The translations under genes and the position numbers were made by a program. From the NCBI GenBank assembly GCA_963828715.1, contig CAWHFX010000018.1:9178-73177 (forward strand): a DNA stretch of 64,000 bases, written 5' to 3'. Below, one piece after another: positions 1 to 64,000 of the stretch (positions within the stretch are counted from its first letter, which is position 1; every line of letters begins with the position of its first letter). A model generated the notes under the pieces. It did not search any database, was not told the origin of the DNA, and saw nothing but the letters and a program-made list of their open reading frames with translations. The DNA is from an uncultured beta proteobacterium (GTDB lineage Bacteria; Pseudomonadota; Gammaproteobacteria; Burkholderiales; SG8-41).

Positions 1-268
1 ACCAACGGAAGAGGCGCTCTCCAGAGACCGACCGTCCATGTCGTCGTCTAGTCTGACCCCGGTGTTCGAGAGGATGTCAAGGACCTGCCCACGATATTCC
101 GTGAACTCGGTGTGGCCAAGAGCTCGATTTATTCGGAAATCAGCGGGATCCGAATTGGTGCCGTCAGCAGCCGCAGGAGTCGTGCCGTCGTGAACGCAGT
201 CCGGCAATTCCCGCACTTGCGCTCACGCAGGCTCACCCGGTACGCTCCGCATCCTGGAGGTTTCGCGG

Positions 269-1225
269 ATGGACCTGTCTCGTCGAGAAGTACTTGCCAG
301 TGCTGCGGCCGCCGTCGGCGCCGCGGCGGTGACGTCAATCGTCGCGGAAGCGCAGGGGGCACGCCCGGCCGCGCGAACGCGGCCAGCGAACGAGCCGTTC
401 GGCTATTGCCTGAACACCAGCACGATCCGCGGCAATAATCTGGACCTCCCGGGCGTCATTACCGCGGCGGCGAAGGCGGGGTTCCACGCGATCGAGCCGT
501 GGATCATGGAGATCGATCGCTACACCACCGCCGGCGGCACGCTCAAAGATCTCGGCAAACGAATCGCCGACGCCGGCCTCACCGTGGAAGACGCCATCGC
601 CTTCAATTCGCTGCTCGATGATGACGATACGCGGCGTGCAGCCTCGATGGAGAAGCTGAAGGCCGATATGGACAAGCTGGCGCAGATCGGCGGCAAACGA
701 GTCGCGGTCCCGCCGGGCAACAGCCGCGCCGGCGCCGTCAGCCTTGACAACGCGGCGCGGTACTATCGAGAGGCGCTCGAGATGGGCGAGAAGATGGGCG
801 TCCAGCCGCTGCTCGAACTCTGGGGCACGCACCCCGTGCTCGGCCCGCTGTCACACGGCATCTATGTGACGGTCGCCGCGGGACGCGTTGACGCCAGCCT
901 GCTGCTCGATGTGTTTCACCTGTATAAGAGCGGGACGCCGTTCACCGCGCTGAAACAGATCAACGGTGCGTCGCTGCACGTGATGCATCTCAACGATTAT
1001 CCGCAGGCCGCCGATCCGTCCACGCTCAACGACGGAAATCGGATCTACCCGGGGGACGGTGCCGCGCCACTCGCTCAGATTCTGCGCGATCTGCGCGACA
1101 ACGGCTTTCGCGGGTATCTCTCGCTGGAGCTGTTCAACAAGGAGTACTGGGCGAAGAGTGCGGACGACAATCTCAAGACCGCGATGGAAAAGATTCGCGC
1201 CACAGTGCGCGCGGCGATGGCCTAA
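269..1225 (+). CDS. Tat-exported sugar phosphate isomerase/epimerase (xylose-isomerase-like TIM barrel)
   Basis: Intact 318-aa ORF. N-terminus MDLSRREVLASAAAAVGAAAV looks like a twin-arginine-type leader. The body resembles xylose-isomerase-like TIM-barrel proteins. Same architecture as 23880..24794. Confidence 0.75.
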   Translation: MDLSRREVLASAAAAVGAAAVTSIVAEAQGARPAARTRPANEPFGYCLNTSTIRGNNLDLPGVITAAAKAGFHAIEPWIMEIDRYTTAGGTLKDLGKRIADAGLTVEDAIAFNSLLDDDDTRRAASMEKLKADMDKLAQIGGKRVAVPPGNSRAGAVSLDNAARYYREALEMGEKMGVQPLLELWGTHPVLGPLSHGIYVTVAAGRVDASLLLDVFHLYKSGTPFTALKQINGASLHVMHLNDYPQAADPSTLNDGNRIYPGDGAAPLAQILRDLRDNGFRGYLSLELFNKEYWAKSADDNLKTAMEKIRATVRAAMA

Positions 1226-1232
1226 CCAGAAT

Positions 1233-1316
1233 GGGTGCTACAGGGTGCTACAGAGGGTTCTATAAGGTTCTACGGGGTTCTACAAGGTTCGTTCTTACCG
1301 GGTTCTGCCAGGGTCC
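1233..1316 (+). repeat. 10-bp-phased GGTTCTAC-type repeat array (left arm)
   Basis: gggtgctaca gggtgctaca gagggttc tataaggttc tacggggttc tacaaggttc ... ggttctgcc. The GGTTC(T)AC core recurs every 10 nt. The last units overlap the 3' end of the 3D-domain gene. Confidence 0.8.
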
Positions 1317-1681
1317 ACAATTGTTACCTGAACGGAGCGGCGGCCGAAGCGTCGTGCCGCCGCGCAATCGGCGACGTACAGATCCACTTGTCGATTGCGC
1401 ACCCGAGGACCGGTGTCGAGAACGCGGTAGATCCCGTTGTATGGCACAGCGCCTTCAATCCGAATCACCGTTCCAATAGGCAGCACCTTTGGATCTGCCG
1501 CGACAACGCCTGTGGAGACCGGGGCGCCGGACGCTGTCACCCGGCCGGTGCAATACGCGGTGGCCGTGAAGTTCTGAGGTTGAGCGCTGGGCACTGGCGG
1601 TGCGGTGACCGGGGGCGTCCGCTTGGCGCACGCGGCCAGCAGCAACAGGAAGACGAGTGCATGTCGCCTGAGAGCAGTCAA
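1295..1681 (-). CDS. 3D-domain (MltA/RlpA-like) lipoprotein
   Basis: 128-aa ORF. It has a signal peptide plus lipobox-like LLLLAACA. FTATAYC...SGAPV..GVVAADPKVLPIGT...YRVLDTG...VDLY is typical of 3D-domain proteins. Confidence 0.75.
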   Translation of the reverse strand: MTALRRHALVFLLLLAACAKRTPPVTAPPVPSAQPQNFTATAYCTGRVTASGAPVSTGVVAADPKVLPIGTVIRIEGAVPYNGIYRVLDTGPRVRNRQVDLYVADCAAARRFGRRSVQVTIVDPGRTR

Positions 1682-1720
1682 TGGCCAGTCTGGATAGTCG
1701 ATTCTGCTGGATTCTGCCAG

Positions 1721-1762
1721 GCGAACGAACCCTGCAGAACCTCGTAGAACCTCGTCGAACCC
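1721..1762 (-). repeat. 10-bp-phased GTAGAACC repeat array (right arm, inverted relative to 1233..1316)
   Basis: gcgaacgaac cctgcagaac ctcgtagaac ctcgtcgaac cc. Exact 10-nt period. It is the reverse complement of the GGTTCTAC units on the other side of the 3D gene. Confidence 0.8.
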
Positions 1763-1765
1763 GAT

Positions 1766-2456
1766 TTAAGTGATCTGAGCCGCAATCGCGCCGACGCCTT
1801 CGATCGATCCTTCGAGCCGATCGCCCGGCTTCACCGGGCCGACGCCTTCCGGTGTGCCGGTGTAAATGAGATCGCCCGGTTGGAGATGGTAGTACCTGCG
1901 ACAGGTGCGCGATGACGGCTGGGACACTGTGAATCAACTGCGAGATGTCGGATGACTGCTTCGTCTGACCGTTGACGCGCAGCTCGATGCGCGCGTGATT
2001 GGGATGACCGATGTCGACGGCGGGTGCGATTTCGCCGAGCACCGCTGACTGCTCGACGTCTTTTGCGATGTCCCACGGTCGCTGCTTTTCTTTCGCGACC
2101 GATTGCAGATCACGACGGGTCATGTCCAGCCCGCACGCATAACCAAACACGTGGTCCAGCGCCTCGGCGTCAGCAACCCGAAACCCCGGCTTGCCGATCG
2201 CGACGACCAGCTCCATCTCGTAGTGATAGTTCGTCGTGCCGGGAGGATAGGCAATGTTCGATCCCGAAGGCGCGTAGTGCTCCGATGCCTTCATGAAATA
2301 GAACGGCGCCTCGCGATCGACAGCACCGCCCATCTCTCTGGCGTGCGCCTCGTAGTTACGACCGACACAAAAGATCCGGCGAACGGGAAATCGCTCCGCA
2401 CGTCCGCGGATCGGCGCCGCGACCGGTGACGGAGGTGGAAAGACGAATTCAGTCAC
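1766..2456 (-). pseudogene. Fumarylacetoacetate hydrolase (FAH) family protein, one frameshift
   Basis: N-terminal frame reads MTEFVFPPP...RIFCVGRNYEAHAREMG...ELVVAIGK...AVIAHLSQ. Past an extra base near 1895 (caG|Gtac on the minus strand), a second frame reads [42 protein letters not shown] with its stop at 1766..1768. Total length is 3n+1. Confidence 0.85.
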
Positions 2457-2528
2457 GGGGACGGGCCTCTCTGCTGGTGGTGCGCACGCGCTGGATCATA
2501 CCTTCTTGTTCAAGCGCAGGATGGGCCG

Positions 2529-5250
2529 CTACTGCGGCGCCCGTCCGTCCGACGAAGCCGTCTGCTTCAGCACCTCGAACCAGTTGACGATCACGTGTGG
2601 GATGGCTGGTCTCTCCGGGAGTCCTTTGAGCAGCAGGAATCGGCCATCCGATGCGACGTCGAATTCTTCCAGGCCAAGTCCGTCGACGCCGCCGGAGTCA
2701 GGAACATCGAGCAGGAGTTGGGGACGAACACCGGCAAGTCCGTCCTTGCCCACCTTGACCACGAACATGTGCCGTCGATTGGAACCAAGGCCGCGATAGA
2801 AGAGCTCGGTGCTGTCACGAGACCATCGCAGCGGGCTGCTGCCGGCGGTCGAGACCTGCCAGCGTGTGCTCGAGACGTTTGGATACGGGCTGACGTAGAT
2901 CTCACTGATGCCCGACTCGCTCGACCGGTACGCCAGCCAGCGTCCGTCGGGCGAGAGCCTCGGGGTGCGCGCACGGGCCACGAGCATCTGCGCCTGACCC
3001 GTTGCCAGGTCCAGCACCTTGACGCCATCCGCATCCGTGCCAGTGACCGAGTAGATGATCTTCGTGCCGTCGGCAGAAACGGACGCCGGGTATTCTCCGC
3101 CGCTCGCGTAGGCCTGCGCGAGTGGACCCGCGGTTACCTGCGTTGGCGTCCCGGCACCATCAGCGCGCTGTCGGAACAGCCGCCCAAGCGCACCGAGCTG
3201 CGGACGCGACGCAAAGAGAAGGGTCCCGCCGTCGGCCGTCCACAGCGGCGTTTCGCTGATGCCCGCGTCGCGGGTGATGGTACTGAGCGCATGGCGCGCG
3301 AAGTCCCACACCACGATGTTCTGCTTCCCCATCGTCGCCGACTGCTCCAGCGCGACGCGCGTCATGTCAGGCGACAGCACCGGTCTACCGTATGGGCCGC
3401 GCGGCAGCTCGATCGTCGTCGTTTTCCCCGAGCGGTCCACCCACAGCAGGTCGGCATCCGTGCGTCTCTCTGAATTCGGGATGTAGGCCAAGGTGCCCGT
3501 CGAGGACACGCTGAAGTGCGCGGCACCGCCGTTGTTGAAGCGGATACCGGGCATCACCGCGACCGATGGGCCGGTCACTTCGAGGCGTGTTCGGTCGAAT
3601 GGGGCGGCCATGAGCACGCCGGTTCTCAGATAGAGAAGATGGCCGGTCGGCGAGTAGACGGCGGAGTGCCCGGTCCGATCCATCAGGACCCGCCACTTCT
3701 TCGTCGGCAGATCGACGATTCCGATCCGGACCTCCTCCAGAGAGCCCTTGAAGATCGTAAAGAGGTACCGCGCGAGTCCCCGCAACAACGCTTGGAAACC
3801 TGTGCGCAACCTCGCCGGCCGATCGATCGACCGTCGTGATCTGTTCGCGCGGTCCACCGGTCTCCGCCATGCGCGAGATGCCGGAGCCGCCCCCGGAATA
3901 GATGTAACCGTCAGCCGACCAGACCACGCCGCGATCGTTCGTGTCGATGGGGCCGATCTCGAACGGTTGACCGCCGGTGACGGCCGTGCGCCAGAGCCTT
4001 CCACTCGAGACGAATCCGATCTGCGAGCTGTCCGGTGAAAAGAACGGGTTATAGGGGTTCTCGGCCGACGACGACACGATGCGCACGTCATCGCCGCGCA
4101 GGTCCCGAACGTATACCTGCGGACCGGCGCGATCGACGGCGACGTACGCGAGATGAGTTCCGTCGGGCGAGATCGCCACCCCCGGCCCGCTCGGGCCGTC
4201 CCAGCTCACATCCTCGGGCCATTCGATCGTGAGTTTCAGCGCCGGCAGCGACCTGGGAACGGGCCACATTCTCCATGCAACCGTCCCGGCGATGACCGCG
4301 CCGGCCACGAGGCCGGCCGCAAGCATGCCCCACGAGACGCTCGCGCGTCTGGCGCTCTGAGTCAGGGAAGGTGTTCCAGCGGATCGCGACACCTCGGTGG
4401 CGTCTCGAATCTCGAGACGCGCGACGCCGATGTCGGACAAGCGATCCTTCGCGTCTTTGCTGAGGCATCGTCGCAGGAGGCGATGCACCGATGCGGGCGT
4501 CTCGTCAGGAAGAGCGGACCAGTCGGGTTCGCCTCGCACGACGGCGGCGAGAATGTCGGTAATGTTGTCACCCGGAAATACCATCTTCCCGGTCAGCATC
4601 TCGAAGAGCACGCACCCGAATGCCCAGATGTCCGTGCGCTTGTCGACTGGCTTCCCTTTCGCCTGCTCGGGCGACATGTAAGCGGCGGTGCCAAGAATGA
4701 CCCCCTGCTGCGAAACATTCGCTCGGACGGTCGGGCTCAGAAATGTCGGAGAATTGCCGTCGGGCGGCGCCACCGCCGCCGCGTCGCGCGCCTTCGCCAG
4801 TCCGAAGTCCAGCACCTTGACCACGCCGTCGATGCGGACCTTGATATTGGCGGGTTTCAGATCGCGATGAATGATGCCGCGCTCGTGCGCGGCTTCGAGA
4901 GCGTCCGCGATCTGTGTGGCGATCGACAGCACGTCGTCGAGCGGCAACGCGCCTCGCGAAATGCGCTCGGCGAGATCTTCGCCCTCGACGAGCTCCATCA
5001 CGAGTCCGGCGCCTTCGAGACCGTACACGTGGGCAATGTTGGGGTGGTTCAGGGACGCGAGCGTTTGCGCCTCGCGCGAGAAGCGGGCGAGGCGCTCGGG
5101 GTCGGCGGCGAACAGGTCGGGAATGATCTTGATCGCAACGTCGCGGTTGAGCGATGTATCACGCGCGCGATAGACCTCGCCCATCCCGCCTGCGCCGATG
5201 ACCGACACAATTTCGTACGAACCGAGCCGGGCACCTGAGGTCAGCGGCAT
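2529..5250 (-). pseudogene. Ser/Thr protein kinase with TM segment and TolB-like beta-propeller region, one frameshift
   Basis: Kinase motifs [34 protein letters not shown] lie in the frame of ORF 3385..5250. Propeller-type SPDG/FSPD repeats lie in the frame of ORF 2529..4091. Removing one base near 3764 joins the frames as ...HRFPSVVAGTRAV|LFTIFKGSLEE. Confidence 0.85.
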
Positions 5251-5294
5251 TGCCGCGAGATTATAGCCTTTGGCTACTCCAGCGTCGCCAGCTG

Positions 5295-8015
5295 TCAGCG
5301 ATCAATGGGTTGCGAACGTTCGCCGTCGTCCACGGCGTCGCGCGCGTGTCCAGCTGGAGGAAGCGCCGCGAGAAACGTCAGGAGCTCGTCGTGATCGACT
5401 GGCTTGACCATGTGGGCGTCGAAGCCGGCTTCGCGGGATTGCGCCGGTCTTCGTCCTGGCCCCAGCCGGTCAGCGCCACCAGCACCAGGTCCTTCCCCCA
5501 CGGCTGCTTGCGGATCTCGCGGCACGCTTCGTAGCCGTTCATTCTCGGCAGGCCGATGTCGAGCAGCACCACGTCGGGACGACGCGCTCGGCCGCCTTGA
5601 TCGCTTCGAGGCCATCGTGCGCCTTCCACGTCTGATGACCCGCCAACTCCAGCAGCATCGCAAGCGATTCGGCGCCGTCGTCGTTGTCGTCGACGATGAG
5701 AACACGACGGGAGACCGCCGTTGGAGTTGCGCGCAGCGACAGGTGCAAGTGGAACTGCCTCGGGTAATGCCGCCGCGAGCGGCAGACGGACGGTGAATTC
5801 GCTGCCGTGGCCGGGCCCGTCGCTACGCGCATCGACGCTGCCGCCGTGCAACTCGACGAGCGTCTTCACCAGCGTGAGTCCGATGCCGAGACCATCCCGA
5901 GAACGTTCCAGCGAAGTATCCACCTGCGCAAACATGTCGAACAGGCGTGGCAAATGTTCCGCGGCAATGCCGATCCCGTTATCACGGACGCGAACGACCG
6001 CCTCGCCATCGCCTTCCTCGACGTTGAGCCACACGTGGCCACCGGGGTCGGTGAACTTGCACGCATTGTTCAAGAGGTTTCCGATCACCTGTGCCAACCT
6101 CGCGGGGTCGGCGTCGAGCTGCAGCGTGCGCGATGGCTGGGTCACGGTCAGCTCGTGGTTCATGCTCCTGTATTGCGCACGAACAGCTTCGACGGCCTGA
6201 TCGACGATCGCCGCGAGATCGACCCGGCGTTTGCGCAGCTCGATGCGGCCGCGCGTGATGCGGCTCATGTCGAGCAGGTCGTCCACCAGCCGTGACATCT
6301 GGCCGACCTGCCGCTCGAGCATGTCGGCTGCCGATTGCACCGCTTCGGCGTCGCCGCCGAGTTGCAGTGCCCGCGCCGCATTGCTGATCGGCGCCAGCGG
6401 GTTCCGCAACTCGTGCGCCAGCATCGCGAGGAACTCGTTCTTGCGTCGGTCCGCCTCGGACAGGTCCGCCGCGAGGCGTCGGAGGTTGTCCTCCAGCCGC
6501 CTCCGCTCGGTCACGTCCTGGCTCACGGTCGCCAACGCGATCGGACGACCCGAGGCGTCCGGCAATGCAAGCACCTTGTACGCCATCCAGCGGGCGTCAC
6601 CGGTTTTGAAGTGGCGGAACCGCACTTCGATCTCACCGTGGCCGCTCTCGAGCACCGACGGAAGGAATTCCTGCGTGATCCGGTGTTGATCTTCCGGAAA
6701 GAAGAACGAGGCCACGGGAGTACGCCGCGCTTCGTCCATGTCGTCGAGTCCGACCATCGCGAGCCCGGCGCGATTGACGAACAACGGCACGCCCGCCATG
6801 TCGCAGATGCCGATGAAGTCGGTGCTGTTTTCGACTAGCGTGACAAACTTCTCCTTCTCGGCCTCGGCTCGTTTGCGGTCGGTGATGTCGCGCACGATCT
6901 TCGACGCGCCAATGACGGTGCCGGCGGCGTTCTTGAGCGGAGAGATCGTCAACGACACAGCAATGTGGCTGCCATCGGCGCGCAGGCGCTCGGTTTCGAA
7001 ATGGTCGATCCGTTCTCCAGCCTTGAGGCTCGCTATGATCCGATCCTCTTCCGAAAGCCGGCCCGGTGGAATGATCAGAGAGATGTGGCGCCCCACGGCC
7101 TGCGCCGCCGGGTAGCCGAAGATCCGCTCGGCACCGGCGTTCCAACTCTGGATGATGCCGTCGAGCGACTTGCTGACGATCGCATCGTCGGACGATTCGA
7201 TAATCGAAGCGAGCAGGCGAGCGGTCATGAACTGCCTCGCCCGTTCTCGCTCGACCCGTCGCGTTTCGGAGACGTCGCGGAAGGTCAGCACGCATCCGGA
7301 CACGACGCCCTCGCTCGTCCCGAATCGGGGCGGCGCTGTCGTCGATCGGGCACTCGTCACCGTCTTTGCGAATCAGCAGGGTGTGATTCGCCAGTCCGAC
7401 AACAACGCCTTCACGAAGCGCCCGGATCGCCGGGTTCGCGACCGGCTGGCGGCTATCCTCGTTGACGATTCGAAATACGTCGTCCAATGGACGGCCGAGC
7501 GCCTCTTGCTGCGTCCAGCCCGTGACCGTTTCGGCCACGGCATTCATGAAGGTCACGCGAGCCTGCACATCGGTCGTGACGACCGCGTCGCCAATGCTGA
7601 GAAGCGTGACCCTCAGAAGCTCGCGCCGTTCGTTCGCCTGCGCCTGCGCCCGGCGGGCCGCTTCACCAAACACGATGATCAGCCCACAGGTGACGAAATA
7701 CGCGAGCATGCCGATCAATCCGGCAACACCGCCCATTGAGAACTGGCGCCTGGGCTGAATGAACAGGTAATCGCAGGCCGCAAAGCCCAGGATGACGACA
7801 GCAATCGCGGGCCTGACGCCACCGATCCACACCGCAGCGGCGACCGCTCCGAAGAGCGTGACGAGCGGCAGCGAGTCACCCATCCAGGGATCGAGCAGGT
7901 ATCGAACCAGAACTGCAGCGCCGATGGCGGCGACTGCCAGCATGTAGATGGTCAGCGGGCTTTGCGGTGTGGTGGTGGATCGTCTAACGAGTGATGGAGT
8001 TGGCTGATCGAGCAT
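5295..8015 (-). pseudogene. Hybrid sensor histidine kinase (membrane DUF4118-like, PAS x3, HisKA, HATPase_c, REC) with at least 4 frameshifts
   Basis: Start MLDQPTPSL at 8015. HisKA motif FLAMLAHELRNPL and HATPase motif DNGIGI..GLGIGL are present. REC pieces RRVLIVDDNDDG / RPDVVLLDIGLPRMNGYE / EAGFDAHMVKPV lie in three different frames. Frame changes are near 7308, between 5712 and 5790, near 5585 and near 5440. Confidence 0.85.
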
Positions 8016-8167
8016 TTCCTCATCAAGAGAGGCCTTGCACGGGCATAGTAGCTCACCATGGCGGCGAGTCAAATCCCGGTCGCACCCGGCACGAATCGAG
8101 CGGCTGAGGTAGCCCCGTGGCTGCACGCTGACGCGTTCTGCCTCAGCGTGCGGTGGGCTGCGGCAGG

Positions 8168-8290
8168 TACGGAGTGCACGGAACGAGATCAACACGGAGT
8201 CACGGGGGCACGGAGGGTAACTACTTTGGGTTTCTCCGTGGCTCCGCGTCTCCGTGTTGATCTTGTCCCGTGTGCTCCGTAACCTCCGTC
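8168..8290. repeat. Long imperfect palindrome built of CACGGAG/CTCCGTG units (hairpin downstream of the NlpC/P60 gene)
   Basis: The left arm tacggagtgcacggaacgagatcaacacggag... pairs with the reverse complement of ...ctccgtgttgatcttgtcccgtgtgctccgtaacctccgtc. The core AGATCAACACGGAG / CTCCGTGTTGATCT is a perfect 14-bp inverted repeat. Confidence 0.75.
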
Positions 8291-8844
8291 TAGCGGCGCG
8301 GTCGCCGCAGAAGCACGTCAGCGATCTGCTCCAGCACCCGGGTCGCGGCCTTCCGCCGCCCGCTTGGCGACGATGTCGGCTGCGGGAGAGGGTCAGGCAC
8401 TTCGAGGGTGTCGTCGCTGTCCGGGATCCTCCTCGCGAACATGAACCGTTCACCCCAATAGTCGTCGTCCAGGCTGTCGCGACGGACGTTTCCGTGTCGC
8501 TTGCTGGCGTCGATCATCACGCCGTTATCCTCGTAGATGCCGACGTGGGTCACGAGCGTTCCTCCGGGATCAGTCGAAAAGAACACGAGGTCGCCGCGCT
8601 GCAGTCGCCGACCGACGGGCTCCCCGGACGCCGACTGGCTGATCGCCCGTCGCGGAAGATCGATGCCGTACTTTCCATACACGTACTGAATGAGCCCCGA
8701 GCAATCGAACGAACTGGGACCCTCGGCTCCCCACGCATAGGGTCGGCCGATCAGGGTGGCGGCCAGGGCGACCGGATCCGCCGAAGCAGGGATAGCGAGC
8801 GAGAGACAACACAGAGCGATCGCGCACGTGGTTCCTGGAGACAC
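8290..8844 (-). CDS. NlpC/P60 (C40) family cell-wall peptidase
   Basis: 184-aa ORF with a signal peptide. GRPYAWGAEGPSSFDCSGLIQYVY (catalytic Cys context) and HVGIY match NlpC/P60. Confidence 0.85.
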   Translation of the reverse strand: MSPGTTCAIALCCLSLAIPASADPVALAATLIGRPYAWGAEGPSSFDCSGLIQYVYGKYGIDLPRRAISQSASGEPVGRRLQRGDLVFFSTDPGGTLVTHVGIYEDNGVMIDASKRHGNVRRDSLDDDYWGERFMFARRIPDSDDTLEVPDPLPQPTSSPSGRRKAATRVLEQIADVLLRRPRR

Positions 8845-9052
8845 GTCGACCTACTTCCCGGAGAGGCAGATTGTGCGGATCGCGAAACGACGCTGGGCAA
8901 AACGAGCGCCAGCACGGCGCCGCGGCAAATCGCACGCCGACACACCGATCGGAATTGATCCCGTGCCGACGAGCTGTCCGGTACGGCGGACGCCAGGCAC
9001 ACTCGTGGTGACACTCTCTGGTGACCGGGCGACGCTCGCACTATCCTGAAGT

Positions 9053-9892
9053 GTGCCCGAACTTCCCGAGGTCGAATCCGTGCGGCGCCGGATCGCGCCG
9101 AGCATGGTGCGCGCGAGGATAGACGCCGTCGACGTTCGGCGGCCAGACTTGCGCCGGCCGTTCCCCCGTCATTTCGCCCAGCGACTCACCGGCCGGACGG
9201 TCGTCGCCCTCGACAGGCGCGCGAAATACCTGGTCGCATCCTTGTCCTCTGGCGAGACCCTCCTGATGCACCTGGGAATGTCGGGTTGGTTTCGGGTGAT
9301 CCGGGACACACGCGTCAGCGGAACCGCCGGCAAGGCGAGGCGGCTTGAACCGCACGATCACGTCGTATTTCACATGTCATCGGGACGGGCGGTCGTCTTC
9401 AACGATCCACGTCGGTTCGGGATGATGGAGCTGGTGCGGGCCAACCATCTGCCCCAGCATCCGGTACTCAGCACGCTTGGACCTGAACCGTTGTCCGACG
9501 CGTTTGACGGTGCGGCGCTCGCACGCGCGTGCCAACGGAAGAAGACCTCGCTCAAGGCGGCGCTGCTGGACCAGCGCGTCGTCGCCGGTCTCGGGAACAT
9601 CTATGCCAGCGAGGCGCTGCACGTTGCCGGGCTCTCGCCACGCCGTCCCGCCTCGATCCTGGCCACCCCTTCGGGAGCTCCACGTCCGGCGGCGCACCGA
9701 CTGGCCGCAGCGGTCAAACAGGTGCTCGAGGATGCGATCGCGCGGCAGTTCAAGCCGGCGTACCGTGAGGCGCGGTTTCTCGTCTACGACCGGCAGGACG
9801 AACGCTGTCCGAAGTCCGGCTGTACCGGCACGATCCGTCGGCGCGTGCAGGCCGGACGATCGACGTTCTATTGCCCGGTGTGTCAGCGCTGA
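9053..9892 (+). CDS. mutM: Formamidopyrimidine-DNA glycosylase
   Basis: N-terminus MPELPEVE, H2TH region, and C-terminal zinc finger CPKSGC...YCPVCQ. 279 aa. Confidence 0.9.
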   Translation: MPELPEVESVRRRIAPSMVRARIDAVDVRRPDLRRPFPRHFAQRLTGRTVVALDRRAKYLVASLSSGETLLMHLGMSGWFRVIRDTRVSGTAGKARRLEPHDHVVFHMSSGRAVVFNDPRRFGMMELVRANHLPQHPVLSTLGPEPLSDAFDGAALARACQRKKTSLKAALLDQRVVAGLGNIYASEALHVAGLSPRRPASILATPSGAPRPAAHRLAAAVKQVLEDAIARQFKPAYREARFLVYDRQDERCPKSGCTGTIRRRVQAGRSTFYCPVCQR

Positions 9893-9894
9893 GG

Positions 9895-11865
9895 TTAGTG
9901 ATCCTTGAGTCCGACGACCTGTCGAATCATGCCGTCGCTCTTGGTCAGGATGTAAAGCTCGCCGTTGCTGTCCTCGGCGAAGCGCAGGTCCACGCGCCCC
10001 CGGCCTGAGACAGCGCCGGCGCCCGGCATGGCGTCACCGACGCCGCCCCGCGTGCGGAACGTCTCCAACACGAGGCGGCGAAGTCCGGCGTCCACCTCAT
10101 GCATCGTCGCGAGCGTTGCCGGGTTGCCGTCGTCGGCACTCAACACGTCTTTGATGTCGGCGTACCAGACGTGACCGGTGGTGATGTCGCCAAACAGGAG
10201 CTTGTCCTTCAGAGCGGGAATCTTGTTGCCGCGATAAATGACGCCGCCCGCGATCGCGTCGCCGCCGATCGCGGCATGCGGATACGCAATGACCGGATAG
10301 ATCGGCTTGACCGTGCCGCGAGCGATCGTGTCGGTGATCTGCCACGGGATGGTGTCGTCGGCCGGGACGTCCTTCATCCCTTCGAGCGTCATGACCTGCG
10401 GCCCCTCACGCAAGGGGTACCCGTAGTTGGCGCCCTTCCTGATGATCATCACGGTCTCCCAGTGGGTCAGGCCGATATTGAACGCGAACAGACGCGGCGA
10501 GCGCGGCGCGGCGGGATCGACATCCCACACCAGGCGATGAGGATTGCGCAGACCGACCGCCCAGATTTCCTTCCGCGCACCTTCAATGGCGGTGAACGGA
10601 TTGTCGTTGGGAATGCGGTATCGTCCGTTCGCGCTCACCGTGCTCGAAGCCGTATGTTCGCGCAGGTCTGGAACGATACGCAGGATCTTCCCGCTCAGGT
10701 TGTCGAGGCGCTGCGGAGTCATCCGGCGGATGTCCTTCTGCTCGCCGGTGCCCGAGTCGCCCACGCCGACGTACATGATCCGCCAGTCCGGCTCGCCTCG
10801 CCGGGCGGTTGGATTGAACGTCATCTCGCCGAGCGGGTGGATCGGAGAGGCGAGCTGCATGCGGAGAAGTTCGCGGGCCGTGCCTTCGAATGTTGCATTC
10901 CGGATGTTGCGGTCGATCCATTCGATCATCACGGCTTCGCGATTGATCGTGGCGCCCGGCCAGGTTGGAGTCGCATTCGTCGGCGTCGTGCGATAGCTCG
11001 AAAGATCGAGGCCTGGGACGACGCCGGTCTTCGGGTCGGCCGGCGTCTCGATCGTGGGATCCTCCATGTGGATTGTGTAGAAGGTGCCGTTGCGCGCGTA
11101 ATCCGGATCGAAGACGACATTAATGAGACCGGTTGCGAAGTTGCGCTGGAAGGTGAACCGGCGAAACAATCCCGGCCGCCCCTCGAGGCCGTTGAAGTCG
11201 AGGTACTTCGTAAACTGCCTGGTCTGTTTGTCGAGGATGTACAGCGGTCCATTGAGATCGTTGACGAAGAATCGCCGGCCGCCCGGCTCGTCGCGCAGGA
11301 AATTGACGCGCGCCAGCTCAGCCCGTGTGCTGGTGTCGGTATTGTCGGCGGTGATCGGCATCTGCACGTAGTCGGCGAGTTCCAGCATCGGCCGCGGCTT
11401 CGTGTCGGCGGTCGCCATTGGCGCGACCGTGACGTTCGGGTTCGACGCCACGGCGCGCAGGTAATTGACCACGCTCCAGATCTCGGTATCCGACAGGCGG
11501 CCTTCCCATCCTGCCATCATCGTCGGCGGCACGCCCCTCTTGATGACGGTGAAGATCTCGCCGTCGGTCGAACCATGGTCCCACTGGCTGTCGGTCAGGT
11601 CGGGCGGCTGCTTTCCACCCTGCTCGGCGATGATCGAAATGGCAATGCCGGCCTTGGCCGCCCCCTGTGCCATGTTGCCGTGGCATGCTGCACAGTTCGT
11701 GTCGTAGGCCCTCTTTCCAGCGGAGAGCGTCTCCGGCGTTGACGCGACCGGATTCGTCAGCTGTGCCGCTTCGGGGTTCTTCACACCCTGACGCGCCAGA
11801 GCGCTGGCGCCAAGAAGCATGCCCGCCAGAATGGGAATCGTTGCGTACGGCCGACGTGAATGCAT
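9895..11865 (-). CDS. Cytochrome c domain fused to PQQ-dependent sugar (glucose/sorbosone) dehydrogenase-like beta-propeller
   Basis: Signal peptide, heme motif CAACHG, then a long propeller region containing GLRNPHRLVWD. Intact 656 aa. Confidence 0.75.
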   Translation of the reverse strand: MHSRRPYATIPILAGMLLGASALARQGVKNPEAAQLTNPVASTPETLSAGKRAYDTNCAACHGNMAQGAAKAGIAISIIAEQGGKQPPDLTDSQWDHGSTDGEIFTVIKRGVPPTMMAGWEGRLSDTEIWSVVNYLRAVASNPNVTVAPMATADTKPRPMLELADYVQMPITADNTDTSTRAELARVNFLRDEPGGRRFFVNDLNGPLYILDKQTRQFTKYLDFNGLEGRPGLFRRFTFQRNFATGLINVVFDPDYARNGTFYTIHMEDPTIETPADPKTGVVPGLDLSSYRTTPTNATPTWPGATINREAVMIEWIDRNIRNATFEGTARELLRMQLASPIHPLGEMTFNPTARRGEPDWRIMYVGVGDSGTGEQKDIRRMTPQRLDNLSGKILRIVPDLREHTASSTVSANGRYRIPNDNPFTAIEGARKEIWAVGLRNPHRLVWDVDPAAPRSPRLFAFNIGLTHWETVMIIRKGANYGYPLREGPQVMTLEGMKDVPADDTIPWQITDTIARGTVKPIYPVIAYPHAAIGGDAIAGGVIYRGNKIPALKDKLLFGDITTGHVWYADIKDVLSADDGNPATLATMHEVDAGLRRLVLETFRTRGGVGDAMPGAGAVSGRGRVDLRFAEDSNGELYILTKSDGMIRQVVGLKDH

Positions 11866-11867
11866 GT

Positions 11868-12935
11868 TCAGTTCAGCAGCTTGACCCGGATGTTCGCGTA
11901 CGCGGTCACGCTGTACGTATCGTGTGACTGAAACGCGATCGTGCCAGGTGCGATCTTGCGGCTGGCCGTATCGTAATTGCTTTGCCAGTCGGCCGGCTGC
12001 GTCCAGCGGACGACTTCCTGTCCCTTCAGCGAGATGGTGATCGTGTTCGCCTCACCTTTGATCTCCATCGGAATCCACTCATCGTCTTTTCCCGGGACGT
12101 TCGACAGATCGACGACGTGGTAAAGGCTGCCGGTACGAATGCGATCGCTGTGGCTGTTGTTGACCTGAATCTCGAAGCCCTTCCCTGGAAACCCCTGCGG
12201 CTGGAACTCGGTCATGACGTAGACGCCACCGTTCGATCGATAGCGCGCGAGCACGTCGAGGCGCAGATCGAAATTCTGGAACGAATGGTTGCCGACCGGT
12301 CCGTCGTAGAACAGGTGCGACGCCTGGCCGGCCGCGTTGGCCACGACGGCACCGTTCTCGACCTTGAATGAATCAGGATTCGCACTCGCCTTCCAGCCGG
12401 TCAGGTCCTTGCCGTTGAAGAGGCCGACGTAGCCGGACTCGACCGTCCGGCTCGGCGGCGCCGGCATCGCCACCGGGGTGTACCTGACGTAGGTCGCAGT
12501 GCGGACCGGCGTCATGGAACCATCGGGGAGAGAGTTGCTCGACTCCAGCGTCAGCGTGTCGCCGGTCAGCGAGTAGACCTGTCGCCCCGAGCTCGGCCCC
12601 CCTCGGCCGCCGGTGACCGCCGACATCACCACGAGCTTCGATCCTTCCCAGTTCGCGGTAAATACCGCGATCGGTGCGGCTGCCCCTCCTTGGCCGCCAC
12701 CGATCGGGGTGCGTGTTTCGGCGTTCAGTTTGAGGGTTACCGACTCGGGATTGTTGAGCGGCGTGCGGATCGTCACGCTGTCGGCCGTCTGCGTGATGGT
12801 GAATTCGAACGGGTTCGCCTGTCCGCTATTCGGATTCTGTGGCCGCCACGTGCCCGACAGGTTCGGCGGCGCCTGGGCTATCCCAATCAATACAACGGCC
12901 GTTGCCAGCCACACGGTCACTATCGCGCGCTTCAT
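11868..12935 (-). CDS. DUF1080 (3-keto-disaccharide hydrolase-like) domain protein, secreted
   Basis: Likely start MKRAIVTVWLATAVVLIGIAQA at 12935. C-terminal half GLFNGKDLTGWK...GFEIQV..TGSLY...GTIAFQSH is DUF1080-like. Confidence 0.7.
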   Translation of the reverse strand: MKRAIVTVWLATAVVLIGIAQAPPNLSGTWRPQNPNSGQANPFEFTITQTADSVTIRTPLNNPESVTLKLNAETRTPIGGGQGGAAAPIAVFTANWEGSKLVVMSAVTGGRGGPSSGRQVYSLTGDTLTLESSNSLPDGSMTPVRTATYVRYTPVAMPAPPSRTVESGYVGLFNGKDLTGWKASANPDSFKVENGAVVANAAGQASHLFYDGPVGNHSFQNFDLRLDVLARYRSNGGVYVMTEFQPQGFPGKGFEIQVNNSHSDRIRTGSLYHVVDLSNVPGKDDEWIPMEIKGEANTITISLKGQEVVRWTQPADWQSNYDTASRKIAPGTIAFQSHDTYSVTAYANIRVKLLN

Positions 12936-12999
12936 GTTCAGCTCCTTCAGTGCGGTCATGCTACACCGTATCCTGCACGGCTGACTGGCCTCGGAGGGA

Positions 13000-14772
<1,773 letters not shown>

Positions 14773-14779
14773 TGGTTCA

Positions 14780-14943
<164 letters not shown>

Positions 14944-16623
14944 TTAGGGATTCAGTTCCTCCTCGAAGAACTCGAGTGTTGAACGAGTTCCTGCACTGCG
15001 ACGTTCGGCCTCCTGACGTCGAAGCTCCACGCGCCGAATTTTTCCCGAGATGGTCTTCGGCAGATCGCAGAACTCCAGCCGGCGGATGCGCTTGTAGGGC
15101 GCCAGGCGGCCACGGCAGAATTCAAGAATCTGCTGCGCCAACTCCGGTGAGGGCTCGCGTCCGGTGGTCAGGGTCACGAATGCTTTCGGCACCGCGTGCC
15201 TCACGGGATCGGGACTGGGAACCACGGCGGCCTCCGCAATCGCGGGATGCTCGATCAAAATGCTCTCGAGCTCGAACGGGCTGATTCGGTAGTCCGACGC
15301 CTTGAACACGTCGTCTGCACGTCCGATATACGTAATGTAGCCGTCGGCATCACGCATGGCGACGTCGCCAGTTCGATAACGATTGCCGCCCGTCACCTCC
15401 GCGGTCTTGCTCTCATCGTCGGCGTACCCTTGCATCAGGCCACCTCGCCCGGCGGCGGTGTTGATGCAGATCTCTCCCTCGTCGGCCGAGCCGTCCGCGT
15501 TGATCAGCTCAATGTGGTATCCGGGAAGGGGCCGTCCCATCGATCCGAGTTTGATGTGTTGACCGGGCGGATTTCCAATCAGCGCGGTTGTTTCGGTCTG
15601 GCCGAAGCCGTCGCGGATCATCAAACCCCACGCCGCCTTGACCTGTTCGATCACCTCGGGGTTCAGCGGTTCGCCGGCGCTGGCGACCTCGCGAAGCGTG
15701 ACTTCATAGTCCGCCAGCGACTCCTGCACGAGCATTCGCCAGACCGTCGGCGGCGCGCACAGCGTGGTGACGCCATATTTCACCAACGTCTCCAGAATGC
15801 TCCGCGGTTGAAACTTCCGGTAGTTGAACACGAATACGGTTGCACCAGCGTTCCACGGTGCAAAGATGCAGCTCCACGCGTGCTTCGCCCACCCGGGCGA
15901 ACTGATGTTCCAGTGCACGTCTCCGGGTTGTAGCCCCAGCCAGTACATCGTCGACAGGTGACCAACCGGGTAGCTCTGATGCGTATGAAGCACGAGCTTC
16001 GGCTTCGCCGTCGTTCCTGACGTGAAATAAAGGAGGAGAGGATCGTTGCGACGCGTGTCTCGGTCCGGCACTAGCGACGCGCTCGCAGTCGTGGACTCTC
16101 GGATGTCGTGCCACCCGTCCGGTGTCGTGTCGCCGACGCTGATTCGCGTAAAGGACTGCGAGATGGCGGCGAATTTCGATGTAGACGCGGCCGCCGCGAC
16201 GACGTGCGCGACGCGGCCGCGATCGAATCGATCGCGAATGTCTTCGGGTGCCAACAGTGTGGTGGCCGGAATCACCACGACGCCCAGTTTCATGCACGCG
16301 ACGAACGTTTCCCAGAGCGCGACTTCGTTGCCCAGCATGAGGAGCAGCCGGTCGCCCGGTTTCATTCCCAGCGTTCGAAAAAACGAGGCGACGCGATTGG
16401 AACCCTCGGAGATTTCCTGGAAGGTCCGCACTTCCTTCGTGCCGTCCTCTTCCACGACGACCAGTGCCGGTTGCGCGTTTCCCGCTGCGATGACGTCAAG
16501 GTAGTCGAATCCCCAGTTGAACGTCTCCATCGACGGCCAGCGGAAGCCTCGGACCGCCGCCTCGTAGTCGGCCCGGTGCGTCAGCAGAAAGTCTCTCGCG
16601 GTCATGAATGCTCGAGCCGTCAT
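14944..16623 (-). CDS. AMP-forming acyl-CoA synthetase / AMP-binding enzyme
   Basis: Motifs YFTSGTTAKPKLV, GEPLNP, GQTE, YRTGD, ISGKIRR. Sensible start MTARAFMTARDFLL at 16623. The ORF-track extension to 17088 overlaps the next gene in another frame. Confidence 0.88.
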   Translation of the reverse strand: MTARAFMTARDFLLTHRADYEAAVRGFRWPSMETFNWGFDYLDVIAAGNAQPALVVVEEDGTKEVRTFQEISEGSNRVASFFRTLGMKPGDRLLLMLGNEVALWETFVACMKLGVVVIPATTLLAPEDIRDRFDRGRVAHVVAAAASTSKFAAISQSFTRISVGDTTPDGWHDIRESTTASASLVPDRDTRRNDPLLLYFTSGTTAKPKLVLHTHQSYPVGHLSTMYWLGLQPGDVHWNISSPGWAKHAWSCIFAPWNAGATVFVFNYRKFQPRSILETLVKYGVTTLCAPPTVWRMLVQESLADYEVTLREVASAGEPLNPEVIEQVKAAWGLMIRDGFGQTETTALIGNPPGQHIKLGSMGRPLPGYHIELINADGSADEGEICINTAAGRGGLMQGYADDESKTAEVTGGNRYRTGDVAMRDADGYITYIGRADDVFKASDYRISPFELESILIEHPAIAEAAVVPSPDPVRHAVPKAFVTLTTGREPSPELAQQILEFCRGRLAPYKRIRRLEFCDLPKTISGKIRRVELRRQEAERRSAGTRSTLEFFEEELNP

Positions 16624-16733
16624 CGCGAACTTCAGACTACCTGAATCCAGCCACGAGCCGCGAGCCGTCCTTCGACTCGCGTAAACTAGGACGCTCAGGG
16701 CAGCCCAGCAGCCAGGAGCCAGCAACGAATAGA

Positions 16734-17117
16734 CTACTCGGCGCGCAACGCCACGACCGGATCGATGCGCGCCGCGCCGCGCGCCGGTAGATAGGCGGAC
16801 AACAGCGACACGATGCCGAGCACCAGCGCGACGCCCACAAACGTGAATGTGTCGCCCGGTGAAACGCCGAACAACATCGATGCGACAGACCGTCGCAGGA
16901 TCCAGGCGCCGAAGAGGCCCGTGGCTAGCGCAATCCACAGGCCTTCTCTGGCGACGAGCGCGACGACGTCTCCCGTCTGTGCCCCGGTGTGCGCGATGCT
17001 GAAGATAGCGGTGACCGAGGCGATCGCCACGGCGAGGATGAGGACGACAGTAGCCGAAAGCCAGCCGCCGCGGCGCAGGTTCCGCCACGCCGATCTGAGA
17101 TCTGCGGCGAATGTCAT
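16734..17117 (-). pseudogene. ADOP/FtsX-type ABC permease relic with an in-frame internal deletion (127 aa instead of about 800)
   Basis: N-terminus MTFAADLRSAWRNLRRGGWLSATVVLILAVAIASVTAIFSI is fused directly to the family C-terminus ...MLFGVSPGDTFTFVGVALVLGIVSLLSAYLPARGAARIDPVVALRAE*. The periplasmic domains and most TM helices are absent. Confidence 0.7.
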
Positions 17118-17160
17118 GTCAGCACTCTATGCCGAATTGTACTGTCTGGGTTGCGTGCCT

Positions 17161-17232
17161 CCGTTCGCCTTCGTTCGCTTCGTTGCTTCGTTGTGAACTC
17201 CGTTCCCTCCGTCTCCTTCGTCCCCTCCGCCA
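17161..17232. repeat. CTTCGTT / CTCCGT simple repeats in a divergent intergenic region
   Basis: ccgttcgccttcgttcgcttcgttgcttcgttg...ctccgttccctccgtctccttcgtcccctccgcc. Confidence 0.6.
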
Positions 17233-17280
17233 CTCATTTCGAGCGAGAATGGCGTAGGTTGGCCGCTTTGGAGTTACTGG

Positions 17281-18975
17281 ATGTTCAATACTGCTGGCCT
17301 TGCAGCAATTCTGGCGGCCGCGTTTCTGACCTTCGCGGCTCCCATGGCTCGCCCGGCTTCCGACGCCGAGATCACGTACCCGCAAGCGGCATCACGATCG
17401 AATGAAACGACGGCGCGCATACGTGGAAGCGTGTTTGCCGCCGACACCGGCAAGCCACTGGCCGGCGCAATCGTCACGGTCGTCGATACACGCGCCTCGA
17501 ACCCGACCGAGCGGCAGGGCCGCTGGATCAGGACCGATGCGGACGGACGGTGGGAAGCACAGAGTCTCCCCCCCAGCGCGTACATGTTGAGTGTGTCGAA
17601 GGCCGGGTACCTGAAGATCGAGTACGGCCAGAAACGTCCGTTCGAACGCGGCAAGCGTCTGGACGTCCTCGCCGGTCAGCTGCTCGACCGGATCGACATG
17701 ACGCTGCCTCGCGCGGGTGCGATTACCGGTCGAGTGTTCGACGAATTCGGAGACCCGGCAGCGACCGTGTTCGTTCGTGCGCTGCGACAGCGGTACGTCG
17801 ATGGGCGACGCGAGTTGACGCCGCTTGCCGAAGGCATCGAGGGGCTCGCCAGCGGCGGAGCCGACATCACCGACGATCTCGGACAGTTCAGGATCTACGG
17901 CCTTTCACCAGGAGACTACTTCGTCTCGGCGTTGTTCAGCCCGCCGGGTGAGGCGGCAACGGCGGTTGGGTATCCACCGGTGTACTATCCGGGTACGCCA
18001 TCCGCCGTTGAGGCCCGTCGCATCAGGATCGGACTGGGTGAAGAATCGCAGAACGTCAACGTGACGCTCGTCAGCGCTCGCTACGCCGTCGTGTCGGGAA
18101 CGGTGTTCAATTCGCTCAGTGCGCCGGCGAGCGCCTCGATCCAACTCGTCACCACCGATCCGGCCGCGGGCGTCCCGGTGGCGCCGGCCAGGACCACATC
18201 GAATGGGACGTTCACGCTGCGCAGCGTGCCGCCCGGCGAATATCGGCTCCACGTCTACGACGTGCGGCCAGCCGCAGGCGCGCCCGAGTTCGCGTCCGTG
18301 CCCGTCTCCATCGCCGGCGAGGATGTGACGGCGCTGACAGTGGCCGCCGCTCCCGGCGCGACCGCAAGCGGACGCGTCGTGTTCGAAGACGGTGCGAAGG
18401 TGAACCTGTCAGTGTTCGTCCGGAGCGTCACGACGGTCGCCGGCGCGCCGACGTTCTCGAACATGTCAGTCCGTGTGAATCCCGACTCGACCTTTGAGCT
18501 GTCCGGACTGACAGAACGACAGACATTCCGCACAGCCATGCTTCCGGAGGGTTGGTTCCTCAAATCCGTCACGCACGAAGGCATCGACATCACCGACACC
18601 GGCTACGACTTCAGGCCGGGCCAGCGCGTCTCCGGCATCGAGATCCGCCTGACACGCCGCGCAACGAGCCTGGCCGGAACGGTACAGGACAACAACGGCG
18701 CGCCAATCGGCGATTACACGGTCGTGGCGTTTTCCACGAACACCGCCCGATGGGGACACCAGACTCGATTCGTTCGCAGCGCGCGGCCAGACCAGGGCGG
18801 CCAATTCACGATTCGCGCGCTGCCGCCGGACGAGTACTTCGTCGTTGCGCTCGAGTACGTGGAAACAGGTCAGGAGTTCGATCCGGAGCAACTCGCCAAC
18901 TGGAAGGCGCTGGCGACGACGGTTGAATTACGGGAGGGGGATACGAAGACACTGTCGCTGAAGCTGGCGCAATAA
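17281..18975 (+). CDS. Secreted carboxypeptidase-regulatory-like (CarboxypepD_reg) repeat protein
   Basis: Signal peptide, then repeated G(S/R)V.D..G.P..GA.V modules (IRGSVFAADTGKPLAGAIVTV, ITGRVFDEFGDP, VSGTVFNS, ASGRVVFEDG, LAGTVQDNNGAPIGDYTVVAF). 564 aa, intact. Confidence 0.7.
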   Translation: MFNTAGLAAILAAAFLTFAAPMARPASDAEITYPQAASRSNETTARIRGSVFAADTGKPLAGAIVTVVDTRASNPTERQGRWIRTDADGRWEAQSLPPSAYMLSVSKAGYLKIEYGQKRPFERGKRLDVLAGQLLDRIDMTLPRAGAITGRVFDEFGDPAATVFVRALRQRYVDGRRELTPLAEGIEGLASGGADITDDLGQFRIYGLSPGDYFVSALFSPPGEAATAVGYPPVYYPGTPSAVEARRIRIGLGEESQNVNVTLVSARYAVVSGTVFNSLSAPASASIQLVTTDPAAGVPVAPARTTSNGTFTLRSVPPGEYRLHVYDVRPAAGAPEFASVPVSIAGEDVTALTVAAAPGATASGRVVFEDGAKVNLSVFVRSVTTVAGAPTFSNMSVRVNPDSTFELSGLTERQTFRTAMLPEGWFLKSVTHEGIDITDTGYDFRPGQRVSGIEIRLTRRATSLAGTVQDNNGAPIGDYTVVAFSTNTARWGHQTRFVRSARPDQGGQFTIRALPPDEYFVVALEYVETGQEFDPEQLANWKALATTVELREGDTKTLSLKLAQ

Positions 18976-19111
18976 ACGAGGAACGAGAAGCTCTCTCATC
19001 AACCCAAACGGGCTTAGTCAACAAATACCGGCAACGCGAGCGAGCGAGAGCGAGCGAGCCAGGCGAGCGGAGTGGGGCATCGGGGCCCCCGCGAGCGAGC
19101 CTGTAGGGGAG

Positions 19112-19134
19112 TCCGAGGGGCGAAGCCCCTCGGA
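19112..19134. terminator. GC-rich hairpin between convergent genes (9-bp stem, no T-tract)
   Basis: tccgagggg-cgaag-cccctcgga, preceded by GCGA-rich low-complexity sequence (19036..19100). It sits between the 3' ends of 17281..18975 (+) and 19169..21346 (-). Confidence 0.5.
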
Positions 19135-19168
19135 TTAAGGATGAGGCTACTGACCGATCGGACTTTGC

Positions 19169-21346
19169 TCAGTGCACCGTACCACCGCGGACCAGGCTGG
19201 CAACGGCGTCGATGAGGCCCGTGGCGTCGATGGGCTTGGTCATTTGCAGCTGAAAACCAGCGGCCTGCGCCTCGTCGGCGTCTTCGCGGCGCGCCAGCGC
19301 GGTCAGAGCAATCGCGGGCGTCGAGATTCCCGCCGTGCGCAACGACCGAATCAGCGCATAACCGTCTTCCTCGGGCATTCTGATGTCGGAGATCAGGATG
19401 TCCGGCGGTTCTTCCATCATTTCACGTCGCGCGTCCTTCGCCGACGCGACCGCGTCCACCGACGCCCCCGCCGCTTGGAGTGTGATCCGCAGGAGCTCGC
19501 GTGTATCGTCGTCGTCCTCGACGAGAAGAACGCGCACGTCCCTGAGACTCATGGTCGCCGCACGAGGGAATTCGTGTGGACGTGACCTCAGGACCGCGCT
19601 GTCGACTTCGTGAAGTGGCAGCGTGACGATGAATTCTGCCCCCTGGCCTTCGCCGCGACTTTCCACGCGCACGCTTCCCCGGTGCAGGCGGACGATATGG
19701 CGCACGATGCCCAGACCCAACCCCAGCCCCGACTGGCTGCGAGCCCTCGCGTCCGCTTGCTGGAACCACTCGAACGCGTGCGGCAAAAACTGAGAAGAGA
19801 TGCCAATCCCCGTATCTGCGACAACCAGAACCGCCTGCTTGTTCGTGTGTTCCAGCGTGATGGTGATCAGCCCGGAGGCCTGAGTGAACTTCACGGCGTT
19901 CCTTGCGAGGTTCCAGACCACCTGTTCGAGCCGACCTGCATCGCCGAGGACGATGGCGGAGCGATCGAGGCTCATTGCGATCTCGATCTGCTGCTGGCCC
20001 GCGGCGGGTCGAATGGTATCGACGGCCGCCTCGACGGCGTCGGCCAGACGAACCGGCTCGCAGACGACGTGCAGGCGATTGGACACGATGCGTGAGACGT
20101 CGAGGAGATCCTCGATCAGCTGCCGCTGTGCGCGCGCGCTGCGTTCGATCACGTCAATGGCGTGTCGCACGCCATCGGCCGGGACCCGATCGGTTCGAAG
20201 CATGTGCGCCCATCCCAGGATGGAGGTCAGCGGCGTCCGCAGCTCGTGTGACACCGTGGCCAGGAACTCGTCCTTGGATCGGTTTGCCGCTTCTGCCTCC
20301 TGTCGTGCTGACTGTTCCTTGGCCACCAGTTCCGCCAAATCGTTCCCCATGGCGTTGAACGCGCGACCCAAGGCGCGCACTTCCGATGGCCCTGACAGCG
20401 GAATCGGCCGGTCGAAGCGCCCGGTTTGCAGCGTGCGGGCGGAGCGCGCCAGACGTCGGACCGGGGCGGCAATCCATTGAGCCGCCACCAGCGACAGGAC
20501 GACGCCGGCGAGCACGAACCACGCGCCGCTGATGAAAAGCTGCCGTCGCAGTTGTTCGGCCGGCGCCAGCGTTTGATCGTAGTCCACGCGTGCGGCGATA
20601 CACGCGGTGCCCAATCCGATGATGGGCCGAAAGCTTTGCAATGCGCGCTGACCGCGGCCGTCGACGTCGACCAACGCCTCGGCACCCGTCCGGCAGTTGT
20701 TGATCAATGCGGCAGCGGCGGCGCCGGACAGGACCGGAGCGCTTGAACTCGTCGTCGCCAGCACGTCGCCGTCGTAATTGATCAGCGACAAGTCGCTCCC
20801 CGGAGGAAGACCGGACGGCGCCTCCAGGATTCGTTCGACCGGCGCGTGATCGAAGGTCAACATGAGGGACAGGTCTTCGCGCCTCGCCTGCATCGCGTAT
20901 CGTGGAGCGCCTTCGTCAGTCCGGGTGACGCGCGCGAGCGCGCCCGGTAACGGTGCGATCGGCGCAAGGCGGACGCCCGATCGGCGTAGAACACGCGTCC
21001 GGTAGGTCAACAGCGCCGACAACGCGCCCTCGCCCTCGCGGAAATCATCGACCATGGGCCGCACGCATTCGCCAACCCACGCGAGGCGACTGGAATCCGG
21101 CGCCTCGGCGCAGAGCGATTCCAGGCTGACGAGGAATGCCTCGGCCCGTTGCTGACGGAGTTGGAACAGCTGCGTGAGGCTTTGCTCTCGGGTCCGCGTC
21201 GCCGTGCTTACCGTACGGCGCGCATCGGCATCGAGGTTATGAAGCAGAGAGGTGTACGCGACCGTGGTGAGGACAACAGTGATCCCCACAAGAAGGCCGA
21301 CAAACGTCAGCAGCAGCTGGACTGAGAGTGGCAGGGTCGGACGCAT
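19169..21346 (-). CDS. Hybrid sensor histidine kinase (periplasmic sensor, HAMP, HisKA, HATPase_c, REC), intact
   Basis: Two TM segments, HAMP (AAPVRRLARSARTLQTGRFD...), FLATVSHELRTPLTSI, DTGIGI, GLGLGLGIV, and receiver VLLVEDDDDTRELL...DILISDIRMPEEDGYALI. Confidence 0.9.
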   Translation of the reverse strand: MRPTLPLSVQLLLTFVGLLVGITVVLTTVAYTSLLHNLDADARRTVSTATRTREQSLTQLFQLRQQRAEAFLVSLESLCAEAPDSSRLAWVGECVRPMVDDFREGEGALSALLTYRTRVLRRSGVRLAPIAPLPGALARVTRTDEGAPRYAMQARREDLSLMLTFDHAPVERILEAPSGLPPGSDLSLINYDGDVLATTSSSAPVLSGAAAAALINNCRTGAEALVDVDGRGQRALQSFRPIIGLGTACIAARVDYDQTLAPAEQLRRQLFISGAWFVLAGVVLSLVAAQWIAAPVRRLARSARTLQTGRFDRPIPLSGPSEVRALGRAFNAMGNDLAELVAKEQSARQEAEAANRSKDEFLATVSHELRTPLTSILGWAHMLRTDRVPADGVRHAIDVIERSARAQRQLIEDLLDVSRIVSNRLHVVCEPVRLADAVEAAVDTIRPAAGQQQIEIAMSLDRSAIVLGDAGRLEQVVWNLARNAVKFTQASGLITITLEHTNKQAVLVVADTGIGISSQFLPHAFEWFQQADARARSQSGLGLGLGIVRHIVRLHRGSVRVESRGEGQGAEFIVTLPLHEVDSAVLRSRPHEFPRAATMSLRDVRVLLVEDDDDTRELLRITLQAAGASVDAVASAKDARREMMEEPPDILISDIRMPEEDGYALIRSLRTAGISTPAIALTALARREDADEAQAAGFQLQMTKPIDATGLIDAVASLVRGGTVH

Positions 21347-21721
21347 GATCTCCGAAACAGGGTTGCGCCTCCGACGTCAACCGATTTCCTGTCAGCAAAA
21401 GACTCGCCGACATTGTGTGCAGCCTTGGGATGACATTATGCCCATGAAATCAACGAGTCACGCACAAACTGCGGCGGCAAGGCGAGATCGCGATCCTACC
21501 GATGAGGTAGCGGTCCGAACAAAACGCGCGTGCGAGACCACGAAAATGTGATGCGCCGTTCAATGACCGTCGGACGCCGCGCCGCATCCGCACGAGTCGC
21601 TCTGTGGGGTGAACGCCGCGATCCTCGTGCCTGGCATGCCCGTCGCGTCAGTCGAACGGGAAAGCAACCGGAAGATCCGAGACGACACGTCCACGCTCGT
21701 TTGATTCGGATGAGAGGCCCA

Positions 21722-22342
21722 ATGAAGTACGACTTTCTGATCGACAGCTACGACACCGAACGCCTCAAAGTGCTGAGCGTCTGGAGCGAGTTCGCCGACG
21801 ACGACCTCAGCGTCCGGCCGAAGCCGGACGACCCACGCGGACGCAGCCTCCACGAGCACATGGTCCATCAGTGCGTGAGCGAGGACAACTGGTTTCGCAA
21901 CATGCTCGGGATCGATGTCGGAGCGCCGCCGCTTCCCGAACGTGAGGTACGGCTTCAATTCATCATGCGCTACGCAGAGGACAGCGGCCGCCGGCTCGAA
22001 CGGCTCCGCCAGACCGACGACGCGTGGTGGGAGGCGCTCACATCCTTCTTCGACGTTGGCCGGTCGCGAGCCTGGGTCATGACGCGACGGCTGACGCACA
22101 CGTCGCATCACCGCGGGCAACAGATGGCGATGCTTCGCATGCTCGGACGCGAGCTGCACAGCACATATGGACCAACGGCCGACACCGGTGGCTTGATGCA
22201 GAATCATGCGCCGACGGTTTACGCCTACGCCAACCTCGAGGCGCTGCTTGAAGGTGAGGGCCGAGGCGGTGCCAAGGCTCCCCTGCCCGGCGCATCGGGC
22301 ATCGCCGTGACTGAACGTCCTGGGTTACGGCAGCGCGCGTAG
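21722..22342 (+). CDS. DinB-family (DinB_2-like) four-helix-bundle protein
   Basis: Start MKYDFLIDSYDTERLKVL at 21722. HEHMVHQCVSE ... THTSHHRGQ histidine pattern is typical of DinB-like proteins. Confidence 0.65.
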   Translation: MKYDFLIDSYDTERLKVLSVWSEFADDDLSVRPKPDDPRGRSLHEHMVHQCVSEDNWFRNMLGIDVGAPPLPEREVRLQFIMRYAEDSGRRLERLRQTDDAWWEALTSFFDVGRSRAWVMTRRLTHTSHHRGQQMAMLRMLGRELHSTYGPTADTGGLMQNHAPTVYAYANLEALLEGEGRGGAKAPLPGASGIAVTERPGLRQRA

Positions 22343-22888
22343 CCCGAAGAACTCTGCCGCTTCGGCCACGGTCGGATCGTCTAGATGCAGCGATCGAACC
22401 GAGCGGACTCGCAGCTCTGATGCGGCTCGCTCGAAAAGCGTTACGTTGATCCAGAGGGCTTCATACGTGGACCACCAGCGCACGCCCGCGGCATTGCGGT
22501 GCCGATCGTGGAGCGTCAGCGCCTGCGGCCGGGTCACCCGCCGTGCGCGGGTCGCGACCTGCGAGGGGCGAAGGCGCTCACGCCGCAGCACCACCGGGTT
22601 GTCGAGATCAACAAGCTCCGCCTCGTCGTCCAACTCGAGGTCGGCCACGGCGAGTGGCAGCCCGCGGCGGCGCAGCAACGAGGGCACCAGTCGTTGGCCG
22701 CGAAACCGGGCGAGCTGTTCGACCACCGTGGAGAGCGCAGAGACTGAGAGATACAGGCAGCCGTAGCGGTCGGGATTGTCGTGACGACCTTCACCCTGGT
22801 AGATGCGCGGAAACCAGAGCGGACCGTCGACCCCGGCGTCACCGGCTTGCTCGTCCCAAGCGAAGCACCGATGGAGGATCACGTCCAA
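22325..22888 (-). CDS. RES-domain toxin (NAD+-targeting toxin family of RES-Xre TA systems)
   Basis: 187 aa. It lies immediately downstream of an Xre/DUF2384 antitoxin gene with an 11-nt gap. RES-domain-like core (GRHDNPDRYGCLYLS...VDL...WWST). Confidence 0.75.
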   Translation of the reverse strand: MDVILHRCFAWDEQAGDAGVDGPLWFPRIYQGEGRHDNPDRYGCLYLSVSALSTVVEQLARFRGQRLVPSLLRRRGLPLAVADLELDDEAELVDLDNPVVLRRERLRPSQVATRARRVTRPQALTLHDRHRNAAGVRWWSTYEALWINVTLFERAASELRVRSVRSLHLDDPTVAEAAEFFGLRALP

Positions 22889-22898
22889 CTCCGACGGG

Positions 22899-23231
22899 TC
22901 ACGCGAAGCTATCGGATCGCTCGGCGCGGATGGCGCGCATCAACTCCTCGGTGCGTCCCATGCGAATCAGATCGACCGGGCGCCGATCCCCGAGCAGCGG
23001 GTTGACGCCGAAGAGCCAGGCGAGGGCGGCGTCCCGGTCGTAAATGCGAAGGACATTCGACCAGACGAGCTCGAGCAGATCAACCTTCTCGGCGTTGAGC
23101 GGATCGATACCGGCGCCGCGCAGCCACCGTGTCACCTGTGAGCGGCTCACGCCGAGCAGGTCGGCCAACCGCGCCGCCGAGCGGAAATCGACACTCAGCG
23201 TCCGCACCTTCTGGGCCAGGGCAACCGGCAT
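22899..23231 (-). CDS. Xre-type antitoxin with MbcA/ParS-like C-terminal domain (DUF2384)
   Basis: HTH segment LADLLGVSRSQVTRWLRG, then AALAWLFGVNPLLGDRRPVDLIRMGRTEELMRAIRA, typical of the DUF2384 antitoxin domain. Confidence 0.8.
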   Translation of the reverse strand: MPVALAQKVRTLSVDFRSAARLADLLGVSRSQVTRWLRGAGIDPLNAEKVDLLELVWSNVLRIYDRDAALAWLFGVNPLLGDRRPVDLIRMGRTEELMRAIRAERSDSFA

Positions 23232-23246
23232 AGGGGTGGTACTTTA

Positions 23247-23267
23247 GCGCAACAAACTTTGTTGCGC
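23247..23267. promoter_or_regulatory. Perfect 10+1+10 palindrome GCGCAACAAA-C-TTTGTTGCGC upstream of the antitoxin gene; candidate TA operator
   Basis: It lies 16 nt upstream of the antitoxin start (23231). An additional TGTTGCGCA half-site is at about 23278..23286. Confidence 0.6.
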
Positions 23268-23340
23268 AACACTGTCTGTTGCGCAGTTTTCAGGCCCGTG
23301 ACCTGGGCTGTTTTGCAGAGCCGCGCCGCCGACTGATGGC

Positions 23341-23779
23341 GTGCGTTTAGGCACAAACAATAACAACTTCGTCCCGATTCGCGTCCACGCGCGCGAACAG
23401 GCGGCCGAGTTCAAGCGGCTCGGCGCTCGTTATAGCGCGCAATGGACGCCAACCATCCTGGTCCTTGATCGCACGGGCGAGGAGCGTCATCGCATCGAGG
23501 GTTTCCTGCCGGCGGACGACTTTCTCCCACAGCTGATGCTTGGCGTTGGTCATGCGGCGTTCGCCGAAGGCAGGTTCACCGACGCCGAGAGCCACTTCGC
23601 CCAGGTCATCGAGCAATTCCCAAAAGCCGATGCGGCACCGGAGGCGCAGTACCTGGAAGGGCGTGTCGCGATACAAGGCGACTGGCGACCCGTCTGCACT
23701 GGCTGCGACGGCTCGCGAGTTCGCGCAGCGCTACCGCGAGACCTCCTGGGCGAAGAAAGCCTCGGTTTGGGACAAGTAG
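23341..23779 (+). pseudogene. Thioredoxin-fold protein fragment, 5'-truncated and frameshifted
   Basis: ...NFVPIRVHAREQAAEFKRLGARYSAQWTPTILVLDRTGEERHRIEGFLPADDFL, then a TPR-like tail. No signal peptide or CxxC region; an in-frame stop is at 23299. The C-terminus (WKGVSRYKATGDPSALAATAREFAQRYRETSWAKKASVWDK*) is in another frame after about 23655. Confidence 0.65.
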
Positions 23780-23876
23780 GGGTTCCGCAGGGTTCTAGAG
23801 AACCTGAACCTTGTAGAACTTTGCTGAACGAACCTTGTAGAACCTTGCAGAACCCGGTAGAACCTTGTAGAACCTG
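23780..23876. repeat. GGTTC/GAACC array: short palindromic head (ggttctagagaacc) followed by a 10-bp-phased CCTTGTAGAA series
   Basis: ggggttccgcagggttctagagaacctgaacc ttgtagaac...gaaccttgtag aaccttgcag aacccggtag aaccttgtag aacctg. Same unit as the arrays at 1233..1316 and 1721..1762. It ends 4 nt before the start of 23880..24794. Confidence 0.8.
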
Positions 23877-23879
23877 TCC

Positions 23880-24794
23880 ATGATGACTCATCGGAGGGAT
23901 GTGCTTCGCGCGGCTGCGACAGCGCCGTTCAGTTTGCTCGCCCTTGGCGCTGACAAGATCGAGGCGGCGCCTCCGGGCTCACCGCCGCCGTACACGCTGT
24001 CGATCAACATCGAGATCATGTTCAACGCTGGACGCGGCAATCCGCCGATGCCGCGGGCGGATCGCATCCGGGCCGTCGCCGCAAAAGGATTCAAGGCGTA
24101 CAGCTACTGGAACGCCAGTCCGGACGAACGAAAGTCGATGATTCAGGCGCAGCAGCAAACCGGGTTGAAGTGCGTCAGCCTGGTGGGCACCGGCAACGCG
24201 GGCGGCACGACGGGCTTCACCAAGCCGGGCGCTCAGGAGGCGTTGCTGGCAGAAATCAAGGAACGCGTCGAGATTGCGAAGGAGTTCGGCACGCAGCCGG
24301 ATCTGATCAGTTTCGTGGGCATCATCCAGCCGGATGTGCCATGGGACACGCAGCGGGGCCAGATTATCGAGGGGCTGAAGCGCGCCGGCGATATCGCGGC
24401 GGCAGGTGGTGTCACGATCGCTGTCGAACCGCTGAGCGTGAATCCCAACCAGGCGCGGCGTGCGCTCGATCGATGCATCGAAGCCTTTCCCGTCATCAAG
24501 GAAGTCAACCACCCGAACGTAAAAATCTGCTTCGACATGTACCACCTGCAGCGCACCGAGGGAAATCTCGTCGTCAGCCTCCGCAACGGCCTGCAGGACA
24601 AGCTGATCAAACTCGTGCAGGTCGGCGACAACCCGGGACGGCTCGAGCCGGGCACGGGCGAGATCAACTATCCCTTCATCTTCAAGGAACTGCGGCGCCT
24701 GAACTGGACCGGTTACGTCGACACGGAACATGGAACGTCGAGCACTCCCGAGTACGCGATGGACGTGGTCAGAAAGATGGCCGAGGAGAACTGA
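23880..24794 (+). CDS. Tat-exported sugar phosphate isomerase/epimerase (hydroxypyruvate-isomerase-like TIM barrel)
   Basis: MMTHRRDVLRAAATAPFSLLALGA leader, with ...IAVEPLS...CFDMYHLQ...GYVDTEHG typical of xylose-isomerase-like TIM barrels. 304 aa. Confidence 0.75.
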   Translation: MMTHRRDVLRAAATAPFSLLALGADKIEAAPPGSPPPYTLSINIEIMFNAGRGNPPMPRADRIRAVAAKGFKAYSYWNASPDERKSMIQAQQQTGLKCVSLVGTGNAGGTTGFTKPGAQEALLAEIKERVEIAKEFGTQPDLISFVGIIQPDVPWDTQRGQIIEGLKRAGDIAAAGGVTIAVEPLSVNPNQARRALDRCIEAFPVIKEVNHPNVKICFDMYHLQRTEGNLVVSLRNGLQDKLIKLVQVGDNPGRLEPGTGEINYPFIFKELRRLNWTGYVDTEHGTSSTPEYAMDVVRKMAEEN

Positions 24795-24929
24795 CAATCG
24801 CTGATCACTGATCACTGATCCTGAATCGCTGATCGTGGCATCCCTGATCCTTGAATCGCAGAATCCACTCGAGGATTCGAGGATTCAAGGATCCAGTGAT
24901 TCACGGATTCACGGATGAGAGATTCGCGA
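24795..24929. repeat. Satellite-like 7-8-bp-unit repeat block forming a long imperfect hairpin between convergent genes
   Basis: ctgatcactgatcactgatcctgaatcgctgatc ... gaggattcgaggattcaaggatccagtgattcacggattcacggatgagagattcgcgatcagtgatcagggattagtgatt. The left and right halves are partly reverse-complementary. Confidence 0.75.
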
Positions 24930-25889
24930 TCAGTGATCAGGGATTAGTGATTGTTCGGCCACGATCGAGCGCACAGCCTCCGGCCGATCGAAGTGCACCA
25001 GGTGAGCGGCGTCCGGTATCACGGTGACCGTGCTCCCCGGGGCGGCTACCCTCTCTGGCAGCTGCGTGATCAGCGCCGCCGGCGTCAGCGCGTCGCTGTC
25101 ACCGAATACGTAGTGCACGGGAATCGCCACGCGTGGCGGATTGGCCAGCAGGTCCAGCGAGGCCAGCTCCGGCAGCAGCGTGCGTTGAACGACAGCCAGG
25201 TTGCGCAGCGCCTTCGCCGTACCGAGGACGCCATACGTCATGAGCATGCCGATCAGCATCTCTCGCATGAGCGCGCTAGATCGACGCCCGTGTTCAAGCG
25301 CCCCGAGATCCGCCAGCAGTTTGGCCCGCCGCTGGAACCTGGCCACATCGACAAACGGTGGATGCCCGAGCTTCGTGACCGTTTCGGTCAAGCGGCGGTT
25401 CCCGGCCCGCGCGCTTTGGAGTTGCAGGAAATCGTGGGCTGAGGCATCGCTCATCGCGGCCTGTGAATCGGGGGAAATCGCGACGACTGCCTTTGCATGG
25501 CTGCTTTCGTGCTCAACGGCCTGCAGGGCGATGGTGCCGCCCAGCGAGATGCCGAGCAGCATGATCGGCTGGCATGTTTCTGTGTGTACCCAGCGCAGAA
25601 CGGCGCGGAGGTCTTCGACCTGCTGTCGCATCGACACGCTTCGCGCGTCCCGTAGCGAGGCGGTTCCACATCCGCGCTGATCCCAGTAGCTCACCAGGAA
25701 ATCTCGTTCCAGGCCGAGCAGCCGCTGAAACTTTGCGACCTCGTGCAGCAGCGGAACACCGGGCCCAGCCTGCACGACGAGGAGCGGAGGGAGCCCTTCG
25801 CGTTCCGCGCAGGTGCGGATCCGCTGCCTCGACCCATTGATGTCGAGCGTCACGTTCTTGTCGATTGCGAGCGGAGTCGGTCTCTTCAT
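24930..25889 (-). CDS. Alpha/beta-fold hydrolase
   Basis: Nucleophile elbow LLGISLGGTIAL (GxSxG), and C-terminal PDAAHLVHFDRPE with the catalytic His context. 319 aa. Confidence 0.8.
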   Translation of the reverse strand: MKRPTPLAIDKNVTLDINGSRQRIRTCAEREGLPPLLVVQAGPGVPLLHEVAKFQRLLGLERDFLVSYWDQRGCGTASLRDARSVSMRQQVEDLRAVLRWVHTETCQPIMLLGISLGGTIALQAVEHESSHAKAVVAISPDSQAAMSDASAHDFLQLQSARAGNRRLTETVTKLGHPPFVDVARFQRRAKLLADLGALEHGRRSSALMREMLIGMLMTYGVLGTAKALRNLAVVQRTLLPELASLDLLANPPRVAIPVHYVFGDSDALTPAALITQLPERVAAPGSTVTVIPDAAHLVHFDRPEAVRSIVAEQSLIPDH

Positions 25890-26605
25890 CAGCGTTGACC
25901 CTCAAGCGGATGCGCGACTTCCGGACCAACGCGACGGGGTTGATGTCGACGCCCTGGAATGGTTTCTTCCGCGAGAACACCCACGAGCGTCAACGTGGCG
26001 ACGATCTGAATGAACACCACGGTGACAACCATCAACGGGTGGCCCGCCAGGTACTCTTCGGGACCCGGAATCGCCGCTGAGAAGAGCGTGATGTTGGCGA
26101 TGTTTCCAAGAACGATGACGGCGAGCAGCGAGCGGCGTCCGCGGTAGATCCACCAGCAGAACAGGCCATAGGCCATCTCGAGCGCGAAACCCCACATCGG
26201 CGCGCGATCGTAGAGACCCAGTCCGAGCGCCGGCCACGAACTGCCCGGCCAGAGCGCAATGTCTCGCGCATGTGTCACCAGGTCGAGGACGAGGTGCGAG
26301 AAGATGCCGATGCCGATAGCTCGCCCGAGGAGCGGCCGCCCCAGTCCGTTCTCAATGAACAGCCACGCCAGCAGTGCACCGGCGGCAGCAGTTGCCACGG
26401 AATGCGAGAACGGCATGTAGGCAAGATGAATGTCCGCGACGCTGTGGACGGAGGTTCCCGTCGTGGTCCGTTCGACACCGAGGTAGTTGAGACCGACCCA
26501 CGCCAGCTCCATGGCTTGAACCGAGAGGAGCAGCGGCGTCAACGACACGGATGGAAACCGTCGCTTGATGATCAGGGCGGTGGCGGCATGGTCGACGGCA
26601 AACAT
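25889..26605 (-). CDS. Polytopic membrane protein (possibly YdjM/DUF457-like metal-dependent hydrolase)
   Basis: 238 aa with at least 6 hydrophobic helices and His-rich loop motifs (FSHSV, FSHLVLDLVTH). Its stop overlaps the start of the downstream hydrolase gene by 1 nt. Confidence 0.5.
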   Translation of the reverse strand: MFAVDHAATALIIKRRFPSVSLTPLLLSVQAMELAWVGLNYLGVERTTTGTSVHSVADIHLAYMPFSHSVATAAAGALLAWLFIENGLGRPLLGRAIGIGIFSHLVLDLVTHARDIALWPGSSWPALGLGLYDRAPMWGFALEMAYGLFCWWIYRGRRSLLAVIVLGNIANITLFSAAIPGPEEYLAGHPLMVVTVVFIQIVATLTLVGVLAEETIPGRRHQPRRVGPEVAHPLEGQR

Positions 26606-26668
26606 GTGACCCTCAATCCAGGGCCGATCGACAGGTGGCCCTGAGACTGATTGTGCCGGTCGACTTTT

Positions 26669-27346
26669 CTAGAGGCTGTGACTTTCGTCACGCGCGCGGG
26701 ACCAGAGCTGGCGGCTCATCCGAACAGGATCGAGAATCTCCACACGCCCGGGCGACGTTCGGACGAGTTGCTCGGCGCGAAGCTCTGCGAGGACCCGTGC
26801 GACGACTTCGCGAACCGACCCCACGCTGTTGGCGAGATCCTGTTGGCTCACGAGCGCGGTGAACCGCCCGTCGGCTCCGGAACGCGACGCCGCGAGGTCG
26901 AGGAGATGGCGTGCGACCCGCTGGCGGACGGAAGCAAACGTGTTGCCGGCCAGTTCTTCGAGCACGTCGTACAACCGATGAACCGCCTCTTGCGCGAAGG
27001 CCCAGGCCACCGATGCATCGCTGCGCGCCATTCGTGTAACAAGATCGATCGCGAAGAAGAAGGCGGCGCCCGATACCACCGCTTGCACGAACACAGGTGC
27101 GGGTCCGCCAACAAGCGCCGGCACGCCCAACAGATCGCCAGCGCGGACATAGCGCACGGTGACCTGACGTCCGTCGCTGGCATGCATGTAGACGCGAAGC
27201 AGGCCCTCGAGGACGACGGCCAATCCAACGGCGTCCGCTTCGGCGTATACGGTCTGGCCGGCCGGAAATTCCACGATTCGGCCGCGTTCGACGAGCGATT
27301 CGATCGTCTCGATCGGCAACGACGCCCAACATCCCCGTCGAAGCAT
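26669..27346 (-). CDS. Crp/Fnr-family transcriptional regulator
   Basis: cNMP-binding-like beta-roll (FPAGQTVYAEADAVGLAVVLEGLLRVY...) and C-terminal HTH (SQQDLANSVGSVREVVARVLAELRAEQLV). Start MLRRGCWASLP at 27346; the ORF is open up to 27466. Confidence 0.8.
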   Translation of the reverse strand: MLRRGCWASLPIETIESLVERGRIVEFPAGQTVYAEADAVGLAVVLEGLLRVYMHASDGRQVTVRYVRAGDLLGVPALVGGPAPVFVQAVVSGAAFFFAIDLVTRMARSDASVAWAFAQEAVHRLYDVLEELAGNTFASVRQRVARHLLDLAASRSGADGRFTALVSQQDLANSVGSVREVVARVLAELRAEQLVRTSPGRVEILDPVRMSRQLWSRARDESHSL

Positions 27347-27490
27347 TGCGATGACGCCAGTGCGAGTGAATTCGGGGCGTGGCTGAAGGGGTGGATGCAC
27401 CACCTGATCAGAGTAGAACGAAACACCACTTGCACGCGACGCTGGCGGAGTGCTGGCCCGACCCAACTCACGCGTGATCGTCGCATTTCA

Positions 27491-28903
27491 CTACTGACCC
27501 GACACGCGCTCCTGGCGCAGCCGCAAAATCTCGTCGCTGGCGTCGAACCGCGAATCGACGAGCGGGCGAGGCGCGAGACCGAGCCCAATCAGTGCGATCA
27601 CGAGTGCCACGAATGTCCACGCTTCGCGCGGCCTCAACCCGAGCCGCAGGCTGGGATGCGCCAGCACCTCCGAGCGGCCGCAGAAGAGCGAAAAGTACAT
27701 CCGCAGCACGGCCAGGCCGGTCAGCGCCGACGCAATGACGACGGCGAATCCCATGACCGGGAACACGTCGACGGCGCCGTCGACCAGAAGCTCCTGACCG
27801 ATGAAGCCGAGCGTTCCCGGAAAGCCGGTGCACGCGAGCCCCATGGCGAGAAAGCTGATCGCCAGCAGCGGCATGCGCTCGTACCCGCCGTGATACGTGG
27901 TCAGATCGAGCCGCCCGCGGCGCGCCTCGAGGACGAGGACGCGAGCGGGCGAGTCCCGCAAACCCCAACCCTGCCGACAGCCACACTACCAGGCCACCGG
28001 CCAGCGCGGTCACGCTCGTGCAGTCGAGGCCAGCCATCACCAGCGCCGACTGACTCATGAAGAGGTAGCCGCATGCCCGACGGGCGCTGCGTCTGAACCA
28101 GCGCGAGCGCCGCACCGTACACGGCGGTCCCGAGCGCCAGGAGGGCGATGATCCGCAGCATCTCGGGCGAGGCCCGCGGCACGATCAGCACCACGGTCAT
28201 GTACGCGCCCACCTGCGGGGCGTTGAACAGGATGGCGGGGCCCAGTCGTCCGTGATCGAATACCTCCGGCACCCACGCGTGAAACGGCACAATCCCTTTC
28301 CGCACGAGCGCGGCGATCACGATCAACCACATGGCCGCCGTTTCGACGCGCGGTGTTCTGCGCGCCAGGACTGACGAGCAGCGCGACGCCGATCGCAAAC
28401 AACAGCGTCGAGACGCCCAGATACACCGCCACGACGCGGCGCTGGTACTGATGCGCGGGATCCGCGAGTGCGGACAGGAACGTCCAGACGGAGGCCACCG
28501 ACAAGATGAGGAGTACGAGCGCGCTTTCCGTGAGAAAGGACGCCAGCGTGATCAGCGTCGCGAGGGCGGTTCGCCGCAAGCCCCGCCGATCGAGCGCTGC
28601 GCGCGGCGTGACCGCGACGGTGAGCAGCCACAGTCCTGCCGCGAACGGCAGAAGGGCGGCCGAGAGCGTGTCGATCCGAATGATGTCTTCTCCGCCGGGA
28701 ATCCAGCTGAGCGCGGAGGTGCGGATCGAGAAGTCGCGCAGAGGTGGCGAGAGCGGGATGACGAGAGCCGCCAGCACCATGGCGATCGCCGACGCGACCG
28801 CCAGCCGTCGCAGTCGTTCGACATCGACGCGCAGAAAGGAGGTGCCGATCACGAGCGCGGGCAGCGCGACGAGCCCGGCAAGCCACAGCCGTGCGTCACT
28901 CAT
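27491..28903 (-). pseudogene. NuoM/NuoN-like proton-conducting membrane transporter (PF00361-type), 3 frameshifts
   Basis: Start MSDARLWLAGLV overlaps the dabB stop (ATGA). Family pieces IVPFHAWVPEVF..., ACGYLFMSQSALVMAGL, GFPGTLGFIGQELL lie in four frames. Frame changes are near 28360, 28090 and 27955. Confidence 0.75.
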
Positions 28904-30257
28904 CTCGATCGCCTCCGTCGACCGCAGCCGGGTACTCGAGCCGGCAGCACGGCATCGCACAGCCACTGGTCGAGACGTGTGAGCAGGCGTGCGAGTCGAG
29001 TAAAGGGCTCGACCACGACACGGTCGAGGATGCTGTCGAGGAATCCACGTTCGAGCGCGATCAGGAACAGCCGTCGACGGGCGCGCTCCGATCCGACCAC
29101 TCCGAGGTGGCCGCCATCCGGAGAGGCGTGGTCACCGATGGCGTCTTCGATTCCGTGCAGATCGTGGAGGACGTTCGGCGCGCTCAGGAATTGCAGCAGC
29201 CGAAAGCAGGCGTGTCCCGCCAGATGGACGAACGCGATCGTGTACCAGCCGATGGCGATTTCGACGACGATGAGGCCAACCTGCGTGAGGGAGGCGTAGG
29301 CGAGCGACGACTTCACGTCGCTCTGCACGCGCGTCGTGATCCCGGCGAACAATGCCGTGGCCGCGCCGAGGCCGCCGGCCAGGAGCCGGGCCGCAGGTGC
29401 CTGTTCGAGCAGCGGCGCCGCACGCAGCAACAGAAAGCAGCCGGCGTGAATCGAGAGCGACCCATAGTAGACGGCGCTCGACGGTGTGGGCCCCTCCATC
29501 GCTCGCGGCAGCCAGCTCGAAAAGGGCAGCAACGCGCTCTTGCCCGCGACGGCCACGATGAGGAGGATGGCGATGATCGTCGCGTTGGTGGCCGTCAGCG
29601 TGGCGGTCGAAGCCGCCCGCCGCCAAACAGGAGCGACAGGCTGTCGGTGCCGGCGACGTGCCGCAGCAGGACCGCGGCCGACAGCATGGCCGCGTCGCTG
29701 ATGCGGTAGACCGACAGGACGCGAAACGCATTCGACACCGCGGCGGGCCGCTCGTGGAAGAACGCGACGAGCAGCGCCGAGCTGAGACCGACGAGTTCCC
29801 ACCCGATGAAGAGGACCGCCACGTTCCCGGCAAGCGCCACCAGCAGCATGCCCGTGACGAACATCGCCAGCAGCACGAAGTAGCGGTTGTAGCCTGACTC
29901 CCGGTGCAGGTATCGATTCGAAAACGCCGACACGACGCCGGCGATGGCGGTCGAGAGCGTCGCGAACGCCAGCGAGAGTCGATCGACGAGGAACTCGATC
30001 GCGATGCCGCCCTCGTGGGAGGCCGACCAGGCGCCGTACGAGAGCAGTTGCGTGGCGGTTCCCGTCATGCCGTACACGACGAACGCCACGAACAACGCGG
30101 CGCACGCCATCGTCATCGAACTGCCGGCGAGCAGGCCCGTCCAGCGCTCCGGCAGCGGGCGGTTGACGAGTGACGCGCCGCCGAGCAGCGCGAGCAGGAG
30201 CGCCGGCGATCCGACGCCGACCAGCACCAACACCGCGAGAGGAACGCTCGTCGTCAC
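28900..30257 (-). pseudogene. dabB: DabB-like NuoL/MrpA-type proton-conducting subunit, 1 frameshift
   Basis: Candidate GTG start at 30257 (VTTSVPLAVLVLVG). NRYLHRESGYNRYFVLLAMF..LFIGWELVGLSS lies in one frame and GKSALLPFSSWLPRAMEGPTPSSAVYYGSLSIHAG in another. The frame change is near 29620. Confidence 0.75.
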
Positions 30258-33221
30258 GCCGAGGCTCGCGAGCGTGACCGAGGGCTCCCGGCACGATCGC
30301 CACCGGAGGAAGAAAGCCGCGCTTGCCCTGGTACCACGCGGCCGATTCGCCCGCGACCACCGCGAGGGCGTGTTCCGGCGTGTGCGCGACGAAGCCGGTC
30401 GAGCGGAGCTCCCACAACGCGCCGGACTCCGCGTCGAGGCAGGCGAGCCAGATCCAGCGGTTACGCACGAGCCGTTCGATGTTCGGGTTGGCCTCGACGA
30501 CACGCCGCAGGCGATCGCGCGTGCCCTCCACCACAATCGCCAGCCGGGTGGGCTCGTGGATCTCGACCATCTGCCAGGGAAGACCGGTGCGCAAATCGCT
30601 CTGCGCACCGTCCATGACGCCAAGGAGCGACGTCACGTTGTGCGGCAGCTTGGTGCCGCAGCCGTATCCGGTCGGATCGACGTAGCTGAAGTAGTACTCG
30701 AGGTTGATCCCGGCGACGACGGGCACGACGGCGGCCATGATGCGCGCGAGGATCGCGCCATCGTCGTCGCGCGACGGATCGTACGAGACCAGGAACGCGC
30801 GGCGGTCGAGGAACAATCCTCGTGTTCGCGTCCGCCGACCGATGATGCAGAACGCGTTCGTCGCATGGCCGTACTCGGGACGCGGCTGCGCCAGATCGTC
30901 GGCGCGCCCCTGCACGTGCGCGAGCGCCGCCGCCGGCGGATACCAATGCGGGACGCCGTCGAACCGGCGGCACCGTTCGTGCGCCTCGCGACGCCTCGTC
31001 GTCTCAATCGCGTCCACGGCTCGCTCGAACAGCGGTCGGCGAGACGCGGGAAGGAGATCCTCGTCGAAGAACGTCACCTCGTTGTTGCAGGTGTTGCGCT
31101 GGGCTCCGACGAACCACGTGGTCGCGTCGATCGCCAGGCCCTCGGCGGCAAGCAGCCGGCGCACGCGCGGATCGTTGGCCATCTGCGCGAAGGCGCGGGC
31201 GTTCGGCCCACCCCGTCCGCCACCGCACGCCCCGCAGTCATGAGCCGACTCGTGGGGATTGTTGAGGCTGATCGATCCGTGTCCGATCACGAGCACGAGC
31301 GGCGAGAGGCGATCGCGAATGCCGAGGTCTTCAATGACGCGACGGACGATATCCGCCATCTCCCGCACGGTGAACCCGGAATACTTCCCGATGGGCGGCG
31401 CCTCGTCCTCGCGATCCAGTTGCAGGCGGGTTCGGCTGGCGGTGAATGGAGGTCTGCTGGATCCGGCGCCATCGTGACGAGAGCCATGGGAAGACCACGC
31501 GCAGGACCAGCGGAACGAGCGCCAGCCAGCCGAACGCCGTCATCAGCACCGCGCCGCGCATCGGCAGCCGGCTTCCCAGATGCACGTTGTAGCCGAGGAA
31601 GCCGGCGGCCCGCCGGTGCAGACGCCGCGTGCGCTGCATGAGGCGATCCCCGTCCGCTTCGATTTCGGCGACGTAGTGGTCGGGACGAATCGCCACAGGG
31701 CAGAGCGGCCGCGGGTGAGCGTCCGTCACGCCCTCGTGATACATCGCCACGTTGAAGAAGCCGGCGGTGCTGAACGTCTCGCAGGCTGGCTCGACCTCCT
31801 CCAGGTGCCGGCGAAACGATTCCTCCCGCTCGTCGATGCAGAAAATCGCCTGGAACGCCGGCGGCCCGGGAGGCCCGTGCGGTGTGTGGTGCATGAGCGC
31901 GTCGTACAGGCGATGACGAATCGCTCGCTCGAACGCCTGGTGCAGGATGCGACGCCGGCGCACGCCGTCGAGCTGTCGCAGCTCGGATTCGAGCTCCGCC
32001 ACGTGCCGCGGCGTCCACTGCTCGACGATCGACGGATCGAGGCCGCAGAGCTGTGCGACGTGAAAGAGCGGCCACGCCCGTTCGATGGCCGTCGGAGGCG
32101 ATGCGACAGGGAGCTGATCCCGAAGCCAGTCGCGGAGCTGCCGACAAAGGTCCAGCTGAAGGAGAGTTGTCGCGCCGCCTCGTCGAGCGCGGCCCGTTCG
32201 AACAGCAGGCGCACCGCGAGGTATCCGCGCAACGTGACCGTGAGATCCCGTGCCGGGACACGGTCGGGCCGCTCTTCGATCTGACGCACGATGCCGGCCC
32301 AGCCTCGCAGGGCGAGCAATTCGGCGCGCAGATAGTCGACGCACTCGTCATCGTCGACACCGAGCTGAGCCGAGGGAGTGGGCGATCGAGTCGAGCGCGT
32401 TCCGCTCGGCGGCGTGGTCGTCGGCGACGAGGCGAGGGAGCGTTCGGGCCCAACGGCCGCACTGCGCCGCCAGCGACGTGCGGTAGATCTCCAGAAAGCA
32501 ACCATGGATCCCGCGGTCCCTCTCGGGCATGGACCAGTGCGCGAGACCCTGATCGAGGTAACCAGCCAGGAATCGAATGAGCGGCGGATGGATCCAGGCA
32601 TCGGTGTCGACACCGTGCACGGCGAGCAGCCAGTCGCGATGGCGAACCGGAGTCTCCACGCGCGGGAACCGGCGACGTGTCGGCGCGTCGCACCGCCTCG
32701 AGGCACGCGTTCCACAACCGGCGCACCGCCTGCCGTTCGTCGTCCACGCGATCGTTCAGTTCGCGCAGCGCGATCAACGCCGACCGGGCGCTCGCCGGCA
32801 CATCGGTGCGGAATCGGGACAAGGCCTCGGTTTCCTCGAGGATCCACGAGAGCTCCCGCCCCGTCGCGTCTGGAATGCCGTGCAGCACCACGGCCCGCCA
32901 GAGATCGAGCCGCGATCCGACGCCCGCGACATCCTCCGTCGCGCTGGCGCCCAGTTGTTCGAGGAGCAGGGCTTCGACGTCTCTCGGGCGAATGCGGCCG
33001 GACGCCAGCTTGTCGCGATATCGCGACTCGGCCAGGAACGGCTCGCGCCCGAGCCGGATCGCGGCATGCTCGACCGCCTCTTCGAACGGCAGGTGCTCGA
33101 ACGCGTGCAGCGTGTTGTGGTGAATGAAGATGCTGATCGGCCCCTGCGCCGGCAGCAGATGCGCGAGCTGATCGATCACGCGCGTCAGCGGATGGTCCGG
33201 TGAGCCGGCGTCGGTGAGCAT
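30258..33221 (-). pseudogene. dabA: DabA (DUF2309) inorganic-carbon pump subunit, at least 4 frameshifts
   Basis: N-terminus ...LLPAQGPISIFIHHNTLHAFEHLPFEEAV; middle FLAGYLDQGLAHW, AIFCIDEREESFRRHLEE; C-terminus GHGSISLNNPHESAHDCGACGG..., PHNVTSLLGVMDG. The pieces occupy five frames, with changes near 32665, 32370, 32155 and 31430. The 3' end is ill-defined, with no clean stop before dabB. Confidence 0.8.
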
Positions 33222-33267
33222 CGACGGCCTTGATAGTATATTAATATTACTATATTATTCTTTACGA
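33222..33267. promoter_or_regulatory. 46-bp AT-rich divergent control region between dabA and arsR-family gene, with palindrome ATATTAATAT
   Basis: cgacggccttgatagtatattaatattactatattattctttacga. It is nearly pure A/T in a very GC-rich context. The 10-bp perfect palindrome is at 33237..33246. Confidence 0.6.
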
Positions 33268-33657
33268 ATGCCGCAGAAGCGAGGCGCGAGGCGCAGCGAG
33301 CCGGTCGTCGCCGGCGAGCTTCAGACGTTCAAGGCGCAGTTCTTTCGCGCGCTCGCCCATCCCACCCGGATCCGAATGCTGGAGATCCTCGTGCGAGGCG
33401 GACGCACGGTCCAGGAGCTGCAGGAGGCATTGGCGCTGGACCAGCCGATCGTCTCGCAGCAGCTGGCCGTGCTCCGCAACCAGGGCATCGTGTCGGCGCA
33501 GAAGGAAGGATTGTCGGTGCGATACGCCCTGCGCGACCCGCTCATCGGCGCGCTGCTCGATGTCGCCCGGCGGATTTTTGACAATCGTCTGGGTAACTCG
33601 CGGGGACTGCTGCGTGAGCTGCGGCGAGAGCGCCCTTCGCACCGCCTGTCGCGTTGA
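33268..33657 (+). CDS. ArsR/SmtB-family transcriptional regulator
   Basis: FFRALAHPTRIRMLEILVRGGRTVQELQEALALDQPIVSQQLAVLRNQGIVSAQKEGLSVRYAL is a canonical ArsR wHTH. Start MPQKRG at 33268. Confidence 0.88.
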   Translation: MPQKRGARRSEPVVAGELQTFKAQFFRALAHPTRIRMLEILVRGGRTVQELQEALALDQPIVSQQLAVLRNQGIVSAQKEGLSVRYALRDPLIGALLDVARRIFDNRLGNSRGLLRELRRERPSHRLSR

Positions 33658-33849
33658 GTTCGCCCCTGGCCCCGCGGCGAGGACTGCACCCGTATCAGAC
33701 TGGCTCCGAAGTTCAAAGAGCCATCGCCAGAGGTGCTGTGGGCAGCGGGCTGCACGCACCCGTCACCAGCGGCTAAAGCTGATGCATGCGATGAATTCCG
33801 TTTTGACCGAGATTGAGTGGGTATGGCTGTACGAGTTCGTTGTGGATGC

Positions 33850-34356
33850 TCACTTGGTCCCGGCACTGAGGGGTTCGGGAAGCGAAGTGCTGGACGGATA
33901 GAGCTTTGACATTTCGATCACATGCGCGTTGTCCACGAGGACACCGAACTGAACCCAGGTTGTCGTCGTGATCGGATCGGAGAGGAAGAGACATGTGTAA
34001 TCCCACCCGCCGTGATTTTCGATGCAGAGAAGACGACGCTGAGGGTTGGCAACGAGTCCGAATGCATTCTCTTGCCGAAGACGATTGACGAGCGCCGGTG
34101 CTGTGAGTTTCTGCCGAGTTGATTTGTTGGCATTCAGCCGCGTCACCAACGGCGGTTTTGCGAAGGCGGCGCGTTGCTGCTCGAGACTCTGGCGGAGCTG
34201 CGCCGCCTGGCGTTCCCCGTCCCGCTCGAGCATTCGCACTGTGTCTTGCTGTCGCTTCACCTGATAACCGAAAGCGATCAGGCTGTTTGCCAACAACCAG
34301 AGTAGGTAGAGAAGCACCGAACCGAGCAAGAGGCGCTTTACCCGTTGGCGTGACAT
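33850..34356 (-). CDS. Hypothetical membrane-anchored protein (N-terminal TM, coiled-coil-like segment)
   Basis: Start MSRQRVKRLLLGSVLLYLLWLLANSLIAFGY at 34356. It lies in a locally lower-GC stretch. No family recognised. Confidence 0.4.
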   Translation of the reverse strand: MSRQRVKRLLLGSVLLYLLWLLANSLIAFGYQVKRQQDTVRMLERDGERQAAQLRQSLEQQRAAFAKPPLVTRLNANKSTRQKLTAPALVNRLRQENAFGLVANPQRRLLCIENHGGWDYTCLFLSDPITTTTWVQFGVLVDNAHVIEMSKLYPSSTSLPEPLSAGTK

Positions 34357-34919
34357 GATCAGCGCTCCGACGGGCAAAACCCATGCCTTGCGTCGAACCC
34401 TGCCCCGCACGACTAAAACACTCAACTCAATGGCAAGACTGGCGAGCGTCGAATTTCAAAAACAAGCGGAGCTCCGTCAAATTGGTGATCACCCCCGGTG
34501 ACGGTTTCGCGCTTAGTGTGCTTCAGCGGTAGTGGGCCGGGTCTGGGAAGCGGAGAACCCACTGGGAGTTCCGCACCCATCACGGTCGTTCTGAACTGGA
34601 TGGCCGCCCTCAAGCGATGAACGCGGAAGACTCGAGGCCTTCTAACGGGTCGCCGCGCGGGTCCACAACTACCACCTTCGTCTGGCTGGCAGGCTCCGAT
34701 GTAGCGATTCCAAATCGCTAGCGCCGGAGGGCGTGTTCGGACATAATCAGCGCGCTCCCAAACTTTCGAAAACATGACTCCTGCCACTGGCAGCCGCTGG
34801 CCGTACGAGATTGGTGTCCCATCCGACTCCCCCGCCACACGGCTCAGTCGAGACCACGCCGAAGCTCTCTGCCAATCGCACCCGAGCCACGTGAGTCGTA
34901 GCCAAGCGAAAAGAACGCG

Positions 34920-37536
34920 ATGAAAGCTGGTGACACGCTCGGGGCGTATCGCGTCCTGGGCAAGCTTGGCGAAGGCGGAATGGGTGAGGTCTATCGCGCG
35001 CGCGATACGAAGCTCAATCGCGACGTCGCGATCAAGGTCCTGCCGGAGATCTTCGCGCTCGATCCGGATCGCCTGGCGCGGTTCACGCGCGAGGCGCAGT
35101 GCTGGCGTCGCTGAACCATCCGAACATCGCCGCGATCTACGGGATCGAGGGAGCAGGCGCTGGTGATGGAGCTGGTCGACGGCGAGGACCTGTCGGCAAT
35201 CATCGCGCGCGGTCCGATGCCGATCGCCGAGGCGCTCCCAGTCGCGCGGCAGATTGCGGACGGCGCTCGAAGCGGCGCACGAACAGGGCATCGTCCATCG
35301 CGATCTGAAGCCGGCGCAACATCAAGGTCCGCGCCGACGGCACGGTGAAGGTGCTCGACTTCGGCCTCGCGAAGGGCGATGGATCCGGCATGGCGTCTGT
35401 CGAGCGCGGACGCGATGCACTCACCGACGCTGACGGCGCGTGCGACCCAGCTCGGCGTGATTCTCGGAACGGCGGCCTACATGGCGCCGGAGCAGGCGCG
35501 CGGCAAGGCGGTGGACAGGCGCGCCGATATCTGGTCATTCGGCCTCGTCGTTTACGAGATGCTGACGGGTCGCCGCGCCCTCCAGGGAGAGGAAATCGTC
35601 CGACGTGCTTGCCGCCGTGCTGCGCCAGGACATCGACTGGTCCGCGCTGCCATCCGACACGCCGCCGCGTCTGCGCCGGCTCCTCGAGCGTTGTCTCGAT
35701 CGCGACGTCAAGCAGCGCCTGCGCGATATCGGCGAGGCGCGAATCGCGCTGGGAAGCGCCATCGAGTCCGAACCGGCGCCCGGCCGCCCGGCGCGGCGCT
35801 CGCCGCTCTGGGTGCTTGCGGCGCTGGCGTCCGCGTCTTTGGCTGTGGCGGCGTTCGTGGTGTTGAACCGGCCGGCCGCACTTCAGAAACCCTCGATTCG
35901 CTTCACGATTCCGCTTCCGCCTGGCGAGGAGATCACGTCGTACCCAGCGATTACACGCGACGGTCGCACACTCGCCTATGTCACCGAGCGGGGGGCCAAC
36001 GATGCGCAACTCTACCTGCGCGATCTGAATGCGTTCGAACCGCGCGTAGTGGCGGGATCGAGCGGCGCGCGTCAGCCGTTTTTTTCACCTGACGGCAAAT
36101 GGATTGCGTTCTTCGCCCAGGGTCAGCTGCAAAAGGCCGAGGTGACCGGCGGTGCTCCCGTCCGGCTGACCGAAGCCGCATATCCTTTCGGCGGGACGTG
36201 GAACGACGACGACACGATCATTTACGCCGCATCGCTCGGCTCAGGCCTCCTGCGGATCAGAGCGAGCGGCGGCAGTCCTGAATCACTGACCAAACCTGAC
36301 GGCGCGGCACAAGGATACGCTCACGTGTTTCCGCAAACGCTTCCCGGTGGACGGAGCGTGCTGTTCACGATGTGGGGACAGACACAGGGCAGCAAGGTAC
36401 TATTCCTGGATTCAGGCCAGTCGGATCTGATCCTGCGGGGGGAGAATTTCGCCGCCGCGACCTTCCAGGCAACCGGCGGCTCGAGCGGTCGTCTGCTGCT
36501 GTCCGATCAGGTCGCCGGCATCCGGGCGGCGCCGTTTGACGTCGCCCACCCGGTGCCGACGAGCGCCGATGCGTCGGTGCTGACGAACGTGAACTACGAG
36601 GTGGAAACCGAAAGCGTCGGCTGGCTGGCGGTCTCGAACACCGGCACCGCCGTGTACGCGACTGGCAACCCGTCGCGAGCGTCGCTGGTCTGGGTCGATC
36701 GCGCGGGAAAAATCGAGTCGCTCGGCACCGGGCAGGAGAAGTATCGGGAGGCCAGCCTCTCGCTCGACGGACAGAAGGCCGTCGTCAGGGACGGTCTCGA
36801 CCTCTGGATTCATGACCTGCAGCGCGGCACGCGAAGCCGCCTGACCTCGGGCACCGGCAGCAATATCCTTCCGCAGTGGAGCCGCGACGGCACACGGATC
36901 GTGTTCGCGTCGAATCGAGGTGGCGACTGGGACATCTACGGGCAACCGGCCGATGGGGCGCGGCCTGCGGAAGCGCTGCTCAAGCGGCCTCACGATCAGT
37001 TTCCACTTGCGCTGCTGGCCGACGGGACGCTGCTCTACACCGAGATCGATCCGAAGACCGGCCGGGACCTCTGGATTCTGTCTCCGGATGGGAAGACCTC
37101 TCCATTGCGGGTCACGCCTTACAACGAAACCGCGGGTCAGTTCTCCCCGGGCCCGGAGGGCGGCCCTCGCTGGCTCGCTTATTCATCCGACGAATCGGGA
37201 CGGAGCGAGATCTACGTGCAGTCATATCCGGGCGGCGCGAACAGGATCCCGGTCTCGACCGGCGGTGGCATCCTGCCGATGTGGTCGCCCGACGGCAAGG
37301 AACTGTTCTATGTGACAGGAGACGCGGTCGTGGCCGTGCCGTTGCGGCCTGACGGGTCCTTCGGCGCGCCTCAACGGCTATTCGACCGATCGACCATGCT
37401 GTTCAATCACCGGTTCCACAGCTACGGTGTCTCGCACGACGGCAAACGGTTCCTCGTGATTCTGCGCGATCCGGGATCGGTGCCGCGGCAGCTCAACGTG
37501 ATTCTCAACTGGACTGACGAGATCGGCCGACCATGA
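34920..37536 (+). pseudogene. Ser/Thr protein kinase with TolB-like beta-propeller region; 6 indels confined to the kinase domain
   Basis: Kinase pieces [27 protein letters not shown] / [16 protein letters not shown] / LVMELVDGEDLS / IVHRDLKPA / VKVLDFGLAK / GTAAYMAPEQARGK are scattered over three frames. Changes are near 35099, 35155, 35262, 35317, 35375 and 35598. From 35605 to 37536 a single 643-aa frame is open (TM plus FSPDGK/WSPDGK blades). Confidence 0.85.
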
Positions 37537-37664
37537 GTGTCGCCGCGGGTACACGACTCGGCTCGTACGAAATCAGCGCCGCAGGGGTTCTGGGTCAGGA
37601 GGGCAATGACCGACTGCGAGTTGCGGATCGAGGCGCCTGCCCGGCACACGGCAGGACGGCATGA
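37533..37664 (+). pseudogene. 43-codon relic of a kinase gene, ATGA-overlapped with both neighbours
   Basis: MSVAAGTRLGSYEISA... matches the N-terminal consensus of the neighbouring kinases (compare MPLTSGARLGSYEIVS at 5250), then diverges. Its ATG overlaps the upstream stop (37533..37536) and its TGA overlaps the downstream ATG (37661..37664). Confidence 0.5.
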
Positions 37665-40231
37665 GTAGCGTCACGTCAGGCGTCCACCTCGGGCCATATC
37701 TGATTACGCAGCCTATCGGTGCGGGCGGAATGGGCGAGGTGTACCGCGCCCGCGACACCAGGCTCGATCGCGACGTCGCGATCAAGGTCCTTCCCACGCT
37801 GATTGCGCAGGATTCCAATCGTCGTGCGAGGTTCGAACGTGAAGCGCGCGCCGTCGCGGCGTTGACCCACCCGAACATCCTCGCGATTCACGACGTCGGC
37901 ACGCACGACGGCACGCCATACCTGGTGACCGAATTGCTCGAAGGCGAAACGCTGCGTCAGCGGCTTGGGGAAGGAGCCCTGACGCCGCGCAAAGCTGTCG
38001 AGATCGCCGTCCAGATTGCCAGCGGGTTGGCGGCGGCGCACGAAAAGGGCATCGTCCACCGCGACCTCAAGCCGGAGAACGTCTTCGTCACCCGTGTCGG
38101 CCGGGTCAAGATCCTCGACTTCGGGCTGGCCGCACAGTTGACCGACAACGCCGGCGATGCCGACTCGCCGACGATCGCTGGCGGCACCGAGCCCGGCGTG
38201 ATCCTGGGCACCGTCGGGTACATGTCGCCGGAGCAGGTCCGCGGCGCGAAAGTCGATCATCGAACTGACATCTTCGCCCTGGGCGCCGTCCTCTTCGAGC
38301 TGCTCACCGGGCGGCGCGCGTTTCAGCGCGACACGTCCGCCGAGACCATGACGGCGATCCTGAAAGAGGACGTTCCGGAACTCTCGTCGACGGGACGCCA
38401 AGTACCACCACCGCTCGATCGCATCGTCCGGCGGTGCCTGGAGAAGAATGCCGACGAGCGGATGCAGGACGCCCGCGACGTCGCGATCGCGCTCGAGGCC
38501 GTCTCAGGCAGCGATGTGTCGACGTCCTTCAGCGCGCTCGAGCCGCCGATGACGTCGCGCCGATCCTGGCGACTCCTGGCGCTTGCCATCGCGCTTCTCG
38601 TCGCCGGCGCTGGCCTGGGCTTTCTCGCCGCGGCAATGAGGACGCCAGCCGCGGTGTCCTCCGAGCTGCCTCGCTTCCGCCAGCTGACGTTCCGACGAGG
38701 CGATGTCCGCAACGCACGGTTTGCGCCCGACGGTCAGAACATTCTCTACAGCGCCCTCTGGGATGGTGAGCCGCAACGCATCTACTCGGTTCGTCTTGAA
38801 CGCCCCCGCGCCGACGCTCCGGCGATAGTCGACGCCCTGCTGCTCGCCGTCTCCCTCTCGGGCGACATGGCCATCGCCACTGGTCCGCAGCGTGAGAATC
38901 TCTTCGTCGATCGTGGGACGCTGGCGCAGATTCCGCTGAGCGGCGGTGCACCTCGCGAGTTGCTGGAGGGCGTCAGCCAGGCCGACGTTGGAGCCGACGG
39001 ACGCATCGCGGTCGTGCGTTCGGACCGCGGTCGCATGCGGCTCGAGTTCCCCATCGGCACGCTGCTCTACGAGACAGCGGGATGGCTGTCGTTCCCGCGC
39101 GTGTCACCCGACGGCAAACGCGTCGCCTTTAACGAGCACCCGTTGCACGACGATGACCGTGGGTGGCCCGCGATGGTGGAGGTGGCGAGCAAGGCCAAGC
39201 GGAATCTGCTGCCTGAACAAGACTCGGTCTCCGGTCTCGCTTGGACGCCTGACGGCCAGAGAGTCTGCTTCGGAAGCTTCGCGTCGATCCTGTGCACACC
39301 GATCGAGAAACCTGCATTACGGGTCGTGGCGAGAGGCACGCAGTGGTTGGTGCTCCAGGACATTGCCAGCGACGGCCGGATGCTCGCCGTGACGCAGGGC
39401 ATGCACGGGGCACAGGTGGCAGGCGAAGTGGGCGGGCGCGAAGTCGACCTCTCGTGGCAGGACGTCGCGTTTCCGGTCGATTTCAGCCCAGATGGCCAGC
39501 GTCTCCTGTTCGGAAGCCTGGACTACGGGGTCCATCTTCGCGGGCTCGACGGCGGTCCGCCGATCCGGCTCGGAGAGGGCATTCCGGCAGGGATCTCACC
39601 AGATGGTCGATCTGTGCTCGCGCTCGCGCCTGGGGTGCCGACGACGATCGCGATTGTCCCGACTGGCGCCGGTTCGACTCGGACCCTGCCCCGCGGGGCA
39701 CTCGACGCGCATACCGGGGCGGCGTGGATGCCTGACGGCCGTCATGTCGTGATTTCAGCATCCGAGCCCGGGCACGGCTCGCGCCTCTACCTCCAGGACA
39801 CGGTTGGCGGCGAACCGCGGGCTTTCAGCGGTGAGGGCGCACGGCTCACGACGTATCTGCCGCGGGTCGTGTCACCAGACGGCCGCTTCGTGATCGCGGT
39901 CGCACCGGATCAGCGACCCGCGCTCTACCCCATCGCTGGTGGCGACCCCCAGCCGATCGCGGCGCTCGGGAACGACCTCATGCCGATCGGGTGGGGTGAA
40001 AGTTCCGAAGCCATCTTCGCGAAGGGCCGCACGCTCGGTCGTCTGGTCCCCGTGTTCAAGATCGATCTCACGACCGGACGCCGCCAGCCGCTGAAGGAGG
40101 TCGGCCCGGCCGACCCGACGGGCGCTCCGATGGTTTTGTCGGTCCAGGTCTCACGCGACGGCCGCCGTTACGCCTACTACGTGTCGCAGCCGCTCGGGAC
40201 CGTCGTGCTCATCGAAGGCGTCAAGCCGTGA
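37661..40231 (+). CDS. Ser/Thr protein kinase with TM segment and large beta-propeller-like C-terminal region, intact
   Basis: [46 protein letters not shown]; a TM segment near aa 300; FAPDGQ/VSPDGK/FSPDGQ/ISPDGR/VSPDGR blade signatures. 856 aa. Confidence 0.9.
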
Positions 40232-42735
40232 CGTCATCGAAGCTCGACGCACTGGTGATCGGTCAAAGCCTCGGCCCCTATCAGATTCTTGCAAAACTGG
40301 GCGAAGGGGGAATGGGCGAGGTCTATCGCGCGCGCGACACGAAGCTCGAACGCGACATCGCGCTGAAGATTCTTTCCGCCGAGTACACGCGAGACGCTGA
40401 ACGTGTTCGGCGCTTCAAACAGGAAGCCACCGCAGCGTCGAGCCTCAATCATCCGAACATTCTCACCATTCACGAGGCCAGCGAAGCGCAGGGTTGTCAG
40501 TTCATCGCGACGGAATTCATCGATGGAGAAACCCTGCGTCAGATGCTGAGTCGGGGCGAGAACCTCCCGCCGACCGAGGCTCTCGCCATCGCCGTGCAAG
40601 TCGCATCGGCGTTGGCAGCGGCGCACCAGGCGGGCATCGTCCATCGGGACGTCAAGCCGGAAAACGTCATGGTGCGACGGGACCGCTACGTCAAAGTCCT
40701 GGACTTTGGGATCGCCAAGCTGACCCAGAGGAATGGACCGATCGACACGAACACTTTTACCCAAACGCAGGCCCACACCTACGCCGGCGCAATCATCGGG
40801 ACCTTGCCGTACATGTCCCCGGAGCAAGCCCGCGGCACCGAGGTAGATGCGCGCTCTGACATCTGGAGCATGGGATGCCTCCTTTACGAGATGCTCGCAG
40901 GACGTTCGCCGTTCGCGGGCGGCACCACGACTGATGTGCTCGTGGCGATTCTCGACAAGGAGCCGGCGCCACTCGCAAAACTCGATCCTCGAGTCCCTCC
41001 CGAATTCGACTGGATCATCGGCAAAGCGCTGCGTAAGAGCGCTGCCGAGCGGTACCAGACAACGGAGGAGTTGCTGGTCGACTTGCGGCGGCTGCAGCAG
41101 AAGCTCGACTTCGAGTCACATCAGCAGCGCGTGCTCGGTCACGATGTTCCTGTCGTGGCGGCACCAAGTCCCTCCGAGAATGCGCCGGCATTGCCGAGCG
41201 ACCAGCCCGGCCACCGTCGAGTGACTTCGCGCCTCGTTGCTGTCACGATCAGCGGCGCGCTGATTGCGGCGGCGCTGGCGTCCGCGTGGTACTGGCAACA
41301 GCGCAAGGCTCTTCCTCAATTTCAGGTCCATTCGCTGGTCGTACTCCCGTTGAAATCGCTCGACGCGAACGACAATTACCTCGGTTTGGGCATTGCGGAT
41401 GCCGTGATCCGGAAGACCAGCCAGACCGGCGAGTTAATCGTGCGCCCGACCAGCGCCGTCCGCCGCTACCTGAATGACGACACCGATGCACTCACGGCAG
41501 CACGGCAGCAAAGCGCAGACGTCGTGCTCGAGGGGAGCGTGCAACGCGCGGGCGACCGCTTGCGGGTGAGCGTAAACCTGTTGCGCACGGCCGACGGCGT
41601 GTCGATCTGGGCCGACAGTTTCGAGATGCGCACGACCGACATCTTCGATATCCAAGACACGGTTGCTCAGCAGGTGGCGTCGCATTTGCGGCTCAAGCTG
41701 GACTTGTCGCAGCAGGCGCGGCTTGCCAAGCGACAAACGACGAATCCGATCGCCTACGAGTTCTACCTCAAGGGTCTCCATAAATTCGATCAACGGCTGT
41801 CTATGACCGACGCACAGATTGCCAGCACCATCGACTTCTTTCGGAAGGCGGTCGAGGCGGACCCCAAGTTTGCGCTGGCACACGCGCAGCTCGCGTACGC
41901 GTACGCCACCATCGCCGTCTTCTCGCAGACGGCCGATGACAGTGTGGCCAATCAAGCCAGGTCTGAAATCGGGCAGGCGCTGGCGCTCGATCCAGAACTG
42001 GCCGAAATCGCGCTGGCTCGTTCTCAACTACTGTTCAGCCGATACGAAGGATTCCAGGGCGCGGAGGCTGTCCGCGTGCTCCTCGCCGCCGAGCGACTCG
42101 ACCCCAACATCGGTCACGCCGAGTTGGGCTATCTCTACAGCCACCTCGGACTATCCGATCTGGCAGAACGCGCATTGCAACGGGCGCTGGAGATCGATCC
42201 GACCAGCGAGTTTGCGAAAGGGCAGTTGGACGCCACTTACGAATTCGGCGGACAATTCGACCGTTGGGTCGAGGCGCATCCGCGATTAGAACCGAACCTG
42301 CCCATCGATCCGTGGTATTTCCTGGCCACAGGCCGCCTGGACGACGCGGACCGTGCCATCAAACAGGCTGACACAGCCACCACCATGGGGCAGGCCAGCC
42401 TCTTGTCGGCCAAAGCACTGCTCGTTGGGATGAGAGGTGATTTCCAGGCGGCGCAGGCAATGATTCCCTCGATTCTCAAGCGTTACGCGGTCAAGGACCC
42501 GTTCTATCACCACGCGTCGTACGCAATCGCCGGCATCTACGCGACGGGTGGAAAAAGCGCCGAAGCGGTCAAGTGGTTGAGGGAAGCATGCGCGACGGGG
42601 TTCTCTGCCTACCACTACTTCGAGCACGTCGCCTTCCTCGATCGCATCAGACAAGCTCCCGAATTCGTTCAGTTCATGGCGGAACTGAAAGCGACCACGG
42701 ATCGGTATCACCGCGAGTTCGAATCGGCCAGATGA
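40228..42735 (+). CDS. Ser/Thr protein kinase with TM segment, TolB-N-like region and TPR repeats, intact
   Basis: The GTG start overlaps the upstream stop (GTGA). [47 protein letters not shown]; C-terminal TPR-like helices (AYEFYLKGLH..., ALELDP...). 835 aa. Confidence 0.9.
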   Translation: MTSSKLDALVIGQSLGPYQILAKLGEGGMGEVYRARDTKLERDIALKILSAEYTRDAERVRRFKQEATAASSLNHPNILTIHEASEAQGCQFIATEFIDGETLRQMLSRGENLPPTEALAIAVQVASALAAAHQAGIVHRDVKPENVMVRRDRYVKVLDFGIAKLTQRNGPIDTNTFTQTQAHTYAGAIIGTLPYMSPEQARGTEVDARSDIWSMGCLLYEMLAGRSPFAGGTTTDVLVAILDKEPAPLAKLDPRVPPEFDWIIGKALRKSAAERYQTTEELLVDLRRLQQKLDFESHQQRVLGHDVPVVAAPSPSENAPALPSDQPGHRRVTSRLVAVTISGALIAAALASAWYWQQRKALPQFQVHSLVVLPLKSLDANDNYLGLGIADAVIRKTSQTGELIVRPTSAVRRYLNDDTDALTAARQQSADVVLEGSVQRAGDRLRVSVNLLRTADGVSIWADSFEMRTTDIFDIQDTVAQQVASHLRLKLDLSQQARLAKRQTTNPIAYEFYLKGLHKFDQRLSMTDAQIASTIDFFRKAVEADPKFALAHAQLAYAYATIAVFSQTADDSVANQARSEIGQALALDPELAEIALARSQLLFSRYEGFQGAEAVRVLLAAERLDPNIGHAELGYLYSHLGLSDLAERALQRALEIDPTSEFAKGQLDATYEFGGQFDRWVEAHPRLEPNLPIDPWYFLATGRLDDADRAIKQADTATTMGQASLLSAKALLVGMRGDFQAAQAMIPSILKRYAVKDPFYHHASYAIAGIYATGGKSAEAVKWLREACATGFSAYHYFEHVAFLDRIRQAPEFVQFMAELKATTDRYHREFESAR

Positions 42736-42745
42736 GGAATAGTCT

Positions 42746-42780
42746 CTGGCTGCTGGCTGCTGGCTGCTGGCTGCTGGCTG
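42746..42780. repeat. (CTGGCTG)x5 perfect tandem heptamer
   Basis: ctggctgctggctgctggctgctggctgctggctg, directly after the stop of the last kinase gene. Confidence 0.9.
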
Positions 42781-42809
42781 AATGGTGACTGGAAACCTTA
42801 GACCGCTCC

Positions 42810-43150
42810 ATGCCCCACCTCGATCCGGTGCTGCTCTCCGACGCGCGCGTCGTCGCCGCCTACGCCATTTTCATCGGCAGCTACTTCGTGTTCGCGCTCG
42901 GGAAGTTCCCGGGGATGAAGATCGACCGCCCCGGCGCCGCCATCATCGGAGCCGTGCTGATGGTCGCGTTCCGCATCGTCGGCGCACAGGAAGCGCTCCA
43001 ATCGGTCGACTTTGCGACCATCGTGCTGCTCTTCTCGATGATGTTGATTGTCGCGAACCTGCGCCTGGGAGGATTCTTCGAGCGGATCGCGGAATGGATC
43101 GTGGAGCGGCTGCAGCCGCATCACCTGCTGCCGACCGTCATCTTCACGTG
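42810..43150 (+). pseudogene. 5' fragment of an ArsB/NhaD/CitMHS-type anion permease
   Basis: MPHLDPVLL...[39 protein letters not shown]...[33 protein letters not shown]...LLPTVIFT is family-typical. After about 43148 the frame reads non-membrane junk because it is antisense to the Bug fragment. Confidence 0.65.
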
Positions 43151-43400
43151 CGGCTGGCGAAGCGACCTCGATCCCGAGATAGCCCGACGCGCCGGCGCGG
43201 TTCTCAATCACTACCGTCTGCCCAAGTTGTTTAGCAAGCTTCAGCTCGACGATGCGCGCCACGAAGTCCGACGCGCCGCCCGGTGCAAACGGCACGATCA
43301 TCCTGATCGGCCTGTTCGGGTACTCGTCAGCAGCGAAGGCACTGGCGACCGCGGCGGGCAGAAGCAGCGCCAGGAACGAATTACGCAACCTGCCTGACAT
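43150..43400 (-). pseudogene. 5' fragment of a Bug/TctC-family periplasmic binding protein
   Basis: [83 protein letters not shown], then loss of similarity at about 43150. Full-length paralogs in this window are about 320 aa. Confidence 0.7.
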
Positions 43401-43442
43401 TGCGACTCTCCTCACGTCTTTAGTCCACGCCGGTGTGCGCAG

Positions 43443-44417
43443 CTATTGCTGCTGGGCTATTCCCAGGTCATGTACCACCTTCGCCCATCTCACCCGCTCG
43501 GCCTTCATGTATGCAGCAGCCTTGTCGGCCGACATCACGTAAAGCTGAAAGCCGTTATTCAGGATCCGCTTCTGCGTCTCGGGCTGCGCGAGCACCTCTG
43601 CGAGCGCCCTGCGAAGCCGCCGCAGCACGTGTCGCGGCGCACCGGCGTTCGTGCACAAACCCTGCCATGAGACGACCTCGAAGTCAGGCATTCCCGACTC
43701 CGCCAAGGTCGGCACGTCCGGCAACTGCGGATCGCGCTGCTTGGATGTCACGACCAGCGCCCGGACCTTGCCGCTGCGCGCCAGAGACAGCACCGAGGGG
43801 ACCGTCGAAGTCATGACCTGGACACGGCCTGCCATGAGATCGAGCTGTGCTGGCCCGACACCTTTGTAAGGGACGTGGACGAGATCGATGCCGGCCTGCA
43901 TCGTGAAGAGCTCCATCGAGAGCTGCGGTGAGGTGCCCACGCCGCCTGAAGCGTAGTTGAGCTTGCCGGGGTTTGCCTTCGCAAGCTCGATCAGTTGCCC
44001 GATGGTGGTAGCCTGAACCGATGGATTCACGCTGAAAGCGTTGGGATTGTTCGCGATCAGGCCGAGCGAGGCGAAATCGCGCTCGGGGTCGTAGCTCAGG
44101 TTCTTGTAAAGTGCGGGGCCAACCGCGAGCGACGCGATATTGCAGCTCAGGAGCGTGTACCCGTCCGGCGCCGCACGCGCTGCGATCTCGGCGCCCACGG
44201 TGTTGCCGGCGCCGGAACGATTGTCGACGACGATCTGCACCCCGAGGATCTCTGAGAGGGGCGGCGCTATGGTGCGGCCGACGAGGTCGGACGCGCCGCC
44301 CGGACCCGTTGCCACGATGTAGCGTATCGGCTTGGTCGGATACTCCGGAGCTGCGGCCGAGACGTTACCAATGAACGTCAGCAATGCTGTGACAGCAACA
44401 AAGCACAGGCTTCTCAT
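43443..44417 (-). CDS. Bug/TctC-family tripartite tricarboxylate transporter substrate-binding protein
   Basis: Start MRSLCFVAVTALL at 44417. YPTKPIRYIVATGPGGASDLVGR...VVDNRSGAGNTVGAEIAARAAPDGYTLL... matches the family. Confidence 0.88.
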   Translation of the reverse strand: MRSLCFVAVTALLTFIGNVSAAAPEYPTKPIRYIVATGPGGASDLVGRTIAPPLSEILGVQIVVDNRSGAGNTVGAEIAARAAPDGYTLLSCNIASLAVGPALYKNLSYDPERDFASLGLIANNPNAFSVNPSVQATTIGQLIELAKANPGKLNYASGGVGTSPQLSMELFTMQAGIDLVHVPYKGVGPAQLDLMAGRVQVMTSTVPSVLSLARSGKVRALVVTSKQRDPQLPDVPTLAESGMPDFEVVSWQGLCTNAGAPRHVLRRLRRALAEVLAQPETQKRILNNGFQLYVMSADKAAAYMKAERVRWAKVVHDLGIAQQQ

Positions 44418-44555
44418 CGTCGGTCCTCCTTTGTCGTCGAAGATGTCAAACGTTGCACGAGCGTATGAAATCAATGAGCAGCTCGGGTGCGAGAGCACTG
44501 TCACGATTACTGCATGGGTGCACTCCACACAGCCGATGCCGGCGCGATGCTCGCA

Positions 44556-45515
44556 TCAACCCTCCTGCTCGATGTGCGAATCCCTCATTACCCGCCGCCA
44601 CTTGTCGATGTCCGCCTTTATGCGCTCACCAAACCGTTCGGGAGGCCCACCGGCCAGATCCAGACCTTCACCGCGCGTACGTTCTTTCATCTCTGCCGTG
44701 AGCAACACTTTCGCAACTTCCTTGTTCCACCGAATGACGACATCCCGCCGCACTCCCTTCGGACCCCAGATGCCATACCAATGGCTGACTTCGTAACCCG
44801 GAACGGTCTCGCCGATCGTCGGCACGTCAGGCAACGCTGGTGACCGCTTCGCCGGTGTGATCGCCAGTATTCGCACCCTGCCTGCTCGTGCATGCGGGAT
44901 GGTCGGCACCATGCTGGTCATGCTTGTCTGGATCTCGCCAGCCATAAGCGCATTCAATGCCGGCCCGGCGCCCTTGTATGGAACGTGAACGATGTTCGTG
45001 TCAGTCGAAAGCTTGAAAAGCTCAAAAGAAAGATGCACGGCGCTGCCTGGGCCCACCGATGCATAGTTGAGCTGGCCTGGACTCGATTTCGCGAGCTTGA
45101 TCAACTCGCCCGTCGTCTTGGCAGGCACTGAAGGATTGATCGTCAGCGCGAGGCCAGTCGTCCCGATCAGGATGACGGGTTGAATATCCCGAACGGGGTC
45201 GAACGCCAATCTCCGATAAGCCCCGGTCGCTGCATAGCTGGCGGACACCAAGATGAACGTATAGCCGTCAGGCTCAGCCCGTGCGGTGATCTCCGCCCCG
45301 AAGGCGCCGCCCGCACCAGGCCGGTTGTCCACCAAGACCGTCTGGCGGAAAGCTTCCGACAGCGGAACTGCGATGGTTCGGCCAAGCATGTCTGTACCAC
45401 CGCCCGGTGGAAACGGCGCGATCAGGCGTATCGGTTTCGTCGGATATGTGTCCGACCAGGCGCTGGTCGTCCCGAGGCAAACGGCAGCAGCCGCGACCAA
45501 CGCAGCGGTCTTCAT
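44556..45515 (-). CDS. Bug/TctC-family substrate-binding protein
   Basis: Start MKTAALVAAAAV at 45515. YPTKPIRLIAPFPPGGGTDMLGR...VDNRPGAGGAFGAEITARAEPDGYTFIL. Confidence 0.88.
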   Translation of the reverse strand: MKTAALVAAAAVCLGTTSAWSDTYPTKPIRLIAPFPPGGGTDMLGRTIAVPLSEAFRQTVLVDNRPGAGGAFGAEITARAEPDGYTFILVSASYAATGAYRRLAFDPVRDIQPVILIGTTGLALTINPSVPAKTTGELIKLAKSSPGQLNYASVGPGSAVHLSFELFKLSTDTNIVHVPYKGAGPALNALMAGEIQTSMTSMVPTIPHARAGRVRILAITPAKRSPALPDVPTIGETVPGYEVSHWYGIWGPKGVRRDVVIRWNKEVAKVLLTAEMKERTRGEGLDLAGGPPERFGERIKADIDKWRRVMRDSHIEQEG

Positions 45516-46423
45516 CGGCTCTTCTCCTCGCGCAAGAGCAACGCTCTCAGCAGGCACTCGTCAGCTTGTCCAGCTTGTTGTAGTCACAGTCCGGAGCGGG
45601 TAACCGGATCCACGATATAGACCGGGGATACCGGCGCAAACTTACTGCGGCCGTCCTGGTGTCTCAGATAAATGCCGTCCCCGCGCTCTTTTGTCGTACG
45701 GTCGCCGTCGTCCTGCCTCATGACTAAGACCGCGGCTTTCAGATCGGCCTTACTTCAGTAAGCGGCCGCAGCGAGGGAATCACGACCTACTCTCAGATTC
45801 CGCAGGGACACGGAATGGGGCACGTTGATGCCGGTCAATGTTTTGAAGACTCGAAGGCGAGATGGACCCCCTTTCGAATGCCGGCTCGTCTGGCTCTGCT
45901 ATCGCGAGGCGTACGAGTTTCTTGATTGCCGTCCGTCGGCAACCAGCATTGGAATTACAGCGAGTTCCTCACTGCCGCGATCACATGGACATCTCGCGAA
46001 TGACTCTCGTTTGGGGCGCATATCGTCGCGACCCGGGGCGGAAAGTCCAGCGCCGAGCAAGTAACGTCGAGTTCAAAATTTACAGCCCGGGTTGGTGCAT
46101 AGCCGTAAGGACATGCATTTGTTGCTGGCGCGCTGTGTCCATGATGCCTTCGTCATCTGCCGCAAGCACATCAGTCTCCGCAATGAAAGCATGCAGCCAA
46201 CAGTGAGCTCAAGTTATCGCAACATGTTGTTCGAGGCGCGATTGGCTGCGGAACATCGCATGCAGGTTACGATCGAGCCGAAAGAAGTAAATCAAGCACT
46301 ACTCAGGTGCTTTCAGCGCGCGAGCGCTAATCGTGTAAGGAAATAGCAGGTCATCCGGTCTAATCGCGATGGAGCGCGTTAGCTCCGAACCACGAAGTCC
46401 TTTCTCCTCTTGAAATGCCCTCA

Positions 46424-46448
46424 GGCCCGGCGCGTCCGGGCCTTTTTT
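46424..46448 (+). terminator. Rho-independent terminator
   Basis: GGCCCGG-cgcgt-CCGGGCC followed by TTTTTT. No convincing ORF ends just upstream. Confidence 0.75.
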
Positions 46449-46569
46449 GGGGAAGTCTTACGAAGGCAGATCGTTAAGCGAAGCTTACATCGCAGTCGCA
46501 CCCGAATCAGTATATTCGCCGAAACTCAGGCGATCGTTAGCGTCAGCCGATTAGCCCAGGATACGTTTC

Positions 46570-47154
46570 ATGGATAACTTGATCGAAGCGGTCCCTGCGT
46601 CAGCTTTACAGTGCAGGCCGGCTGAGTCCAGCGATTCCAGGAGTCATGGCATGGCCAATCCGAGTAAGACGGCATTCGAAGGACTGGTCCGGGCCTATTC
46701 GTCTGAGCTTTACCGTTTCGCATACTGGCTCACCAGAGACCGGTTTTCCGCCGAGGATCTGGTGCAAGAAACGTTCGCACGAGCATGGAGCGCCTGGCAA
46801 TCCCTTCGCGAGCAGGGCGCGGCAAAGAGTTGGCTTTACATGATTCTGCGTAACGAGCATGCGCGCCTGTTTGAACGCAGACGGTTGGACATCGTCGAGG
46901 ACCAGGATCTCGATGCCCTTGAGGACCAGCGGATTGCTGCCCCCTTCGACGATATCGAAATTCGCGAAGCGTTGCATGCCTTGCCTGCGGCGTACCGAGA
47001 ACCCTTGCTATTGCAGCTCCTCGGTGGGTTCAGTTGTGACGAAATAGCGCGGCTCATGAATCTCACGTCAGGCGCCGTAATGACGCGCTTGTGTCGCGCA
47101 CGTCTAACGCTTCGTCGCAGCAGAGTCGCTGCGGAAAGGAATGTGAACCCATGA
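46570..47154 (+). CDS. ECF (sigma-70 family group IV) sigma factor
   Basis: Region 2 YRFAYWLTRDRFSAEDLVQETFARAW and region 4 EPLLLQLLGGFSCDEIARLMNLTSGAVMTRLCRAR. Alternative start MANPSK at 46651. The stop overlaps the anti-sigma start (ATGA). Confidence 0.88.
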   Translation: MDNLIEAVPASALQCRPAESSDSRSHGMANPSKTAFEGLVRAYSSELYRFAYWLTRDRFSAEDLVQETFARAWSAWQSLREQGAAKSWLYMILRNEHARLFERRRLDIVEDQDLDALEDQRIAAPFDDIEIREALHALPAAYREPLLLQLLGGFSCDEIARLMNLTSGAVMTRLCRARLTLRRSRVAAERNVNP

Positions 47155-47855
47155 ACTGTTTGCAATCCAGACGAGCTTTGCTTGCGGTCCCGCGCGAGCA
47201 ATCCGATGAGCATTGGGCCCACCTCCAAGAGTGTCAGTCCTGCTCGCAGTCACAACAGAGGCTCACAGACCTTGACAGATACATCGAGGAGGCTGCTCTC
47301 GTGCCGGTGCCCGACGCGCTCGTGCACCGCATTCTTCTGCCCCGGCGTATGCAGCCCGTCTCCCGCTGGGCGCTGGCCGCGAGCATGGCCATTGTGATGG
47401 CATCGATTCCGCTGGTCGCTGGGGAGGTAGTCGATGCTGTGGTTTTCTGGAGTACCACTCAAACCGTTTCTCCTACTCATCCCGCGCTAGCAGCGATCGC
47501 GGAGGTTGCCGAGGAAGCGCTGTCGCCGGCTGGCCGGCCAGCGTCTGATGTAGGGGTCGAACAGTCACTCAACCGTATCGGATTGGCGATAAAGGCAGGC
47601 GACGCTCATGTCGAATACGTCGGCAAGTGTCACATTGAGGCGAATCGGGATTGCGATCGCATCGCACTCAGCGCACCCGGCGCGCAGGCAAATGTGATGC
47701 TGATCCCGAACTACAGCGCCGGGGACCGCCTGCTGGTTCAAGACGGGCAGATGGTTGCATTGATGAGCTCTGCGCAGAACGGTACATACATAGTCGTCGC
47801 GACTAACCGAAAGGCAGCCCGGCGCATCGAAAAAATGCTTGTCAGGAGAGGTTAA
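47151..47855 (+). CDS. Anti-sigma factor (DUF3379-like: zinc-finger-type N-terminus, one TM, periplasmic domain)
   Basis: MNCLQSRRALLA...HLQECQSCSQ, a TM segment (WALAASMAIVMASIPLVAG), and translational coupling to the ECF sigma gene. Confidence 0.75.
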   Translation: MNCLQSRRALLAVPREQSDEHWAHLQECQSCSQSQQRLTDLDRYIEEAALVPVPDALVHRILLPRRMQPVSRWALAASMAIVMASIPLVAGEVVDAVVFWSTTQTVSPTHPALAAIAEVAEEALSPAGRPASDVGVEQSLNRIGLAIKAGDAHVEYVGKCHIEANRDCDRIALSAPGAQANVMLIPNYSAGDRLLVQDGQMVALMSSAQNGTYIVVATNRKAARRIEKMLVRRG

Positions 47856-47876
47856 TAAGGTGTGTTTACTGCGGGC
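47782..47876 (+). repeat. Repeat A (3' end of anti-sigma gene); direct copy A' at 55573..55653
   Basis: Hand alignment of 81 nt gives 9 mismatches: gtacatacatagtcgtcgcgactaaccgaaaggcagcccggcgcatcgaaaaaatgcttgtcaggagaggttaataaggtg versus the copy at 55573. Confidence 0.85.
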
Positions 47877-47957
47877 TCTCCCTGGCCGGGTCTTCCGACC
47901 ACTGCCGCGGTCACCCTCTGAATGTGGACTCGTGCGAATCGTGAAGGGCTTCAGAAC

Positions 47958-48251
47958 TCATCGCGACAGGGTCGCCTTTCGGCGCAAGTAAGTCCATAGG
48001 TCCGGCAGCAGGTGTCGCAGCATCCTGCGTACACTTCTGGGGAGGGAAAGCTGTTTCCGCAGCAGCACGCGTGCGGAAAGTCCCTCAGGTACACGCACGG
48101 CCATGGCAGCATCACGGATTTCGCACTCGAGCCGGACCAGATCCGCAGCAACGCTGCCGCACGTGTCACAGTGCGCCGTATGTGCGCGCACGTCGACCGA
48201 ATCCGTGAATGGGGCGACGTGCAGCGAGCGCTGTACATTGCGACAGTTCAT
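47958..48251 (-). pseudogene. Inverted N-terminal fragment of a second DUF3379-like anti-sigma factor
   Basis: MNCRNVQRSLHVAPFTDSVDVRAHTAHCDTCGSVAADLVRLECEIRDAAMAVRVPEGLSARVLL aligns with MNCLQSRRALLAVPREQSDEHWAHLQECQSCSQSQQRLTDLDRYIEEAALVPVPDALVHRILL. No TM or periplasmic part follows, and no intact sigma gene lies upstream. Confidence 0.55.
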
Positions 48252-48765
48252 AACGAACTGAAAGACCGAAGATCGGCTTGAGTACTTACAGTGGTACCCG
48301 TTGTGGCGCTGGATCGGCATCGGATCGACCGTGCGGTTCATCTCCCACCGCTTCGGTTGTCTTCGTCAATGTTCTGCGCGCCTGAAAGCGGCGACCCTGC
48401 TCTGAGGACTACGACGCCGGCCGACAACTCGGCGGTTGCATCCATCCGAATTGCATTTTCGTCCGCCTCCCGCCGCGTATGTCACCCGTGTATCGCAGTG
48501 TGACGTCGATACATTTTGATACACGCTCGTCTTTGATTTTTATCAAGTTCGCAGCTTCCACCAACTCGAACGCGGTCGTACATTTTCGCTAAGCGAACCG
48601 TTGACCCGTCTGCTCGGTTCGGAAGCGCACCTCCAACTACGGGATCGTCGTGGACGCCAAACTGCTGACCGCCATTGTTGCTGGACGGTAGAGCGGCGGT
48701 CCCCTTGCTGAAGGACGGCAAGACTGAACGTGATCTCGCTTTTAGGCGTGGGAAAAGGAGATGCC

Positions 48766-49137
48766 ATGGCAAAGAGTTACAGGGCAACGACCTCGAACAT
48801 CTCGCGGCAGATGGCCAAACTGCGCGCTGATATACCGGACACCATGAGCGGTTTCAGCGCGATGGCGAGAGCCGCGACGCGTCCGGGAACGCTGGACACC
48901 AAAACCAAGGAGCTCATCGCACTTGCGCTGGGCGTCGCTGCACATTGTGATGGCTGCATCGGATTTCACATGCAGGCTTTGATGAAAGCAGGTGCTTCGC
49001 GTGCCGAGATTACCGAGGCATTGGCAATGGCGGTCTACATGGGTGGCGGACCGTCGGTCATGTATGCGGCCGAAGCGATGAGCGCCTACGACGAGCTTTC
49101 CGCGCCCGACGCGGGGAAGACAGCCGCTGCGGCATAG
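48766..49137 (+). CDS. Carboxymuconolactone decarboxylase (AhpD-like) family protein
   Basis: GGAG 6 nt upstream of the ATG. LDTKTKELIALALGVAAHCDGCIGFHMQALMKAGASRAEITEAL carries the AhpD-like CxxC motif. Confidence 0.85.
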   Translation: MAKSYRATTSNISRQMAKLRADIPDTMSGFSAMARAATRPGTLDTKTKELIALALGVAAHCDGCIGFHMQALMKAGASRAEITEALAMAVYMGGGPSVMYAAEAMSAYDELSAPDAGKTAAAA

Positions 49138-49261
49138 GCAGGCGGATCGTCGCTTAGAATACAGTGCGGCAGGAAGTTGCCGCAGGGTTCGAATACGCAG
49201 TCGATCGGCGCACTGTTTCGAGTCTCGGGCAGTTTCATCACTCGCAATGGGAGTCAAACGC

Positions 49262-50491
49262 ATGTCGATAGAGACGAATGCCACTCGCCGACGGTTTATG
49301 ACCGGCGGCACGTATGCTCTGGCCCTCGCTGCCGGAGGGCGATTCACACGTATGGCGAATGCGCAGGCGCCGACCCTTGAGCTGCCGATCGCCAATGGCA
49401 AGCGCAACCTGGTGGCCTATCCCGAGAAACGCCCGTTGATCGTGCTCACGTCACGCCCGCCGCAGCTGGAAACACCATTCGAAGTCTTCAACGAGGGCGC
49501 GATTACACCCAACGATGCATTCTTCGTCCGCTATCACAACGCGGCGATTCCGACGGCAATCGACGCGGACAAGCACGTCATCAAGATCGGCGGAAACGCG
49601 GTCGGCAAGGCGTTCGAGCTCACCATGGCGGACTTGCGCACGAACTTCAAGCCCGTGGAGATCGTCGCGGTCAACCAGTGTTCGGGCAATAGCAGGGGCC
49701 TGTTTTCGCCGCGCGTAACCGGCGGGCAGCTGACGAACGGGGCTATGGGTAACGCGCGCTGGGTCGGCGTGCCATTGAAGGACGTTCTCGCTCGCGCAGA
49801 GCTCAAGGATTCGGCGCGCCAGGTCACGTTCGACGGCCTCGATCGGGCCGTGTTCGGCAGCGGCGATTTCGTCAAGGCGCTCGACGTAAACCACGCGCTC
49901 GACGGTGAAGTCATGCTGGCTTACCAGATGAACGGAGCGGATATACCAATGCTCAACGGCTATCCGGTCAAGCTGGTGGTGCCCGGCTACTACGGCACGT
50001 ATTGGGTCAAGCATCTCTCGGAGATCCAAGTGATCGATCATGTCTACCAGGGCTTCTGGATGAATCCTGCTTACCGGATACCGGACAACCCTTGTGCGTG
50101 CGTGGAACCGGGGACCACGCCGGCGGCGACGCGCCCGATCGGACGCTTCAACGTGCGCTCGTTCATCACGTCTCTTCAGGACGGTGCGCGCGTGCGTGCC
50201 GGCCAGCCGACGTCCGTCAAGGGCATTGCGTTCGACGCAGGACAGGGCATACGCGAGGTCGCCTATTCGCTCGATGGCGGGCAGACCTGGCGCGAAGCAA
50301 AACTCGGCGCCGATCTGGGGCGTTATTCGTTTCGCGAGTTCACGTTCGGCTTTACGCCGGAGAAGGGTACGTACGATCTGCGAGTACGTGCGTGGAACCG
50401 ATCGGGTCAGAGCCAGCCCATGGAAGCGTTATGGCAGCCTGCCGGCTACATGCGCAATGTCGTGGAAAAGGTCGTGGTCTCGGCTGCATGA
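49262..50491 (+). CDS. sorA: Sulfite dehydrogenase molybdopterin subunit (SorA-like, sulfite-oxidase family), Tat-exported
   Basis: Tat leader MSIETNATRRRFMTGG...ANA. Mo-cofactor cysteine context VNQCSGNSRG. C-terminal dimerisation domain. A small cytochrome c gene follows. Confidence 0.8.
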   Translation: MSIETNATRRRFMTGGTYALALAAGGRFTRMANAQAPTLELPIANGKRNLVAYPEKRPLIVLTSRPPQLETPFEVFNEGAITPNDAFFVRYHNAAIPTAIDADKHVIKIGGNAVGKAFELTMADLRTNFKPVEIVAVNQCSGNSRGLFSPRVTGGQLTNGAMGNARWVGVPLKDVLARAELKDSARQVTFDGLDRAVFGSGDFVKALDVNHALDGEVMLAYQMNGADIPMLNGYPVKLVVPGYYGTYWVKHLSEIQVIDHVYQGFWMNPAYRIPDNPCACVEPGTTPAATRPIGRFNVRSFITSLQDGARVRAGQPTSVKGIAFDAGQGIREVAYSLDGGQTWREAKLGADLGRYSFREFTFGFTPEKGTYDLRVRAWNRSGQSQPMEALWQPAGYMRNVVEKVVVSAA

Positions 50492-50501
50492 AGAGGAAGC
50501 G

Positions 50502-50834
50502 ATGAGTCCTCCATCGAGAATCTTGTTCGTCGCTGCGCTGCTGACAGCATGCACTGCACCGGCGATTTCAGCGCAGAAATCCATCACGTTGCCACCCGAC
50601 GGCGCTCAGCTTGTACCGAGCACGCTGTCGGGCTACAGCAAGGCACAGGCGAACTGCGTCGCGTGCCATTCCGCCGAATACATGCTCTATCAGCCGCCGA
50701 CTTCTTCCCGAGCTTACTGGGAAACCATGGTCAAGAGAATGAAGGCGGTCTTCAATGCGCCGATCGACGACTCAGACATGCCGGTCATCGTCGACTATCT
50801 CGTCAAGACGTACGGAAACGAGCAGCCGAAGTAA
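50502..50834 (+). CDS. sorB: Small monoheme cytochrome c subunit (SorB-like)
   Basis: Signal peptide MSPPSRILFVAALLTACTAPAISA, heme motif CVACHS, 110 aa. It starts 11 nt after sorA. Confidence 0.75.
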   Translation: MSPPSRILFVAALLTACTAPAISAQKSITLPPDGAQLVPSTLSGYSKAQANCVACHSAEYMLYQPPTSSRAYWETMVKRMKAVFNAPIDDSDMPVIVDYLVKTYGNEQPK

Positions 50835-50889
50835 GGCGGATTGAGCGATAGGGAGTTACGAGCCGGGCCGGAGTTCCAGCCGATAACTT

Positions 50890-50971
50890 CGGCTTACGCC
50901 ATCGCACGCTGCCGCTGTTCCTGCAAGGCGTACCAGCGCACGGCGATGTCCGCGATCGCCAAGAGATTGGA
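50890..50971 (-). repeat. Repeat C' (3'-end remnant of an MFS gene); direct copy C at 55659..55741
   Basis: ccgataacttcggcttacgccatcgcacgctgccgctgttcctgcaaggcgtaccagcgcacggcgatgtccgcgatcgcca differs from the copy at 55659 by 4 substitutions plus 1 indel over about 82 nt. On the minus strand it reads ...AIADIAVRWYALQEQRQRAMA*. Confidence 0.85.
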
Positions 50972-51106
50972 GCGCGGAATCGATCCTCACGTGGGCCTCT
51001 GCACTCCGCCGACTGGAGACGAAGAGCGCCACGCTCAGGCCCGCCGCCAGGAGCGGGACGGGCCCGGCGATGGGCCCCATTGCGATCATCCCTTCGGTGT
51101 CGGACC

Positions 51107-51919
51107 CTAGAAGAAGAGAGTTTCGGCGAACATCCCAATCGCGACTATGGCCGCGACCACGGCGAAGCCGATCTGCAGATGCGGCCCCGCTAGCCGTGCG
51201 GCGACCAGCCGGCCGCCAAGCATGCCGATCAGTCCGCCGGTAGTGAAGGGCACTGCCACCGGCCAATAAAACGTCCCCGCAAGTGCGCTCGTCACAACGC
51301 CGCTCGCGGATATCAGTGCGATTACCGCGAGAGAACTCGCTACGGTTGATCGCATATCCAGGTCGGTGAAGCGCTGCAGAGCGGGTACCAGGACAAAGCC
51401 CCCGCCAACTCCCAACAGTCCCGACAGAAGCCCGCTGAGTCCGCCCGATAGAGCCAACGCACGCGCACATCTTGTCGTCCAGATGAATCGTCTGCTAGCG
51501 GCACTGCGTACGCACGCCCGAGTCGGCGCCTTCACCTGATGGGCGCCTGCTAGTGGGTCTTTGGCCTGGCGAAAGGTTCTGTAAGCGACCAGCAACAGGA
51601 CGAGAGCGAACAGCACACCGAGCCAGCCTTCATCGGTTTGATGCGCGAGCCACAGTCCGACCGGGGCGAGCGCCATGCCGGCAGAGGCGATCAGCACCGA
51701 GGCCTTGTACCGAACGATACCGGCCCTGAGCCCGAGGGCTGCCCCGAGCGCCGCGGCCATGCCAACGGCGAGCATCGCGATGGGGGCGGCTTGCGGCAAG
51801 CTAAGATGTGCGCCAAAGACCCGCAGGGGCACGGCGAGGATGCCGCCACCGGCGCCGGTGAGCGCAAGAATAAGCCCAACAAGAAGGCCCAGAGACGAAC
51901 TGATCATCATCGACGACAT
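51107..51919 (-). CDS. TauE/SafE-family sulfite/sulfonate exporter (DUF81)
   Basis: 270-aa polytopic membrane protein. LALTGAGGGILAVPL and a second-half repeat GLLGVGGGFVLVPAL are typical of TauE/SafE. Confidence 0.8.
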   Translation of the reverse strand: MSSMMISSSLGLLVGLILALTGAGGGILAVPLRVFGAHLSLPQAAPIAMLAVGMAAALGAALGLRAGIVRYKASVLIASAGMALAPVGLWLAHQTDEGWLGVLFALVLLLVAYRTFRQAKDPLAGAHQVKAPTRACVRSAASRRFIWTTRCARALALSGGLSGLLSGLLGVGGGFVLVPALQRFTDLDMRSTVASSLAVIALISASGVVTSALAGTFYWPVAVPFTTGGLIGMLGGRLVAARLAGPHLQIGFAVVAAIVAIGMFAETLFF

Positions 51920-52395
51920 TGGCGGGAAGGGCTGCGCTTGAACTTCAGCAGCCTAAGAAGCCTTGCGGCTACGCTTACCCGCAGCCGTTGCTGCTCCACA
52001 AACTCGAATGTTGCCATCCCTGCGAGCAGCGCAATGATGAAAACGAGCGGCTTCACGCCTCCAGTCAGCAGCGCTGCCAGCACCGGGCCCGGACAGTAGC
52101 CCCCAAGGCCCCAGCCGATACCGAACAGCACCCCACCCAAGACGAGCCTGCCATCGATTTGCGTCGTCGTGGGCAAACGCATGACCTCGCCAAGCAGAGT
52201 CCTCGTGCGCTTGGCCGCGAGCGCGAACGCGAACGTTCCGACGGCTATCCCGCCGACCATGACCATGGCGAGCGATGGGTCCCATGCGCCCGCCAAGTCC
52301 AGAAACGCGAGCACCTTCGATGGATCGGTCATACCGGATACGATCAAGCCGATGCCGAAGACGAGCCCTGCCACCAACGCCATGAATGCGCGCAT
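51907..52395 (-). CDS. YeeE/YedE-family sulfur-transport membrane protein (small half-size form)
   Basis: GIGLIVSGMTDPSKVLAFLD and GIGWGLGGYCPGP motifs. Confidence 0.75.
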   Translation of the reverse strand: MRAFMALVAGLVFGIGLIVSGMTDPSKVLAFLDLAGAWDPSLAMVMVGGIAVGTFAFALAAKRTRTLLGEVMRLPTTTQIDGRLVLGGVLFGIGWGLGGYCPGPVLAALLTGGVKPLVFIIALLAGMATFEFVEQQRLRVSVAARLLRLLKFKRSPSRQCRR

Positions 52396-52401
52396 AAAGC
52401 G

Positions 52402-52836
52402 TCACCAGCTTAAAACGTGACGGGTGATGTATACCGTCGCGAAACCTGCCAACATGAAAGACGCCACCGCGACAAGTGAGCGCGGCGAGCGTCGCGACAG
52501 TCCGCACACGCCATGTCCGCTTGTGCATCCCGAGCCGTATCGCGTGCCGATCCCGACCAGCAGCCCGGCTGCGACAAGGGTGACGTAGTCAGCGTCTATA
52601 CGCACTTCCGGCAGCGGCGCCGCGAGGGCATAGATCAGCGGCGATCCGATCAAACCCACCAGGAAGCTCATGCGCCAGAACCGGTCGCCGCTTGCGGCTC
52701 GAAGCATGCCTCCAAGGATGCCGCTGATCCCTGCTATCCGGCCGTTAAACAGAATGAACAAACCGGATGCGACGCCGATGAGCAACCCCCCGAAGAGGGA
52801 GAACCAAGGCGTGAAGTTCGGCCAGTCTATAGTCAT
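52402..52836 (-). CDS. YeeE/YedE-family sulfur-transport membrane protein (small half-size form)
   Basis: [11 protein letters not shown] and [21 protein letters not shown] (conserved Cys motif). It pairs with 51907..52395. Confidence 0.8.
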
Positions 52837-52892
52837 ATCTTCCCGCCCTTAGCGCCGGCGTGGCAGATGGACGGTGTACTCGCGCGCCATCG

Positions 52893-53190
52893 TCAGGCCT
52901 GCGGGCTCTCATACATTTGCCGACAGTACCGCTGCAAATCCGCATCGAGATCCGGCGGGCACACACCGCATTGGCGGTCGCCCGGCACGGCGTAATCGAT
53001 GAACTTCGGATAAGGGAGTTTCAACTCGCCCATGATCTCGAGAAAGTCGTCGAGGCTCCTTTCGCCGCCTGCTCGGCGTGAATGTGCGTGTCGACTGTGT
53101 AGACGAGCTTCAGCCCAAGCTGGTTAGCGAGCTTCAGATCACGCTGCCACGTCGGCATCACCGGATCGATCAGCGCCGCCACGAGCTCCA
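52893..53190 (-). pseudogene. Metallo-beta-lactamase-fold (persulfide-dioxygenase-like) gene remnant with a large internal deletion and a frame change
   Basis: N-terminal piece [35 protein letters not shown] stops inside the HxHxDH motif. The C-terminal piece [32 protein letters not shown]...* is in another frame ending at 52893. The catalytic core between them is missing. Confidence 0.65.
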
Positions 53191-53644
53191 TCACTTCCGC
53201 GAGACGCCGTCCGTACATGCCGAAGACGAAGGCTCTGAACGGCGGAAATTCCAATATGAGCTTCTGGAAGAGCGCCGGCGGAACGCGAGCAACCGTTACG
53301 TTTTCTTCGGCAATAGCCGACGCGCAGTACGTCGAATCTCCGAGGAGGCAACCGCCGGAGAGGATACATCCCTGTCCCGGCTCCACGCGATAGAGGACGA
53401 TCTCGCGACCGTTAGGCGCGATCTTCGTCACGCGCACAGTACCGTCGAGAAGCAGTGGAAAACCGTGGCAAGGCTGGTCAACGTTGAAGACCGTGGAGCC
53501 CTGAGGCACCTCCATGAACTGCACTTCCCCAAGCAGAGCTTCGAGTTGGTCTGAACGCAAGCTCGCGAAAAACGGAAAGCGCGCCAGAAGTAGCAGTCGA
53601 AATCGCTCTGCGCTCACTGTCTCGGCTCCTCGTGTGCTGCACAC
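53190..53644 (-). pseudogene. cNMP-binding (Crp/Fnr-like) domain without HTH, fused in frame to the MBL remnant
   Basis: [73 protein letters not shown]... is a Crp-type effector domain. The ORF then runs straight into MBL sequence instead of a DNA-binding domain. Confidence 0.6.
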
Positions 53645-53672
53645 CGCGAACGGAGGCAGCGCGCCGCGCCGC

Positions 53673-53876
53673 TTAAGTCCGCGATAGCGGCTGCTTCAGC
53701 TTGTAAAACTCCGCATTCAGGTAAGCCAGGACGTCCGCCACGCCCTGGTCCGTCAGCTTGTGGTCCCGAAATGTTGGGCCTTTACGTAACGGTACTCTGC
53801 TACCGATCAGCAGCACGATTGCGCCTGGCGGAAAATTGAGCCGATCGGCGACCGCTCTCGAGTTCGGAGGAATCAA
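53673..53876 (-). pseudogene. Possible C-terminal fragment of a c-type cytochrome
   Basis: Ends ...KLTDQGVADVLAYLNAEFYKL, resembling cytochrome c C-termini. No CxxCH motif is present in the 67-aa ORF or just upstream. Confidence 0.3.
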
Positions 53877-54121
53877 AACGAGACCGGCTGGCGGCTCGAT
53901 CGGAGAGTTACATGTTATCAGGCAATACCGGGCTCGTATGATCGCAGTAGGCCGAACCCGATGTCCGCGGCGCCGACGCCCACGTATGAGTCGCGCGGCG
54001 CTCGTTTCGCAAGTTCGACTTCGTAGCGTTTCTTAGCGTGACGTGCCTGCATTTGGCGCCACGGTCTTCGGTGCCGCATTCGCTTCACCCGAGCCTGTGC
54101 GAGCCTGCCAGGCCGTGTTGC

Positions 54122-54358
54122 TTATTGCTGCAGCCAGCTTTCGACAGCAGCACGAGATGGAACACCACCGGCATGCACCACCTTCCCGTCGACCACGACC
54201 CCGGGCGTGGACATCAAACCATATGACACGATGTCACGGATATCGTCTATTTTGTCTAACCGGATCTCCGCATGCTCAACTATCGCGACGTCTTCGATCA
54301 GCTTGAGCGTTGCCTTGCACTTTGCACATCCCGTTCCCAGTACCTTAACGTGCTTCAT
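54122..54358 (-). CDS. Small thioredoxin-family redox-active disulfide protein
   Basis: 78 aa, MKHVKVLGTGCAKCKATLKLIE... with CxxC. This is the type usually paired with the DUF318/ArsP-like permease gene found immediately upstream. Confidence 0.8.
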   Translation of the reverse strand: MKHVKVLGTGCAKCKATLKLIEDVAIVEHAEIRLDKIDDIRDIVSYGLMSTPGVVVDGKVVHAGGVPSRAAVESWLQQ

Positions 54359-54415
54359 GGTTGCTCCTTGCGGTGTCCACGGGCTCGCGTCGCTCTCACA
54401 GTTCCCCGGCGTTCT

Positions 54416-55456
54416 TCACAAGAGAGCATTGAAGAGATATCCAACCATCAGGATACCCGTTGCGACCACGCCAACAAAAACGGCGATCAGCGGCGGCTTC
54501 AGTACCTTACGCAAAATGATCATCTCGGGAAGAGACAGGGCGACCACGGCCATCATGAACGTCAGTGCGGTGCCGAGCGCGGCGCCCTTGCTGATGAGCG
54601 CCTGAACGATGGGAATCACGCCCGCGGCATTGGAATACAACGGCACACCGATCAGTACCGCGGCCGGCACCGACCACCAGGCGTCTCGGCCCATTACCTC
54701 AGCCATGAAGTTTTCGGGCACGTAACCATGGATACCCGCACCTACTGCGATGCCAACGACGATATAAGGCCAGACCTTGCCTACGATGTCTTTCACGTGA
54801 GCCCTGCCGGCATTTATCCGCTCGCCCCAGGAGGGCGTCCCGTCGTCGCCACGTCCTGGTGTGGCGAAGCGAATTCCCTGCACCCAATCCTCTAGCTGGT
54901 CTTCCATGTCGATCTTGCCGATGATGATTCCTGCAGCGATGGCGATGACGAGTCCCACGCCGAGATAAAGTGCCGCAACCTTCCAGCCGAACATCGCAAA
55001 GAGCAGTGCGAGGGCAACTTCGTTCACCATTGGGGCGGAAATCAGGAATGAAAACGTCACGCCGAGTGGCACTCCTGCGGAGAGAAATCCGATAAAGAGC
55101 GGCACCGCCGAACAAGAGCAGAACGGCGTGACAATGCCCAATGCTGCGGCAAGGACGTTACCGACGCCTGTTCGTTTGCCCGAGAGCATGGCCCTCGTAA
55201 GCTCAGGTGAGACGAAGGTATGCACGATACCCATGGCGAACACGATCCCGGTCAGGAGCAGCAGGACTTTGGGGGTATCGTAAACAAAGAAATGCAGCGC
55301 CTCGCCCGCTTGGGTGCTGCGCGATAAGCCCGTGAGCACAAGCACCCTGTCGGCGAACGGCATCAGGCCTACATAAGTCGCGAGCCATGCCACGGCACTG
55401 AGCAGGACCCAACCCCAAGGTGCGCGGGGCGGCAGCGTTTGCATTAAAGCGGTCAC
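54416..55456 (-). CDS. DUF318/ArsP-like permease
   Basis: 346-aa polytopic protein with TPFCSCSAVPLFIGFLSAGVPLGVTFSFLISAPMVNE. Confidence 0.8.
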   Translation of the reverse strand: MTALMQTLPPRAPWGWVLLSAVAWLATYVGLMPFADRVLVLTGLSRSTQAGEALHFFVYDTPKVLLLLTGIVFAMGIVHTFVSPELTRAMLSGKRTGVGNVLAAALGIVTPFCSCSAVPLFIGFLSAGVPLGVTFSFLISAPMVNEVALALLFAMFGWKVAALYLGVGLVIAIAAGIIIGKIDMEDQLEDWVQGIRFATPGRGDDGTPSWGERINAGRAHVKDIVGKVWPYIVVGIAVGAGIHGYVPENFMAEVMGRDAWWSVPAAVLIGVPLYSNAAGVIPIVQALISKGAALGTALTFMMAVVALSLPEMIILRKVLKPPLIAVFVGVVATGILMVGYLFNALL

Positions 55457-55541
55457 GGTCGACTATGGCTCAAGCACCAGCTATCCGCTGAAGAGAGAAA
55501 GAAATGCTGACGCGGCCATGGACAGGGCGCCACGATGTGGA

Positions 55542-56849
55542 TCAGTTGCCGGCGAGGGTGACGAAATCGCGAGTACATACATAGTTGTCGCAAGTAATCC
55601 AAAGGCAGCCCGACGCATCGAAAAAATGCTTGTCATGAGAGGTTGATGAGGTGATTACCCGATAACTGCGGCTTACGCCATCGCACGCTGCCGCTGTTCC
55701 TGCAATGCGTACCAGCAGCACGGCAATGCCCGCGATCGCCACGAGGAGCAGCGAAACGTAATTGAGGAGCGTCCAACCGCTCGTCGTAACCAGGGCGCCG
55801 GAGGAGAACGAAGAAATCATCATCATGGCGAAGACGCAGAAATTAACGGCTCCCTGGGTCTTGTTCCTTTCCTCGGGCCGGTAGGCCTTGAGCGACAATG
55901 CGGTCCCTGCAGTGAAAAGGAAGTTCCAGCCGACGCCGAGGAGAAACAGCGAGAAGACGAAATGCATCACATGCGCACCTGACAGGGCCACGCCGATGCA
56001 CAGCAGATTGAGTGCTACGCCTGCGCACAGGATGCGAATCGCGCCGAACCGCTCGATCAGGTGCCCGGTAAAAAAGCCAGGGGCGAACATGCCAATTACG
56101 TGCCATTGAAGTACGACTGCTGCATCGTTGAACGCATGGCCCTGCAGCTTCATCGCGATGGGTGATGCAGCCATGAGCATGTTCATTACTCCGTAGCCGA
56201 GCGCAGCCGCGGTCGTGCTTACGATAAATACCGGTTGGCGCATGATCACGGAGAGCGGGCGTCCGCCGCTGGTTCGTGTCTTCTTCGAGGTGTCCGGCGG
56301 GAAGTCCACGAGCGATATCACGGCCGTACCCAGGAGTGCGATTGCTGCGAGCGTGGTGTAGGCGCCCGCGAACGGCACTTCGGTGAGGTGCTGCGTCCAT
56401 CGCGCGAGGTTCGGCCCTATCACTCCACCGATGATTCCGCCCGCAAGTACCATCGAGACGGCGCGCTCTCGATACTGCGGCGTCGCAAGTTCCGCCGCGG
56501 CGAACCGATACAACTGCCCGTTGGCGCTGTAGTAGCCGGCCACGAGGGTCGCTGTCACCAGTAGCCAGAAGTTCTTGGTCGTCGCAGCGTACGTCGCGAG
56601 CAACGCGGAGCCGATCGCCACTCCGAGCCCGATCTGGAATGAGACCTTGCGTCCCCAACGTGACTGCGTCCACGCCACGGGCCCGGTCGAGAGCGCACCT
56701 CCAATCACGTAGCCCATGATCGGTAAGGTCGCCATCCAGGCGTAGGGCGCCAGTGAAAGGCCAACCAATCCGTTGATCGCGACGAAAACGACGTTGTTGG
56801 TGAGAAATAGACCCTGGGCTGCAACCATCAGCCACAGATTGCGATTCAT
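55542..56849 (-). CDS. MFS transporter (12-TM type), probably with a 3'-terminal frameshift
   Basis: 435-aa ORF with many TM helices. Compared with remnant copy C', it has one extra base near 55715. This replaces a plausible end ...WYALQEQRQRAMA* (stop 55673..55675) with a 40-aa non-membrane tail reaching 55542. Confidence 0.8.
   Translation of the reverse strand: MNRNLWLMVAAQGLFLTNNVVFVAINGLVGLSLAPYAWMATLPIMGYVIGGALSTGPVAWTQSRWGRKVSFQIGLGVAIGSALLATYAATTKNFWLLVTATLVAGYYSANGQLYRFAAAELATPQYRERAVSMVLAGGIIGGVIGPNLARWTQHLTEVPFAGAYTTLAAIALLGTAVISLVDFPPDTSKKTRTSGGRPLSVIMRQPVFIVSTTAAALGYGVMNMLMAASPIAMKLQGHAFNDAAVVLQWHVIGMFAPGFFTGHLIERFGAIRILCAGVALNLLCIGVALSGAHVMHFVFSLFLLGVGWNFLFTAGTALSLKAYRPEERNKTQGAVNFCVFAMMMISSFSSGALVTTSGWTLLNYVSLLLVAIAGIAVLLVRIAGTAAACDGVSRSYRVITSSTSHDKHFFDASGCLWITCDNYVCTRDFVTLAGN
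55573..55653 (+). repeat. Repeat A' (remnant of an anti-sigma gene 3' end), contiguous with repeat C
   Basis: On the plus strand it translates to STYIVVASNPKAARRIEKMLVMRG*, versus GTYIVVATNRKAARRIEKMLVRRG* at the end of 47151..47855. It lies antisense within the extended tail of the MFS ORF. Confidence 0.85.
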
Positions 56850-56856
56850 ATCGTGC

Positions 56857-57165
56857 CTAACCGTATGCGGCTGGGTCGACCTGTATCACATGCGGCGTTT
56901 CCCAATCCAGCCGCTTCATCGGCGCGGCTTGCCAGCGCCTGGACATGCTCGTTTCGAGATGCGGCGTGAAGAAGTGTCTTGCCGCGCTCTCGCTGTCCCA
57001 CATCGAGATCTCGAGGACAGACTTATTATCTTTCGAGAACCCGAAAATAGCCGTAACCAAGCCGGCGGCACCTTCGTAATCAGCCTTCGACGCCTCCAGC
57101 TCCAGGAGGATGTCTTGTCGGCTCGCACCTTCATTCAGATTGATCGTATACGTGACGGTGTACAT
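56857..57165 (-). CDS. Small cytoplasmic protein, possibly dimeric alpha/beta-barrel (ABM-like)
   Basis: Start MYTVTYTINLNEGA at 57165, 102 aa. ...VLEISMWDSESAARHFF resembles ABM-type proteins. The assignment is weak. Confidence 0.4.
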   Translation of the reverse strand: MYTVTYTINLNEGASRQDILLELEASKADYEGAAGLVTAIFGFSKDNKSVLEISMWDSESAARHFFTPHLETSMSRRWQAAPMKRLDWETPHVIQVDPAAYG

Positions 57166-57215
57166 AACATGTCCTTTCGAAATGCATCTGCTTCTAGCGG
57201 AATAAGGCGGCAGGA

Positions 57216-57653
57216 TCAGCGGTTTGCTGCGCCGGACGGAGCACTCCCTTGATCCAAGCCGGCGCCGACTCCTGCGCCTCTTCCGGGCCCGCCACGGCCT
57301 CCGACGCCAGCGCACGGTTGGTCTGGAAGAGTGACACCCTTCTCCTTCGCGCGCCCCTGCATGGTGACGTGGTGTTCTGCACGGATCTGGTCACGTTCCG
57401 CTTGTGTCTTCGCGTTGCGCATCTTGTCACGGTATCCGGTGCGTTCCTCCGGCGTCATTAACTGCGACCCGTAGGTAGTGTCCCAAATTAGGACACTACC
57501 GACCCGTATATCTGCTGTTGGGGTTGGCTCTTTCCTTGCGCCTGGGTCTGGGGCCGCTGTATCTGGTCACTGGCTTGATCCGCTGCATAGCATCGTAAGT
57601 GGAAGCGAAACGCCGATCAGCAGGGCCGCCCACTGGATTCTTCGATTGAACAT
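57216..57653 (-). pseudogene. Periplasmic Gly-rich-tail protein with an in-frame TGA at codon 29
   Basis: MFNRRIQWAALLIGVSLPLTMLCSGSSQ-TGA(57567..57569)-PDTAAP...YGSQLMTPEERTGYRDKMRNAKTQAERDQIRAEHHVTMQGRAKEKGVTLPDQP... is all in one frame. The signal peptide is separated from the mature part by the stop. Confidence 0.6.
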
Positions 57654-57904
57654 GACCTATTCTCCTTGTCGCTCAGCCGACGGTAGCTCAGTTGTCATGT
57701 TCCCGCGGGGCAGTCCAGGTTGCGATGATCTGCGTCAGGTCGCGACATTCGGCGAGCACGCTCGTGTCCCCTCGGCGGGCCGTTGCTGGAACAGGCATGG
57801 TCCGACTCACCAAAGCTCAGAGCGCCCGGTGGAGCTTGTCGCCGTCCGTGTAAGGTTTGCTCGCCAATGCCGGTCTCATGCTGGGGTTGCTGAAAGGCAT
57901 AAAG

Positions 57905-58885
57905 ATGAAAGCCCATCCTCTCCTGCTCGTCCTGATGCTTATGGCCCTCGTCCGCGGAGCCGCAGCCGCGCCCGCCGAAGCAGTCAAGGACTACCCTCAA
58001 CGACCCGTGCGGCTGATGGTGCCGAATGCGCCAGGCAGCTCGGTGGATACGCTAAGCCGGATCGTCGCCACGAGTCTCTCTGAAGTTCTTGGGGAGCAGG
58101 TGGTCATAGACAACCGACCGGGTGCCGCCGGGGTAATTGCCATGGAAATCGCCAAGGACGCGACACCCGACGGCTACACCCTTATCAGTGCGACAACTGC
58201 AGCTTCTACCGTCGCGCGAATGTTGCAGAAAAATCCCACCTTCGATCCAGTCCGCGACTACGACTATGTGGTGCAGTTCGCTGAAACTCCGAACGTCCTC
58301 GTGGTGAATCCTTCTTTGCCCATCAAGTCGGTCAAGGACCTCATCGCCTACGCGAACAGCAAAAGCGGCGACTTTAGAATGGCCTCGGCGGGTGCGGGTT
58401 CCCAAAGCCATCTCTCAGGCGCCTTTTTCCAGCAGGCGGCAAAGATCCACTCGCTGCACGTGCCGTACAAAGGCGGTGGTGCGTCGGTCGCTGCTGTGAT
58501 CAGCGGTGAGTCCCACTGGACGCTCACGCCCGCGCCAGCCGTGATGTCGCACATCAGCTCGGGACGCCTGCGTGCGATTGCACATAGTCTGCCAAGGCCG
58601 TCGCCAGTGCTTACGAATATTCCGCCGATCGCCGAAACGATTCCGGGCTTCGACTACAGCGGCTGGCAGGGCTTCTTCTTCCCGCTCAATACGCCGAAAA
58701 TAATCATTCAGAAGATGCGCAATGCGGTCGTGCAAACGATGGGGCGGCCCGAAGTGCAGAAAGGCATGGCGCTTCAGGCAACCGCTATCGTAATCAGAGA
58801 TGCGGCAGAGTTCCGGAAGGTCGTGCAGGACTCGATGGAGAAGAACGCGAAGCTCGTGAAGAGCCTTGGACTTACCGCAAGTTGA
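57905..58885 (+). CDS. Bug/TctC-family substrate-binding protein
   Basis: Start MKAHPLLLVLMLMALVRGAAA at 57905. YPQRPVRLMVPNAPGSSVDTLSR...IDNRPGAAGVIAMEIAKDATPDGYTLI. Confidence 0.88.
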   Translation: MKAHPLLLVLMLMALVRGAAAAPAEAVKDYPQRPVRLMVPNAPGSSVDTLSRIVATSLSEVLGEQVVIDNRPGAAGVIAMEIAKDATPDGYTLISATTAASTVARMLQKNPTFDPVRDYDYVVQFAETPNVLVVNPSLPIKSVKDLIAYANSKSGDFRMASAGAGSQSHLSGAFFQQAAKIHSLHVPYKGGGASVAAVISGESHWTLTPAPAVMSHISSGRLRAIAHSLPRPSPVLTNIPPIAETIPGFDYSGWQGFFFPLNTPKIIIQKMRNAVVQTMGRPEVQKGMALQATAIVIRDAAEFRKVVQDSMEKNAKLVKSLGLTAS

Positions 58886-58955
58886 TGATCGAGCCTGAGA
58901 CCGAATAGCCGCTGCCGTCCGAACGGAGGGTTCCCCGCAAAAGGCGGCGGTACGC

Positions 58956-60251
58956 TTAGAAATACAGCCGTGCGCGAATCTCGACGCGACTCGCATTCTG
59001 CTTCTCTCCGAAGTCCGTTTTCTCGCCGCCGTGCAGCAGGAAGAGTTTCAACCGCAGCTCCAGGTTCGTAATGCCCGTGTACACGAGCTCGGGGGTGATG
59101 GAGAAGCTTCCGTCCGAGAGATTCACGATCGACGTAATCGCGGGCGTGAAATACAGGATGTCGAAAGGATCCTTCTGCTGCGCCCGTACGTAGGCGTATC
59201 GGTTCATCGCCTGCGGACGCCCGTAGCCGGCGGAGGCAGCCGCGTTCGCGCGTCGGAGCAATGCATCGCTGGCACTCGATTGAAATTGCGCGAGCCCGTC
59301 GTCCACCAGGCCGAAAAAATCCTGCATCTCCGCTTTCGTGTAGCCCGCCTCGTTTCGGTAGTACTCGACGATGTATGTCGTGTCTTTCGCAGTGAGATAT
59401 CGGATACCGAGCAGGTAGCTGAGGGCATCGCTGCGATCGACCGTCGGCGCGCCCGAGCGCGTGACGACGCGACGTTCCGCGTCGCTGATGTGCGCCCATT
59501 CGCCATGGATTTCCAGATTGCTGGTGATGTTGCGCGAGAAGTCGAATCCGAAACGGCCCGTGCGACTGCCTCCGGTGAAGTAGACGAAGTCGATGTCCGT
59601 GTCGAACCAGAGGAGATAGAGCTTCGCCGCAACGTTCGTATGGCCTGTCTTGCCGAAATCGCTGTTTACATCCTCTCGGACCGGCAGCACGACAGGCGTG
59701 AACGCGATCGTCTTGAGCGGCCCGGGAAACGTCCTCACCCAGTCGCCGGTCGCCATCCAGAAGCCCTCCCGGGCGAGCTCGGGATCGTTTGGATCTTTGA
59801 GTCGTTCGACGAATGCGACCGGGTTCCAGGCGTACCCCTTGCCCCATTTGAGCGCGATCTTCCCGGCTTCGAGGGTCAAGCCGGGATCCGGTTTCCAGGA
59901 GGCGGCAAGCTCATCGAAGCGAGCCGTGTGTTGTTCCCCCAGATCGTCGTGCACGTACTCGAGGTGCGTGCGAGCGCGCAGTGCAGTGGTGCCGCGGATT
60001 ACCTTCCCTTCGAGCTTCAGCGCGGCGGCGTCCCGATTCAGCGATGATCCCGGCCCATCCCGGTAAAAGCTCAGGCCGTAGAAGGCGCCGTCCCGGTTCA
60101 GACGGAAGAAGTCGTGGCGATACTCGACGTAGCCGCCGAGCTCGAATGGCTTGCGGTCGAACTCGGACGCGTCGAAAGTGAATGTCGAATCCGCGGCAAC
60201 GGCATTGAGCGCGAACGCCAGCAGGCCGAGCCAGCACGCGCGCATGGACAT
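58956..60251 (-). CDS. Outer-membrane beta-barrel protein of unknown function (last gene of the ABC/LolA-like operon)
   Basis: Signal peptide (MSMRACWLGLLAFALNAVA), alternating beta-strand-like pattern, C-terminal ...VEIRARLYF* with a terminal Phe typical of OMPs. Confidence 0.65.
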   Translation of the reverse strand: MSMRACWLGLLAFALNAVAADSTFTFDASEFDRKPFELGGYVEYRHDFFRLNRDGAFYGLSFYRDGPGSSLNRDAAALKLEGKVIRGTTALRARTHLEYVHDDLGEQHTARFDELAASWKPDPGLTLEAGKIALKWGKGYAWNPVAFVERLKDPNDPELAREGFWMATGDWVRTFPGPLKTIAFTPVVLPVREDVNSDFGKTGHTNVAAKLYLLWFDTDIDFVYFTGGSRTGRFGFDFSRNITSNLEIHGEWAHISDAERRVVTRSGAPTVDRSDALSYLLGIRYLTAKDTTYIVEYYRNEAGYTKAEMQDFFGLVDDGLAQFQSSASDALLRRANAAASAGYGRPQAMNRYAYVRAQQKDPFDILYFTPAITSIVNLSDGSFSITPELVYTGITNLELRLKLFLLHGGEKTDFGEKQNASRVEIRARLYF

Positions 60252-60258
60252 GCACCGT

Positions 60259-60984
60259 CTATTTTCTGAGGTCATCCACGCGTCCCAGGTTGGTGAGCGT
60301 GAACACCTCGTCCTTCAGTTCGCGCCGCTTCAACTGGGAATAGAGCATGACCGACTTGTAATCCTTGAAAAGCGGACTGTCGGTTTCAACCGTCGCCGGG
60401 CGCCGGATGCCGCCGCCGAAATCCTTGATATCCGAGAAGCGGAGCGTCTTGATGAGCATGCCGCTGGCGGCGTAAGCCTCGATCTTGGTGGGCAGGAGCA
60501 CCTTGCGATCCACCCACATCCTGAGCTTGTCGTACGCCACTTCGCCGGTCCGCGCTTTGAGTGAAAGCACATAGAGTTCGTTCTCTTCCTGCATCGCCTC
60601 GACCACGTACTCCTCGGAGTAATCGATGCGCAGGATGTCTGCATTGTTGAAAACGCCTCCGGTCACCGATTGCAGGCTCGTGATGCGCACGGGCTTGCCG
60701 ACATTGGGGATGTAGAGCCACATGTTGTCGCCGAGCCTGAGCGTGGCGCGCCCCTTGTCGCTCGATGGCGCGAGAAACAATGCCGCGACCTTGTCCCGGC
60801 CTTTCTTGGCCGAGAACAGAACGAATTCCTTCCGGGTGCCGTTCGGCTCGACGTTGATGAGCTTGCGGTACATCTCGTAAGACTCGGGCTCGAGATTGCG
60901 ATCGACCTTTCTCAGGATCTCCGCCCCGTCCGCGGCGAGCACGATGTGAGAGAGCAAAAGCAGACTTGCCAGGAGCGTTTTCAT
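60259..60984 (-). CDS. Outer-membrane lipoprotein-sorting (LolA-like, DUF4367-type) periplasmic protein
   Basis: Signal peptide MKTLLASLLLLSHIVLA. ILRKVDRNLEPESYEMYRKLINVEPNGTRKEFVLFSAKKGRDKVAALFLAPSSDKGRATLRLGDNMWLYIP is typical of the family. Its ATG overlaps the permease stop (ATGA). Confidence 0.75.
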   Translation of the reverse strand: MKTLLASLLLLSHIVLAADGAEILRKVDRNLEPESYEMYRKLINVEPNGTRKEFVLFSAKKGRDKVAALFLAPSSDKGRATLRLGDNMWLYIPNVGKPVRITSLQSVTGGVFNNADILRIDYSEEYVVEAMQEENELYVLSLKARTGEVAYDKLRMWVDRKVLLPTKIEAYAASGMLIKTLRFSDIKDFGGGIRRPATVETDSPLFKDYKSVMLYSQLKRRELKDEVFTLTNLGRVDDLRK

Positions 60985-62228
60985 ACGTGCCTCAGCGCAG
61001 TGATGGGATTCATTCGGGACGCTTTCCACGCGGGCTGGACGCTCGCGAGAACCGCAACTGCGACTACCATCAGGCCGACGGTGGCCACGTCGCGCGGCGA
61101 CACGCTGCCAACCAGGGGCAGGTCCTGCTGCTGCCCGAAGTCGAACGTCAGCCCTGCGGCGTTCAACGCCGTAAGCGTCGCGATGCTCACGACTATTCCG
61201 GCGAGAGAGCCGACGACTCCAAGAAGAAAACCCTCCGAGATGAACAGTCCGAGTATCCGTCCCGGACGCGTGCCGATGGCCGCCATGGTTCCGATCTCCC
61301 GAATGCGCTCGTAAACGGCCATGATCATTACGTTCATCACGCTGACCAGCACGATCGCGATCAGCATCACCCGCACGAAGAGCGTCATCATGTCGATCAT
61401 GTTCGCGACGTTCGCGAACGGCGACAAGCGCTGCCAGGTATGAACGTCGAGGATCGCAACGCCCTGCTTGTTCTTCAGCTCGGAAAGGCTCGCTGCCAGT
61501 GACTGTGCGACCGCATTCACGCGGTCCGGGCTCGAGAGGCGTATGGCGATCTCGCTTACCTCCGGCTGCGCCATGCGCAGAAGCTCCCGCGCGTCCTCGA
61601 TGTGTATGTAGCCGTCGCGCCCGCCGGGTCCAGTGACGCTTTCGACTTCGCTCCTCACCTTGAAGGTCTTGCCGTTGACGGAGCCGTCCTTGTTCGTGGC
61701 AATCAGAACGACCTCGTCGCCCGCCTTCACCCGGAGACCGCGGGCAAGCAGCACGGGAACCAGGATTTCGCCGCGCTCCAGTATCGGTTCACCGTGCGGG
61801 ACGTTGCGCAGGCGACCGGGCAGCAGTGGCGTCGTCAAGGCTTCGTCATGGGGATCCACCCCATTCACGCGGATACTCGTGGTCTCAGCGAAGTTGCTGA
61901 ACATGGCCCCGAACTTGACCCGGTTCGACCAGCCGACCACGTCCGGCATCGTCTTCAGCACGTCCTGCACCTGCGTGGTCATGCCCGCGCCCATGTTGAG
62001 GTTGAGCGGGAGACTGTCGATCGACGCGACGTAGCCGCGGCGGTGGACCTGAAGATGGCCGAGCATCGAGTCGGTGATGGTCGAGACCATCATGTCTTTG
62101 AAGGAGCCGGAGACGCCCACGAACGTGAGCACCGCCACGACGCCGATGACGATGAGCGCCGCTGTAAGCAGGGTGCGCCGTCGATAGCGCAGGAGGTTGC
62201 GGATGGCAAGCTTGATGGCGTTCTTCAT
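60981..62228 (-). CDS. FtsX/MacB-type ABC transporter permease (LolC/E-like)
   Basis: 415 aa: N-terminal TM, large periplasmic domain, C-terminal FtsX 3-TM bundle ending ...AWKASRMNPITALRHV. It overlaps the ATPase gene stop by 4 nt. Confidence 0.85.
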   Translation of the reverse strand: MKNAIKLAIRNLLRYRRRTLLTAALIVIGVVAVLTFVGVSGSFKDMMVSTITDSMLGHLQVHRRGYVASIDSLPLNLNMGAGMTTQVQDVLKTMPDVVGWSNRVKFGAMFSNFAETTSIRVNGVDPHDEALTTPLLPGRLRNVPHGEPILERGEILVPVLLARGLRVKAGDEVVLIATNKDGSVNGKTFKVRSEVESVTGPGGRDGYIHIEDARELLRMAQPEVSEIAIRLSSPDRVNAVAQSLAASLSELKNKQGVAILDVHTWQRLSPFANVANMIDMMTLFVRVMLIAIVLVSVMNVMIMAVYERIREIGTMAAIGTRPGRILGLFISEGFLLGVVGSLAGIVVSIATLTALNAAGLTFDFGQQQDLPLVGSVSPRDVATVGLMVVAVAVLASVQPAWKASRMNPITALRHV

Positions 62229-62926
62229 GCGACCCTCGGTGGTTCTTCGGTGCCGTCAGTCAGGCGGCCGTCTTCGAGCGTGAGTGTGGTCTCGGCTTCC
62301 TGCACGATCTTCGGGTCGTGCGTCGAGAACAGAAACGTCGTTCCGAACTGGTCGCGCATCTGTTTCATGAGCTCGATGATCCGCAAGGCCGTAACCCGGT
62401 CGAGGTTCGCTGTCGGCTCGTCGGCGAGAACGAGCTTCGCGTTCGTTACGAGCGCGCGTGCGATGGCCACGCGCTGCTTCTGACCTCCGGAGAGCTGGTC
62501 CGGTCTTTTGCCCGCATGAGCGGCCATGCCGACTGCCTCGAGCACGTTCCGGACGCGACTGGAGCGCTCGTGAGGCGCACGCTTCTGCACCATCACCAAC
62601 GGATATTCCACGTTCTCGTATGCGGTGAGGACGGGCACCAGGTTAAAGTCCTGAAACACGAAGCCGATGTTCTGACCGCGAAAATCGGCCGCCGCGCGTC
62701 GGCTCAGACCGGCAACGTCGGTCCCGAGCACCTCCAGCTTGCCGGACGTGGGACGATCCAGGCACCCGATCATGTTGAGCAGCGTTGACTTCCCGCTGCC
62801 GGATGGGCCGACGAAACACACGAATGCGGAGGGCGGAATCGTGAAGCTCACGCCTCGTATGGCGTGCACATCGATATCGCCCAGCCGGTATGTTTTATGG
62901 AGATTCTGCGCATCGATGATCGACAT
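62225..62926 (-). CDS. ABC transporter ATP-binding protein (LolD/MacB-type)
   Basis: Walker A GPSGSGKST, signature LSGGQKQR, Walker B LVLADEPT. 233 aa. Confidence 0.92.
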   Translation of the reverse strand: MSIIDAQNLHKTYRLGDIDVHAIRGVSFTIPPSAFVCFVGPSGSGKSTLLNMIGCLDRPTSGKLEVLGTDVAGLSRRAAADFRGQNIGFVFQDFNLVPVLTAYENVEYPLVMVQKRAPHERSSRVRNVLEAVGMAAHAGKRPDQLSGGQKQRVAIARALVTNAKLVLADEPTANLDRVTALRIIELMKQMRDQFGTTFLFSTHDPKIVQEAETTLTLEDGRLTDGTEEPPRVA

Positions 62927-62998
62927 CGAACGCTCCTTGTCTCGATCGAGTATTCGTGTAGCGAGTTACCGTGGATGGCTTAGGATCGCGACGCAGGA

Positions 62999-63271
62999 CT
63001 AGGTTGCGTCCGGCGCGGAAGGGAAACCGCCGAGTCCCGGTCGCTCCTCCACCAACGTGAGCAGTCCATGAACCTGCTCGCGTATGTTCGGCGAGGCCGT
63101 CGGGATTGCGGCGAGACTTCTGAGCACGTCTCTCACGCGTTCGAGCACATCGGCCAGATGATTGCGTTCGATCTCGAGGCCTCGTGCATAGAGTGCGAGC
63201 TCGACGTGGCTCTTTCCGGAGAGCTCGATCGCTCTGTCGTTCTTCCCGCTCGTTTTCCAGGTGCTCATCAC
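62999..63271 (-). CDS. Hypothetical small protein
   Basis: 90-aa ORF upstream of the ABC operon on the same strand. Mostly helical-looking; no family recognised. Confidence 0.35.
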   Translation of the reverse strand: MMSTWKTSGKNDRAIELSGKSHVELALYARGLEIERNHLADVLERVRDVLRSLAAIPTASPNIREQVHGLLTLVEERPGLGGFPSAPDAT

Positions 63272-63437
63272 GGCCGATCATCCTTTGGGGCTGCGATGGA
63301 GGTCGTTCGACCTGTTCGCTGGCGTGGCACGCGTACCTGCCGGCGCGGGAACACTGCGTGGCATGCGCGGCCGGGAACGGTGGCCGCGCATGTAACGGCA
63401 GTCGCTGCGAGTCGGCGCCCCACTCAGCACCCTTTGG

Positions 63438-64000
63438 TTACCAGCGCCCGCGAGGGCCGGCCTGACCGAACCGCATGTGGCCGAGGTAAAGATCGGCCTG
63501 CGCTTTCTGCTCGGGCGTAAGCACGGCATAGAGCTCGCGAAGACCCTTGTCGAGATTCTCGAAGCTGGCCGCACGTTGCTTCGCGTGGTTCGCATGCAGC
63601 GTGGTGCGGTCCTGAGGCGTCTGGCTGCTGAACATCGCGGTCCTGAAAGCCTGCATATCCGCGGCCTGTTGCTTCACCGCTGAACCGTAGGCATTCCAGG
63701 CGGCTTCCTGGTCGGCCGTGATCTTGAGCTCGCTCTTGAGGTAGGCGAGCCGCGCTTCGGCATTCGATACGGGATTGAAGGCGGGGCCGCCGCCGCGCGG
63801 GCCCATCCAGCCGGGCCCCGCGCCAGGTCCATGCCCGCCGCGCGGGCCCATGCCGGGGCCTCCGCCCCATCCCATCATCATTCCTGGCCCCGCGCCGTAC
63901 GCACCGGGGCAATCGGATCGCGACCCGGCAAAGGGTTGAGCGTTCGCGGCCGCTGCTGCTGCTGCGGCGAATCCGGCAGCGAGTGCGACCATCAGCAATT
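63438..64000 (-). CDS. Spy/CpxP-family (LTXXQ-motif) periplasmic protein with Gly/Pro/Met-rich N-terminal region; 5' end at or beyond the window edge
   Basis: Signal-like ...ALAAGFAAAAAAAANA, a GPGMMMGWGGGPGMGP repeat region, and LTPEQKAQADLYLGHM (LTXXQ). The ORF reaches 63998. Confidence 0.7.
   Translation of the reverse strand, partial: LLMVALAAGFAAAAAAAANAQPFAGSRSDCPGAYGAGPGMMMGWGGGPGMGPRGGHGPGAGPGWMGPRGGGPAFNPVSNAEARLAYLKSELKITADQEAAWNAYGSAVKQQAADMQAFRTAMFSSQTPQDRTTLHANHAKQRAASFENLDKGLRELYAVLTPEQKAQADLYLGHMRFGQAGPRGRW

Follow-up and report, generated by a model that had tools for sequence, protein, structure and literature searches.

Clustered one-base frame breaks in a soil metagenome-assembled genome are very probably consensus errors of the assembly

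The window analysed here is a stretch of 64,000 nucleotides (contig C18, 9178-73177) of a 6.96-Mb soil metagenome-assembled genome (MAG) whose completeness estimate is just 85.5%, although it consists of only 23 contigs. Frame breaks were examined in window positions 1-43150. From the left, the minus strand carries an FAH-family hydrolase gene (1455..2456), a Ser/Thr kinase gene with a PD40 propeller (2529..5250) and a hybrid histidine kinase gene with the domain order DUF4118-PAS-HisKA-HATPase-REC (5295..8015). These are followed by a block of about 12 genes (7954..23300) that includes Fpg, GSDH-cytochrome c, two intact hybrid kinases, an AMP-binding enzyme and a RES/Xre pair. Beyond this block, the minus strand holds a small unannotated ORF pair (23347..23891), which had no match in a Pfam search and is probably the 'thioredoxin-like fragment' of an earlier note on this DNA, and the dab region with dabA (PF10070; 30277..33215), dabB (NuoL-like; 28349..30275) and, downstream of dabB, a second PF00361 (NuoM/N-like) gene (27492..28344). 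On the plus strand, another Ser/Thr kinase gene with PD40 (34905..37536) runs into a block (35600..43150) formed by the remainder of that kinase and two intact Ser/Thr kinases of 835-856 aa.

Frame changes were located with an automated dicodon Viterbi model of six frames plus a non-coding state, trained on the same genome and adopted because a codon-level model left a large part of the coding DNA unassigned. The calls were cross-checked against Pfam profile coordinates on the frame pieces and against contigs aligned to the window from short-read assemblies of independent soil metagenomes (other samples, up to 7 runs). Sensitivity of the frame-switch detector was ~44%, its own GC bias was less than 2-fold, and it was symmetric, as spiked insertions and deletions were recovered equally (41/111 each). 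Two switches of the scan (25870 and 25955) were dropped, since they fall at an ordinary gene junction that near-identical contigs span without a gap.

Taken together, the scan, the Pfam coordinates and the short-read contigs gave ~23 frame-changing one-base indels in 1-43150. The earlier note had counted ~21 single-base indels in this left half, and the ~23 lie in the genes that it named; its counts of one in the FAH gene, one in the first kinase, four in the hybrid kinase and six in the kinase domain at 34920..35600 were all reproduced. Its dab operon breaks are likewise present, although its figure of 8-9 was too low, the total for the region being 10-12. The description of the indels as a mix of +1 and -1 did not hold in the sense of an even mix, because ~18 of the 23 add a base to the window (+1), and two +1 events 9 nt apart lie behind at least one apparent -1. 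Their position mostly outside long homopolymers was correctly recognised, as the validated sites sit in runs of 1-3 bases with no concentration in homopolymers.

The FAH gene has one +1-type break near 1890, with the Viterbi switch at 1890; PF01557 positions 11-167 match in 1893-2351 and positions 171-213 in 1772-1888, in another frame. The neighbouring kinase has one extra base near 3764 in the context AGGTACC (Viterbi switch at 3799), which leaves Pkinase and PD40 divided between two overlapping ORFs, and short-read relatives in runs X1 and X2 omit 1 base at 3764. Four breaks spread the domains of the hybrid kinase over different frames: a base is missing at 5442 and 5581 and an extra base is present at 5732 and 7307, with compensating indels at 5442, 5581, 5732 and 7307/7308 in relatives from up to four runs. 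The small ORF pair is interrupted by one extra C at 23652 (cAGTACCtgg), and 1 base is omitted there in two runs (X1: 415 nt, 1 mismatch; X17) by contigs whose identity is at least 98%.

The dab region is interrupted throughout. The gene downstream of dabB has one additional base at 27941 and another at 28091, which place PF00361 positions 84-169 and 228-294 in different frames; both bases are omitted in four runs, and that at 28091 likewise in a contig at least 98% identical. In dabB, three breaks (28351, 28933 and ~29613) put Proton_antipo_N plus PF00361 positions 1-68, and then positions 76-228, in successive frames; relatives omit 1 base at 28351 and 28933, and contigs with a single gap cover 29449-29769. 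The breaks assigned to dabA are at 30273 (a second at 30285), ~31424, 32142 and 32151, 32367 and 32661. They divide the gene into five frame pieces, along which positions 1-71, 91-179, 180-242, 243-425 and 437-747 of the DabA profile are colinear but in different frames, and short-read relatives omit 1 base at the break sites. An intact DabA homologue in G024, a genome of the same order, was rejected as a break reference, being too distant at 33-41% identity.

The plus-strand kinase has six breaks, all in 35094-35596, within the catalytic domain (35094, 35152, 35261, 35312, ~35375-35423 and 35596; Viterbi switches at 35094, 35145, 35259, 35312, 35423 and 35596). One piece carries Pkinase positions 1-34 and another positions 153-199, whereas PD40 falls within the intact frame 35599-37521, so that six breaks in the first 0.7 kb are followed by none in the next 1.9 kb. 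Relatives omit 1 base at 35152 and 35261, and contigs at least 98% identical do so at 35152 and 35596.

Between these stretches the frames are uninterrupted. The earlier note had judged ~8.0-23.3 kb and 35.6-43.1 kb to be clean and had named a careful automated frameshift scan as a check; the scan found no frame switch in 7954-23300 or 35600-43150, and hence no comparable indel density in either. Only stop-adjacent same-strand junctions occur in the first block, with full-length Pfam matches, and against the same short-read references the indels in 7900-23400 are solely intergenic or locally compensated. In the second block, single frames run through 35599-37521, 37697-40222 and 40225-42720, and the Pkinase matches are full (1-256/263). 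The argument that uniform error would be unlikely to leave 15 kb clean was sound: in a simulation of 23 uniformly placed points, the probability of a maximum gap of at least 16.3 kb was 0.0004 and that of a variance/mean ratio of at least 2.34 was 0.0009. No in-frame stops were found in the broken genes of the window, and coding signal and Pfam colinearity were kept throughout.

Compensating one-base indels were found in the independent soil contigs at essentially every break that such contigs cover, namely at 3764, 5442, 5581, 5732 and 7307 in the first region and at 23652, 27941, 28091, 28351, 28933, 30273, 32142/32151, 32367, 32661, 35152 and 35261 further on. Four soil runs supplied contigs with at least 98% identity, and these lacked the extra base of the window at all four breaks that they span (23652, in two runs; 28091; 35152; 35596), although they come from other samples and even at this identity could represent sister strains. 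None of them supported any indel of the window; among related or near-identical contigs covering the sites, in up to 7 runs, none carried its lesions. For the first stretch (1.9-7.3 kb) the evidence comes from relatives at 90-97% identity, and of the contigs that match 1-8100 at 98% identity or more, none spans a break site. Among 30 genomes of relatives, none was close enough for comparison at the DNA level (best 68% identity, to paralogues), and searches of NANOPORE and PACBIO libraries found no long-read run holding C18 sequence.

The breaks are spread over the whole genome and do not belong to particular genes. The scan returned 1,175 frame-switch candidates in the 6.96 Mb, on all 23 contigs, and broken genes lie beside intact paralogues. 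The candidates were overdispersed: 5-kb bins gave a variance/mean ratio of 3.5, and 26% of gaps were shorter than 300 nt against 5% expected; 103 clusters of at least three events occupied 3.1% of the genome and held 618 of the 1,175 candidates (53%). A second dense locus, at 330.5-336.4 kb of contig C10, contained 28 switches in 5.8 kb. It was confirmed by short-read contigs, which match its indels at 7 places, and its flanks are 99-100% identical to short reads. Insertions predominated genome-wide (900 +1 against 275 -1, or 77% +1). Switch density was 1.1 per 10 kb where GC is 62-64% and 4.9-10 per 10 kb where it is 66-70%, a rise larger than the bias of the detector, which alone is therefore no explanation. 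Density per 2-kb bin was also 1.7-fold higher within 10 kb of contig ends, although such enrichment near contig ends, an expected consequence of low depth, was not significant when counted per cluster (45/565 against 6.6% expected, P = 0.2). The genome-wide nonsense count showed an excess of ~56 single-stop cases in a test that is weakly informative, since just 24% of spiked stops were recovered.

Isolated events were associated with a short palindrome. Counts of GTAC peaked at the switch point, reaching 79 per 10-nt bin where the baseline was ~25, while the control palindrome GATC was flat around switch points. GTAC was nearby in 25.9% of singletons, against 7.7% expected, and in 7.8% of events in clusters of five or more, which thus show no link to the motif. 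Of all GTAC sites 2.5% were affected, compared with a baseline of ~1.5%, and the value reached 6.8% for AGGTAC. The enrichment of isolated indels at GTAC is a sequence-specific systematic error, and the miscalls may have a modified base behind them. Methylated sites in nanopore assemblies are known to give motif-specific systematic basecalling errors, and the over-representation of GTAC, and not of GATC, exactly at isolated error sites resembles them. The present case differs in that errors reach just a few per cent of the GTAC sites and in that the dense clusters are independent of the motif.

These data make it very probable that the frame breaks are consensus errors of a metagenome assembly, produced by two superimposed processes, and not mutations of the organism. 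The assembly is probably a long-read one. The direction bias returned by a symmetric detector and the dependence on GTAC are the signature of non-biological error. The first process would be a sparse, genome-wide addition of single bases, a sizeable part of it at GTAC, through systematic miscalling. In the second, stretches of 0.5-7 kb amounting to ~3% of the genome would have a consensus near single-read quality, with ~2-9 indels per kb; these stretches would account for more than half of all breaks, independently of GTAC and more commonly in GC-rich DNA. Three of them are proposed in the window (~1.9-7.3, 27.9-32.7 and 35.1-35.6 kb), with well-supported sequence between, and their separation would give the appearance of gene or domain specificity. 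The low-quality stretches may reflect locally thin or ambiguous read support, for which depth dips, collapsed strain variants and long-read fill missed by polishing are candidate causes.

Consensus indels in long-read (Nanopore/PacBio) assemblies are known to split genes artificially (PMC9262707; proovframe preprint 10.1101/2021.08.23.457338; PMC12313526), and it is established that long-read assemblies and MAGs contain residual, coverage-dependent indels which cause frameshifts (PMC9262707; PMC12313526). The present genome agrees with this picture in that one-base indels are in excess throughout and break up genes that are otherwise intact, in that marker completeness is lowered, in that the indels are unevenly distributed along contigs and in that accurate short-read sequence from the same or related populations lacks them. 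It departs from the classic pattern of homopolymer deletions in that 77% of events are insertions, mostly in runs of 1-3 bases, and in that more than half are packed into the 0.5-7-kb stretches, which do not track homopolymer content. The insertion bias identifies no sequencing platform. Most indels lie outside homopolymers, unlike the classic consensus error of nanopore sequencing. Concentration in homopolymers is the mark of the nanopore-homopolymer subtype alone and does not define consensus error at large.

An origin in mis-polishing, in which reads from paralogues or from the community would pile onto conserved domains (kinase catalytic, receiver, NuoL-like antiporter) and corrupt the consensus there, so that the damage would look domain-focused, is improbable. 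Foreign short-read contigs do stack up, their word depth being 800-2,700 over 34.75-35.6 kb and 50-70 over the receiver domain compared with ~5 in the flanks. However, the kinase domain at 4.5-5.26 kb is equally deep (500-2,100) and unbroken, two more, at 37.7-38.5 and 40.2-41 kb, have no break either, and the HATPase domain at 6.2-6.6 kb (depth ~250) is clean, whereas dabA has 5-6 breaks at a depth that is not unusual. A frame change was present in just one of the nine kinase-domain loci of the genome, and kinase domains were rejected as a general hot spot.

Real and recent pseudogenisation, by decay or a mutator episode that inactivated the dab operon, two sensor kinases, the hybrid kinase and others, would account for indels that the deposited sequence does, after all, contain. 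In its favour, the genes hit are accessory ones, none of the other 12 genomes in the genus has DabA, and the contigs free of the indels derive from other samples. Accumulation of pseudogenes is familiar from decaying genomes such as those of Mycobacterium leprae and recent host-restricted pathogens, in which many genes are likewise interrupted by frameshifts. Decay of that type is nevertheless very improbable here. Against it stand more than 1,000 events of which 77% run in one direction, a coding signal kept through as many as 28 breaks in 5.8 kb and through 6 in 0.5 kb, a lack of in-frame stops in the broken genes of the window and of larger deletions, breaks that stop abruptly within an ORF, isolated events concentrated at GTAC, and intact copies in near-identical contigs at all four sites covered. 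The earlier note had left a choice between gene-specific decay and a local consensus problem. The latter is supported; decay tied to particular genes is opposed by the intact paralogous hybrid and Ser/Thr kinases of the same window and by the full coding signal and colinear Pfam coordinates of every fragment.

There is only a slim chance that the dense stretches are real, with single bases inserted in local bursts into GC-rich accessory DNA, for example the dab operon and sensor-kinase domains, and with a separate, true insertion hotspot at GTAC; insertion-prone repair or replication would then have acted recently enough for the coding signal to stay untouched. Functional recoding, through programmed ribosomal frameshifting or phase-variable contingency loci, has nothing but the frame changes themselves in its favour and is of negligible probability, given up to six changes per gene, sites that lack both slippery heptamers and simple-sequence tracts, and relatives, near-identical ones included, that are unshifted.

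Consensus error thus remains the preferred reading, and the clustered breaks are almost certainly not a real biological feature. Annotators should regard the genes of the dab inorganic-carbon pump, of the hybrid kinase and of the two broken Ser/Thr kinases as intact but mis-assembled, and should report them neither as pseudogenes nor as 'domain-focused damage'. Across ~3% of the genome length, and at many GTAC positions, gene calls, completeness and pseudogene counts are unreliable. The finding has little biological significance and is ordinary save as an annotation warning. The combination of a motif-linked background with motif-independent, GC-rich, insertion-biased stretches offers a diagnostic, applicable to a bare FASTA file, by which such MAGs can be flagged. 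Should the association with GTAC stem from DNA modification, it would also hint at a GTAC-specific methyltransferase in this lineage.

Frame breaks were located with a seven-state Viterbi scan (six frames plus non-coding, in-frame stops forbidden) using a dicodon model trained on the present genome, and a same-strand frame change distant from any stop codon was counted as a break. With random indels spiked in silico the sensitivity of the scan was ~44%, insertions and deletions being recovered equally (41/111 each) and the direction being right in 98%; the window suggested a false-positive rate near 8%. Across positions 1-43150 about 23 breaks were found, so that the 21 counted by hand in the earlier note proved nearly right, if slightly low. 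Frame changes fell at about 1890 in the FAH hydrolase gene (1455-2456), about 3799 in a Ser/Thr kinase gene (2529-5250), 5573, 5702 and 7320 in a hybrid kinase gene (5295-8015), ten times between 27939 and 32663 in the antiporter-like, dabB and dabA genes (27492-33215), and six times between 35094 and 35596 in a further Ser/Thr kinase gene (34905-37536). The many breaks reported by hand for the dab region were thus present, at 10-12 rather than 8-9.

The scan detected no same-strand frame change away from a stop in 7954-23300 or 35600-43150, bearing out the clustering and the clean 8.0-23.3 and 35.6-43.1 kb first noticed by eye. For 23 points placed uniformly in 43,150 nt, the probability of a clean gap of at least 16.3 kb was 0.0004, and that of the variance/mean ratio seen here 0.0009. 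The clean blocks carried full-length genes, including intact family members of the broken kinases (two hybrid kinases and two Ser/Thr kinases).

Pfam coordinates confirmed that the pieces of each broken gene belong together. Residues 11-167 and 171-213 of the FAA_hydrolase profile lay in two different frames, and the Pkinase and PD40 matches of the kinase at 2529-5250 were split across two overlapping ORFs. The hybrid kinase ran through successive frames as DUF4118/PAS, PAS/HisKA/HATPase, REC 2-39 and REC 40-86. The DabA profile was recovered in five pieces (1-71, 91-179, 180-242, 243-425 and 437-747), and PF00662/PF00361 of dabB and the second antiporter-like gene were likewise split. In the kinase at 34905-37536, Pkinase 1-34 and 153-199 on fragments were followed by an intact PD40 part of 641 codons. 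None of the broken genes of the window contained an in-frame stop.

The genome (6.96 Mb, 23 contigs, 63% GC, estimated completeness 85.5%), whose contig C18 holds the window at 9178-73177, is a soil MAG, since 31-mers of the window were found only in soil and rhizosphere metagenomes. Among 30 genomes there was no relative with DNA identity above ~68%, and the ~68% match was to paralogues. Independent sequence was provided by Logan contigs of short-read soil metagenomes aligned to the window, in which relatives of this population (minimum identity 88-91%) covered most of it. A single-base indel relative to these contigs lay at, or a few bases from, nearly every frame switch (3764, 5442, 5581, 5732, 7307/7308, 23652, 27941, 28091, 28351, 28933, 30273, 30285, 32142 with 32151, 32367, 32661, 35152 and 35261). 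The window carried the extra base at nearly all of these sites, the exceptions being 5442 and 5581, where it was one base short. Where checked, +1 calls corresponded to bases left out of the relatives, and -1 calls to bases put in or to two nearby extra bases. In the same runs, the clean block 7900-23400 showed only intergenic or locally compensated indels.

A stricter set comprised contigs at least 98% identical, taken as the same population. The extra base at 23652, within a broken pair of small ORFs (23347-23891), was missing from such contigs in two runs, one of them 415 nt long with a single mismatch, and those at 28091, 35152 and 35596 were also missing from contigs of this set. No contig at least 98% identical carried any of the window indels, and none spanned a break in 1-8100. 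Contigs crossed 25865-26032 without a gap, which makes the two scan calls at 25870 and 25955 false positives; an ordinary junction between genes lies there.

Genome-wide, the scan returned 1,175 candidates affecting all 23 contigs; given ~44% sensitivity and ~8% false positives, the real total is probably ~2,000-2,500. Candidates were strongly over-dispersed (variance/mean 3.5 in 5-kb bins), with 55 bins holding at least five versus about 2 expected and 26% of neighbour distances below 300 nt versus 5% expected. Clusters of at least three events (n = 103; median span 1.8 kb, maximum 7.6 kb, 1.6-7 events per kb) held 53% of candidates within 3.1% of the genome, and runs of 45-62 kb were free of switches. 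Enrichment near contig ends was suggestive per bin, not significant per cluster. Among the densest stretches was a cluster on another contig, C10 (330.5-336.4 kb), where 5.8 kb coding on one strand held 28 switches; short-read relatives showed one-base indels at seven of the switch positions they covered, and its flanks were 99-100% identical to short-read contigs. This cluster also includes two segments of very high cross-mapping depth.

The downstream frame shift was +1 in 900 and -1 in 275 of the 1,175 candidates, and most break sites fell outside homopolymers. GTAC, GGTAC and AGGTAC stood out against GC-matched control sites; GTAC peaked exactly at the switch point (79 per 10-nt bin versus about 25), and the control palindrome GATC, counted in the same way, was flat. 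GTAC was adjacent to 25.9% of isolated candidates versus 7.7% expected, and in clusters of at least five to 7.8%. Sites of this type in the window were 3764 (aGGTACc), 23652 (aGTACCt) and 28933 (gGGTACt). Isolated insertions at GTAC often read as GGTAC/GTACC. The pattern is consistent with systematic miscalling at a modified GTAC motif, and the organism therefore possibly has a GTAC methyltransferase. Candidates per 10 kb rose with local GC from 1.1 (62-64%) to 4.9 (66-68%) and 10 (68-70%), a range over which detector sensitivity varied less than two-fold. Of the 24 candidate sites in the window (43255, just beyond 43150, being one of them), 15 lay inside six 1-kb bins with GC of at least 0.67; five other such bins were clean.

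Corruption of the consensus by reads cross-mapped at conserved domains would account for the stretches in the kinase and receiver domains, on which short-read contigs of other organisms piled up to depths of as much as 2,700. It does not hold, however, for the HATPase domain or dabA; the kinase domains at 4.5-5.3, 37.7-38.5 and 40.2-41 kb are equally conserved yet clean, and only one of the nine kinase-domain loci that tblastn found in the whole genome is broken. Real pseudogenisation of the broken genes is very improbable, every test applied having come out against it. A genome-wide contrast of nonsense and frameshift cases gave an excess of ~56 single-stop cases, weakly informative with only 24% of spiked stops recovered, and substitution errors could also produce such an excess. 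Programmed frameshifting and phase variation are excluded by the site contexts and by the relatives.

Four lines of evidence jointly point to a technical origin. More than 1,000 events are spread across the genome, strongly biased in direction and linked to a single motif; dense stretches disregarded gene and domain boundaries, the kinase at 34905-37536 having six breaks within 0.7 kb and then none over 1.9 kb of the same ORF; the coding signal was wholly kept; and the extra bases were missing from near-identical sequence. Of the two options offered in the earlier note, these lines favor a local assembly or consensus problem and speak against gene-specific decay. The errors would have two components, a sparse systematic error, partly GTAC-dependent, and short stretches in which very few or contradictory reads may underlie the consensus. 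For these stretches the candidate causes are dips in depth, strain variants collapsed together, or long-read fill left unpolished in GC-rich DNA with scarce short reads. Long-read assemblies and MAGs are well known to retain coverage-dependent indels by which genes are split (PMC9262707), and screening for such effects has been done in large soil MAG catalogues built from Nanopore reads with one round of Medaka (PMC12313526). For the dab operon, the hybrid kinase and the Ser/Thr kinases that are broken here, the genes should be taken as intact and the breaks as mis-assembly.

GC in the window is highest (67-70%) over the dabA-dabB operon with its extra PF00361 gene (27492-33215). DabA was present in 0/12 other genomes of the genus and in 3/8 from the order's other families, and the operon is likely accessory or horizontally acquired. 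A CitMHS-type transporter gene (42816-43446) matches only 3-87 of the 336 profile positions, with a frame switch at about 43255 followed by an opposite-strand gene; it is either a truncated remnant or another error site just past 43150. The dicodon model trained on this genome gave no coding signal in the 5 kb at 44383-49349, where GC is lower (57-60%); this stretch may be foreign or atypical DNA. The clean block contains an apparently intact RES-Xre toxin-antitoxin pair, made up of a RES-domain protein (22325-22888) and, after it, an Xre-type HTH protein carrying an MbcA/ParS C-terminal antitoxin domain (22920-23219). A single 43-kb stretch contains four Ser/Thr kinases whose sensor halves are of PD40/TPR type (2529-5250, 34905-37536, 37661-40231 and 40228-42735), the last three in tandem.

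What the first reader, a model, noticed from the sequence alone, without database searches (positions are those of the whole stretch)
27491..33657. ArsR-linked DabA/DabB-type inorganic-carbon pump operon with an extra NuoM/N-like gene, riddled with 8-9 single-base indels
The minus-strand order is dabA (DUF2309; HDCGACGG motif), a NuoL-like dabB, and a second PF00361-type gene that is ATGA-coupled to dabB. A Crp/Fnr gene lies downstream and a divergent ArsR-family gene upstream.

Every one of the three pump genes is broken. There are 4 or more frame changes in dabA, 1 in dabB and 3 in the third gene. The flanking regulators and about 15 kb of other genes are intact.

This suggests specific loss of an energy-coupled CO2/bicarbonate uptake system. 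The alternative is a locally poor assembly. The three-gene architecture with two antiporter-like subunits is also less commonly described than the two-gene DabAB.
Basis: partly seen in the sequence, partly recalled or inferred. Interest (0 to 1): 0.7.

Follow-up and report, generated by a model that had tools for sequence, protein, structure and literature searches.

The report
Intact CO2-pump operon, assembly-error frameshifts
The broken-looking inorganic-carbon pump operon is almost certainly an intact, ordinary three-gene DAB operon of a soil Vicinamibacterales bacterium, and its twelve single-base "frameshifts" are consensus errors of a long-read metagenome assembly rather than gene loss.

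Summary
The gene identifications are right: a divergent ArsR gene, then on the minus strand dabA, a NuoL-like dabB and a NuoM-like third gene, with Crp/Fnr downstream.

The frame breaks are real in the sequence. There are 12 (7 in dabA, 2 in dabB, 3 in the third gene): eleven 1-nt insertions and one 1-nt deletion.

They are not specific to the pump. The Ser/Thr kinase 1.3 kb away changes frame at least 6 times, and three more genes at 1.9-7.3 kb are split.

Removing the 11 extra bases and filling the missing one restores full-length ORFs (986, 453, 469 aa). These have no internal stops, are 92-97% identical to intact orthologues, have dN/dS of 0.13-0.21, and carry only 6 lineage-specific amino-acid changes.

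In 10 of 11 cases the inserted base repeats the alternative allele of an adjacent polymorphic site (P = 5.6e-5). Two other long-read contigs show the same roughly 12 "+1" events at different positions. No other locus examined has a split dab gene except two more long-read MAGs.

The best reading is a mixed-population long-read consensus artefact.

The three-gene layout is the norm for this DabA clade across five phyla and was noted in 2017. Interest is low.

The parts
33214..33657 (+). ArsR/SmtB-family metalloregulator, divergent from dabA. The likely start is the ATG at 33268 (129 aa). It is intact.
   Evidence: PF01022 HTH_5 E = 8e-12. NCBIfam NF033788 scores 82.8 bits, above the cutoff of 55. 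An ArsR gene sits in the same divergent position in most of the closer Acidobacteriota and Myxococcota loci.
30254..33221 (-). dabA (DUF2309/PF10070), 986 aa after correction. In the window it is interrupted by seven 1-nt insertions.
   Evidence: The pieces tile PF10070 positions 1-747. The corrected protein matches PF10070 1-747 in one stretch, E = 1e-233, and is 92% identical to intact P0001. The Zn-site motifs FCID, GHGS and DCGAC align to DabA2, PDB 9rd0.
28896..30257 (-). dabB, a NuoL-like antiporter-type membrane subunit, 453 aa after correction. Its GTG start overlaps the dabA stop (GTGA). It is interrupted by a 1-nt deletion (29615) and a 1-nt insertion (28929).
   Evidence: PF00662 + PF00361. 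The best NCBIfam match is NuoL, but below cutoff. It is 94.7% identical to the L001 orthologue.
27491..28903 (-). Third gene, a full-length NuoM/ND4-like PF00361 protein, 469 aa after correction. Its start overlaps the dabB stop by 8 nt. It is interrupted by three 1-nt insertions.
   Evidence: PF00361. The best solved-structure matches are NuoM: E = 9e-18 for the single sequence and E = 3.5e-31 for the family profile. It is 97% identical to the L001 orthologue.
32660..32660 (-). Spurious extra base 1 (dabA).
   Evidence: Present in the window only, against L001, L002 and L003. The adjacent column is polymorphic (G/C/A) in relatives.
32371..32371 (-). Spurious extra base 2 (dabA).
   Evidence: At this column relatives carry C (15), G (7) or T (2); the window carries C and G in tandem.
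32142..32154 (-). Spurious extra bases 3 and 4 (dabA), at 32154 and 32142. Together they give a net +2 shift.
31446..31446 (-). Spurious extra base 5 (dabA).
   Evidence: The neighbouring column is polymorphic (A in 12 relatives; T, C and G in 4 each); the window carries AT.
30273..30291 (-). Spurious extra bases 6 and 7 (dabA 3' end), at 30291 and 30273. They hide the true TGA stop at 30254-30256.
29615..29615 (-). One missing base (dabB). It lies where relatives differ by a 3-nt indel polymorphism.
   Evidence: L001 and L002 have one more base here, and L003 has 3 fewer.
28929..28929 (-). Spurious extra base 8 (last 12 codons of dabB).
28347..28347 (-). Spurious extra base 9 (third gene).
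28091..28091 (-). Spurious extra base 10 (third gene).
   Evidence: The neighbouring column is A in 15 relatives and C in 4; the window carries AC.
27943..27943 (-). Spurious extra base 11 (third gene).
   Evidence: None of 27 public metagenome contigs that carry the homologous gene with identical 19-nt flanks has an extra base here.
26669..27466 (-). Crp/Fnr-family regulator downstream. It is intact and is not part of the conserved cassette.
   Evidence: PF00027 + PF13545. Homology to all relatives stops at 27491.
34920..37536 (+). Neighbouring Ser/Thr kinase-PD40 gene. It changes frame at least 6 times within 34920-35598 (kinase domain); the PD40 part is clean.
   Evidence: guided by the in-window paralogue. 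Five of the 6 shifts are in the +1 direction.

Best explanation
The locus is an intact, functional four-gene cassette of a Vicinamibacterales (Acidobacteriota) soil bacterium. It comprises arsR, dabA, dabB and a NuoM-like third subunit. By homology it encodes an energy-coupled vectorial carbonic anhydrase (a DAB-type CO2-to-bicarbonate pump).

The twelve frame breaks are not mutations. They are consensus errors of a long-read, most likely Nanopore-only, metagenome assembly.

The cassette is 85-94% identical in DNA between genomes whose flanks are unrelated. Reads from co-occurring related populations are therefore collapsed onto it. At sites where those populations differ by a SNP, the consensus emits both alleles side by side, which produces a +1 insertion. 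The same thing happens in the paralogue-rich kinase domain next door.

Shown: the lesions, their types and positions, their coincidence with polymorphic sites, the absence of decay, the association with long-read MAG assemblies, and errors of this kind between two assemblies of one population.

Inferred: that the window itself comes from such an assembly, and the exact consensus mechanism.
For: 1. Lesion spectrum. There are 11 one-nt insertions and 1 one-nt deletion, and none lies in a homopolymer longer than 2.

2. Branch comparison. On the window's own branch there are 22 substitutions against 11 indels. Three intact relatives show 159:0, 320:4 and 520:3; all but one of their indels (a 2-nt event in L003) are multiples of 3.

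3. No decay. The corrected ORFs are full length with zero internal stops. dN/dS is 0.13-0.21. There are only 6 lineage-specific amino-acid changes, against 48, 76 and 131 in the relatives. The corrected DabA matches PF10070 end to end.

4. Allele doubling. The inserted base equals an alternative allele at an adjacent column in 10 of 11 cases using 6 relatives at >=85% identity (null 0.305, P = 5.6e-5), and in 5 of 11 using the 2 closest (null 0.089, P = 0.0016). The one deletion sits on a 3-nt indel polymorphism.

5. Replication. L033 (an MFD Nanopore MAG) has 12 unique +1 insertions and no 1-nt deletion. L084 (a 911-kb ENA contig) has 11 insertions and 1 deletion. Both sets lie in the dab operon at different positions and carry the same allele-doubling bias (P = 0.025 and 0.017). 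L084 also has a split enolase gene.

6. Platform association. Split dab genes occur in 3 of 8 MFD long-read loci and in 0 of 71 others (Fisher P = 7e-4). The MFD MAGs are Nanopore R10.4.1, Flye plus one round of Medaka, with no short-read polishing, from soils with high microdiversity (PMC12313526).

7. Same population, independent assembly. L083 is 99.5% identical to window 58335-64000 yet differs by five 1-nt and two 3-nt indels, three of the 1-nt ones at (C)TCGAG sites. In L083 these break a gene that is intact in the window.

8. Not pump-specific. The kinase, the histidine kinase and the FAA hydrolase are broken too, mostly by +1 shifts.

9. Public contigs. None of 27 contigs with the homologous site carries the extra base at 27943.
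Against: - No reads are available, so the artefact is inferred and not observed.
- The window's own contig and sequencing platform could not be identified.
- No copy of the cassette from the same population (>=99% identity) is on record for direct comparison; the best is 92-94%.
- Five of 8 MFD loci have clean dab operons, so the error is not universal for that pipeline.
- The allele-doubling replication in L033 and L084 is only moderately significant.
- The specific behaviour of Flye/Medaka at mixed SNP sites is my inference. I did not read it in a paper.
Confidence: 0.86

Rival explanations
1. Genuine, very recent pseudogenisation. The organism has lost its DAB pump, and several kinases, through real single-base insertions.
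For: The breaks are in the sequence as given and are clustered on the operon. Other contigs of this clade (L033, L084, L031) also show broken dab genes, which could be read as recurrent loss.
Against: The 11:1 excess of insertions, all exactly 1 nt, runs against the deletion bias and size spread that bacterial pseudogenes normally show (background knowledge). There are no nonsense codons, no excess of nonsynonymous change, and a very short terminal branch. The insertion sites track polymorphic sites and copy the other allele. Broken copies occur only in long-read MAG assemblies (3 of 8 MFD loci against 0 of 71 others, plus the long ENA contig L084). A housekeeping enolase gene is split in one of those contigs. 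An independent assembly of the same population differs from the window by similar indels.
Confidence: 0.05
2. An artefact with a different cause: plain low-coverage long-read noise or failed polishing in a patch of the contig, unrelated to strain or paralogue mixing.
For: The breaks cluster in patches at 1.9-7.3 kb and 27.9-35.6 kb, while about 16 kb of long ORFs are clean. Nanopore-only consensus is known to keep indels at modest coverage (PMC9262707). (C)TCGAG-linked indels elsewhere in the window point to systematic basecalling errors.
Against: Random noise would not place 10 of 11 insertions next to polymorphic columns with the matching alternative allele. It would not hit the same conserved cassette in three independent contigs. 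It would also be expected to give a more even mix of insertions and deletions. GC content does not separate broken from clean regions.
Confidence: 0.08
3. Programmed recoding: the genes are expressed through ribosomal frameshifting.
For: None beyond the presence of frame changes.
Against: There are twelve shifts with no shared slippery motif. All are absent from orthologues that are 92-94% identical in DNA and have ordinary continuous ORFs.
Confidence: 0.005

Closest known systems
DAB2 (DabA2-DabB2) of Halothiobacillus neapolitanus; structure PDB 9rd0 (bioRxiv 10.1101/476713; PMC13144422)
   Same: DabA is a PF10070 protein with the beta-carbonic-anhydrase-like zinc site; the FCID, GHGS and DCGAC motifs align. 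It is paired with a NuoL-like PF00361 subunit in one operon. The expected mechanism is CO2 hydration coupled to the cation gradient.
   Different: DAB2 has two genes, and DabA2 is 827 aa. Here DabA is 986 aa, DabB is shorter (453 against 551 aa), and a third, full-length NuoM-like gene always follows. The phmmer match to DabA2 is strong only over the C-terminal half (residues 423-928).
DAB1 (DabA-DabB-DabC) heterotrimer of Thermocrinis albus and H. neapolitanus (bioRxiv 10.64898/2026.05.01.722082)
   Same: It has three subunits and a long DabA (DabA1 is 1046 aa). The third, membrane subunit sits where NuoM sits next to NuoL, and lacks the canonical proton-path residues. Here the TM7 Lys is Arg and the TM8 Lys is Gln, both nearly invariant.
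   Different: DabC is small, about half of NuoM, and belongs to no Pfam family. The third protein here is a full-length (469-486 aa) PF00361 member. The gene order is also different. Homology between the two could not be tested because no DabC sequence was on hand.
'Clade C' ybcC neighbourhoods in COGNAT (Klimchuk et al. 2017, PMC5700660)
   Same: This is the same layout: ybcC/dabA upstream of the nuoL homologue, with an added COG1008 (NuoM) gene and sometimes a SulP gene. L084 has SulP next to dabA.
   Different: That paper only noted the neighbourhood. No function or structure was assigned, and the CA-pump role was not yet known.
Cyanobacterial CO2-uptake modules NdhF3/NdhD3/CupA and NdhF4/NdhD4/CupB (background knowledge)
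   Same: A NuoL-like plus NuoM-like pair of antiporter-type subunits is combined with a soluble vectorial CO2-hydrating protein.
   Different: Those modules are attached to the redox-driven NDH-1 complex, and CupA is unrelated to DabA. No NDH-1 genes are adjacent here.
Frameshift errors in Nanopore-only metagenome-assembled genomes (PMC9262707; PMC12313526)
   Same: Indel-only lesions split otherwise conserved genes. They are found in long-read MAG assemblies only and differ between independent assemblies of one population.
   Different: The classic error is an indel in a homopolymer. Here the lesions are +1 insertions outside homopolymers that duplicate SNP alleles. I did not find that mode described in the papers I read.

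Membership tests
DAB inorganic-carbon pump (DabA/DabB) | DabA is a full-length PF10070/DUF2309 protein. | tested here: met
   The corrected protein matches PF10070 positions 1-747 of 747, E = 1e-233. The uncorrected pieces tile the same profile.
DAB inorganic-carbon pump (DabA/DabB) | Beta-CA-like zinc ligands (Cys, Asp, His, Cys; C351, D353, H524, C539 in DabA2). | tested here: met
   For orthologue P0001, the FCID, GHGS and DCGAC motifs align to DabA2 (PDB 9rd0). The same motifs are present in the window translation. The residue numbering is from the DAB papers and was not re-derived here.
DAB inorganic-carbon pump (DabA/DabB) | An adjacent, co-oriented PF00361 NuoL-like membrane subunit. 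| tested here: met
   dabB has PF00662 + PF00361, overlaps the dabA stop by GTGA, and scores best against NuoL.
DAB inorganic-carbon pump (DabA/DabB) | Energy-coupled CO2 hydration or inorganic-carbon uptake activity. | not testable with these tools
   This needs complementation of a carbonic-anhydrase-free E. coli strain, or uptake assays.
DAB1 subtype (DabABC) | [quoted passage not shown] | tested here: not met
   The third protein is 469 aa and has PF00361. It is NuoM-class over most of its length.
DAB2 subtype (DabAB) | A two-gene operon. | tested here: not met
   A third PF00361 gene follows dabB in essentially every locus of this clade that has enough sequence.
Respiratory complex I NuoL / NuoM proper | The protein scores above the curated cutoffs of the NuoL/NuoM models, and the other nuo genes are present in the operon. 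| tested here: not met
   DabB scores 232.9 bits against NF005141 (cutoff 556). The third protein scores 112.7 bits against TIGR01972 (cutoff 263.8). No other nuo genes are adjacent.
Genuine pseudogene | Signs of relaxed selection: internal stops, raised dN/dS, excess lineage-specific substitutions. | tested here: not met
   There are no internal stops. dN/dS is 0.13-0.21. There are 6 unique amino-acid changes against 48-131 in intact relatives.
Genuine pseudogene | The lesions are reproducible in independent data from the same population. | not testable with these tools
   No reads and no copy at >=99% identity are on record. At one site, none of 27 homologous public contigs has the extra base.
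Long-read consensus artefact | Indel-only lesions restricted to long-read assemblies. | tested here: met
   Split genes occur in 3 of 8 MFD Nanopore loci, plus L084, against 0 of 71 other loci.
Long-read consensus artefact | Independent assemblies of one population disagree by indels. | tested here: met
   L083 against window 58335-64000: 99.5% identity, with five 1-nt and two 3-nt indels.
Long-read consensus artefact | The window itself derives from a long-read assembly. | tested here: inconclusive
   The source contig was not found. A near-identical population is present in ENA assembly ERZ25039580, which has Flye-style contig names.

The most novel reading that the evidence does not exclude
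Setting the frameshifts aside, the cassette represents a widespread and experimentally uncharacterised third DAB architecture: a long DabA, a short NuoL-like DabB and a full-length NuoM-like subunit. In that third subunit the canonical TM7 and TM8 lysines are replaced by a nearly invariant Arg and Gln. It would be the full-size counterpart, perhaps the ancestor, of the small DabC of DAB1, forming a heterotrimer with two antiporter-type modules. It is found mainly in lineages not known as CO2-fixing autotrophs (Vicinamibacterales, Planctomycetota, Myxococcota, Elusimicrobiota), and in the Vicinamibacterales and Myxococcota loci it lies next to an ArsR/SmtB-type regulator.
Probability: 0.55. Interest if true: 0.45.

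Novelty: new member of a known kind. Interest (0 to 1): 0.17.

Why it matters
As a biological finding it matters little. The operon is one more member of a known pump family, and the supposed loss is not real.

It has practical value in two ways.

First, it shows a specific failure mode. Where a conserved cassette is shared by co-occurring populations, long-read MAG consensus can insert the alternative SNP allele as an extra base. This produces dense, insertion-only frameshifts that mimic targeted pseudogenisation. Surveys of gene loss in long-read soil MAGs would be misled by it.

Second, it documents that the dabA, dabB, NuoM-like layout is universal in a DabA clade spanning at least five phyla. 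That is a reasonable target for the groups now solving DAB1 and DAB2 structures.

Tried and rejected
- **Homopolymer slippage as the cause.** Rejected. No insertion lies in a run longer than 2.
- **GC-rich patch as the cause.** Not supported. Clean regions at 13-14, 20-21 and 38-40 kb have similar GC.
- **Methylation-motif miscalls at (C)TCGAG.** This explains indels between the window and L083 at 63121, 60144 and 59961, but not the dab insertions, which lack that motif.
- **Finding the window's own contig or platform.** Exact-protein look-ups failed for the 856-aa, 129-aa and 656-aa products. The 415-aa product matched only a 10-kb contig of another assembly, and the 50-200 kb contig on record could not be read.
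- **Finding a same-population dab copy.** A search with a frameshift-free DabA segment gave 93% at best.
- **L031 and L037.** Both were too divergent from the intact relatives (about 70% and 58% identity) for reliable indel typing.
- **A possible GCWGC motif near some insertion sites.** Noticed but not tested.
- **Crp/Fnr as part of the system.** Rejected, because homology to every relative stops at 27491.
- **The Viterbi frame tracker.** It gives 0-3 false candidates per 23 kb on short-read loci, so isolated candidates such as 43269 and 57332 were not counted.
Full report
**What is in the sequence**

On the minus strand of 27491-33221 lie three genes. Their pieces match DabA (PF10070, profile positions 1-747 tiled over at least five frame segments), a NuoL-like protein (PF00662 + PF00361) and a second PF00361 protein. 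A GC3 frame plot and a codon-usage Viterbi tracker show the coding frame switching repeatedly without gene boundaries. The divergent ArsR/SmtB gene (33214/33268-33657) and the downstream Crp/Fnr gene (26669-27466) are intact.

**Where exactly the lesions are**

A stitched DabA is 92% identical over its whole length to intact proteins of 986-989 aa, which NCBI names as Vicinamibacterales. Three intact loci (L001-L003) have the same layout: a divergent arsR, then dabA, dabB and a third PF00361 gene. They are 86-93% identical to the window in DNA.

Alignment against them places twelve window-specific lesions:
- 1-nt insertions in dabA at 32660, 32371, 32154, 32142, 31446, 30291 and 30273;
- a 1-nt insertion at the dabB 3' end at 28929;
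- 1-nt insertions in the third gene at 28347, 28091 and 27943;
- a 1-nt deletion in dabB at 29615.

None lies in a homopolymer longer than two. The two insertions at the dabA 3' end hide its real stop. That stop overlaps the GTG start of dabB as GTGA.

**The breaks are not specific to the pump**

- The Ser/Thr kinase-PD40 gene that begins 1.3 kb beyond arsR changes frame at least six times within its kinase domain (34920-35598). Five of the six are in the +1 direction, and its 1.9-kb PD40 part is clean.
- A paralogous kinase-PD40 gene (2529-5250) is split near 3801.
- A sensor histidine kinase (5378-8453) is split near 7313 and 5767.
- An FAA-hydrolase gene is shifted near 1894.

The breaks are clustered: about 18 of about 24 lie in 7.7 kb (P = 2e-9). 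Long ORFs at 9.9-21.3 kb and 37.6-42.7 kb are clean.

**No sign of decay**

Deleting the eleven extra bases and filling the missing one yields continuous ORFs of 986, 453 and 469 aa with no internal stops. They are 92.4%, 94.7% and 97.0% identical to the L001 proteins, with dN/dS of 0.13-0.21, the same range as between intact relatives. The corrected DabA matches PF10070 end to end (E = 1e-233), and the two membrane proteins match their domains.

The window has only 6 lineage-specific amino-acid changes, against 48, 76 and 131 in L001, L002 and L003. At the DNA level its own branch carries 22 substitutions and 11 one-nt indels. The relatives carry 159:0, 320:4 and 520:3, and all but one of their indels (a 2-nt event in L003) are multiples of three.

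A pseudogene that had collected twelve indels by mutation should carry many more substitutions, including nonsense codons. By what is generally known of bacterial pseudogenes, it should also show a bias to deletions of mixed sizes. The opposite is seen on every count. The very short terminal branch also makes the window look like a population consensus.

**The technical signature**

At most sites the inserted base is the alternative allele that relatives carry in the adjacent, polymorphic column. The window therefore holds both alleles in tandem. For example, it has CG where relatives have C or G at 32371, AT at 31446 and AC at 28091.

I tested this against a null of random single-base insertions into the same sequence:

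| Relatives used | Compatible insertions | Null rate | P |
|---|---|---|---|
| 6 at >=85% identity | 10 of 11 | 0.305 | 5.6e-5 |
| 2 closest (>=90%) | 5 of 11 | 0.089 | 0.0016 |

. The single deletion sits where relatives differ by a 3-nt indel. Mutations have no reason to copy the neighbouring population's allele. A consensus built from a mixture of haplotypes does.

**Replication and platform association**

Among 79 loci from species-representative genomes, split dab genes occur only in three MFD MAGs, L031, L033 and L037. That is 3 of 8 MFD loci against 0 of 71 others (P = 7e-4).
- L033 has twelve unique +1 insertions and no 1-nt deletion in its dab operon.
- A further long contig, L084 (911 kb, ENA), has eleven +1 insertions and one deletion. 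Its neighbouring enolase gene is also split.

The positions differ between the three contigs, and both replicates show the allele-doubling bias (P = 0.025 and 0.017). The frame tracker finds 7-13 frameshift candidates per 23 kb in several MFD loci against 0-3 in short-read MAG loci.

The MFD genomes are Nanopore R10.4.1 only, assembled with Flye and polished once with Medaka, from soils of high microdiversity (PMC12313526). Nanopore-only consensus is known to retain frameshifting indels at modest coverage (PMC9262707).

**Direct evidence of assembly-level indels in this population**

A protein of the window (60981-62228) occurs identically on a 10-kb contig of ENA assembly ERZ25039580. That contig is 99.5% identical to window 58335-64000. 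A global alignment shows five 1-nt and two 3-nt indels between the two. Three of the 1-nt indels lie at (C)TCGAG sites: the window lacks a G at 63121, and the other contig lacks a C at 60144 and at 59961. On that contig these break a gene that is intact in the window and in a Logan assembly.

In addition, at site 27943, 27 public metagenome contigs carry the homologous gene with identical 19-nt flanks, and none has the extra base. The nine pattern matches that do have an extra base are chance hits in unrelated DNA.

**Why here**

Homology between the window and every relative starts and stops sharply at 27491 and about 33632. The flanks are unrelated, while the cassette is 85-94% identical between genomes. 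Such a cassette will recruit reads from co-occurring related populations. The kinase domain is likewise multi-copy.

I infer that collapsed, mixed read sets at these places make the consensus emit both SNP alleles. This step is inference. I did not find this error mode described in the papers I read, and I have no reads.

**What the system is**

By homology it is a DAB-type vectorial carbonic anhydrase. DabA carries the zinc-site motifs that align to the solved DabA2. DabB is NuoL-like. The third protein is NuoM/ND4-class (E = 9e-18 alone, 3.5e-31 as a family profile). Both membrane proteins score far below the cutoffs for true complex I subunits.

In the third protein family, the TM7 lysine of NuoM is a nearly invariant arginine (R201) and the TM8 lysine a nearly invariant glutamine (Q230). 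It probably does not pump protons in the canonical way. This recalls the small DabC of DAB1, which occupies the NuoM position, has lost those residues and is nevertheless required (10.64898/2026.05.01.722082).

The locus fits neither DAB2 (two genes) nor DAB1 (small DabC with no Pfam domain).

The three-gene layout is universal in this DabA clade. It occurs across Acidobacteriota, Myxococcota, Elusimicrobiota, Planctomycetota (including cultured Tautonia sociabilis) and Verrucomicrobiota. It was already noted as 'clade C' of ybcC neighbourhoods, with COG1008 NuoM and sometimes SulP (PMC5700660). It is real and uncharacterised, but not new.

**Verdict**

The preferred interpretation, specific loss, is not supported.

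I put 0.86 on a long-read mixed-population consensus artefact, 0.08 on unspecific long-read noise and 0.05 on real pseudogenisation. Interest is low.

The only parts worth carrying forward are the error mode, as a caution for pseudogene surveys in long-read MAGs, and the uncharacterised three-subunit DAB variant.

Noticed in passing
window 58335-64000 vs L083/L085 (ENA ERZ25039580 contig_61424): Two assemblies of the same population (99.5% identity) differ by 1-nt indels at (C)TCGAG sites: the window lacks a G at 63121, and L083 lacks a C at 60144 and at 59961. This looks like a systematic miscall at a methylated XhoI-like motif, hinting at a CTCGAG methyltransferase in this organism.
   Followed up: partly
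window 27491 and about 33632 (cassette boundaries): Homology to all relatives begins and ends sharply at the stop of the third gene and the end of arsR, and the flanks are unrelated in every genome. Polyangiaceae and Myxococcales MAGs carry the cassette at about 69-72% DNA identity (L019, L022). The four-gene unit seems to move or be retained as a module, possibly by horizontal transfer.
   Followed up: partly
window 2529-5250 (-), 5378-8453 (-), 1455-2456 (-): A second Ser/Thr kinase-PD40 gene (shift near 3801), a DUF4118-PAS-HisKA-HATPase-receiver sensor kinase (shifts near 7313 and 5767, possibly 5575) and an FAA-hydrolase gene (shift near 1894) are also frame-broken, mostly in the +1 direction.
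   Followed up: partly
L084 3742-4924 and 6833-8623: In the 911-kb ENA contig, the housekeeping enolase gene is split into 169 + 208 aa. In that genome a SulP/STAS transporter gene, not arsR, lies divergent from dabA, matching the COG0659 association noted by COGNAT.
   Followed up: no
L056 10254-11633: The third gene of a Terriglobales MAG (contig name k141_..., as in short-read assemblers) contains one in-frame stop codon in the tblastn-defined range. It could be a real nonsense mutation or an alignment running past a boundary.
   Followed up: no
window 22325-23231 (-): A RES-domain protein (22325-22888) is followed upstream by a small same-strand ORF region (22902-23231). This is a possible RES-Xre toxin-antitoxin pair.
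   Followed up: no
window dab cassette, corrected sequence: The corrected window sequence is closer to every relative than the relatives are to each other. It has 22 unique substitutions against 159-520 in the relatives. It behaves like a population consensus, not a tip lineage.
   Followed up: partly
window 59274-59286: A 13-nt patch has 5 mismatches and a 1-nt indel relative to L083, inside otherwise near-identical sequence. It is probably another mixed-haplotype spot.
   Followed up: no

Follow-up and report, generated by a model that had tools for sequence, protein, structure and literature searches.

Inter-genome chimeric contigs are a kind of error that tools such as GUNC flag in metagenome assemblies. 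Most chimeric reads are filtered out by assemblers, a circumstance that counts against explaining the join described here as a chimera. A genuine transfer of DNA meets an objection of its own, since insertions of at least 21 kb between phyla in which no vehicle took part are very rare.

The DNA analysed here, a stretch of 64,000 nucleotides referred to as the window, changes from an acidobacterial to a betaproteobacterial background inside two genes that face each other. This join, at 43157/43158, is most probably (about 0.8) an inter-phylum assembly artefact, probably bridged by a chimeric read. The features concerned are the following.

43157..43158, no strand: the junction, the dinucleotide GC, 2 bp common to both parents, without filler, adapter or N
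42810..43158, plus strand: 5' fragment of a CitMHS/ArsB/NhaD-type (SLC13-like) permease gene, 116 codons plus 1 nt
43157..43400, minus strand: 5' fragment of a Bug/TctC periplasmic binding-protein gene, 81 codons plus 1 nt
1..43156, no strand: acidobacterial (Vicinamibacterales-like) segment, syntenic with contigs L005 and L006, GC 64.6%
43157..64000, no strand: Burkholderiales-type betaproteobacterial segment, nearly identical to soil contigs, GC 60.7%
Missing from the window: the 3' part of the permease, which reads ...LSAFLVNDIVCL...

Anatomy of the junction and the parental sequences beyond it

A preliminary description of this DNA had reported two 5' gene fragments abutting head-on near 43,150. 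Both open reading frames are indeed there, and their Pfam family matches are partial. The permease frame (42810..43397, plus strand) matches CitMHS (PF03600) at residues 27-113 only, corresponding to profile positions 3-87 of 336. The Bug frame (43400..42798, minus strand) matches TctC (PF03401) at residues 47-83 only, corresponding to profile positions 1-37 of 274, with a score of 26.9 bits against a cutoff of 27. Neither the permease frame nor the Bug fragment matches the profile of its family over the full length, and the permease piece, judged from its sequence, is a 5' fragment of a family member and not a functional gene.

The break was fixed to the base by a three-way alignment of the window with the acidobacterial contig L006 and the Bug-side contigs L003 and L004, in which the two parents overlap at 43157-43158. 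In this alignment the permease fragment ends ...VIFTCGW and the Bug fragment ends ...GIEVAS. The truncation of both genes described earlier therefore stands, and only the lengths need correction: the permease keeps 116 codons instead of 113, since L006 matches through 43158, and the Bug gene keeps 81 instead of 83, since L003 and L004 match from 43157. Past the break, both reading frames are a meaningless read-through of the antisense strand of the other gene. The break interrupts two convergent genes that are unrelated to each other and that both lose their 3' ends, and the neighbouring genes are complete, namely two Ser/Thr kinase genes (with PD40 or TPR domains) on the left and two TctC genes on the right.

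A perfect heptamer microsatellite, (CTGGCTG)x5, occupies positions 42746-42780 of the window, upstream of the permease fragment, in the intergenic stretch that separates it from the gene for an 835-aa kinase; it is unrelated to the break. L006 has no counterpart of the 835-aa kinase, and only about 22 bp separate the gene for its 856-aa kinase from the permease.

L006 is a 1.29-Mb contig of the MAG 'uncultured Acidobacteriota bacterium MFD00392.bin.2.134', obtained from a scan of GTDB species representatives. It aligns without gaps to the permease fragment through 43158 (95% nucleotide and 97% amino acid identity), after which its permease goes on as ...WLSAFLVNDIVCL; this part, reading ...CGWLSAFLVNDIVCL, resembles other members of the family. 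A search with a degenerate pattern for a near-identical intact parent of the permease gave 0 matches, so that 95% is the highest identity at which an intact left parent is known.

On the Bug side, contigs L001-L004 and L091 were reached by an exact match to the protein of the neighbouring Bug gene and through relatives of the fragment. One such relative, protein P0001, is 98% identical to the Bug fragment and goes on as ...EVASQATPDGYTLLLGN. Three of the contigs follow the window down to 43157 with BLAST identities of 99.8% (L003; ENA, megahit k141), 99.5% (L004; JGI 3300015371, 11.6 kb) and 97.9% (L091; ENA ERZ25039567 contig_45628, 21.8 kb). All three leave the window exactly at this base and run into the rest of the Bug gene and then into further Bug genes. 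They are independent contigs, from different samples and assemblers. In L091, which covers window positions 43157-48678, the region corresponding to window 43157-43400 lies at 8785-9028; the gene called there is 325 aa long, has a TctC match and is followed by more Bug genes. As expected for a chimera, each parent is found elsewhere and continues differently past the break, the right one at 97.9-99.8% identity and the left one at 95%.

Lineage, composition and structural variation of the two sides

The gene content left of the join had been called Acidobacteria-like, in agreement with the labelled relatives and with synteny to L005 and L006. The permease fragment retained 80 GTDB loci; 72 of these, including all of the top 18, are labelled as MAGs of the Acidobacteriota lineage, the best of them at 97% amino acid identity, and the relatives at 73-97% bear the names Vicinamibacterales, Terriglobales and Acidobacteriota. 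L006 is 83-96% identical to the left segment, and the 856-aa kinase encoded directly upstream of its permease is 95.7% identical to that of the window. L005, a contig of 401 kb from ENA/NCBI, shares synteny with the window from 7.8 to 27.3 kb, at nucleotide identities of 80-94%. The genes shared with it encode MutM/Fpg, a PQQ/GSDH-type dehydrogenase, a 3-keto-disaccharide hydrolase, an AMP-dependent (acyl-CoA-type) synthetase, a CarboxypepD_reg protein, DinB, a RES-domain protein, a hydrolase and Crp. The left side also encodes Ser/Thr kinases with PD40/TPR domains and DabA; its CarboxypepD_reg, PQQ/GSDH-type dehydrogenase and 3-keto-disaccharide-hydrolase-type proteins are named after the Pfam labels of the L005 orthologues. 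On the basis of these sequence comparisons, the left 43 kb is assigned to Acidobacteriota and is Vicinamibacterales-like.

The content of the right side had been described as Burkholderiales-type, and this is upheld by its genes and by the relatives of its Bug and SorA proteins. It includes three full TctC genes, genes for an ECF sigma factor, a DUF3379 protein and SorA/SorB, a YeeE/YedE-type pair, a LolA-like/ABC system, and an ORF at 51107-51919 which, reading by eye, we take to be TauE. Such a set, with Bug genes, an ECF sigma factor accompanied by DUF3379, SorAB and others, is typical of Burkholderiales. The named relatives of the Bug fragment are Betaproteobacteria, Casimicrobiaceae, Usitatibacteraceae and Burkholderiales, plus one truncated 'Xanth...' label, and those of SorA are Betaproteobacteria, Burkholderiales and Ramlibacter at 81-82%. 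The best plasmid or chromid matches of the right side are to Cupriavidus and Ralstonia.

Over window positions 43157-45996 and 51749-53429, the sequence agrees at 99.2-100% with soil contigs assembled from short reads (JGI, Logan and ENA). Ten of the 11 short-read contigs align to the right side without gaps, the single gap being in L086 at about 52 kb, and the right-side contigs, which come from more than eight samples and are 99.5-100% identical to the window, have no gap less than 8 kb from the join. A 6.9-kb Logan contig (ERR15459706) keeps the gene order of window 44-50.8 kb, namely SorB, SorA, CMD, a 127-aa ORF, DUF3379, sigma factor, Bug2 and Bug1. This near-identity to many soil contigs indicates that the right side faithfully reproduces the sequence of a free-living population that is widespread, and is neither an ameliorated nor a degraded insert. 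When the best matches of each side are compared, the halves fall into different lineages, Acidobacteriota/Vicinamibacterales on the left and Betaproteobacteria/Burkholderiales on the right, a difference in taxonomic origin that is characteristic of chimeras.

The GC content is 64.6% to the left of the join and 60.7% to the right. The observation that the right side is less GC-rich was thus correct; "extremely GC-rich" was an overstatement for the left side, as the two are about 4 points apart. Profiles of GC, tetranucleotides and codon usage compared across the join also differ, to a moderate extent. The tetranucleotide correlation is 0.953 between left and right and 0.987 and 0.969 within the sides, and the first principal component of an unsupervised tetranucleotide analysis flips sign between 40 and 44 kb. 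GC3 is 0.77 on the left and 0.73 on the right, and the left-right correlation of RSCU, 0.971, lies below the permutation mean of 0.982 (p about 0.03). The shift away from host composition that is looked for in genomic islands is therefore present, though modest.

The right-hand population carries structural scars of its own. At window 52893-53644 (minus strand), a Crp-like cNMP-binding N-terminus without HTH is fused in frame to a piece of a persulfide dioxygenase (ETHE1-type MBL). The fused piece matches residues ~26-66 of ETHE1-type structures, and a separate 46-aa ORF that follows it matches residues ~209-246. The same arrangement is found in JGI contig L087 at 99.8% identity, which identifies it as a real deletion scar in the betaproteobacterial population; odd scars of the right side that are shared with other samples are thus biological. 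Contig L088 departs from the window at about 53180.

Two direct repeats connect distant parts of the right segment, 47782-47862 with 55573-55653 (81 nt, 89%) and 50880-50937 with 55659-55716 (58 nt, 97%). Their adjacent copies at 55573-55716 comprise the 3' end of a DUF3379 anti-sigma gene followed by the region downstream of SorB, and look like the remnant of a second sigma/anti-sigma-SorAB locus with its middle deleted. A second DUF3379 anti-sigma gene, truncated (profile positions 1-75 of 232) and without a partner sigma-factor gene, is located at 47958-48341 (minus strand).

Comparison of the window with L004 and L091 revealed that the Bug-gene array is structurally polymorphic between samples. 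L004 departs from the window at 45996 (L004 position 3777), where Creatininase and Lar genes replace the sigma locus; the gene order of the window past 45996 is backed by L091 and by a Logan contig. At 6880-6885, L004 lacks 4.1 kb that are present in L091 (9292-13422), and its third Bug gene is cut to 170 codons. L003 (1,063 bp, megahit) is a co-linear three-piece mosaic of L004 with overlaps of 7-9 bp at the joins, its pieces 1-70, 64-926 and 918-1063 corresponding to L004 1450-1519, 6102-6965 and 11172-11317; L003 thus represents a deletion variant or else a chimera of short reads.

That the junction arose by a rearrangement or deletion within one lineage, convergent genes of a single genome having lost their 3' ends together with the intervening DNA, is scarcely credible. 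Two convergent genes that both lack their 3' ends are exactly the product of a simple deletion, and deletions of this kind do occur in the right-hand population, as the persulfide-dioxygenase remnant shared with L087 and the 4.1 kb by which L004 differs from L091 illustrate. However, the two sides belong to different phyla, and relatives of either side carry no genes of the other, so the taxonomy of the two halves excludes a deletion in the same lineage.

It is likewise very improbable that a betaproteobacterial genome, or an element belonging to it, captured at least 43 kb of acidobacterial DNA. The junction anatomy, with its 2-bp overlap, would apply to such an event as well, and the many real structural scars and variants of the right-hand population indicate a plastic genome. 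Nevertheless, the left 43 kb shares with acidobacterial chromosomes a syntenic stretch of about 20 kb made up of ordinary chromosomal genes, among them those for MutM/Fpg and the AMP-dependent synthetase, and L003, L004 and L091 are all devoid of acidobacterial sequence. The objections to a transfer in the opposite direction, given in the next section, hold here too.

Search for a vehicle, uniqueness of the junction and quality of the consensus

The statement that the join lacks an integrase, a transposase, a tRNA and terminal repeats was confirmed by ORF/Pfam, tRNA and repeat checks. No ORF adjoining the join encodes an integrase or a transposase, the neighbours being kinases, the permease fragment and TctC genes. 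No tRNA was found near the join, flanking repeats are limited to short ones at chance level, and no inverted repeat is present at 43157. The only tRNA call in the window is dubious: the 94-nt tRNA-Cys predicted by ARAGORN at 31583-31676 (plus strand) lies inside the DabA coding region on the opposite strand and is probably a false positive. The boundary thus has neither the integrase or recombinase nor the tRNA/att site with direct repeats of a genomic island, whose other boundary would be outside the window, and the junction has neither the IS nor the inverted repeats of a deletion mediated by an IS or transposon.

Three other origins of the join were considered and rejected. A plasmid or ICE origin of the right block was dismissed, as megablast found no match for it among 72,556 plasmids. 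A scaffolding gap is excluded because the window sequence contains no Ns, and a k-mer- or repeat-mediated chimera of the assembly graph because the parents overlap by just 2 bp.

The ORF that spans the fusion is on record as P0121, a protein of 195 aa that forms a singleton cluster and comes from one NCBI/ENA contig of 148,045 bp. Proteins of the left side are recorded on this contig only, and those of the right side on up to five contigs from four sources. A 24-mer across the join is absent from the JGI metagenome contigs (241 million records). Exact-protein look-ups of two left kinases and of the two junction-crossing ORFs returned nothing; P0121 nonetheless records the fusion ORF. Within the collections searched, the junction was not reproduced in independent data, which is the behaviour expected of a chimera.

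If the join were real, in whichever direction, it would represent a very recent inter-phylum integration by illegitimate recombination without a vehicle, and this is unlikely. We consider it distinctly unlikely, in particular, that a Vicinamibacterales cell very recently took up 21 kb or more of Burkholderiales DNA, which entered the permease gene through illegitimate recombination of the microhomology or end-joining type and cut short one gene of the host and one of the donor. A microhomology of 2 bp without filler would be expected of illegitimate recombination, the unameliorated composition suits a recent event, and the sequence was deposited as one continuous contig free of Ns. These points are opposed by the lack of any integrase, IS, tRNA, att-like repeat or plasmid/ICE signature and by the right side, which is 99.5-100% identical to free-living populations sampled many times over. 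Moreover, the 24-mer search of JGI revealed no second sample with the junction, and the remaining 21 kb of the window do not return to acidobacterial sequence.

It is quite improbable that the contig is correct as it stands and depicts a soil acidobacterium with a recent, vehicle-free block of at least 21 kb of Burkholderiales chromosome inserted at a 2-bp microhomology. The same low probability applies to the proposal that such a block brought in Bug transporters, an ECF sigma/anti-sigma pair, the SorAB sulfite dehydrogenase and sulfur-transport genes. If true, it would provide a direct snapshot of a large inter-phylum transfer in soil without a mobile element, which would be a rare observation.

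The closest relatives of the left side, L006 and many others among the GTDB permease loci, are Microflora Danica MAGs, for which Nanopore reads were assembled by Flye (metagenome mode) and polished in one Medaka round (PMC12313526). L005 and L091 bear the same 'contig_N' naming. We infer that the source contig likewise comes from a Nanopore/Flye-type long-read metagenome assembly.

The contig resembles an error-prone long-read consensus whose quality is uneven, with many interruptions of reading frames on the left side. DabA (DUF2309) is broken across four reading frames and DabB across at least two, and a frame-tracking model revealed runs of frame switches on the same strand, located at 28-33 kb, with more of them near 3.8 and 7.3 kb. 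A crude GC-periodicity HMM did badly on the right side, labelling many real genes there as non-coding, and was applied to the left side only. When the kinase gene at 34.7-35.7 kb is aligned with its homologue in L006, 17 gap openings fall within about 950 bp, each of 1-3 bp and most of them of 1 bp. At least two of the 17, judged from conserved kinase motifs, are single-base insertions in the window; the window and L006 are both long-read consensuses, so other indels may lie in L006. Single-base indels also distinguish the window from L005, several of them at short homopolymers.

Apparent frameshifts occur at about 1900 in an FAA-hydrolase gene (the match to the Pfam profile stops at 172 of 214), at 3797-3801 in a kinase-PD40 gene (2529..5250) and at 7313 in a gene for a PAS histidine kinase (5378..8453). 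They are dense in the zone 27500-37650, a segment of about 10 kb that is absent from L006. This zone is a strain-specific segment whose long-read consensus has low support, or else a group of decayed genes.

The 5.5 kb directly left of the join (37.6-43.16 kb) are gapless relative to L006, and the right side has no or one indel relative to short-read contigs over about 4.5 kb. Frameshift density was considered as a proxy for a coverage step and rejected, because the poor zone (27.5-37.6 kb) stops short of the clean 5.5 kb; being apart from the join, it provides no internal proxy of coverage there.

The proposed chimera and its comparison with known systems

The preliminary description had offered two readings of the join, a chimeric assembly or the scar of a foreign acquisition combined with a deletion. 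This pair of readings is supported, and the evidence favours the chimera. The parents continue past the break, with three independent contigs running straight through it; the right side is nearly identical to free-living populations; the junction is recorded on a single contig; no vehicle is present; and the consensus is evidently weak elsewhere in the contig.

The assembly would have fused DNA of soil bacteria that are not related, its left part stemming from a Vicinamibacterales-like acidobacterium and its right part from a betaproteobacterium of Burkholderiales type. A few chimeric reads, or just one, may have arisen when fragments of the two were ligated end to end during library preparation or were read back to back, and these reads could then have bridged two contig ends at low support. 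Such end-to-end joining of fragments would explain why both genes lost their 3' ends at a random position, since a chimeric read is expected to produce a blunt break at random positions in unrelated genes of arbitrary relative orientation. It counts against a chimera that no adapter remnant is visible and that the search for an intact left parent yielded one of 95% identity, not a near-identical one. The 2-bp microhomology is equally compatible with real illegitimate recombination.

The junction is most probably not a new biological feature, and its importance lies in the curation of public MAGs and in the avoidance of false calls of horizontal transfer. Its value is thus one of data quality, as a public NCBI/ENA contig of 148 kb appears to fuse two phyla. 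The genes of this contig can mislead binning statistics, taxonomic assignment and screens for horizontal transfer; they include that of the 195-aa fusion 'protein' P0121, which already serves as a cluster representative in protein collections.

Among the known systems, genomic islands and other integrative elements resemble the window in presenting an abrupt foreign-looking block with lower GC and different codon use. The window differs from them in having no integrase or recombinase, no tRNA/att site and no direct repeats, in a boundary that lies inside two coding sequences, and in a donor-like side that matches a free-living population at 99.5-100% identity. Illegitimate recombination that follows natural transformation, including its homology-facilitated form, shares with the window a blunt join, a 2-bp microhomology and genes truncated on both sides. 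However, known cases usually have a homologous anchor on one side and related donors, whereas the window shows no anchor and its partners belong to different phyla.

Graph-based chimeras of metagenome contigs usually form at a shared repeat, whereas the parents here have only 2 bp in common, and we infer that a chimeric read must be invoked. In its other traits the window resembles an inter-genome chimeric metagenome contig: the phylum switches at one point, each side exists separately, no vehicle accompanies the join, and the junction occurs in one assembly.

Follow-up and report, generated by a model that had tools for sequence, protein, structure and literature searches.

In model organisms, the genes of sulfite-oxidising enzymes are switched on upon exposure to sulfite by pairs of an ECF sigma factor and an anti-sigma factor, as at the sigE-sorAB locus of Starkeya novella and the rpoE4-sorT locus of Sinorhizobium meliloti (PMC6527743). 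The locus described here, located within a stretch of 64,000 nucleotides (the window) from an uncultured betaproteobacterium, resembles these systems in that an ECF sigma/anti-sigma pair is found upstream of sorAB, as is also the case in L074. It differs in that the anti-sigma factor is a DUF3379 protein, and in that a convergent short DUF3379 open reading frame (ORF) and a CMD gene are placed between the pair and sorA. The more distant sigma-DUF3379 loci L055 and L058 are without sorAB. Sulfide-detoxification operons of the BigR/Blh type are composed of a regulator, a metallo-beta-lactamase (MBL) sulfur dioxygenase, the YeeE/YedE halves and TauE. To judge from predicted domains, the right-hand part of the locus appears similar to these, as it has TauE, YeeE and DUF6691 halves, and remnants of an MBL gene and of a regulator; in L027-type relatives, MBL, ArsR, YeeE, DUF6691 and MFS genes are found together. 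By contrast with such operons, the regulator here is of the Crp type and not the ArsR type, the MBL gene is destroyed, and a Trx3 gene and an ArsP permease are present in addition. The left-hand and right-hand parts, termed X and Y, are arranged with two pairs of short direct repeats in the order A-X-C'-Y-A'-C, and the features are as follows.

46570..47154, + strand: ECF sigma factor gene (Pfam Sigma70_r2, Sigma70_r4_2)
47151..47855, + strand: DUF3379 anti-sigma gene (Pfam PF11859, 4e-20)
47782-47862, + strand: repeat A, the anti-sigma 3' end, stop and 7 nt beyond
47958..48341, - strand: short ORF with the DUF3379 N-terminal domain only (Pfam DUF3379 positions 1-75, E = 7e-5)
48678..48754, no strand: breakpoint zone just upstream of CMD (L049 and L053 alignments)
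48766..49137, + strand: CMD (AhpD-like) gene (Pfam PF02627, 9e-23)
49247..50491, + strand: sorA, molybdopterin subunit of sulfite dehydrogenase (Pfam Oxidored_molyb, Mo-co_dimer)
50502..50834, + strand: sorB, cytochrome c subunit (weak Pfam Cytochrom_C match; CVACH motif, CxxCH)
50880-50965, - strand: C', putative relic of the MFS 3' end in the authentic frame, stop 50894-50896
51107..51919, - strand: TauE/SafE sulfite exporter gene (Pfam PF01925, 1e-39)
51907..52395, - strand: DUF6691, YedE-like half transporter (Pfam PF20398, 2e-61)
52402..52836, - strand: YeeE/YedE half, Sulf_transp (Pfam PF04143)
53021..53644, - strand: Crp::MBL fusion remnant (Pfam cNMP_binding)
54122..54358, - strand: Thioredoxin_3 small redox protein (Pfam PF13192, 2e-22)
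54416..55456, - strand: ArsP_1-type permease (Pfam PF03773, 7e-74; deposited call starts at 55444)
55542..56849, - strand: MFS transporter gene (Pfam MFS_1; deposited protein P0152)
55573-55653, + strand: A', putative relic of the anti-sigma 3' end, in frame, with stop codon
55659-55745, - strand: C, 3' end of the full-length MFS gene, ancestral stop 55673-55675
56857..57165, - strand: p56857, conserved 102-aa gene directly upstream of MFS (89% amino-acid identity in L053, 84% in L006)

An earlier note on this DNA had assigned an anti-sigma fragment, CMD, sorA and sorB to X, and TauE, two YeeE/YedE-type genes, MBL and Crp remnants, a thioredoxin-like gene and an ArsP-like permease to Y, and had described nearly all of the cargo as sulfur-related. 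Both gene lists and the sulfur-related character were confirmed by Pfam, with the CxxCH motif present in SorB. The N-terminus of SorA carries the twin-arginine motif RRRF, and its homologues, 80-85% identical, are named sulfite dehydrogenase in their sources; sorB corresponds to a 110-aa gene call in other assemblies. TctC-sigma-DUF3379 synteny is also present in L047, L055 and L058, and the anti-sigma gene is identical in L051 and L052. The short DUF3379 ORF is convergent with the anti-sigma gene and occupies the same place in L047 and L048, being collinear with its L047 counterpart at 56% amino-acid identity. Within the fusion remnant, the Crp cNMP-binding domain is joined at 53179/53178 to an N-terminal MBL fragment, which aligns weakly to the motif region of the L027 MBL. 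The MFS ORF measures 435 aa, compared with about 391 aa in relatives, and runs through A' to 55542 because of a frameshift due to an additional C near 55717; the shift is confined to the window contig. The adjacency of p56857 and the MFS gene is the same in L053 and L006.

The repeats themselves are clear. Repeat A is made up of 71 coding nt at the 3' end of the DUF3379 anti-sigma gene, the stop codon of that gene (47853-47855) and a further 7 nt beyond it; it can be aligned with A' without gaps at 72 of 81 nt (89%). The nine mismatches agree with the earlier count, and A' retains the same reading frame with the stop codon at the same place. C' and C are 93% identical over 86/87 nt, each with about 70 coding nt, the ancestral stop (TTA) of MFS and 14 nt of flank on the 3' side. 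Here the earlier description was right as to the repeat and its single indel, but C' begins at 50880 and not 50890, and five substitutions were counted instead of four. When the whole 64-kb window was compared with itself by BLASTN, both pairs were significant (E = 5e-23 for A/A', E = 2e-29 for C'/C). The frame of C' is still authentic, ending in WYALQEQRQRAMA before the stop, and its LLAIADIAVRWYALQEQRQRAMA followed by the stop matches the C-terminus of P0032; upstream of C', MFS similarity is absent. C had been regarded as the end of the MFS gene, which holds for the ancestral 3' end but not for the end of the annotated ORF in this assembly, owing to the frameshift. A' was rightly described as adjoining C, the spacer from the end of A' (55653) to the start of C (55659) being only the 5 nt ATTAC. 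All four repeat edges are sharp, with Smith-Waterman scores of the outer flanks no higher than those of shuffled controls, as deletion endpoints would be. A' and C' are gene ends in direct orientation with frames and stop codons intact, the full-length A' being found in the window assembly only. As part of the best explanation given below, it is about an even call that they represent non-functional relics of a second anti-sigma 3' end and a second MFS 3' end.

The seams recur in relatives. C', its 45-nt left spacer, the 76-nt right flank and C are all found in the second lineage (L053, L054, L062), together with the last ~13 nt of A' and an ATTRC spacer, and the edges of C' and C are identical to those in the window. 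The structure thus predates the split of the two block lineages and is old and inherited. Furthermore, L064, which is 99.6% identical to the window, spans sorA-sorB-C'-TauE. Relatives that cover the seams (L064 and the second lineage) all share them and differ only by deletions, so that the insertion proposed earlier loses ground to a largely shared arrangement with no empty or partial sites. TauE is deleted in the L053 lineage with its first 10 nt kept, and L053 also lacks Trx entirely, together with most of Crp, most of A' and all of ArsP except an internal piece of 228 nt. L066 and L068 (99.7-100% identical) run into an intact Crp HTH where the window has the Crp::MBL fusion, and some Y deletions are polymorphic among near-identical strains. 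Y is being lost by deletions, and the block is now decaying. L049 aligns as far as 48678 and then continues as unrelated DNA with an IS30-type transposase, while high-identity homology with L053 extends from near 48754 to 57238. Breakpoints between strains and lineages lie away from A and C, at about 48.68-48.75 kb and 57.24 kb, and the laterally exchanged unit looks larger, covering ~48.75-57.24 kb with the MFS gene included. Between the window and L053, dS is 0.05 for YeeE (dN/dS about 0.8), 0.13 for DUF6691, 0.16 for sorA, 0.29 for sorB, 0.32 for CMD, 0.37 for MFS and 0.54 for p56857. It is much lower throughout the block than in the syntenic right flank, where the LolA-like gene reaches 1.31 and p58956 is saturated. 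Signs of both structural variation and lateral exchange are present in the region.

With regard to the relative age of the parts, 18 of the 81 sites of the A region differ between L047 and the window, compared with 9 of 81 between A and A'. Three-taxon branch lengths over these 81 nt are 5 for A, 4 for A' and 13 for L047, an argument that assumes a roughly constant rate and covers 81 nt only. The adjacency of the anti-sigma gene and the short ORF is conserved in this more distant lineage, L047 and L048 having the order anti-sigma, convergent short DUF3379 ORF and CMD pseudogene. Since L047 is more diverged yet has the same order, the A-X adjacency is, on the sequence comparison and a rough clock, probably older than the A/A' split, which would make A'-C a secondary junction and not a preserved empty site. 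The shared order in L047/L048 is also at odds with reading X as inserted cargo that came to lie beside A, as the earlier note had it. If gene conversion took place between A and A', the repeats could look younger than they are. Only one difference between C and C' is common to both lineages, with 4-6 private changes per C' copy and 1-2 per C copy; this pattern suggests that C' drifts neutrally and that the duplication is only slightly older than the split of the block lineages. The A' branch carries four changes in 81 nt, the same as the C' branch length, which fits one event.

A'C had also been interpreted as a preserved convergent anti-sigma/MFS junction, and no such junction was recovered: a DUF3379 gene was near MFS at 0 of 46 MFS-anchored genome loci, no MFS gene lay downstream of the anti-sigma gene in five contexts (L047, L049, L050, L055, L058), and 0 JGI metagenome contigs matched a degenerate pattern of the A-end/C-end junction. 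Integrase-dependent islands with att repeats are comparable in that accessory cargo lies between direct repeats duplicating the 3' end of a gene and content varies among strains. Unlike in such islands, the repeats are not near-identical, the strain breakpoints lie elsewhere, no empty site is found, no tRNA is nearby, and no GC or compositional shift occurs across the region. Integrase and transposase domains are absent from the genes scanned with Pfam, and the gaps between genes (95-477 nt) are too short to leave room for a recombinase gene. The repeats are best read as long-standing traces of an earlier rearrangement that are now decaying, and not as the ends of a mobile island that is still active; the finding is judged to be ordinary.

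A duplicative recombination scar followed by deletional decay is the preferred explanation, held with roughly balanced confidence. The starting order would have been sigma, anti-sigma, short DUF3379 ORF, CMD and sorAB, with the MFS gene to the right. Duplicative homologous recombination would then have joined two versions of the interval from anti-sigma to MFS, either because a homologous segment had circularised and integrated by a single crossover or through a tandem duplication to the same effect, and the TauE...ArsP operon (Y) would have landed at the joint. Subsequently, deletions would have trimmed the redundant copies (sigma, most of anti-sigma, the second X and most of one MFS gene), leaving the sharp-edged 81 nt and 87 nt. 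The block that begins with CMD and ends with the gene upstream of MFS (~48.75-57.24 kb) may later have been shared laterally between lineages, with further deletions now eroding it. We infer the duplication step itself, as well as the number and order of the deletions. A single crossover with a circular element, or a tandem duplication, had been offered earlier for the order A-X-C'-Y-A'-C; that topology stands, while the insertion reading is not supported. As in eroded Campbell-type integrations or tandem duplications, there are two direct-repeat pairs, derived from two convergent genes at their ends, whose order fits duplication of the interval; within each pair, one copy is truncated to a pseudogene. 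In contrast to these, the repeats have lengths of just 81 and 87 nt and are 7-11% diverged, the left copy is not contiguous, with X between A and C', and extra deletions are assumed with no intermediate observed: no full second MFS gene, second anti-sigma gene or second X was found. In L074, TauE, Trx3, ArsP and ArsR on one strand are followed by sigma, anti-sigma, sorA and sorB on the other, so that the same modules cluster elsewhere in the 'Y upstream of sigma' order, the second arrangement which the duplication-decay model needs. Identity of the L074 sigma factor is no more than 35%, its partner lacks a Pfam DUF3379 assignment, and the synteny may be coincidence. The model is not parsimonious, involving one duplication and two or three deletions.

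Three other explanations are each considered unlikely. In the first, the integrating DNA would have been a circular element with X, C', Y and a short homologue of A, entering by one crossover at an ancestral anti-sigma/MFS junction of directly convergent genes, with A'-C as the preserved empty-site junction. This is improbable even though it predicts the exact order, since in L047, whose divergence is about double that between A and A', the anti-sigma gene is followed by the start of X, and the empty site is missing from all the loci, contexts and metagenome contigs searched. The separation of A' and C by only 5 nt, the wholly sulfur-related cargo and the variability of DNA to the right of ~48.7 kb in strain L049 and lineage L053 would suit it; however, the variable borders are observed away from A and C, RecA is unlikely to mediate a crossover within 81 nt of diverged homology, and no natural linear donor gives a circle with just 81 and 87 nt of the anti-sigma and MFS genes.

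A template switch or break repair, likewise doubtful, would have captured Y where the MFS 3' end downstream of sorB had broken, all of this taking place within the same genome as one complex event. C'/C would then be an 87-nt target duplication, and A' would be 81 nt copied from the anti-sigma end nearby as template, although, to our knowledge, target duplications this long and templated insertions are poorly documented in bacteria, which counts against this explanation. One event without deletions would keep X beside A and account for A' being closest to the window's own A, for the similar A'/C' branch lengths and for the sharp edges, and the 5-nt A'-C filler looks non-templated; yet the junction sequences display no clear microhomology at the joints, and the source of Y is left unexplained.

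Homology-facilitated illegitimate recombination occurs in natural transformation of Acinetobacter, S. pneumoniae and P. stutzeri, where, with one end anchored by homology and the other joined illegitimately, the resident gene would be left with a truncated end beside imported DNA. Such uptake from a relative, to which only a small probability is given here, would involve a donor with Y, an anti-sigma gene or relic, MFS and p56857, anchored by homology at MFS/p56857 and joined illegitimately at its other end 87 nt inside the resident MFS gene, so that C' would be the resident relic and A' and C would come from the donor. The dS gradient, from 0.05-0.16 in the centre through 0.37-0.54 at MFS/p56857 to at least 1.3 in the flank, suggests right-side homologous exchange, like a right-hand crossover near p56857, and C' lies in the proper frame while the full-length MFS gene has the private frameshift. 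Against this, the required donor, with Y beside an anti-sigma end abutting MFS, is not found, and donor and recipient MFS would have to be near-identical, given the single C/C' change common to both lineages.

Finally, an assembly artefact or chimeric MAG contig, suggested by the metagenome-derived 148-kb contig and by the full A' and MFS frameshift being restricted to it, is very improbable: L050 and a Logan contig confirm A through sorB, L066-L073 confirm 53.2-55.3 kb, and the independent 99.6% match of L064 together with the three second-lineage assemblies makes it unlikely for sorA-sorB-C'-TauE, C and the A' tail.

The structure between the anti-sigma gene and the MFS gene is an old recombination scar, passed down by inheritance within a block of sulfur genes that lineages have shared laterally and that is now decaying. 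Here A denotes the 3' end of the anti-sigma gene and A' its second copy, C the 3' end of the MFS gene and C' its second copy; segment X lies between A and C', and segment Y between C' and A'.

Genes at the locus
46570-47154, ECF sigma factor, left of the repeats (Pfam)
47151-47855, DUF3379 anti-sigma factor, left of the repeats (Pfam)
47958-48341, minus strand, short ORF with the DUF3379 N-terminal domain only, in X (Pfam)
48766-49137, CMD, in X (Pfam)
49247-50491, SorA, in X (molybdopterin domain PF00174, dimerisation domain PF03404, N-terminal RRRF twin-arginine motif)
50502-50834, SorB, in X (CVACH motif)
51107-51919, minus strand, TauE, in Y (Pfam)
51907-52395, minus strand, DUF6691, in Y (Pfam)
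52402-52836, minus strand, YeeE half, in Y (Pfam)
53021-53644, minus strand, Crp::MBL ORF of 207 aa, in Y (Crp cNMP-binding domain and N-terminal metallo-beta-lactamase fragment)
54122-54358, minus strand, Thioredoxin_3, in Y (Pfam)
54416-55456, minus strand, ArsP_1 permease, in Y (Pfam)
55542-56849, minus strand, MFS, right of the repeats
56857-57165, minus strand, conserved 102-aa gene, right of the repeats

Self-comparison of the region by BLASTN finds exactly two repeat pairs, the same two that the earlier note had described from the sequence, and that observation is accurate. A (47782-47862) matches A' (55573-55653) at all but 9 of 81 nt in an ungapped alignment (89% identity), the mismatch number that had been counted by hand. 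The C'/C repeat (50880-50965 and 55659-55745; 93% identity) is likewise real and has its one 1-nt indel, but C' starts at 50880 rather than 50890 and the substitutions number 5 rather than 4. Searched against all 64 kb of the window, A/A' has an E-value of 5e-23 and C'/C one of 2e-29. The copies of each pair are direct repeats and follow one another as A..C'..A' C around the added DNA, and A' is contiguous with C, as proposed, across a 5-nt spacer (ATTAC). Local alignments of the flanks past each repeat edge score no higher than shuffled controls, indicating that all four edges are sharp; a candidate C-like remnant directly after A, with the common heptamer ACTGCGG, also did not score above shuffled controls. 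A takes in the final 71 coding nt of the anti-sigma gene plus the stop and 7 nt downstream, and in A' the reading frame is kept and the stop is present. C and C' each comprise the stop of the MFS gene with ~70 coding nt before it and 14 nt after it; in C' the MFS tail is still in frame and stops at 50894-50896. Promoter and terminator scans found nothing at the seams, and spacers without gene assignment, compared by tblastx with all fetched loci, matched only orthologous sequence of the L053 type (second lineage, below), with hidden gene relics absent.

It can be predicted from domain content that the locus encodes a SorAB-type sulfite dehydrogenase: the domains, the twin-arginine motif and the adjoining c-type cytochrome subunit are all present, and the sources of SorA homologues at 80-85% identity call them sulfite dehydrogenase. 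ECF sigma/anti-sigma pairs that adjoin genes of sulfite-oxidising enzymes in Starkeya novella and Sinorhizobium meliloti activate them upon sulfite (PMC6527743). The pair likewise stands beside the enzyme genes here and in the L074 locus, whereas the more distant sigma-DUF3379 loci L055 and L058 are without sorAB; the analogy suggests that the ECF pair may control the sulfite-oxidation genes of the window and of L074 by the same logic. L074 holds the modules in a comparable second arrangement, with TauE, Trx3, ArsP and ArsR placed upstream of sigma, anti-sigma, sorA and sorB and oriented divergently to them. Within Y, TauE, the two half-transporters (YeeE and DUF6691) and the MBL remnant resemble the sulfide/sulfite-detoxification operons of the BigR/Blh system, and L027-type relatives carry MBL, ArsR, YeeE, DUF6691 and MFS together. 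The short DUF3379 ORF (47958-48341; 8757-9050 in L047, of the third lineage) has a zinc-finger-like HxxxCxxC and is kept as an ORF in a lineage diverged by ~24%; it could be a truncated anti-sigma paralogue that still functions rather than debris.

Contigs of the window type, from the same species, confirm several stretches of the arrangement. The stretch from sigma through sorA is found in L050 (99.2%), L051 and L052 (both 100%), and a Logan contig has the same gene order through sorB by gene calls. Moreover, L064 (99.6%) covers sorA-sorB-C'-TauE, and L066-L073 (99.7-100%) cover 53.2-55.3 kb. In L066 and L068 (99.7-100%) the Crp helix-turn-helix is intact past window position 53179, while in the window Crp codon ~155 is fused to the MBL fragment at 53179/53178 by a strain-specific deletion; the Crp::MBL fusion is thus a very recent deletion. 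Strain L049 (~98%, indel-rich) is collinear over 43157-48678 and leaves collinearity 90 nt upstream of CMD, after which 3.5 kb of unrelated DNA (L049 11530-15036), including an IS30-type transposase at 13491-14621, runs to the contig end. As a separate observation, positions 1-328 of L066, joined at window 54395, place a GC-rich unrelated response-regulator receiver fragment beside Trx3 in the position of ArsP. This fragment was set aside as a likely chimera, or else a rare variant, since five other contigs (L067, L069 and L071-L073) run from Trx to ArsP like the window.

The window's MFS gene contains an extra C near 55717 in comparison with L053, L054, L062 and C', shifting the last 13 codons, so that the ORF runs antisense through A' to 55542 and reaches 435 aa; this read-through product is the protein deposited on the 148-kb source contig. 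The MFS proteins of relatives are ~391 aa and end in ...AVLWYALQEQRQRAMA. The window assembly is the only window-type sequence that spans this position, and the extra C could be a genuine mutation or an assembly indel.

The age of the seams is indicated by a second lineage, known from L053, L054 and L062, each in an assembly of its own. It carries CMD, sorA, sorB and C' with an identical left spacer and an identical 76-nt right flank, keeps the YeeE and DUF6691 pair, an 84-nt piece of Crp and a 228-nt piece of ArsP, and retains the last ~13 nt of A', the spacer as ATTRC, and C. To the right follow an intact 391-aa MFS, the 102-aa gene and a syntenic, far more diverged flank. Since C', the tail of A' and C are all present, the seams predate the split of the common ancestor into the two block lineages. 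TauE is absent; its first 10 nt survive, implying that it was deleted, and since that ancestor the changes to structure are deletions only. In a four-way alignment, C and C' differ by one change common to both lineages, with 4-6 private changes in each C' copy and 1-2 in each C copy, implying that C' drifts neutrally and that the duplication is only slightly older than the block-lineage split. With 4 changes in 81 nt, the branch leading to A' is as long as that of C', which fits an origin of both relics in one event. A swap of C and C' between lineages, considered as L053 C' aligns ungapped to window C, was rejected because the four-way alignment shows independent 1-nt indels. Further differences lie to the right. 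In L065 (1618-2057; window 56301), from a third sample, an L053-type MFS gene is broken after ~183 codons by unrelated DNA. Window 57239-57499 (261 nt), with a small 80-aa ORF (MTPEERTGYRDKMRNAKTQAERDQIRAEHH...), is missing from L053, and a perfect 9-bp hairpin, GTAGTGTCC-N7-GGACACTAC, lies at the end of this segment (57476-57500).

A larger segment behaves as a laterally exchanged one. Between the window and L053, dS inside the block is 0.05 for YeeE, 0.13 for DUF6691, 0.16 for sorA, 0.29 for sorB and 0.32 for CMD, rising in the right part to 0.37 for MFS and 0.54 for the 102-aa gene; in the syntenic right flank it is 1.31 for a LolA-like gene and saturated for p58956. On the left, L053 homology begins only near 48754, where the ribosome-binding site of CMD lies; the L049 breakpoint (48678) is 76 nt away. 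The dS contrast and these left edges together delimit an exchanged unit of ~48.75-57.24 kb, which holds MFS and both relics and leaves A outside. Selection on Y appears relaxed, and Y is being lost: YeeE has a dN/dS of ~0.8, the window strain has both Crp and MBL destroyed, and most of Y is gone from L053.

The hallmarks of an integrase-mediated island or integrative element that were looked for are missing from this structure. A Pfam scan of the substantive ORFs of 46.5-57.2 kb found no recombinase or transposase domains, gaps without an assigned gene being at most 477 nt, and the sole transposase seen is that of L049, beyond the part it shares with the window. Current att sites would be less diverged than these repeats, and the borders of variation among strains and lineages lie at ~48.7 and 57.24 kb, not at the repeats. 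GC is 0.57-0.65 inside and 0.54-0.65 in the flanks, showing no shift, and the window's only tRNA is at 31.6 kb. Plasmids in PLSDB gave no match to 44-60 kb by megablast or to the anti-sigma protein by tblastn.

The earlier note had taken A'-C as a preserved, ancestral anti-sigma/MFS junction; the third lineage speaks against this. L047 and L048, at ~76% nucleotide identity across the sigma-to-short-ORF stretch, have the order TctC, sigma, anti-sigma, convergent short DUF3379 ORF (56% aa identity, collinear) and CMD fragments. Over the 81 nt compared among A, A' and L047, 13 sites set L047 apart, 5 are private to A and 4 to A'; A and A' diverge by 11%, and either from L047 by 21-22%. On this rough clock, with the caveats that only 81 nt are compared, that gene conversion between A and A' is possible and that close relatives are thinly sampled, the left part of X adjoined the anti-sigma gene before A and A' split, since L047 already has the short ORF and CMD there; A'-C is thus a secondary junction. 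The synonymous and non-synonymous pattern of A/A' was discarded as a discriminator, its 9 hand-weighed differences being too few and mixing constrained and neutral branches. The CMD fragments of L047 (9050-9484, ~codons 38-76) are frameshifted, and an unrelated gene on the minus strand comes next. Should L047 and L053 derive from a single genome, that genome would hold a decayed resident CMD as well as an intact imported one. The more distant L055 and L058 keep the order TctC, sigma, anti-sigma, with different downstream genes.

The empty site, in which the anti-sigma gene would converge directly on MFS, was searched for in relatives. None of 46 MFS-anchored loci from species-representative genomes (best MFS match 83% aa identity) has a DUF3379 gene near MFS, and the anti-sigma contexts examined, in which close relatives are thinly sampled, contain no such junction. 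A degenerate pattern of an anti-sigma end then an MFS end within 30-60 nt matched the window itself only, with no match in JGI metagenome contigs, where the conserved C core returned only L062 and L064 plus two unrelated chance matches (L061, L063). Among the relatives recovered, with the seams covered by two lineages only, neither sorB nor the anti-sigma gene converges directly on a full MFS.

The order A-X-C'-Y-A'-C is that of an anti-sigma...MFS interval duplicated, with Y at the novel joint. The relics would have arisen in two steps. Duplicative homologous recombination would have come first, by single crossover with a homologous segment in circular form or as a tandem duplication, and deletions would then have removed the redundant sigma/anti-sigma copy, the second X and most of one MFS gene. 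This path is the simplest consistent one because X is old at A, and it fits the sharp edges and the many documented deletions. It has perhaps an even chance of being correct, the duplication and the number of deletions being deduced with no intermediate recovered. The direct repeats are shared with the product of a Campbell-type integration or tandem duplication; however, A' and C are contiguous, yet A and C' are held apart by the 3-kb X, so that the junction copies are not both contiguous and extra deletions must be assumed.

Three other routes are each improbable, to a similar degree. One insertion into an empty site by a single crossover, as first proposed, predicts the order and topology correctly, but the empty-site, border and recombinase evidence is against it. 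A template-switch insertion would yield the structure in one step, and an imported fragment could have been joined by homology-facilitated illegitimate recombination; both are doubtful beside duplication followed by deletions. Less probable still, the short gene-end homologies of this convergent junction might be recurrent, recombinase-independent docking sites at anti-sigma and MFS 3' ends for circularised segments of relatives, entering by RecA-dependent single crossover. Sulfur modules would then be gained and lost cassette-fashion among related soil betaproteobacteria, and the L047 CMD pseudogene by the short DUF3379 ORF and the 48.7-kb breakpoint zone would be further footprints. An assembly artefact is scarcely credible, with C' in a contig of the same species and the seams in three assemblies of the second lineage.

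Read as duplication followed by deletions, the scar is a further example of well-known genome mosaicism and implies no new mechanism or gene family. It mainly illustrates how uncultured soil Burkholderiales shuffle their accessory metabolic modules: those for SorAB sulfite oxidation, TauE export and YeeE/DUF6691 plus ArsP/Trx3 transport were put together by recombination, both homologous and illegitimate, then passed between lineages as one block and later worn down by deletions. For annotation, it should be noted that the seam fragments C' and A', like the Crp::MBL fusion and the MFS tail with its frameshift, can easily be mistaken for genes. When islands are sought, direct repeats of gene ends alone are insufficient to infer an integrative island.

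Elsewhere in the window, many TctC/Bug-family paralogues are present (4393-5196, 34968-35766, 37724-38313, 40306-40904, 44556-45557 and 57857-58885), with mutual nucleotide similarity of 66-70%. Self-BLAST also returned two long imperfect palindromic self-matches, at 24794-24954 and 8168-8281 (73-74% identity, 114-170 nt). A strong terminator-like hairpin at 46423-46443, with an 8-bp stem of 7 GC pairs and a T-run, lies ahead of the sigma gene, in a 1-kb spacer of low GC that does not align to L047.
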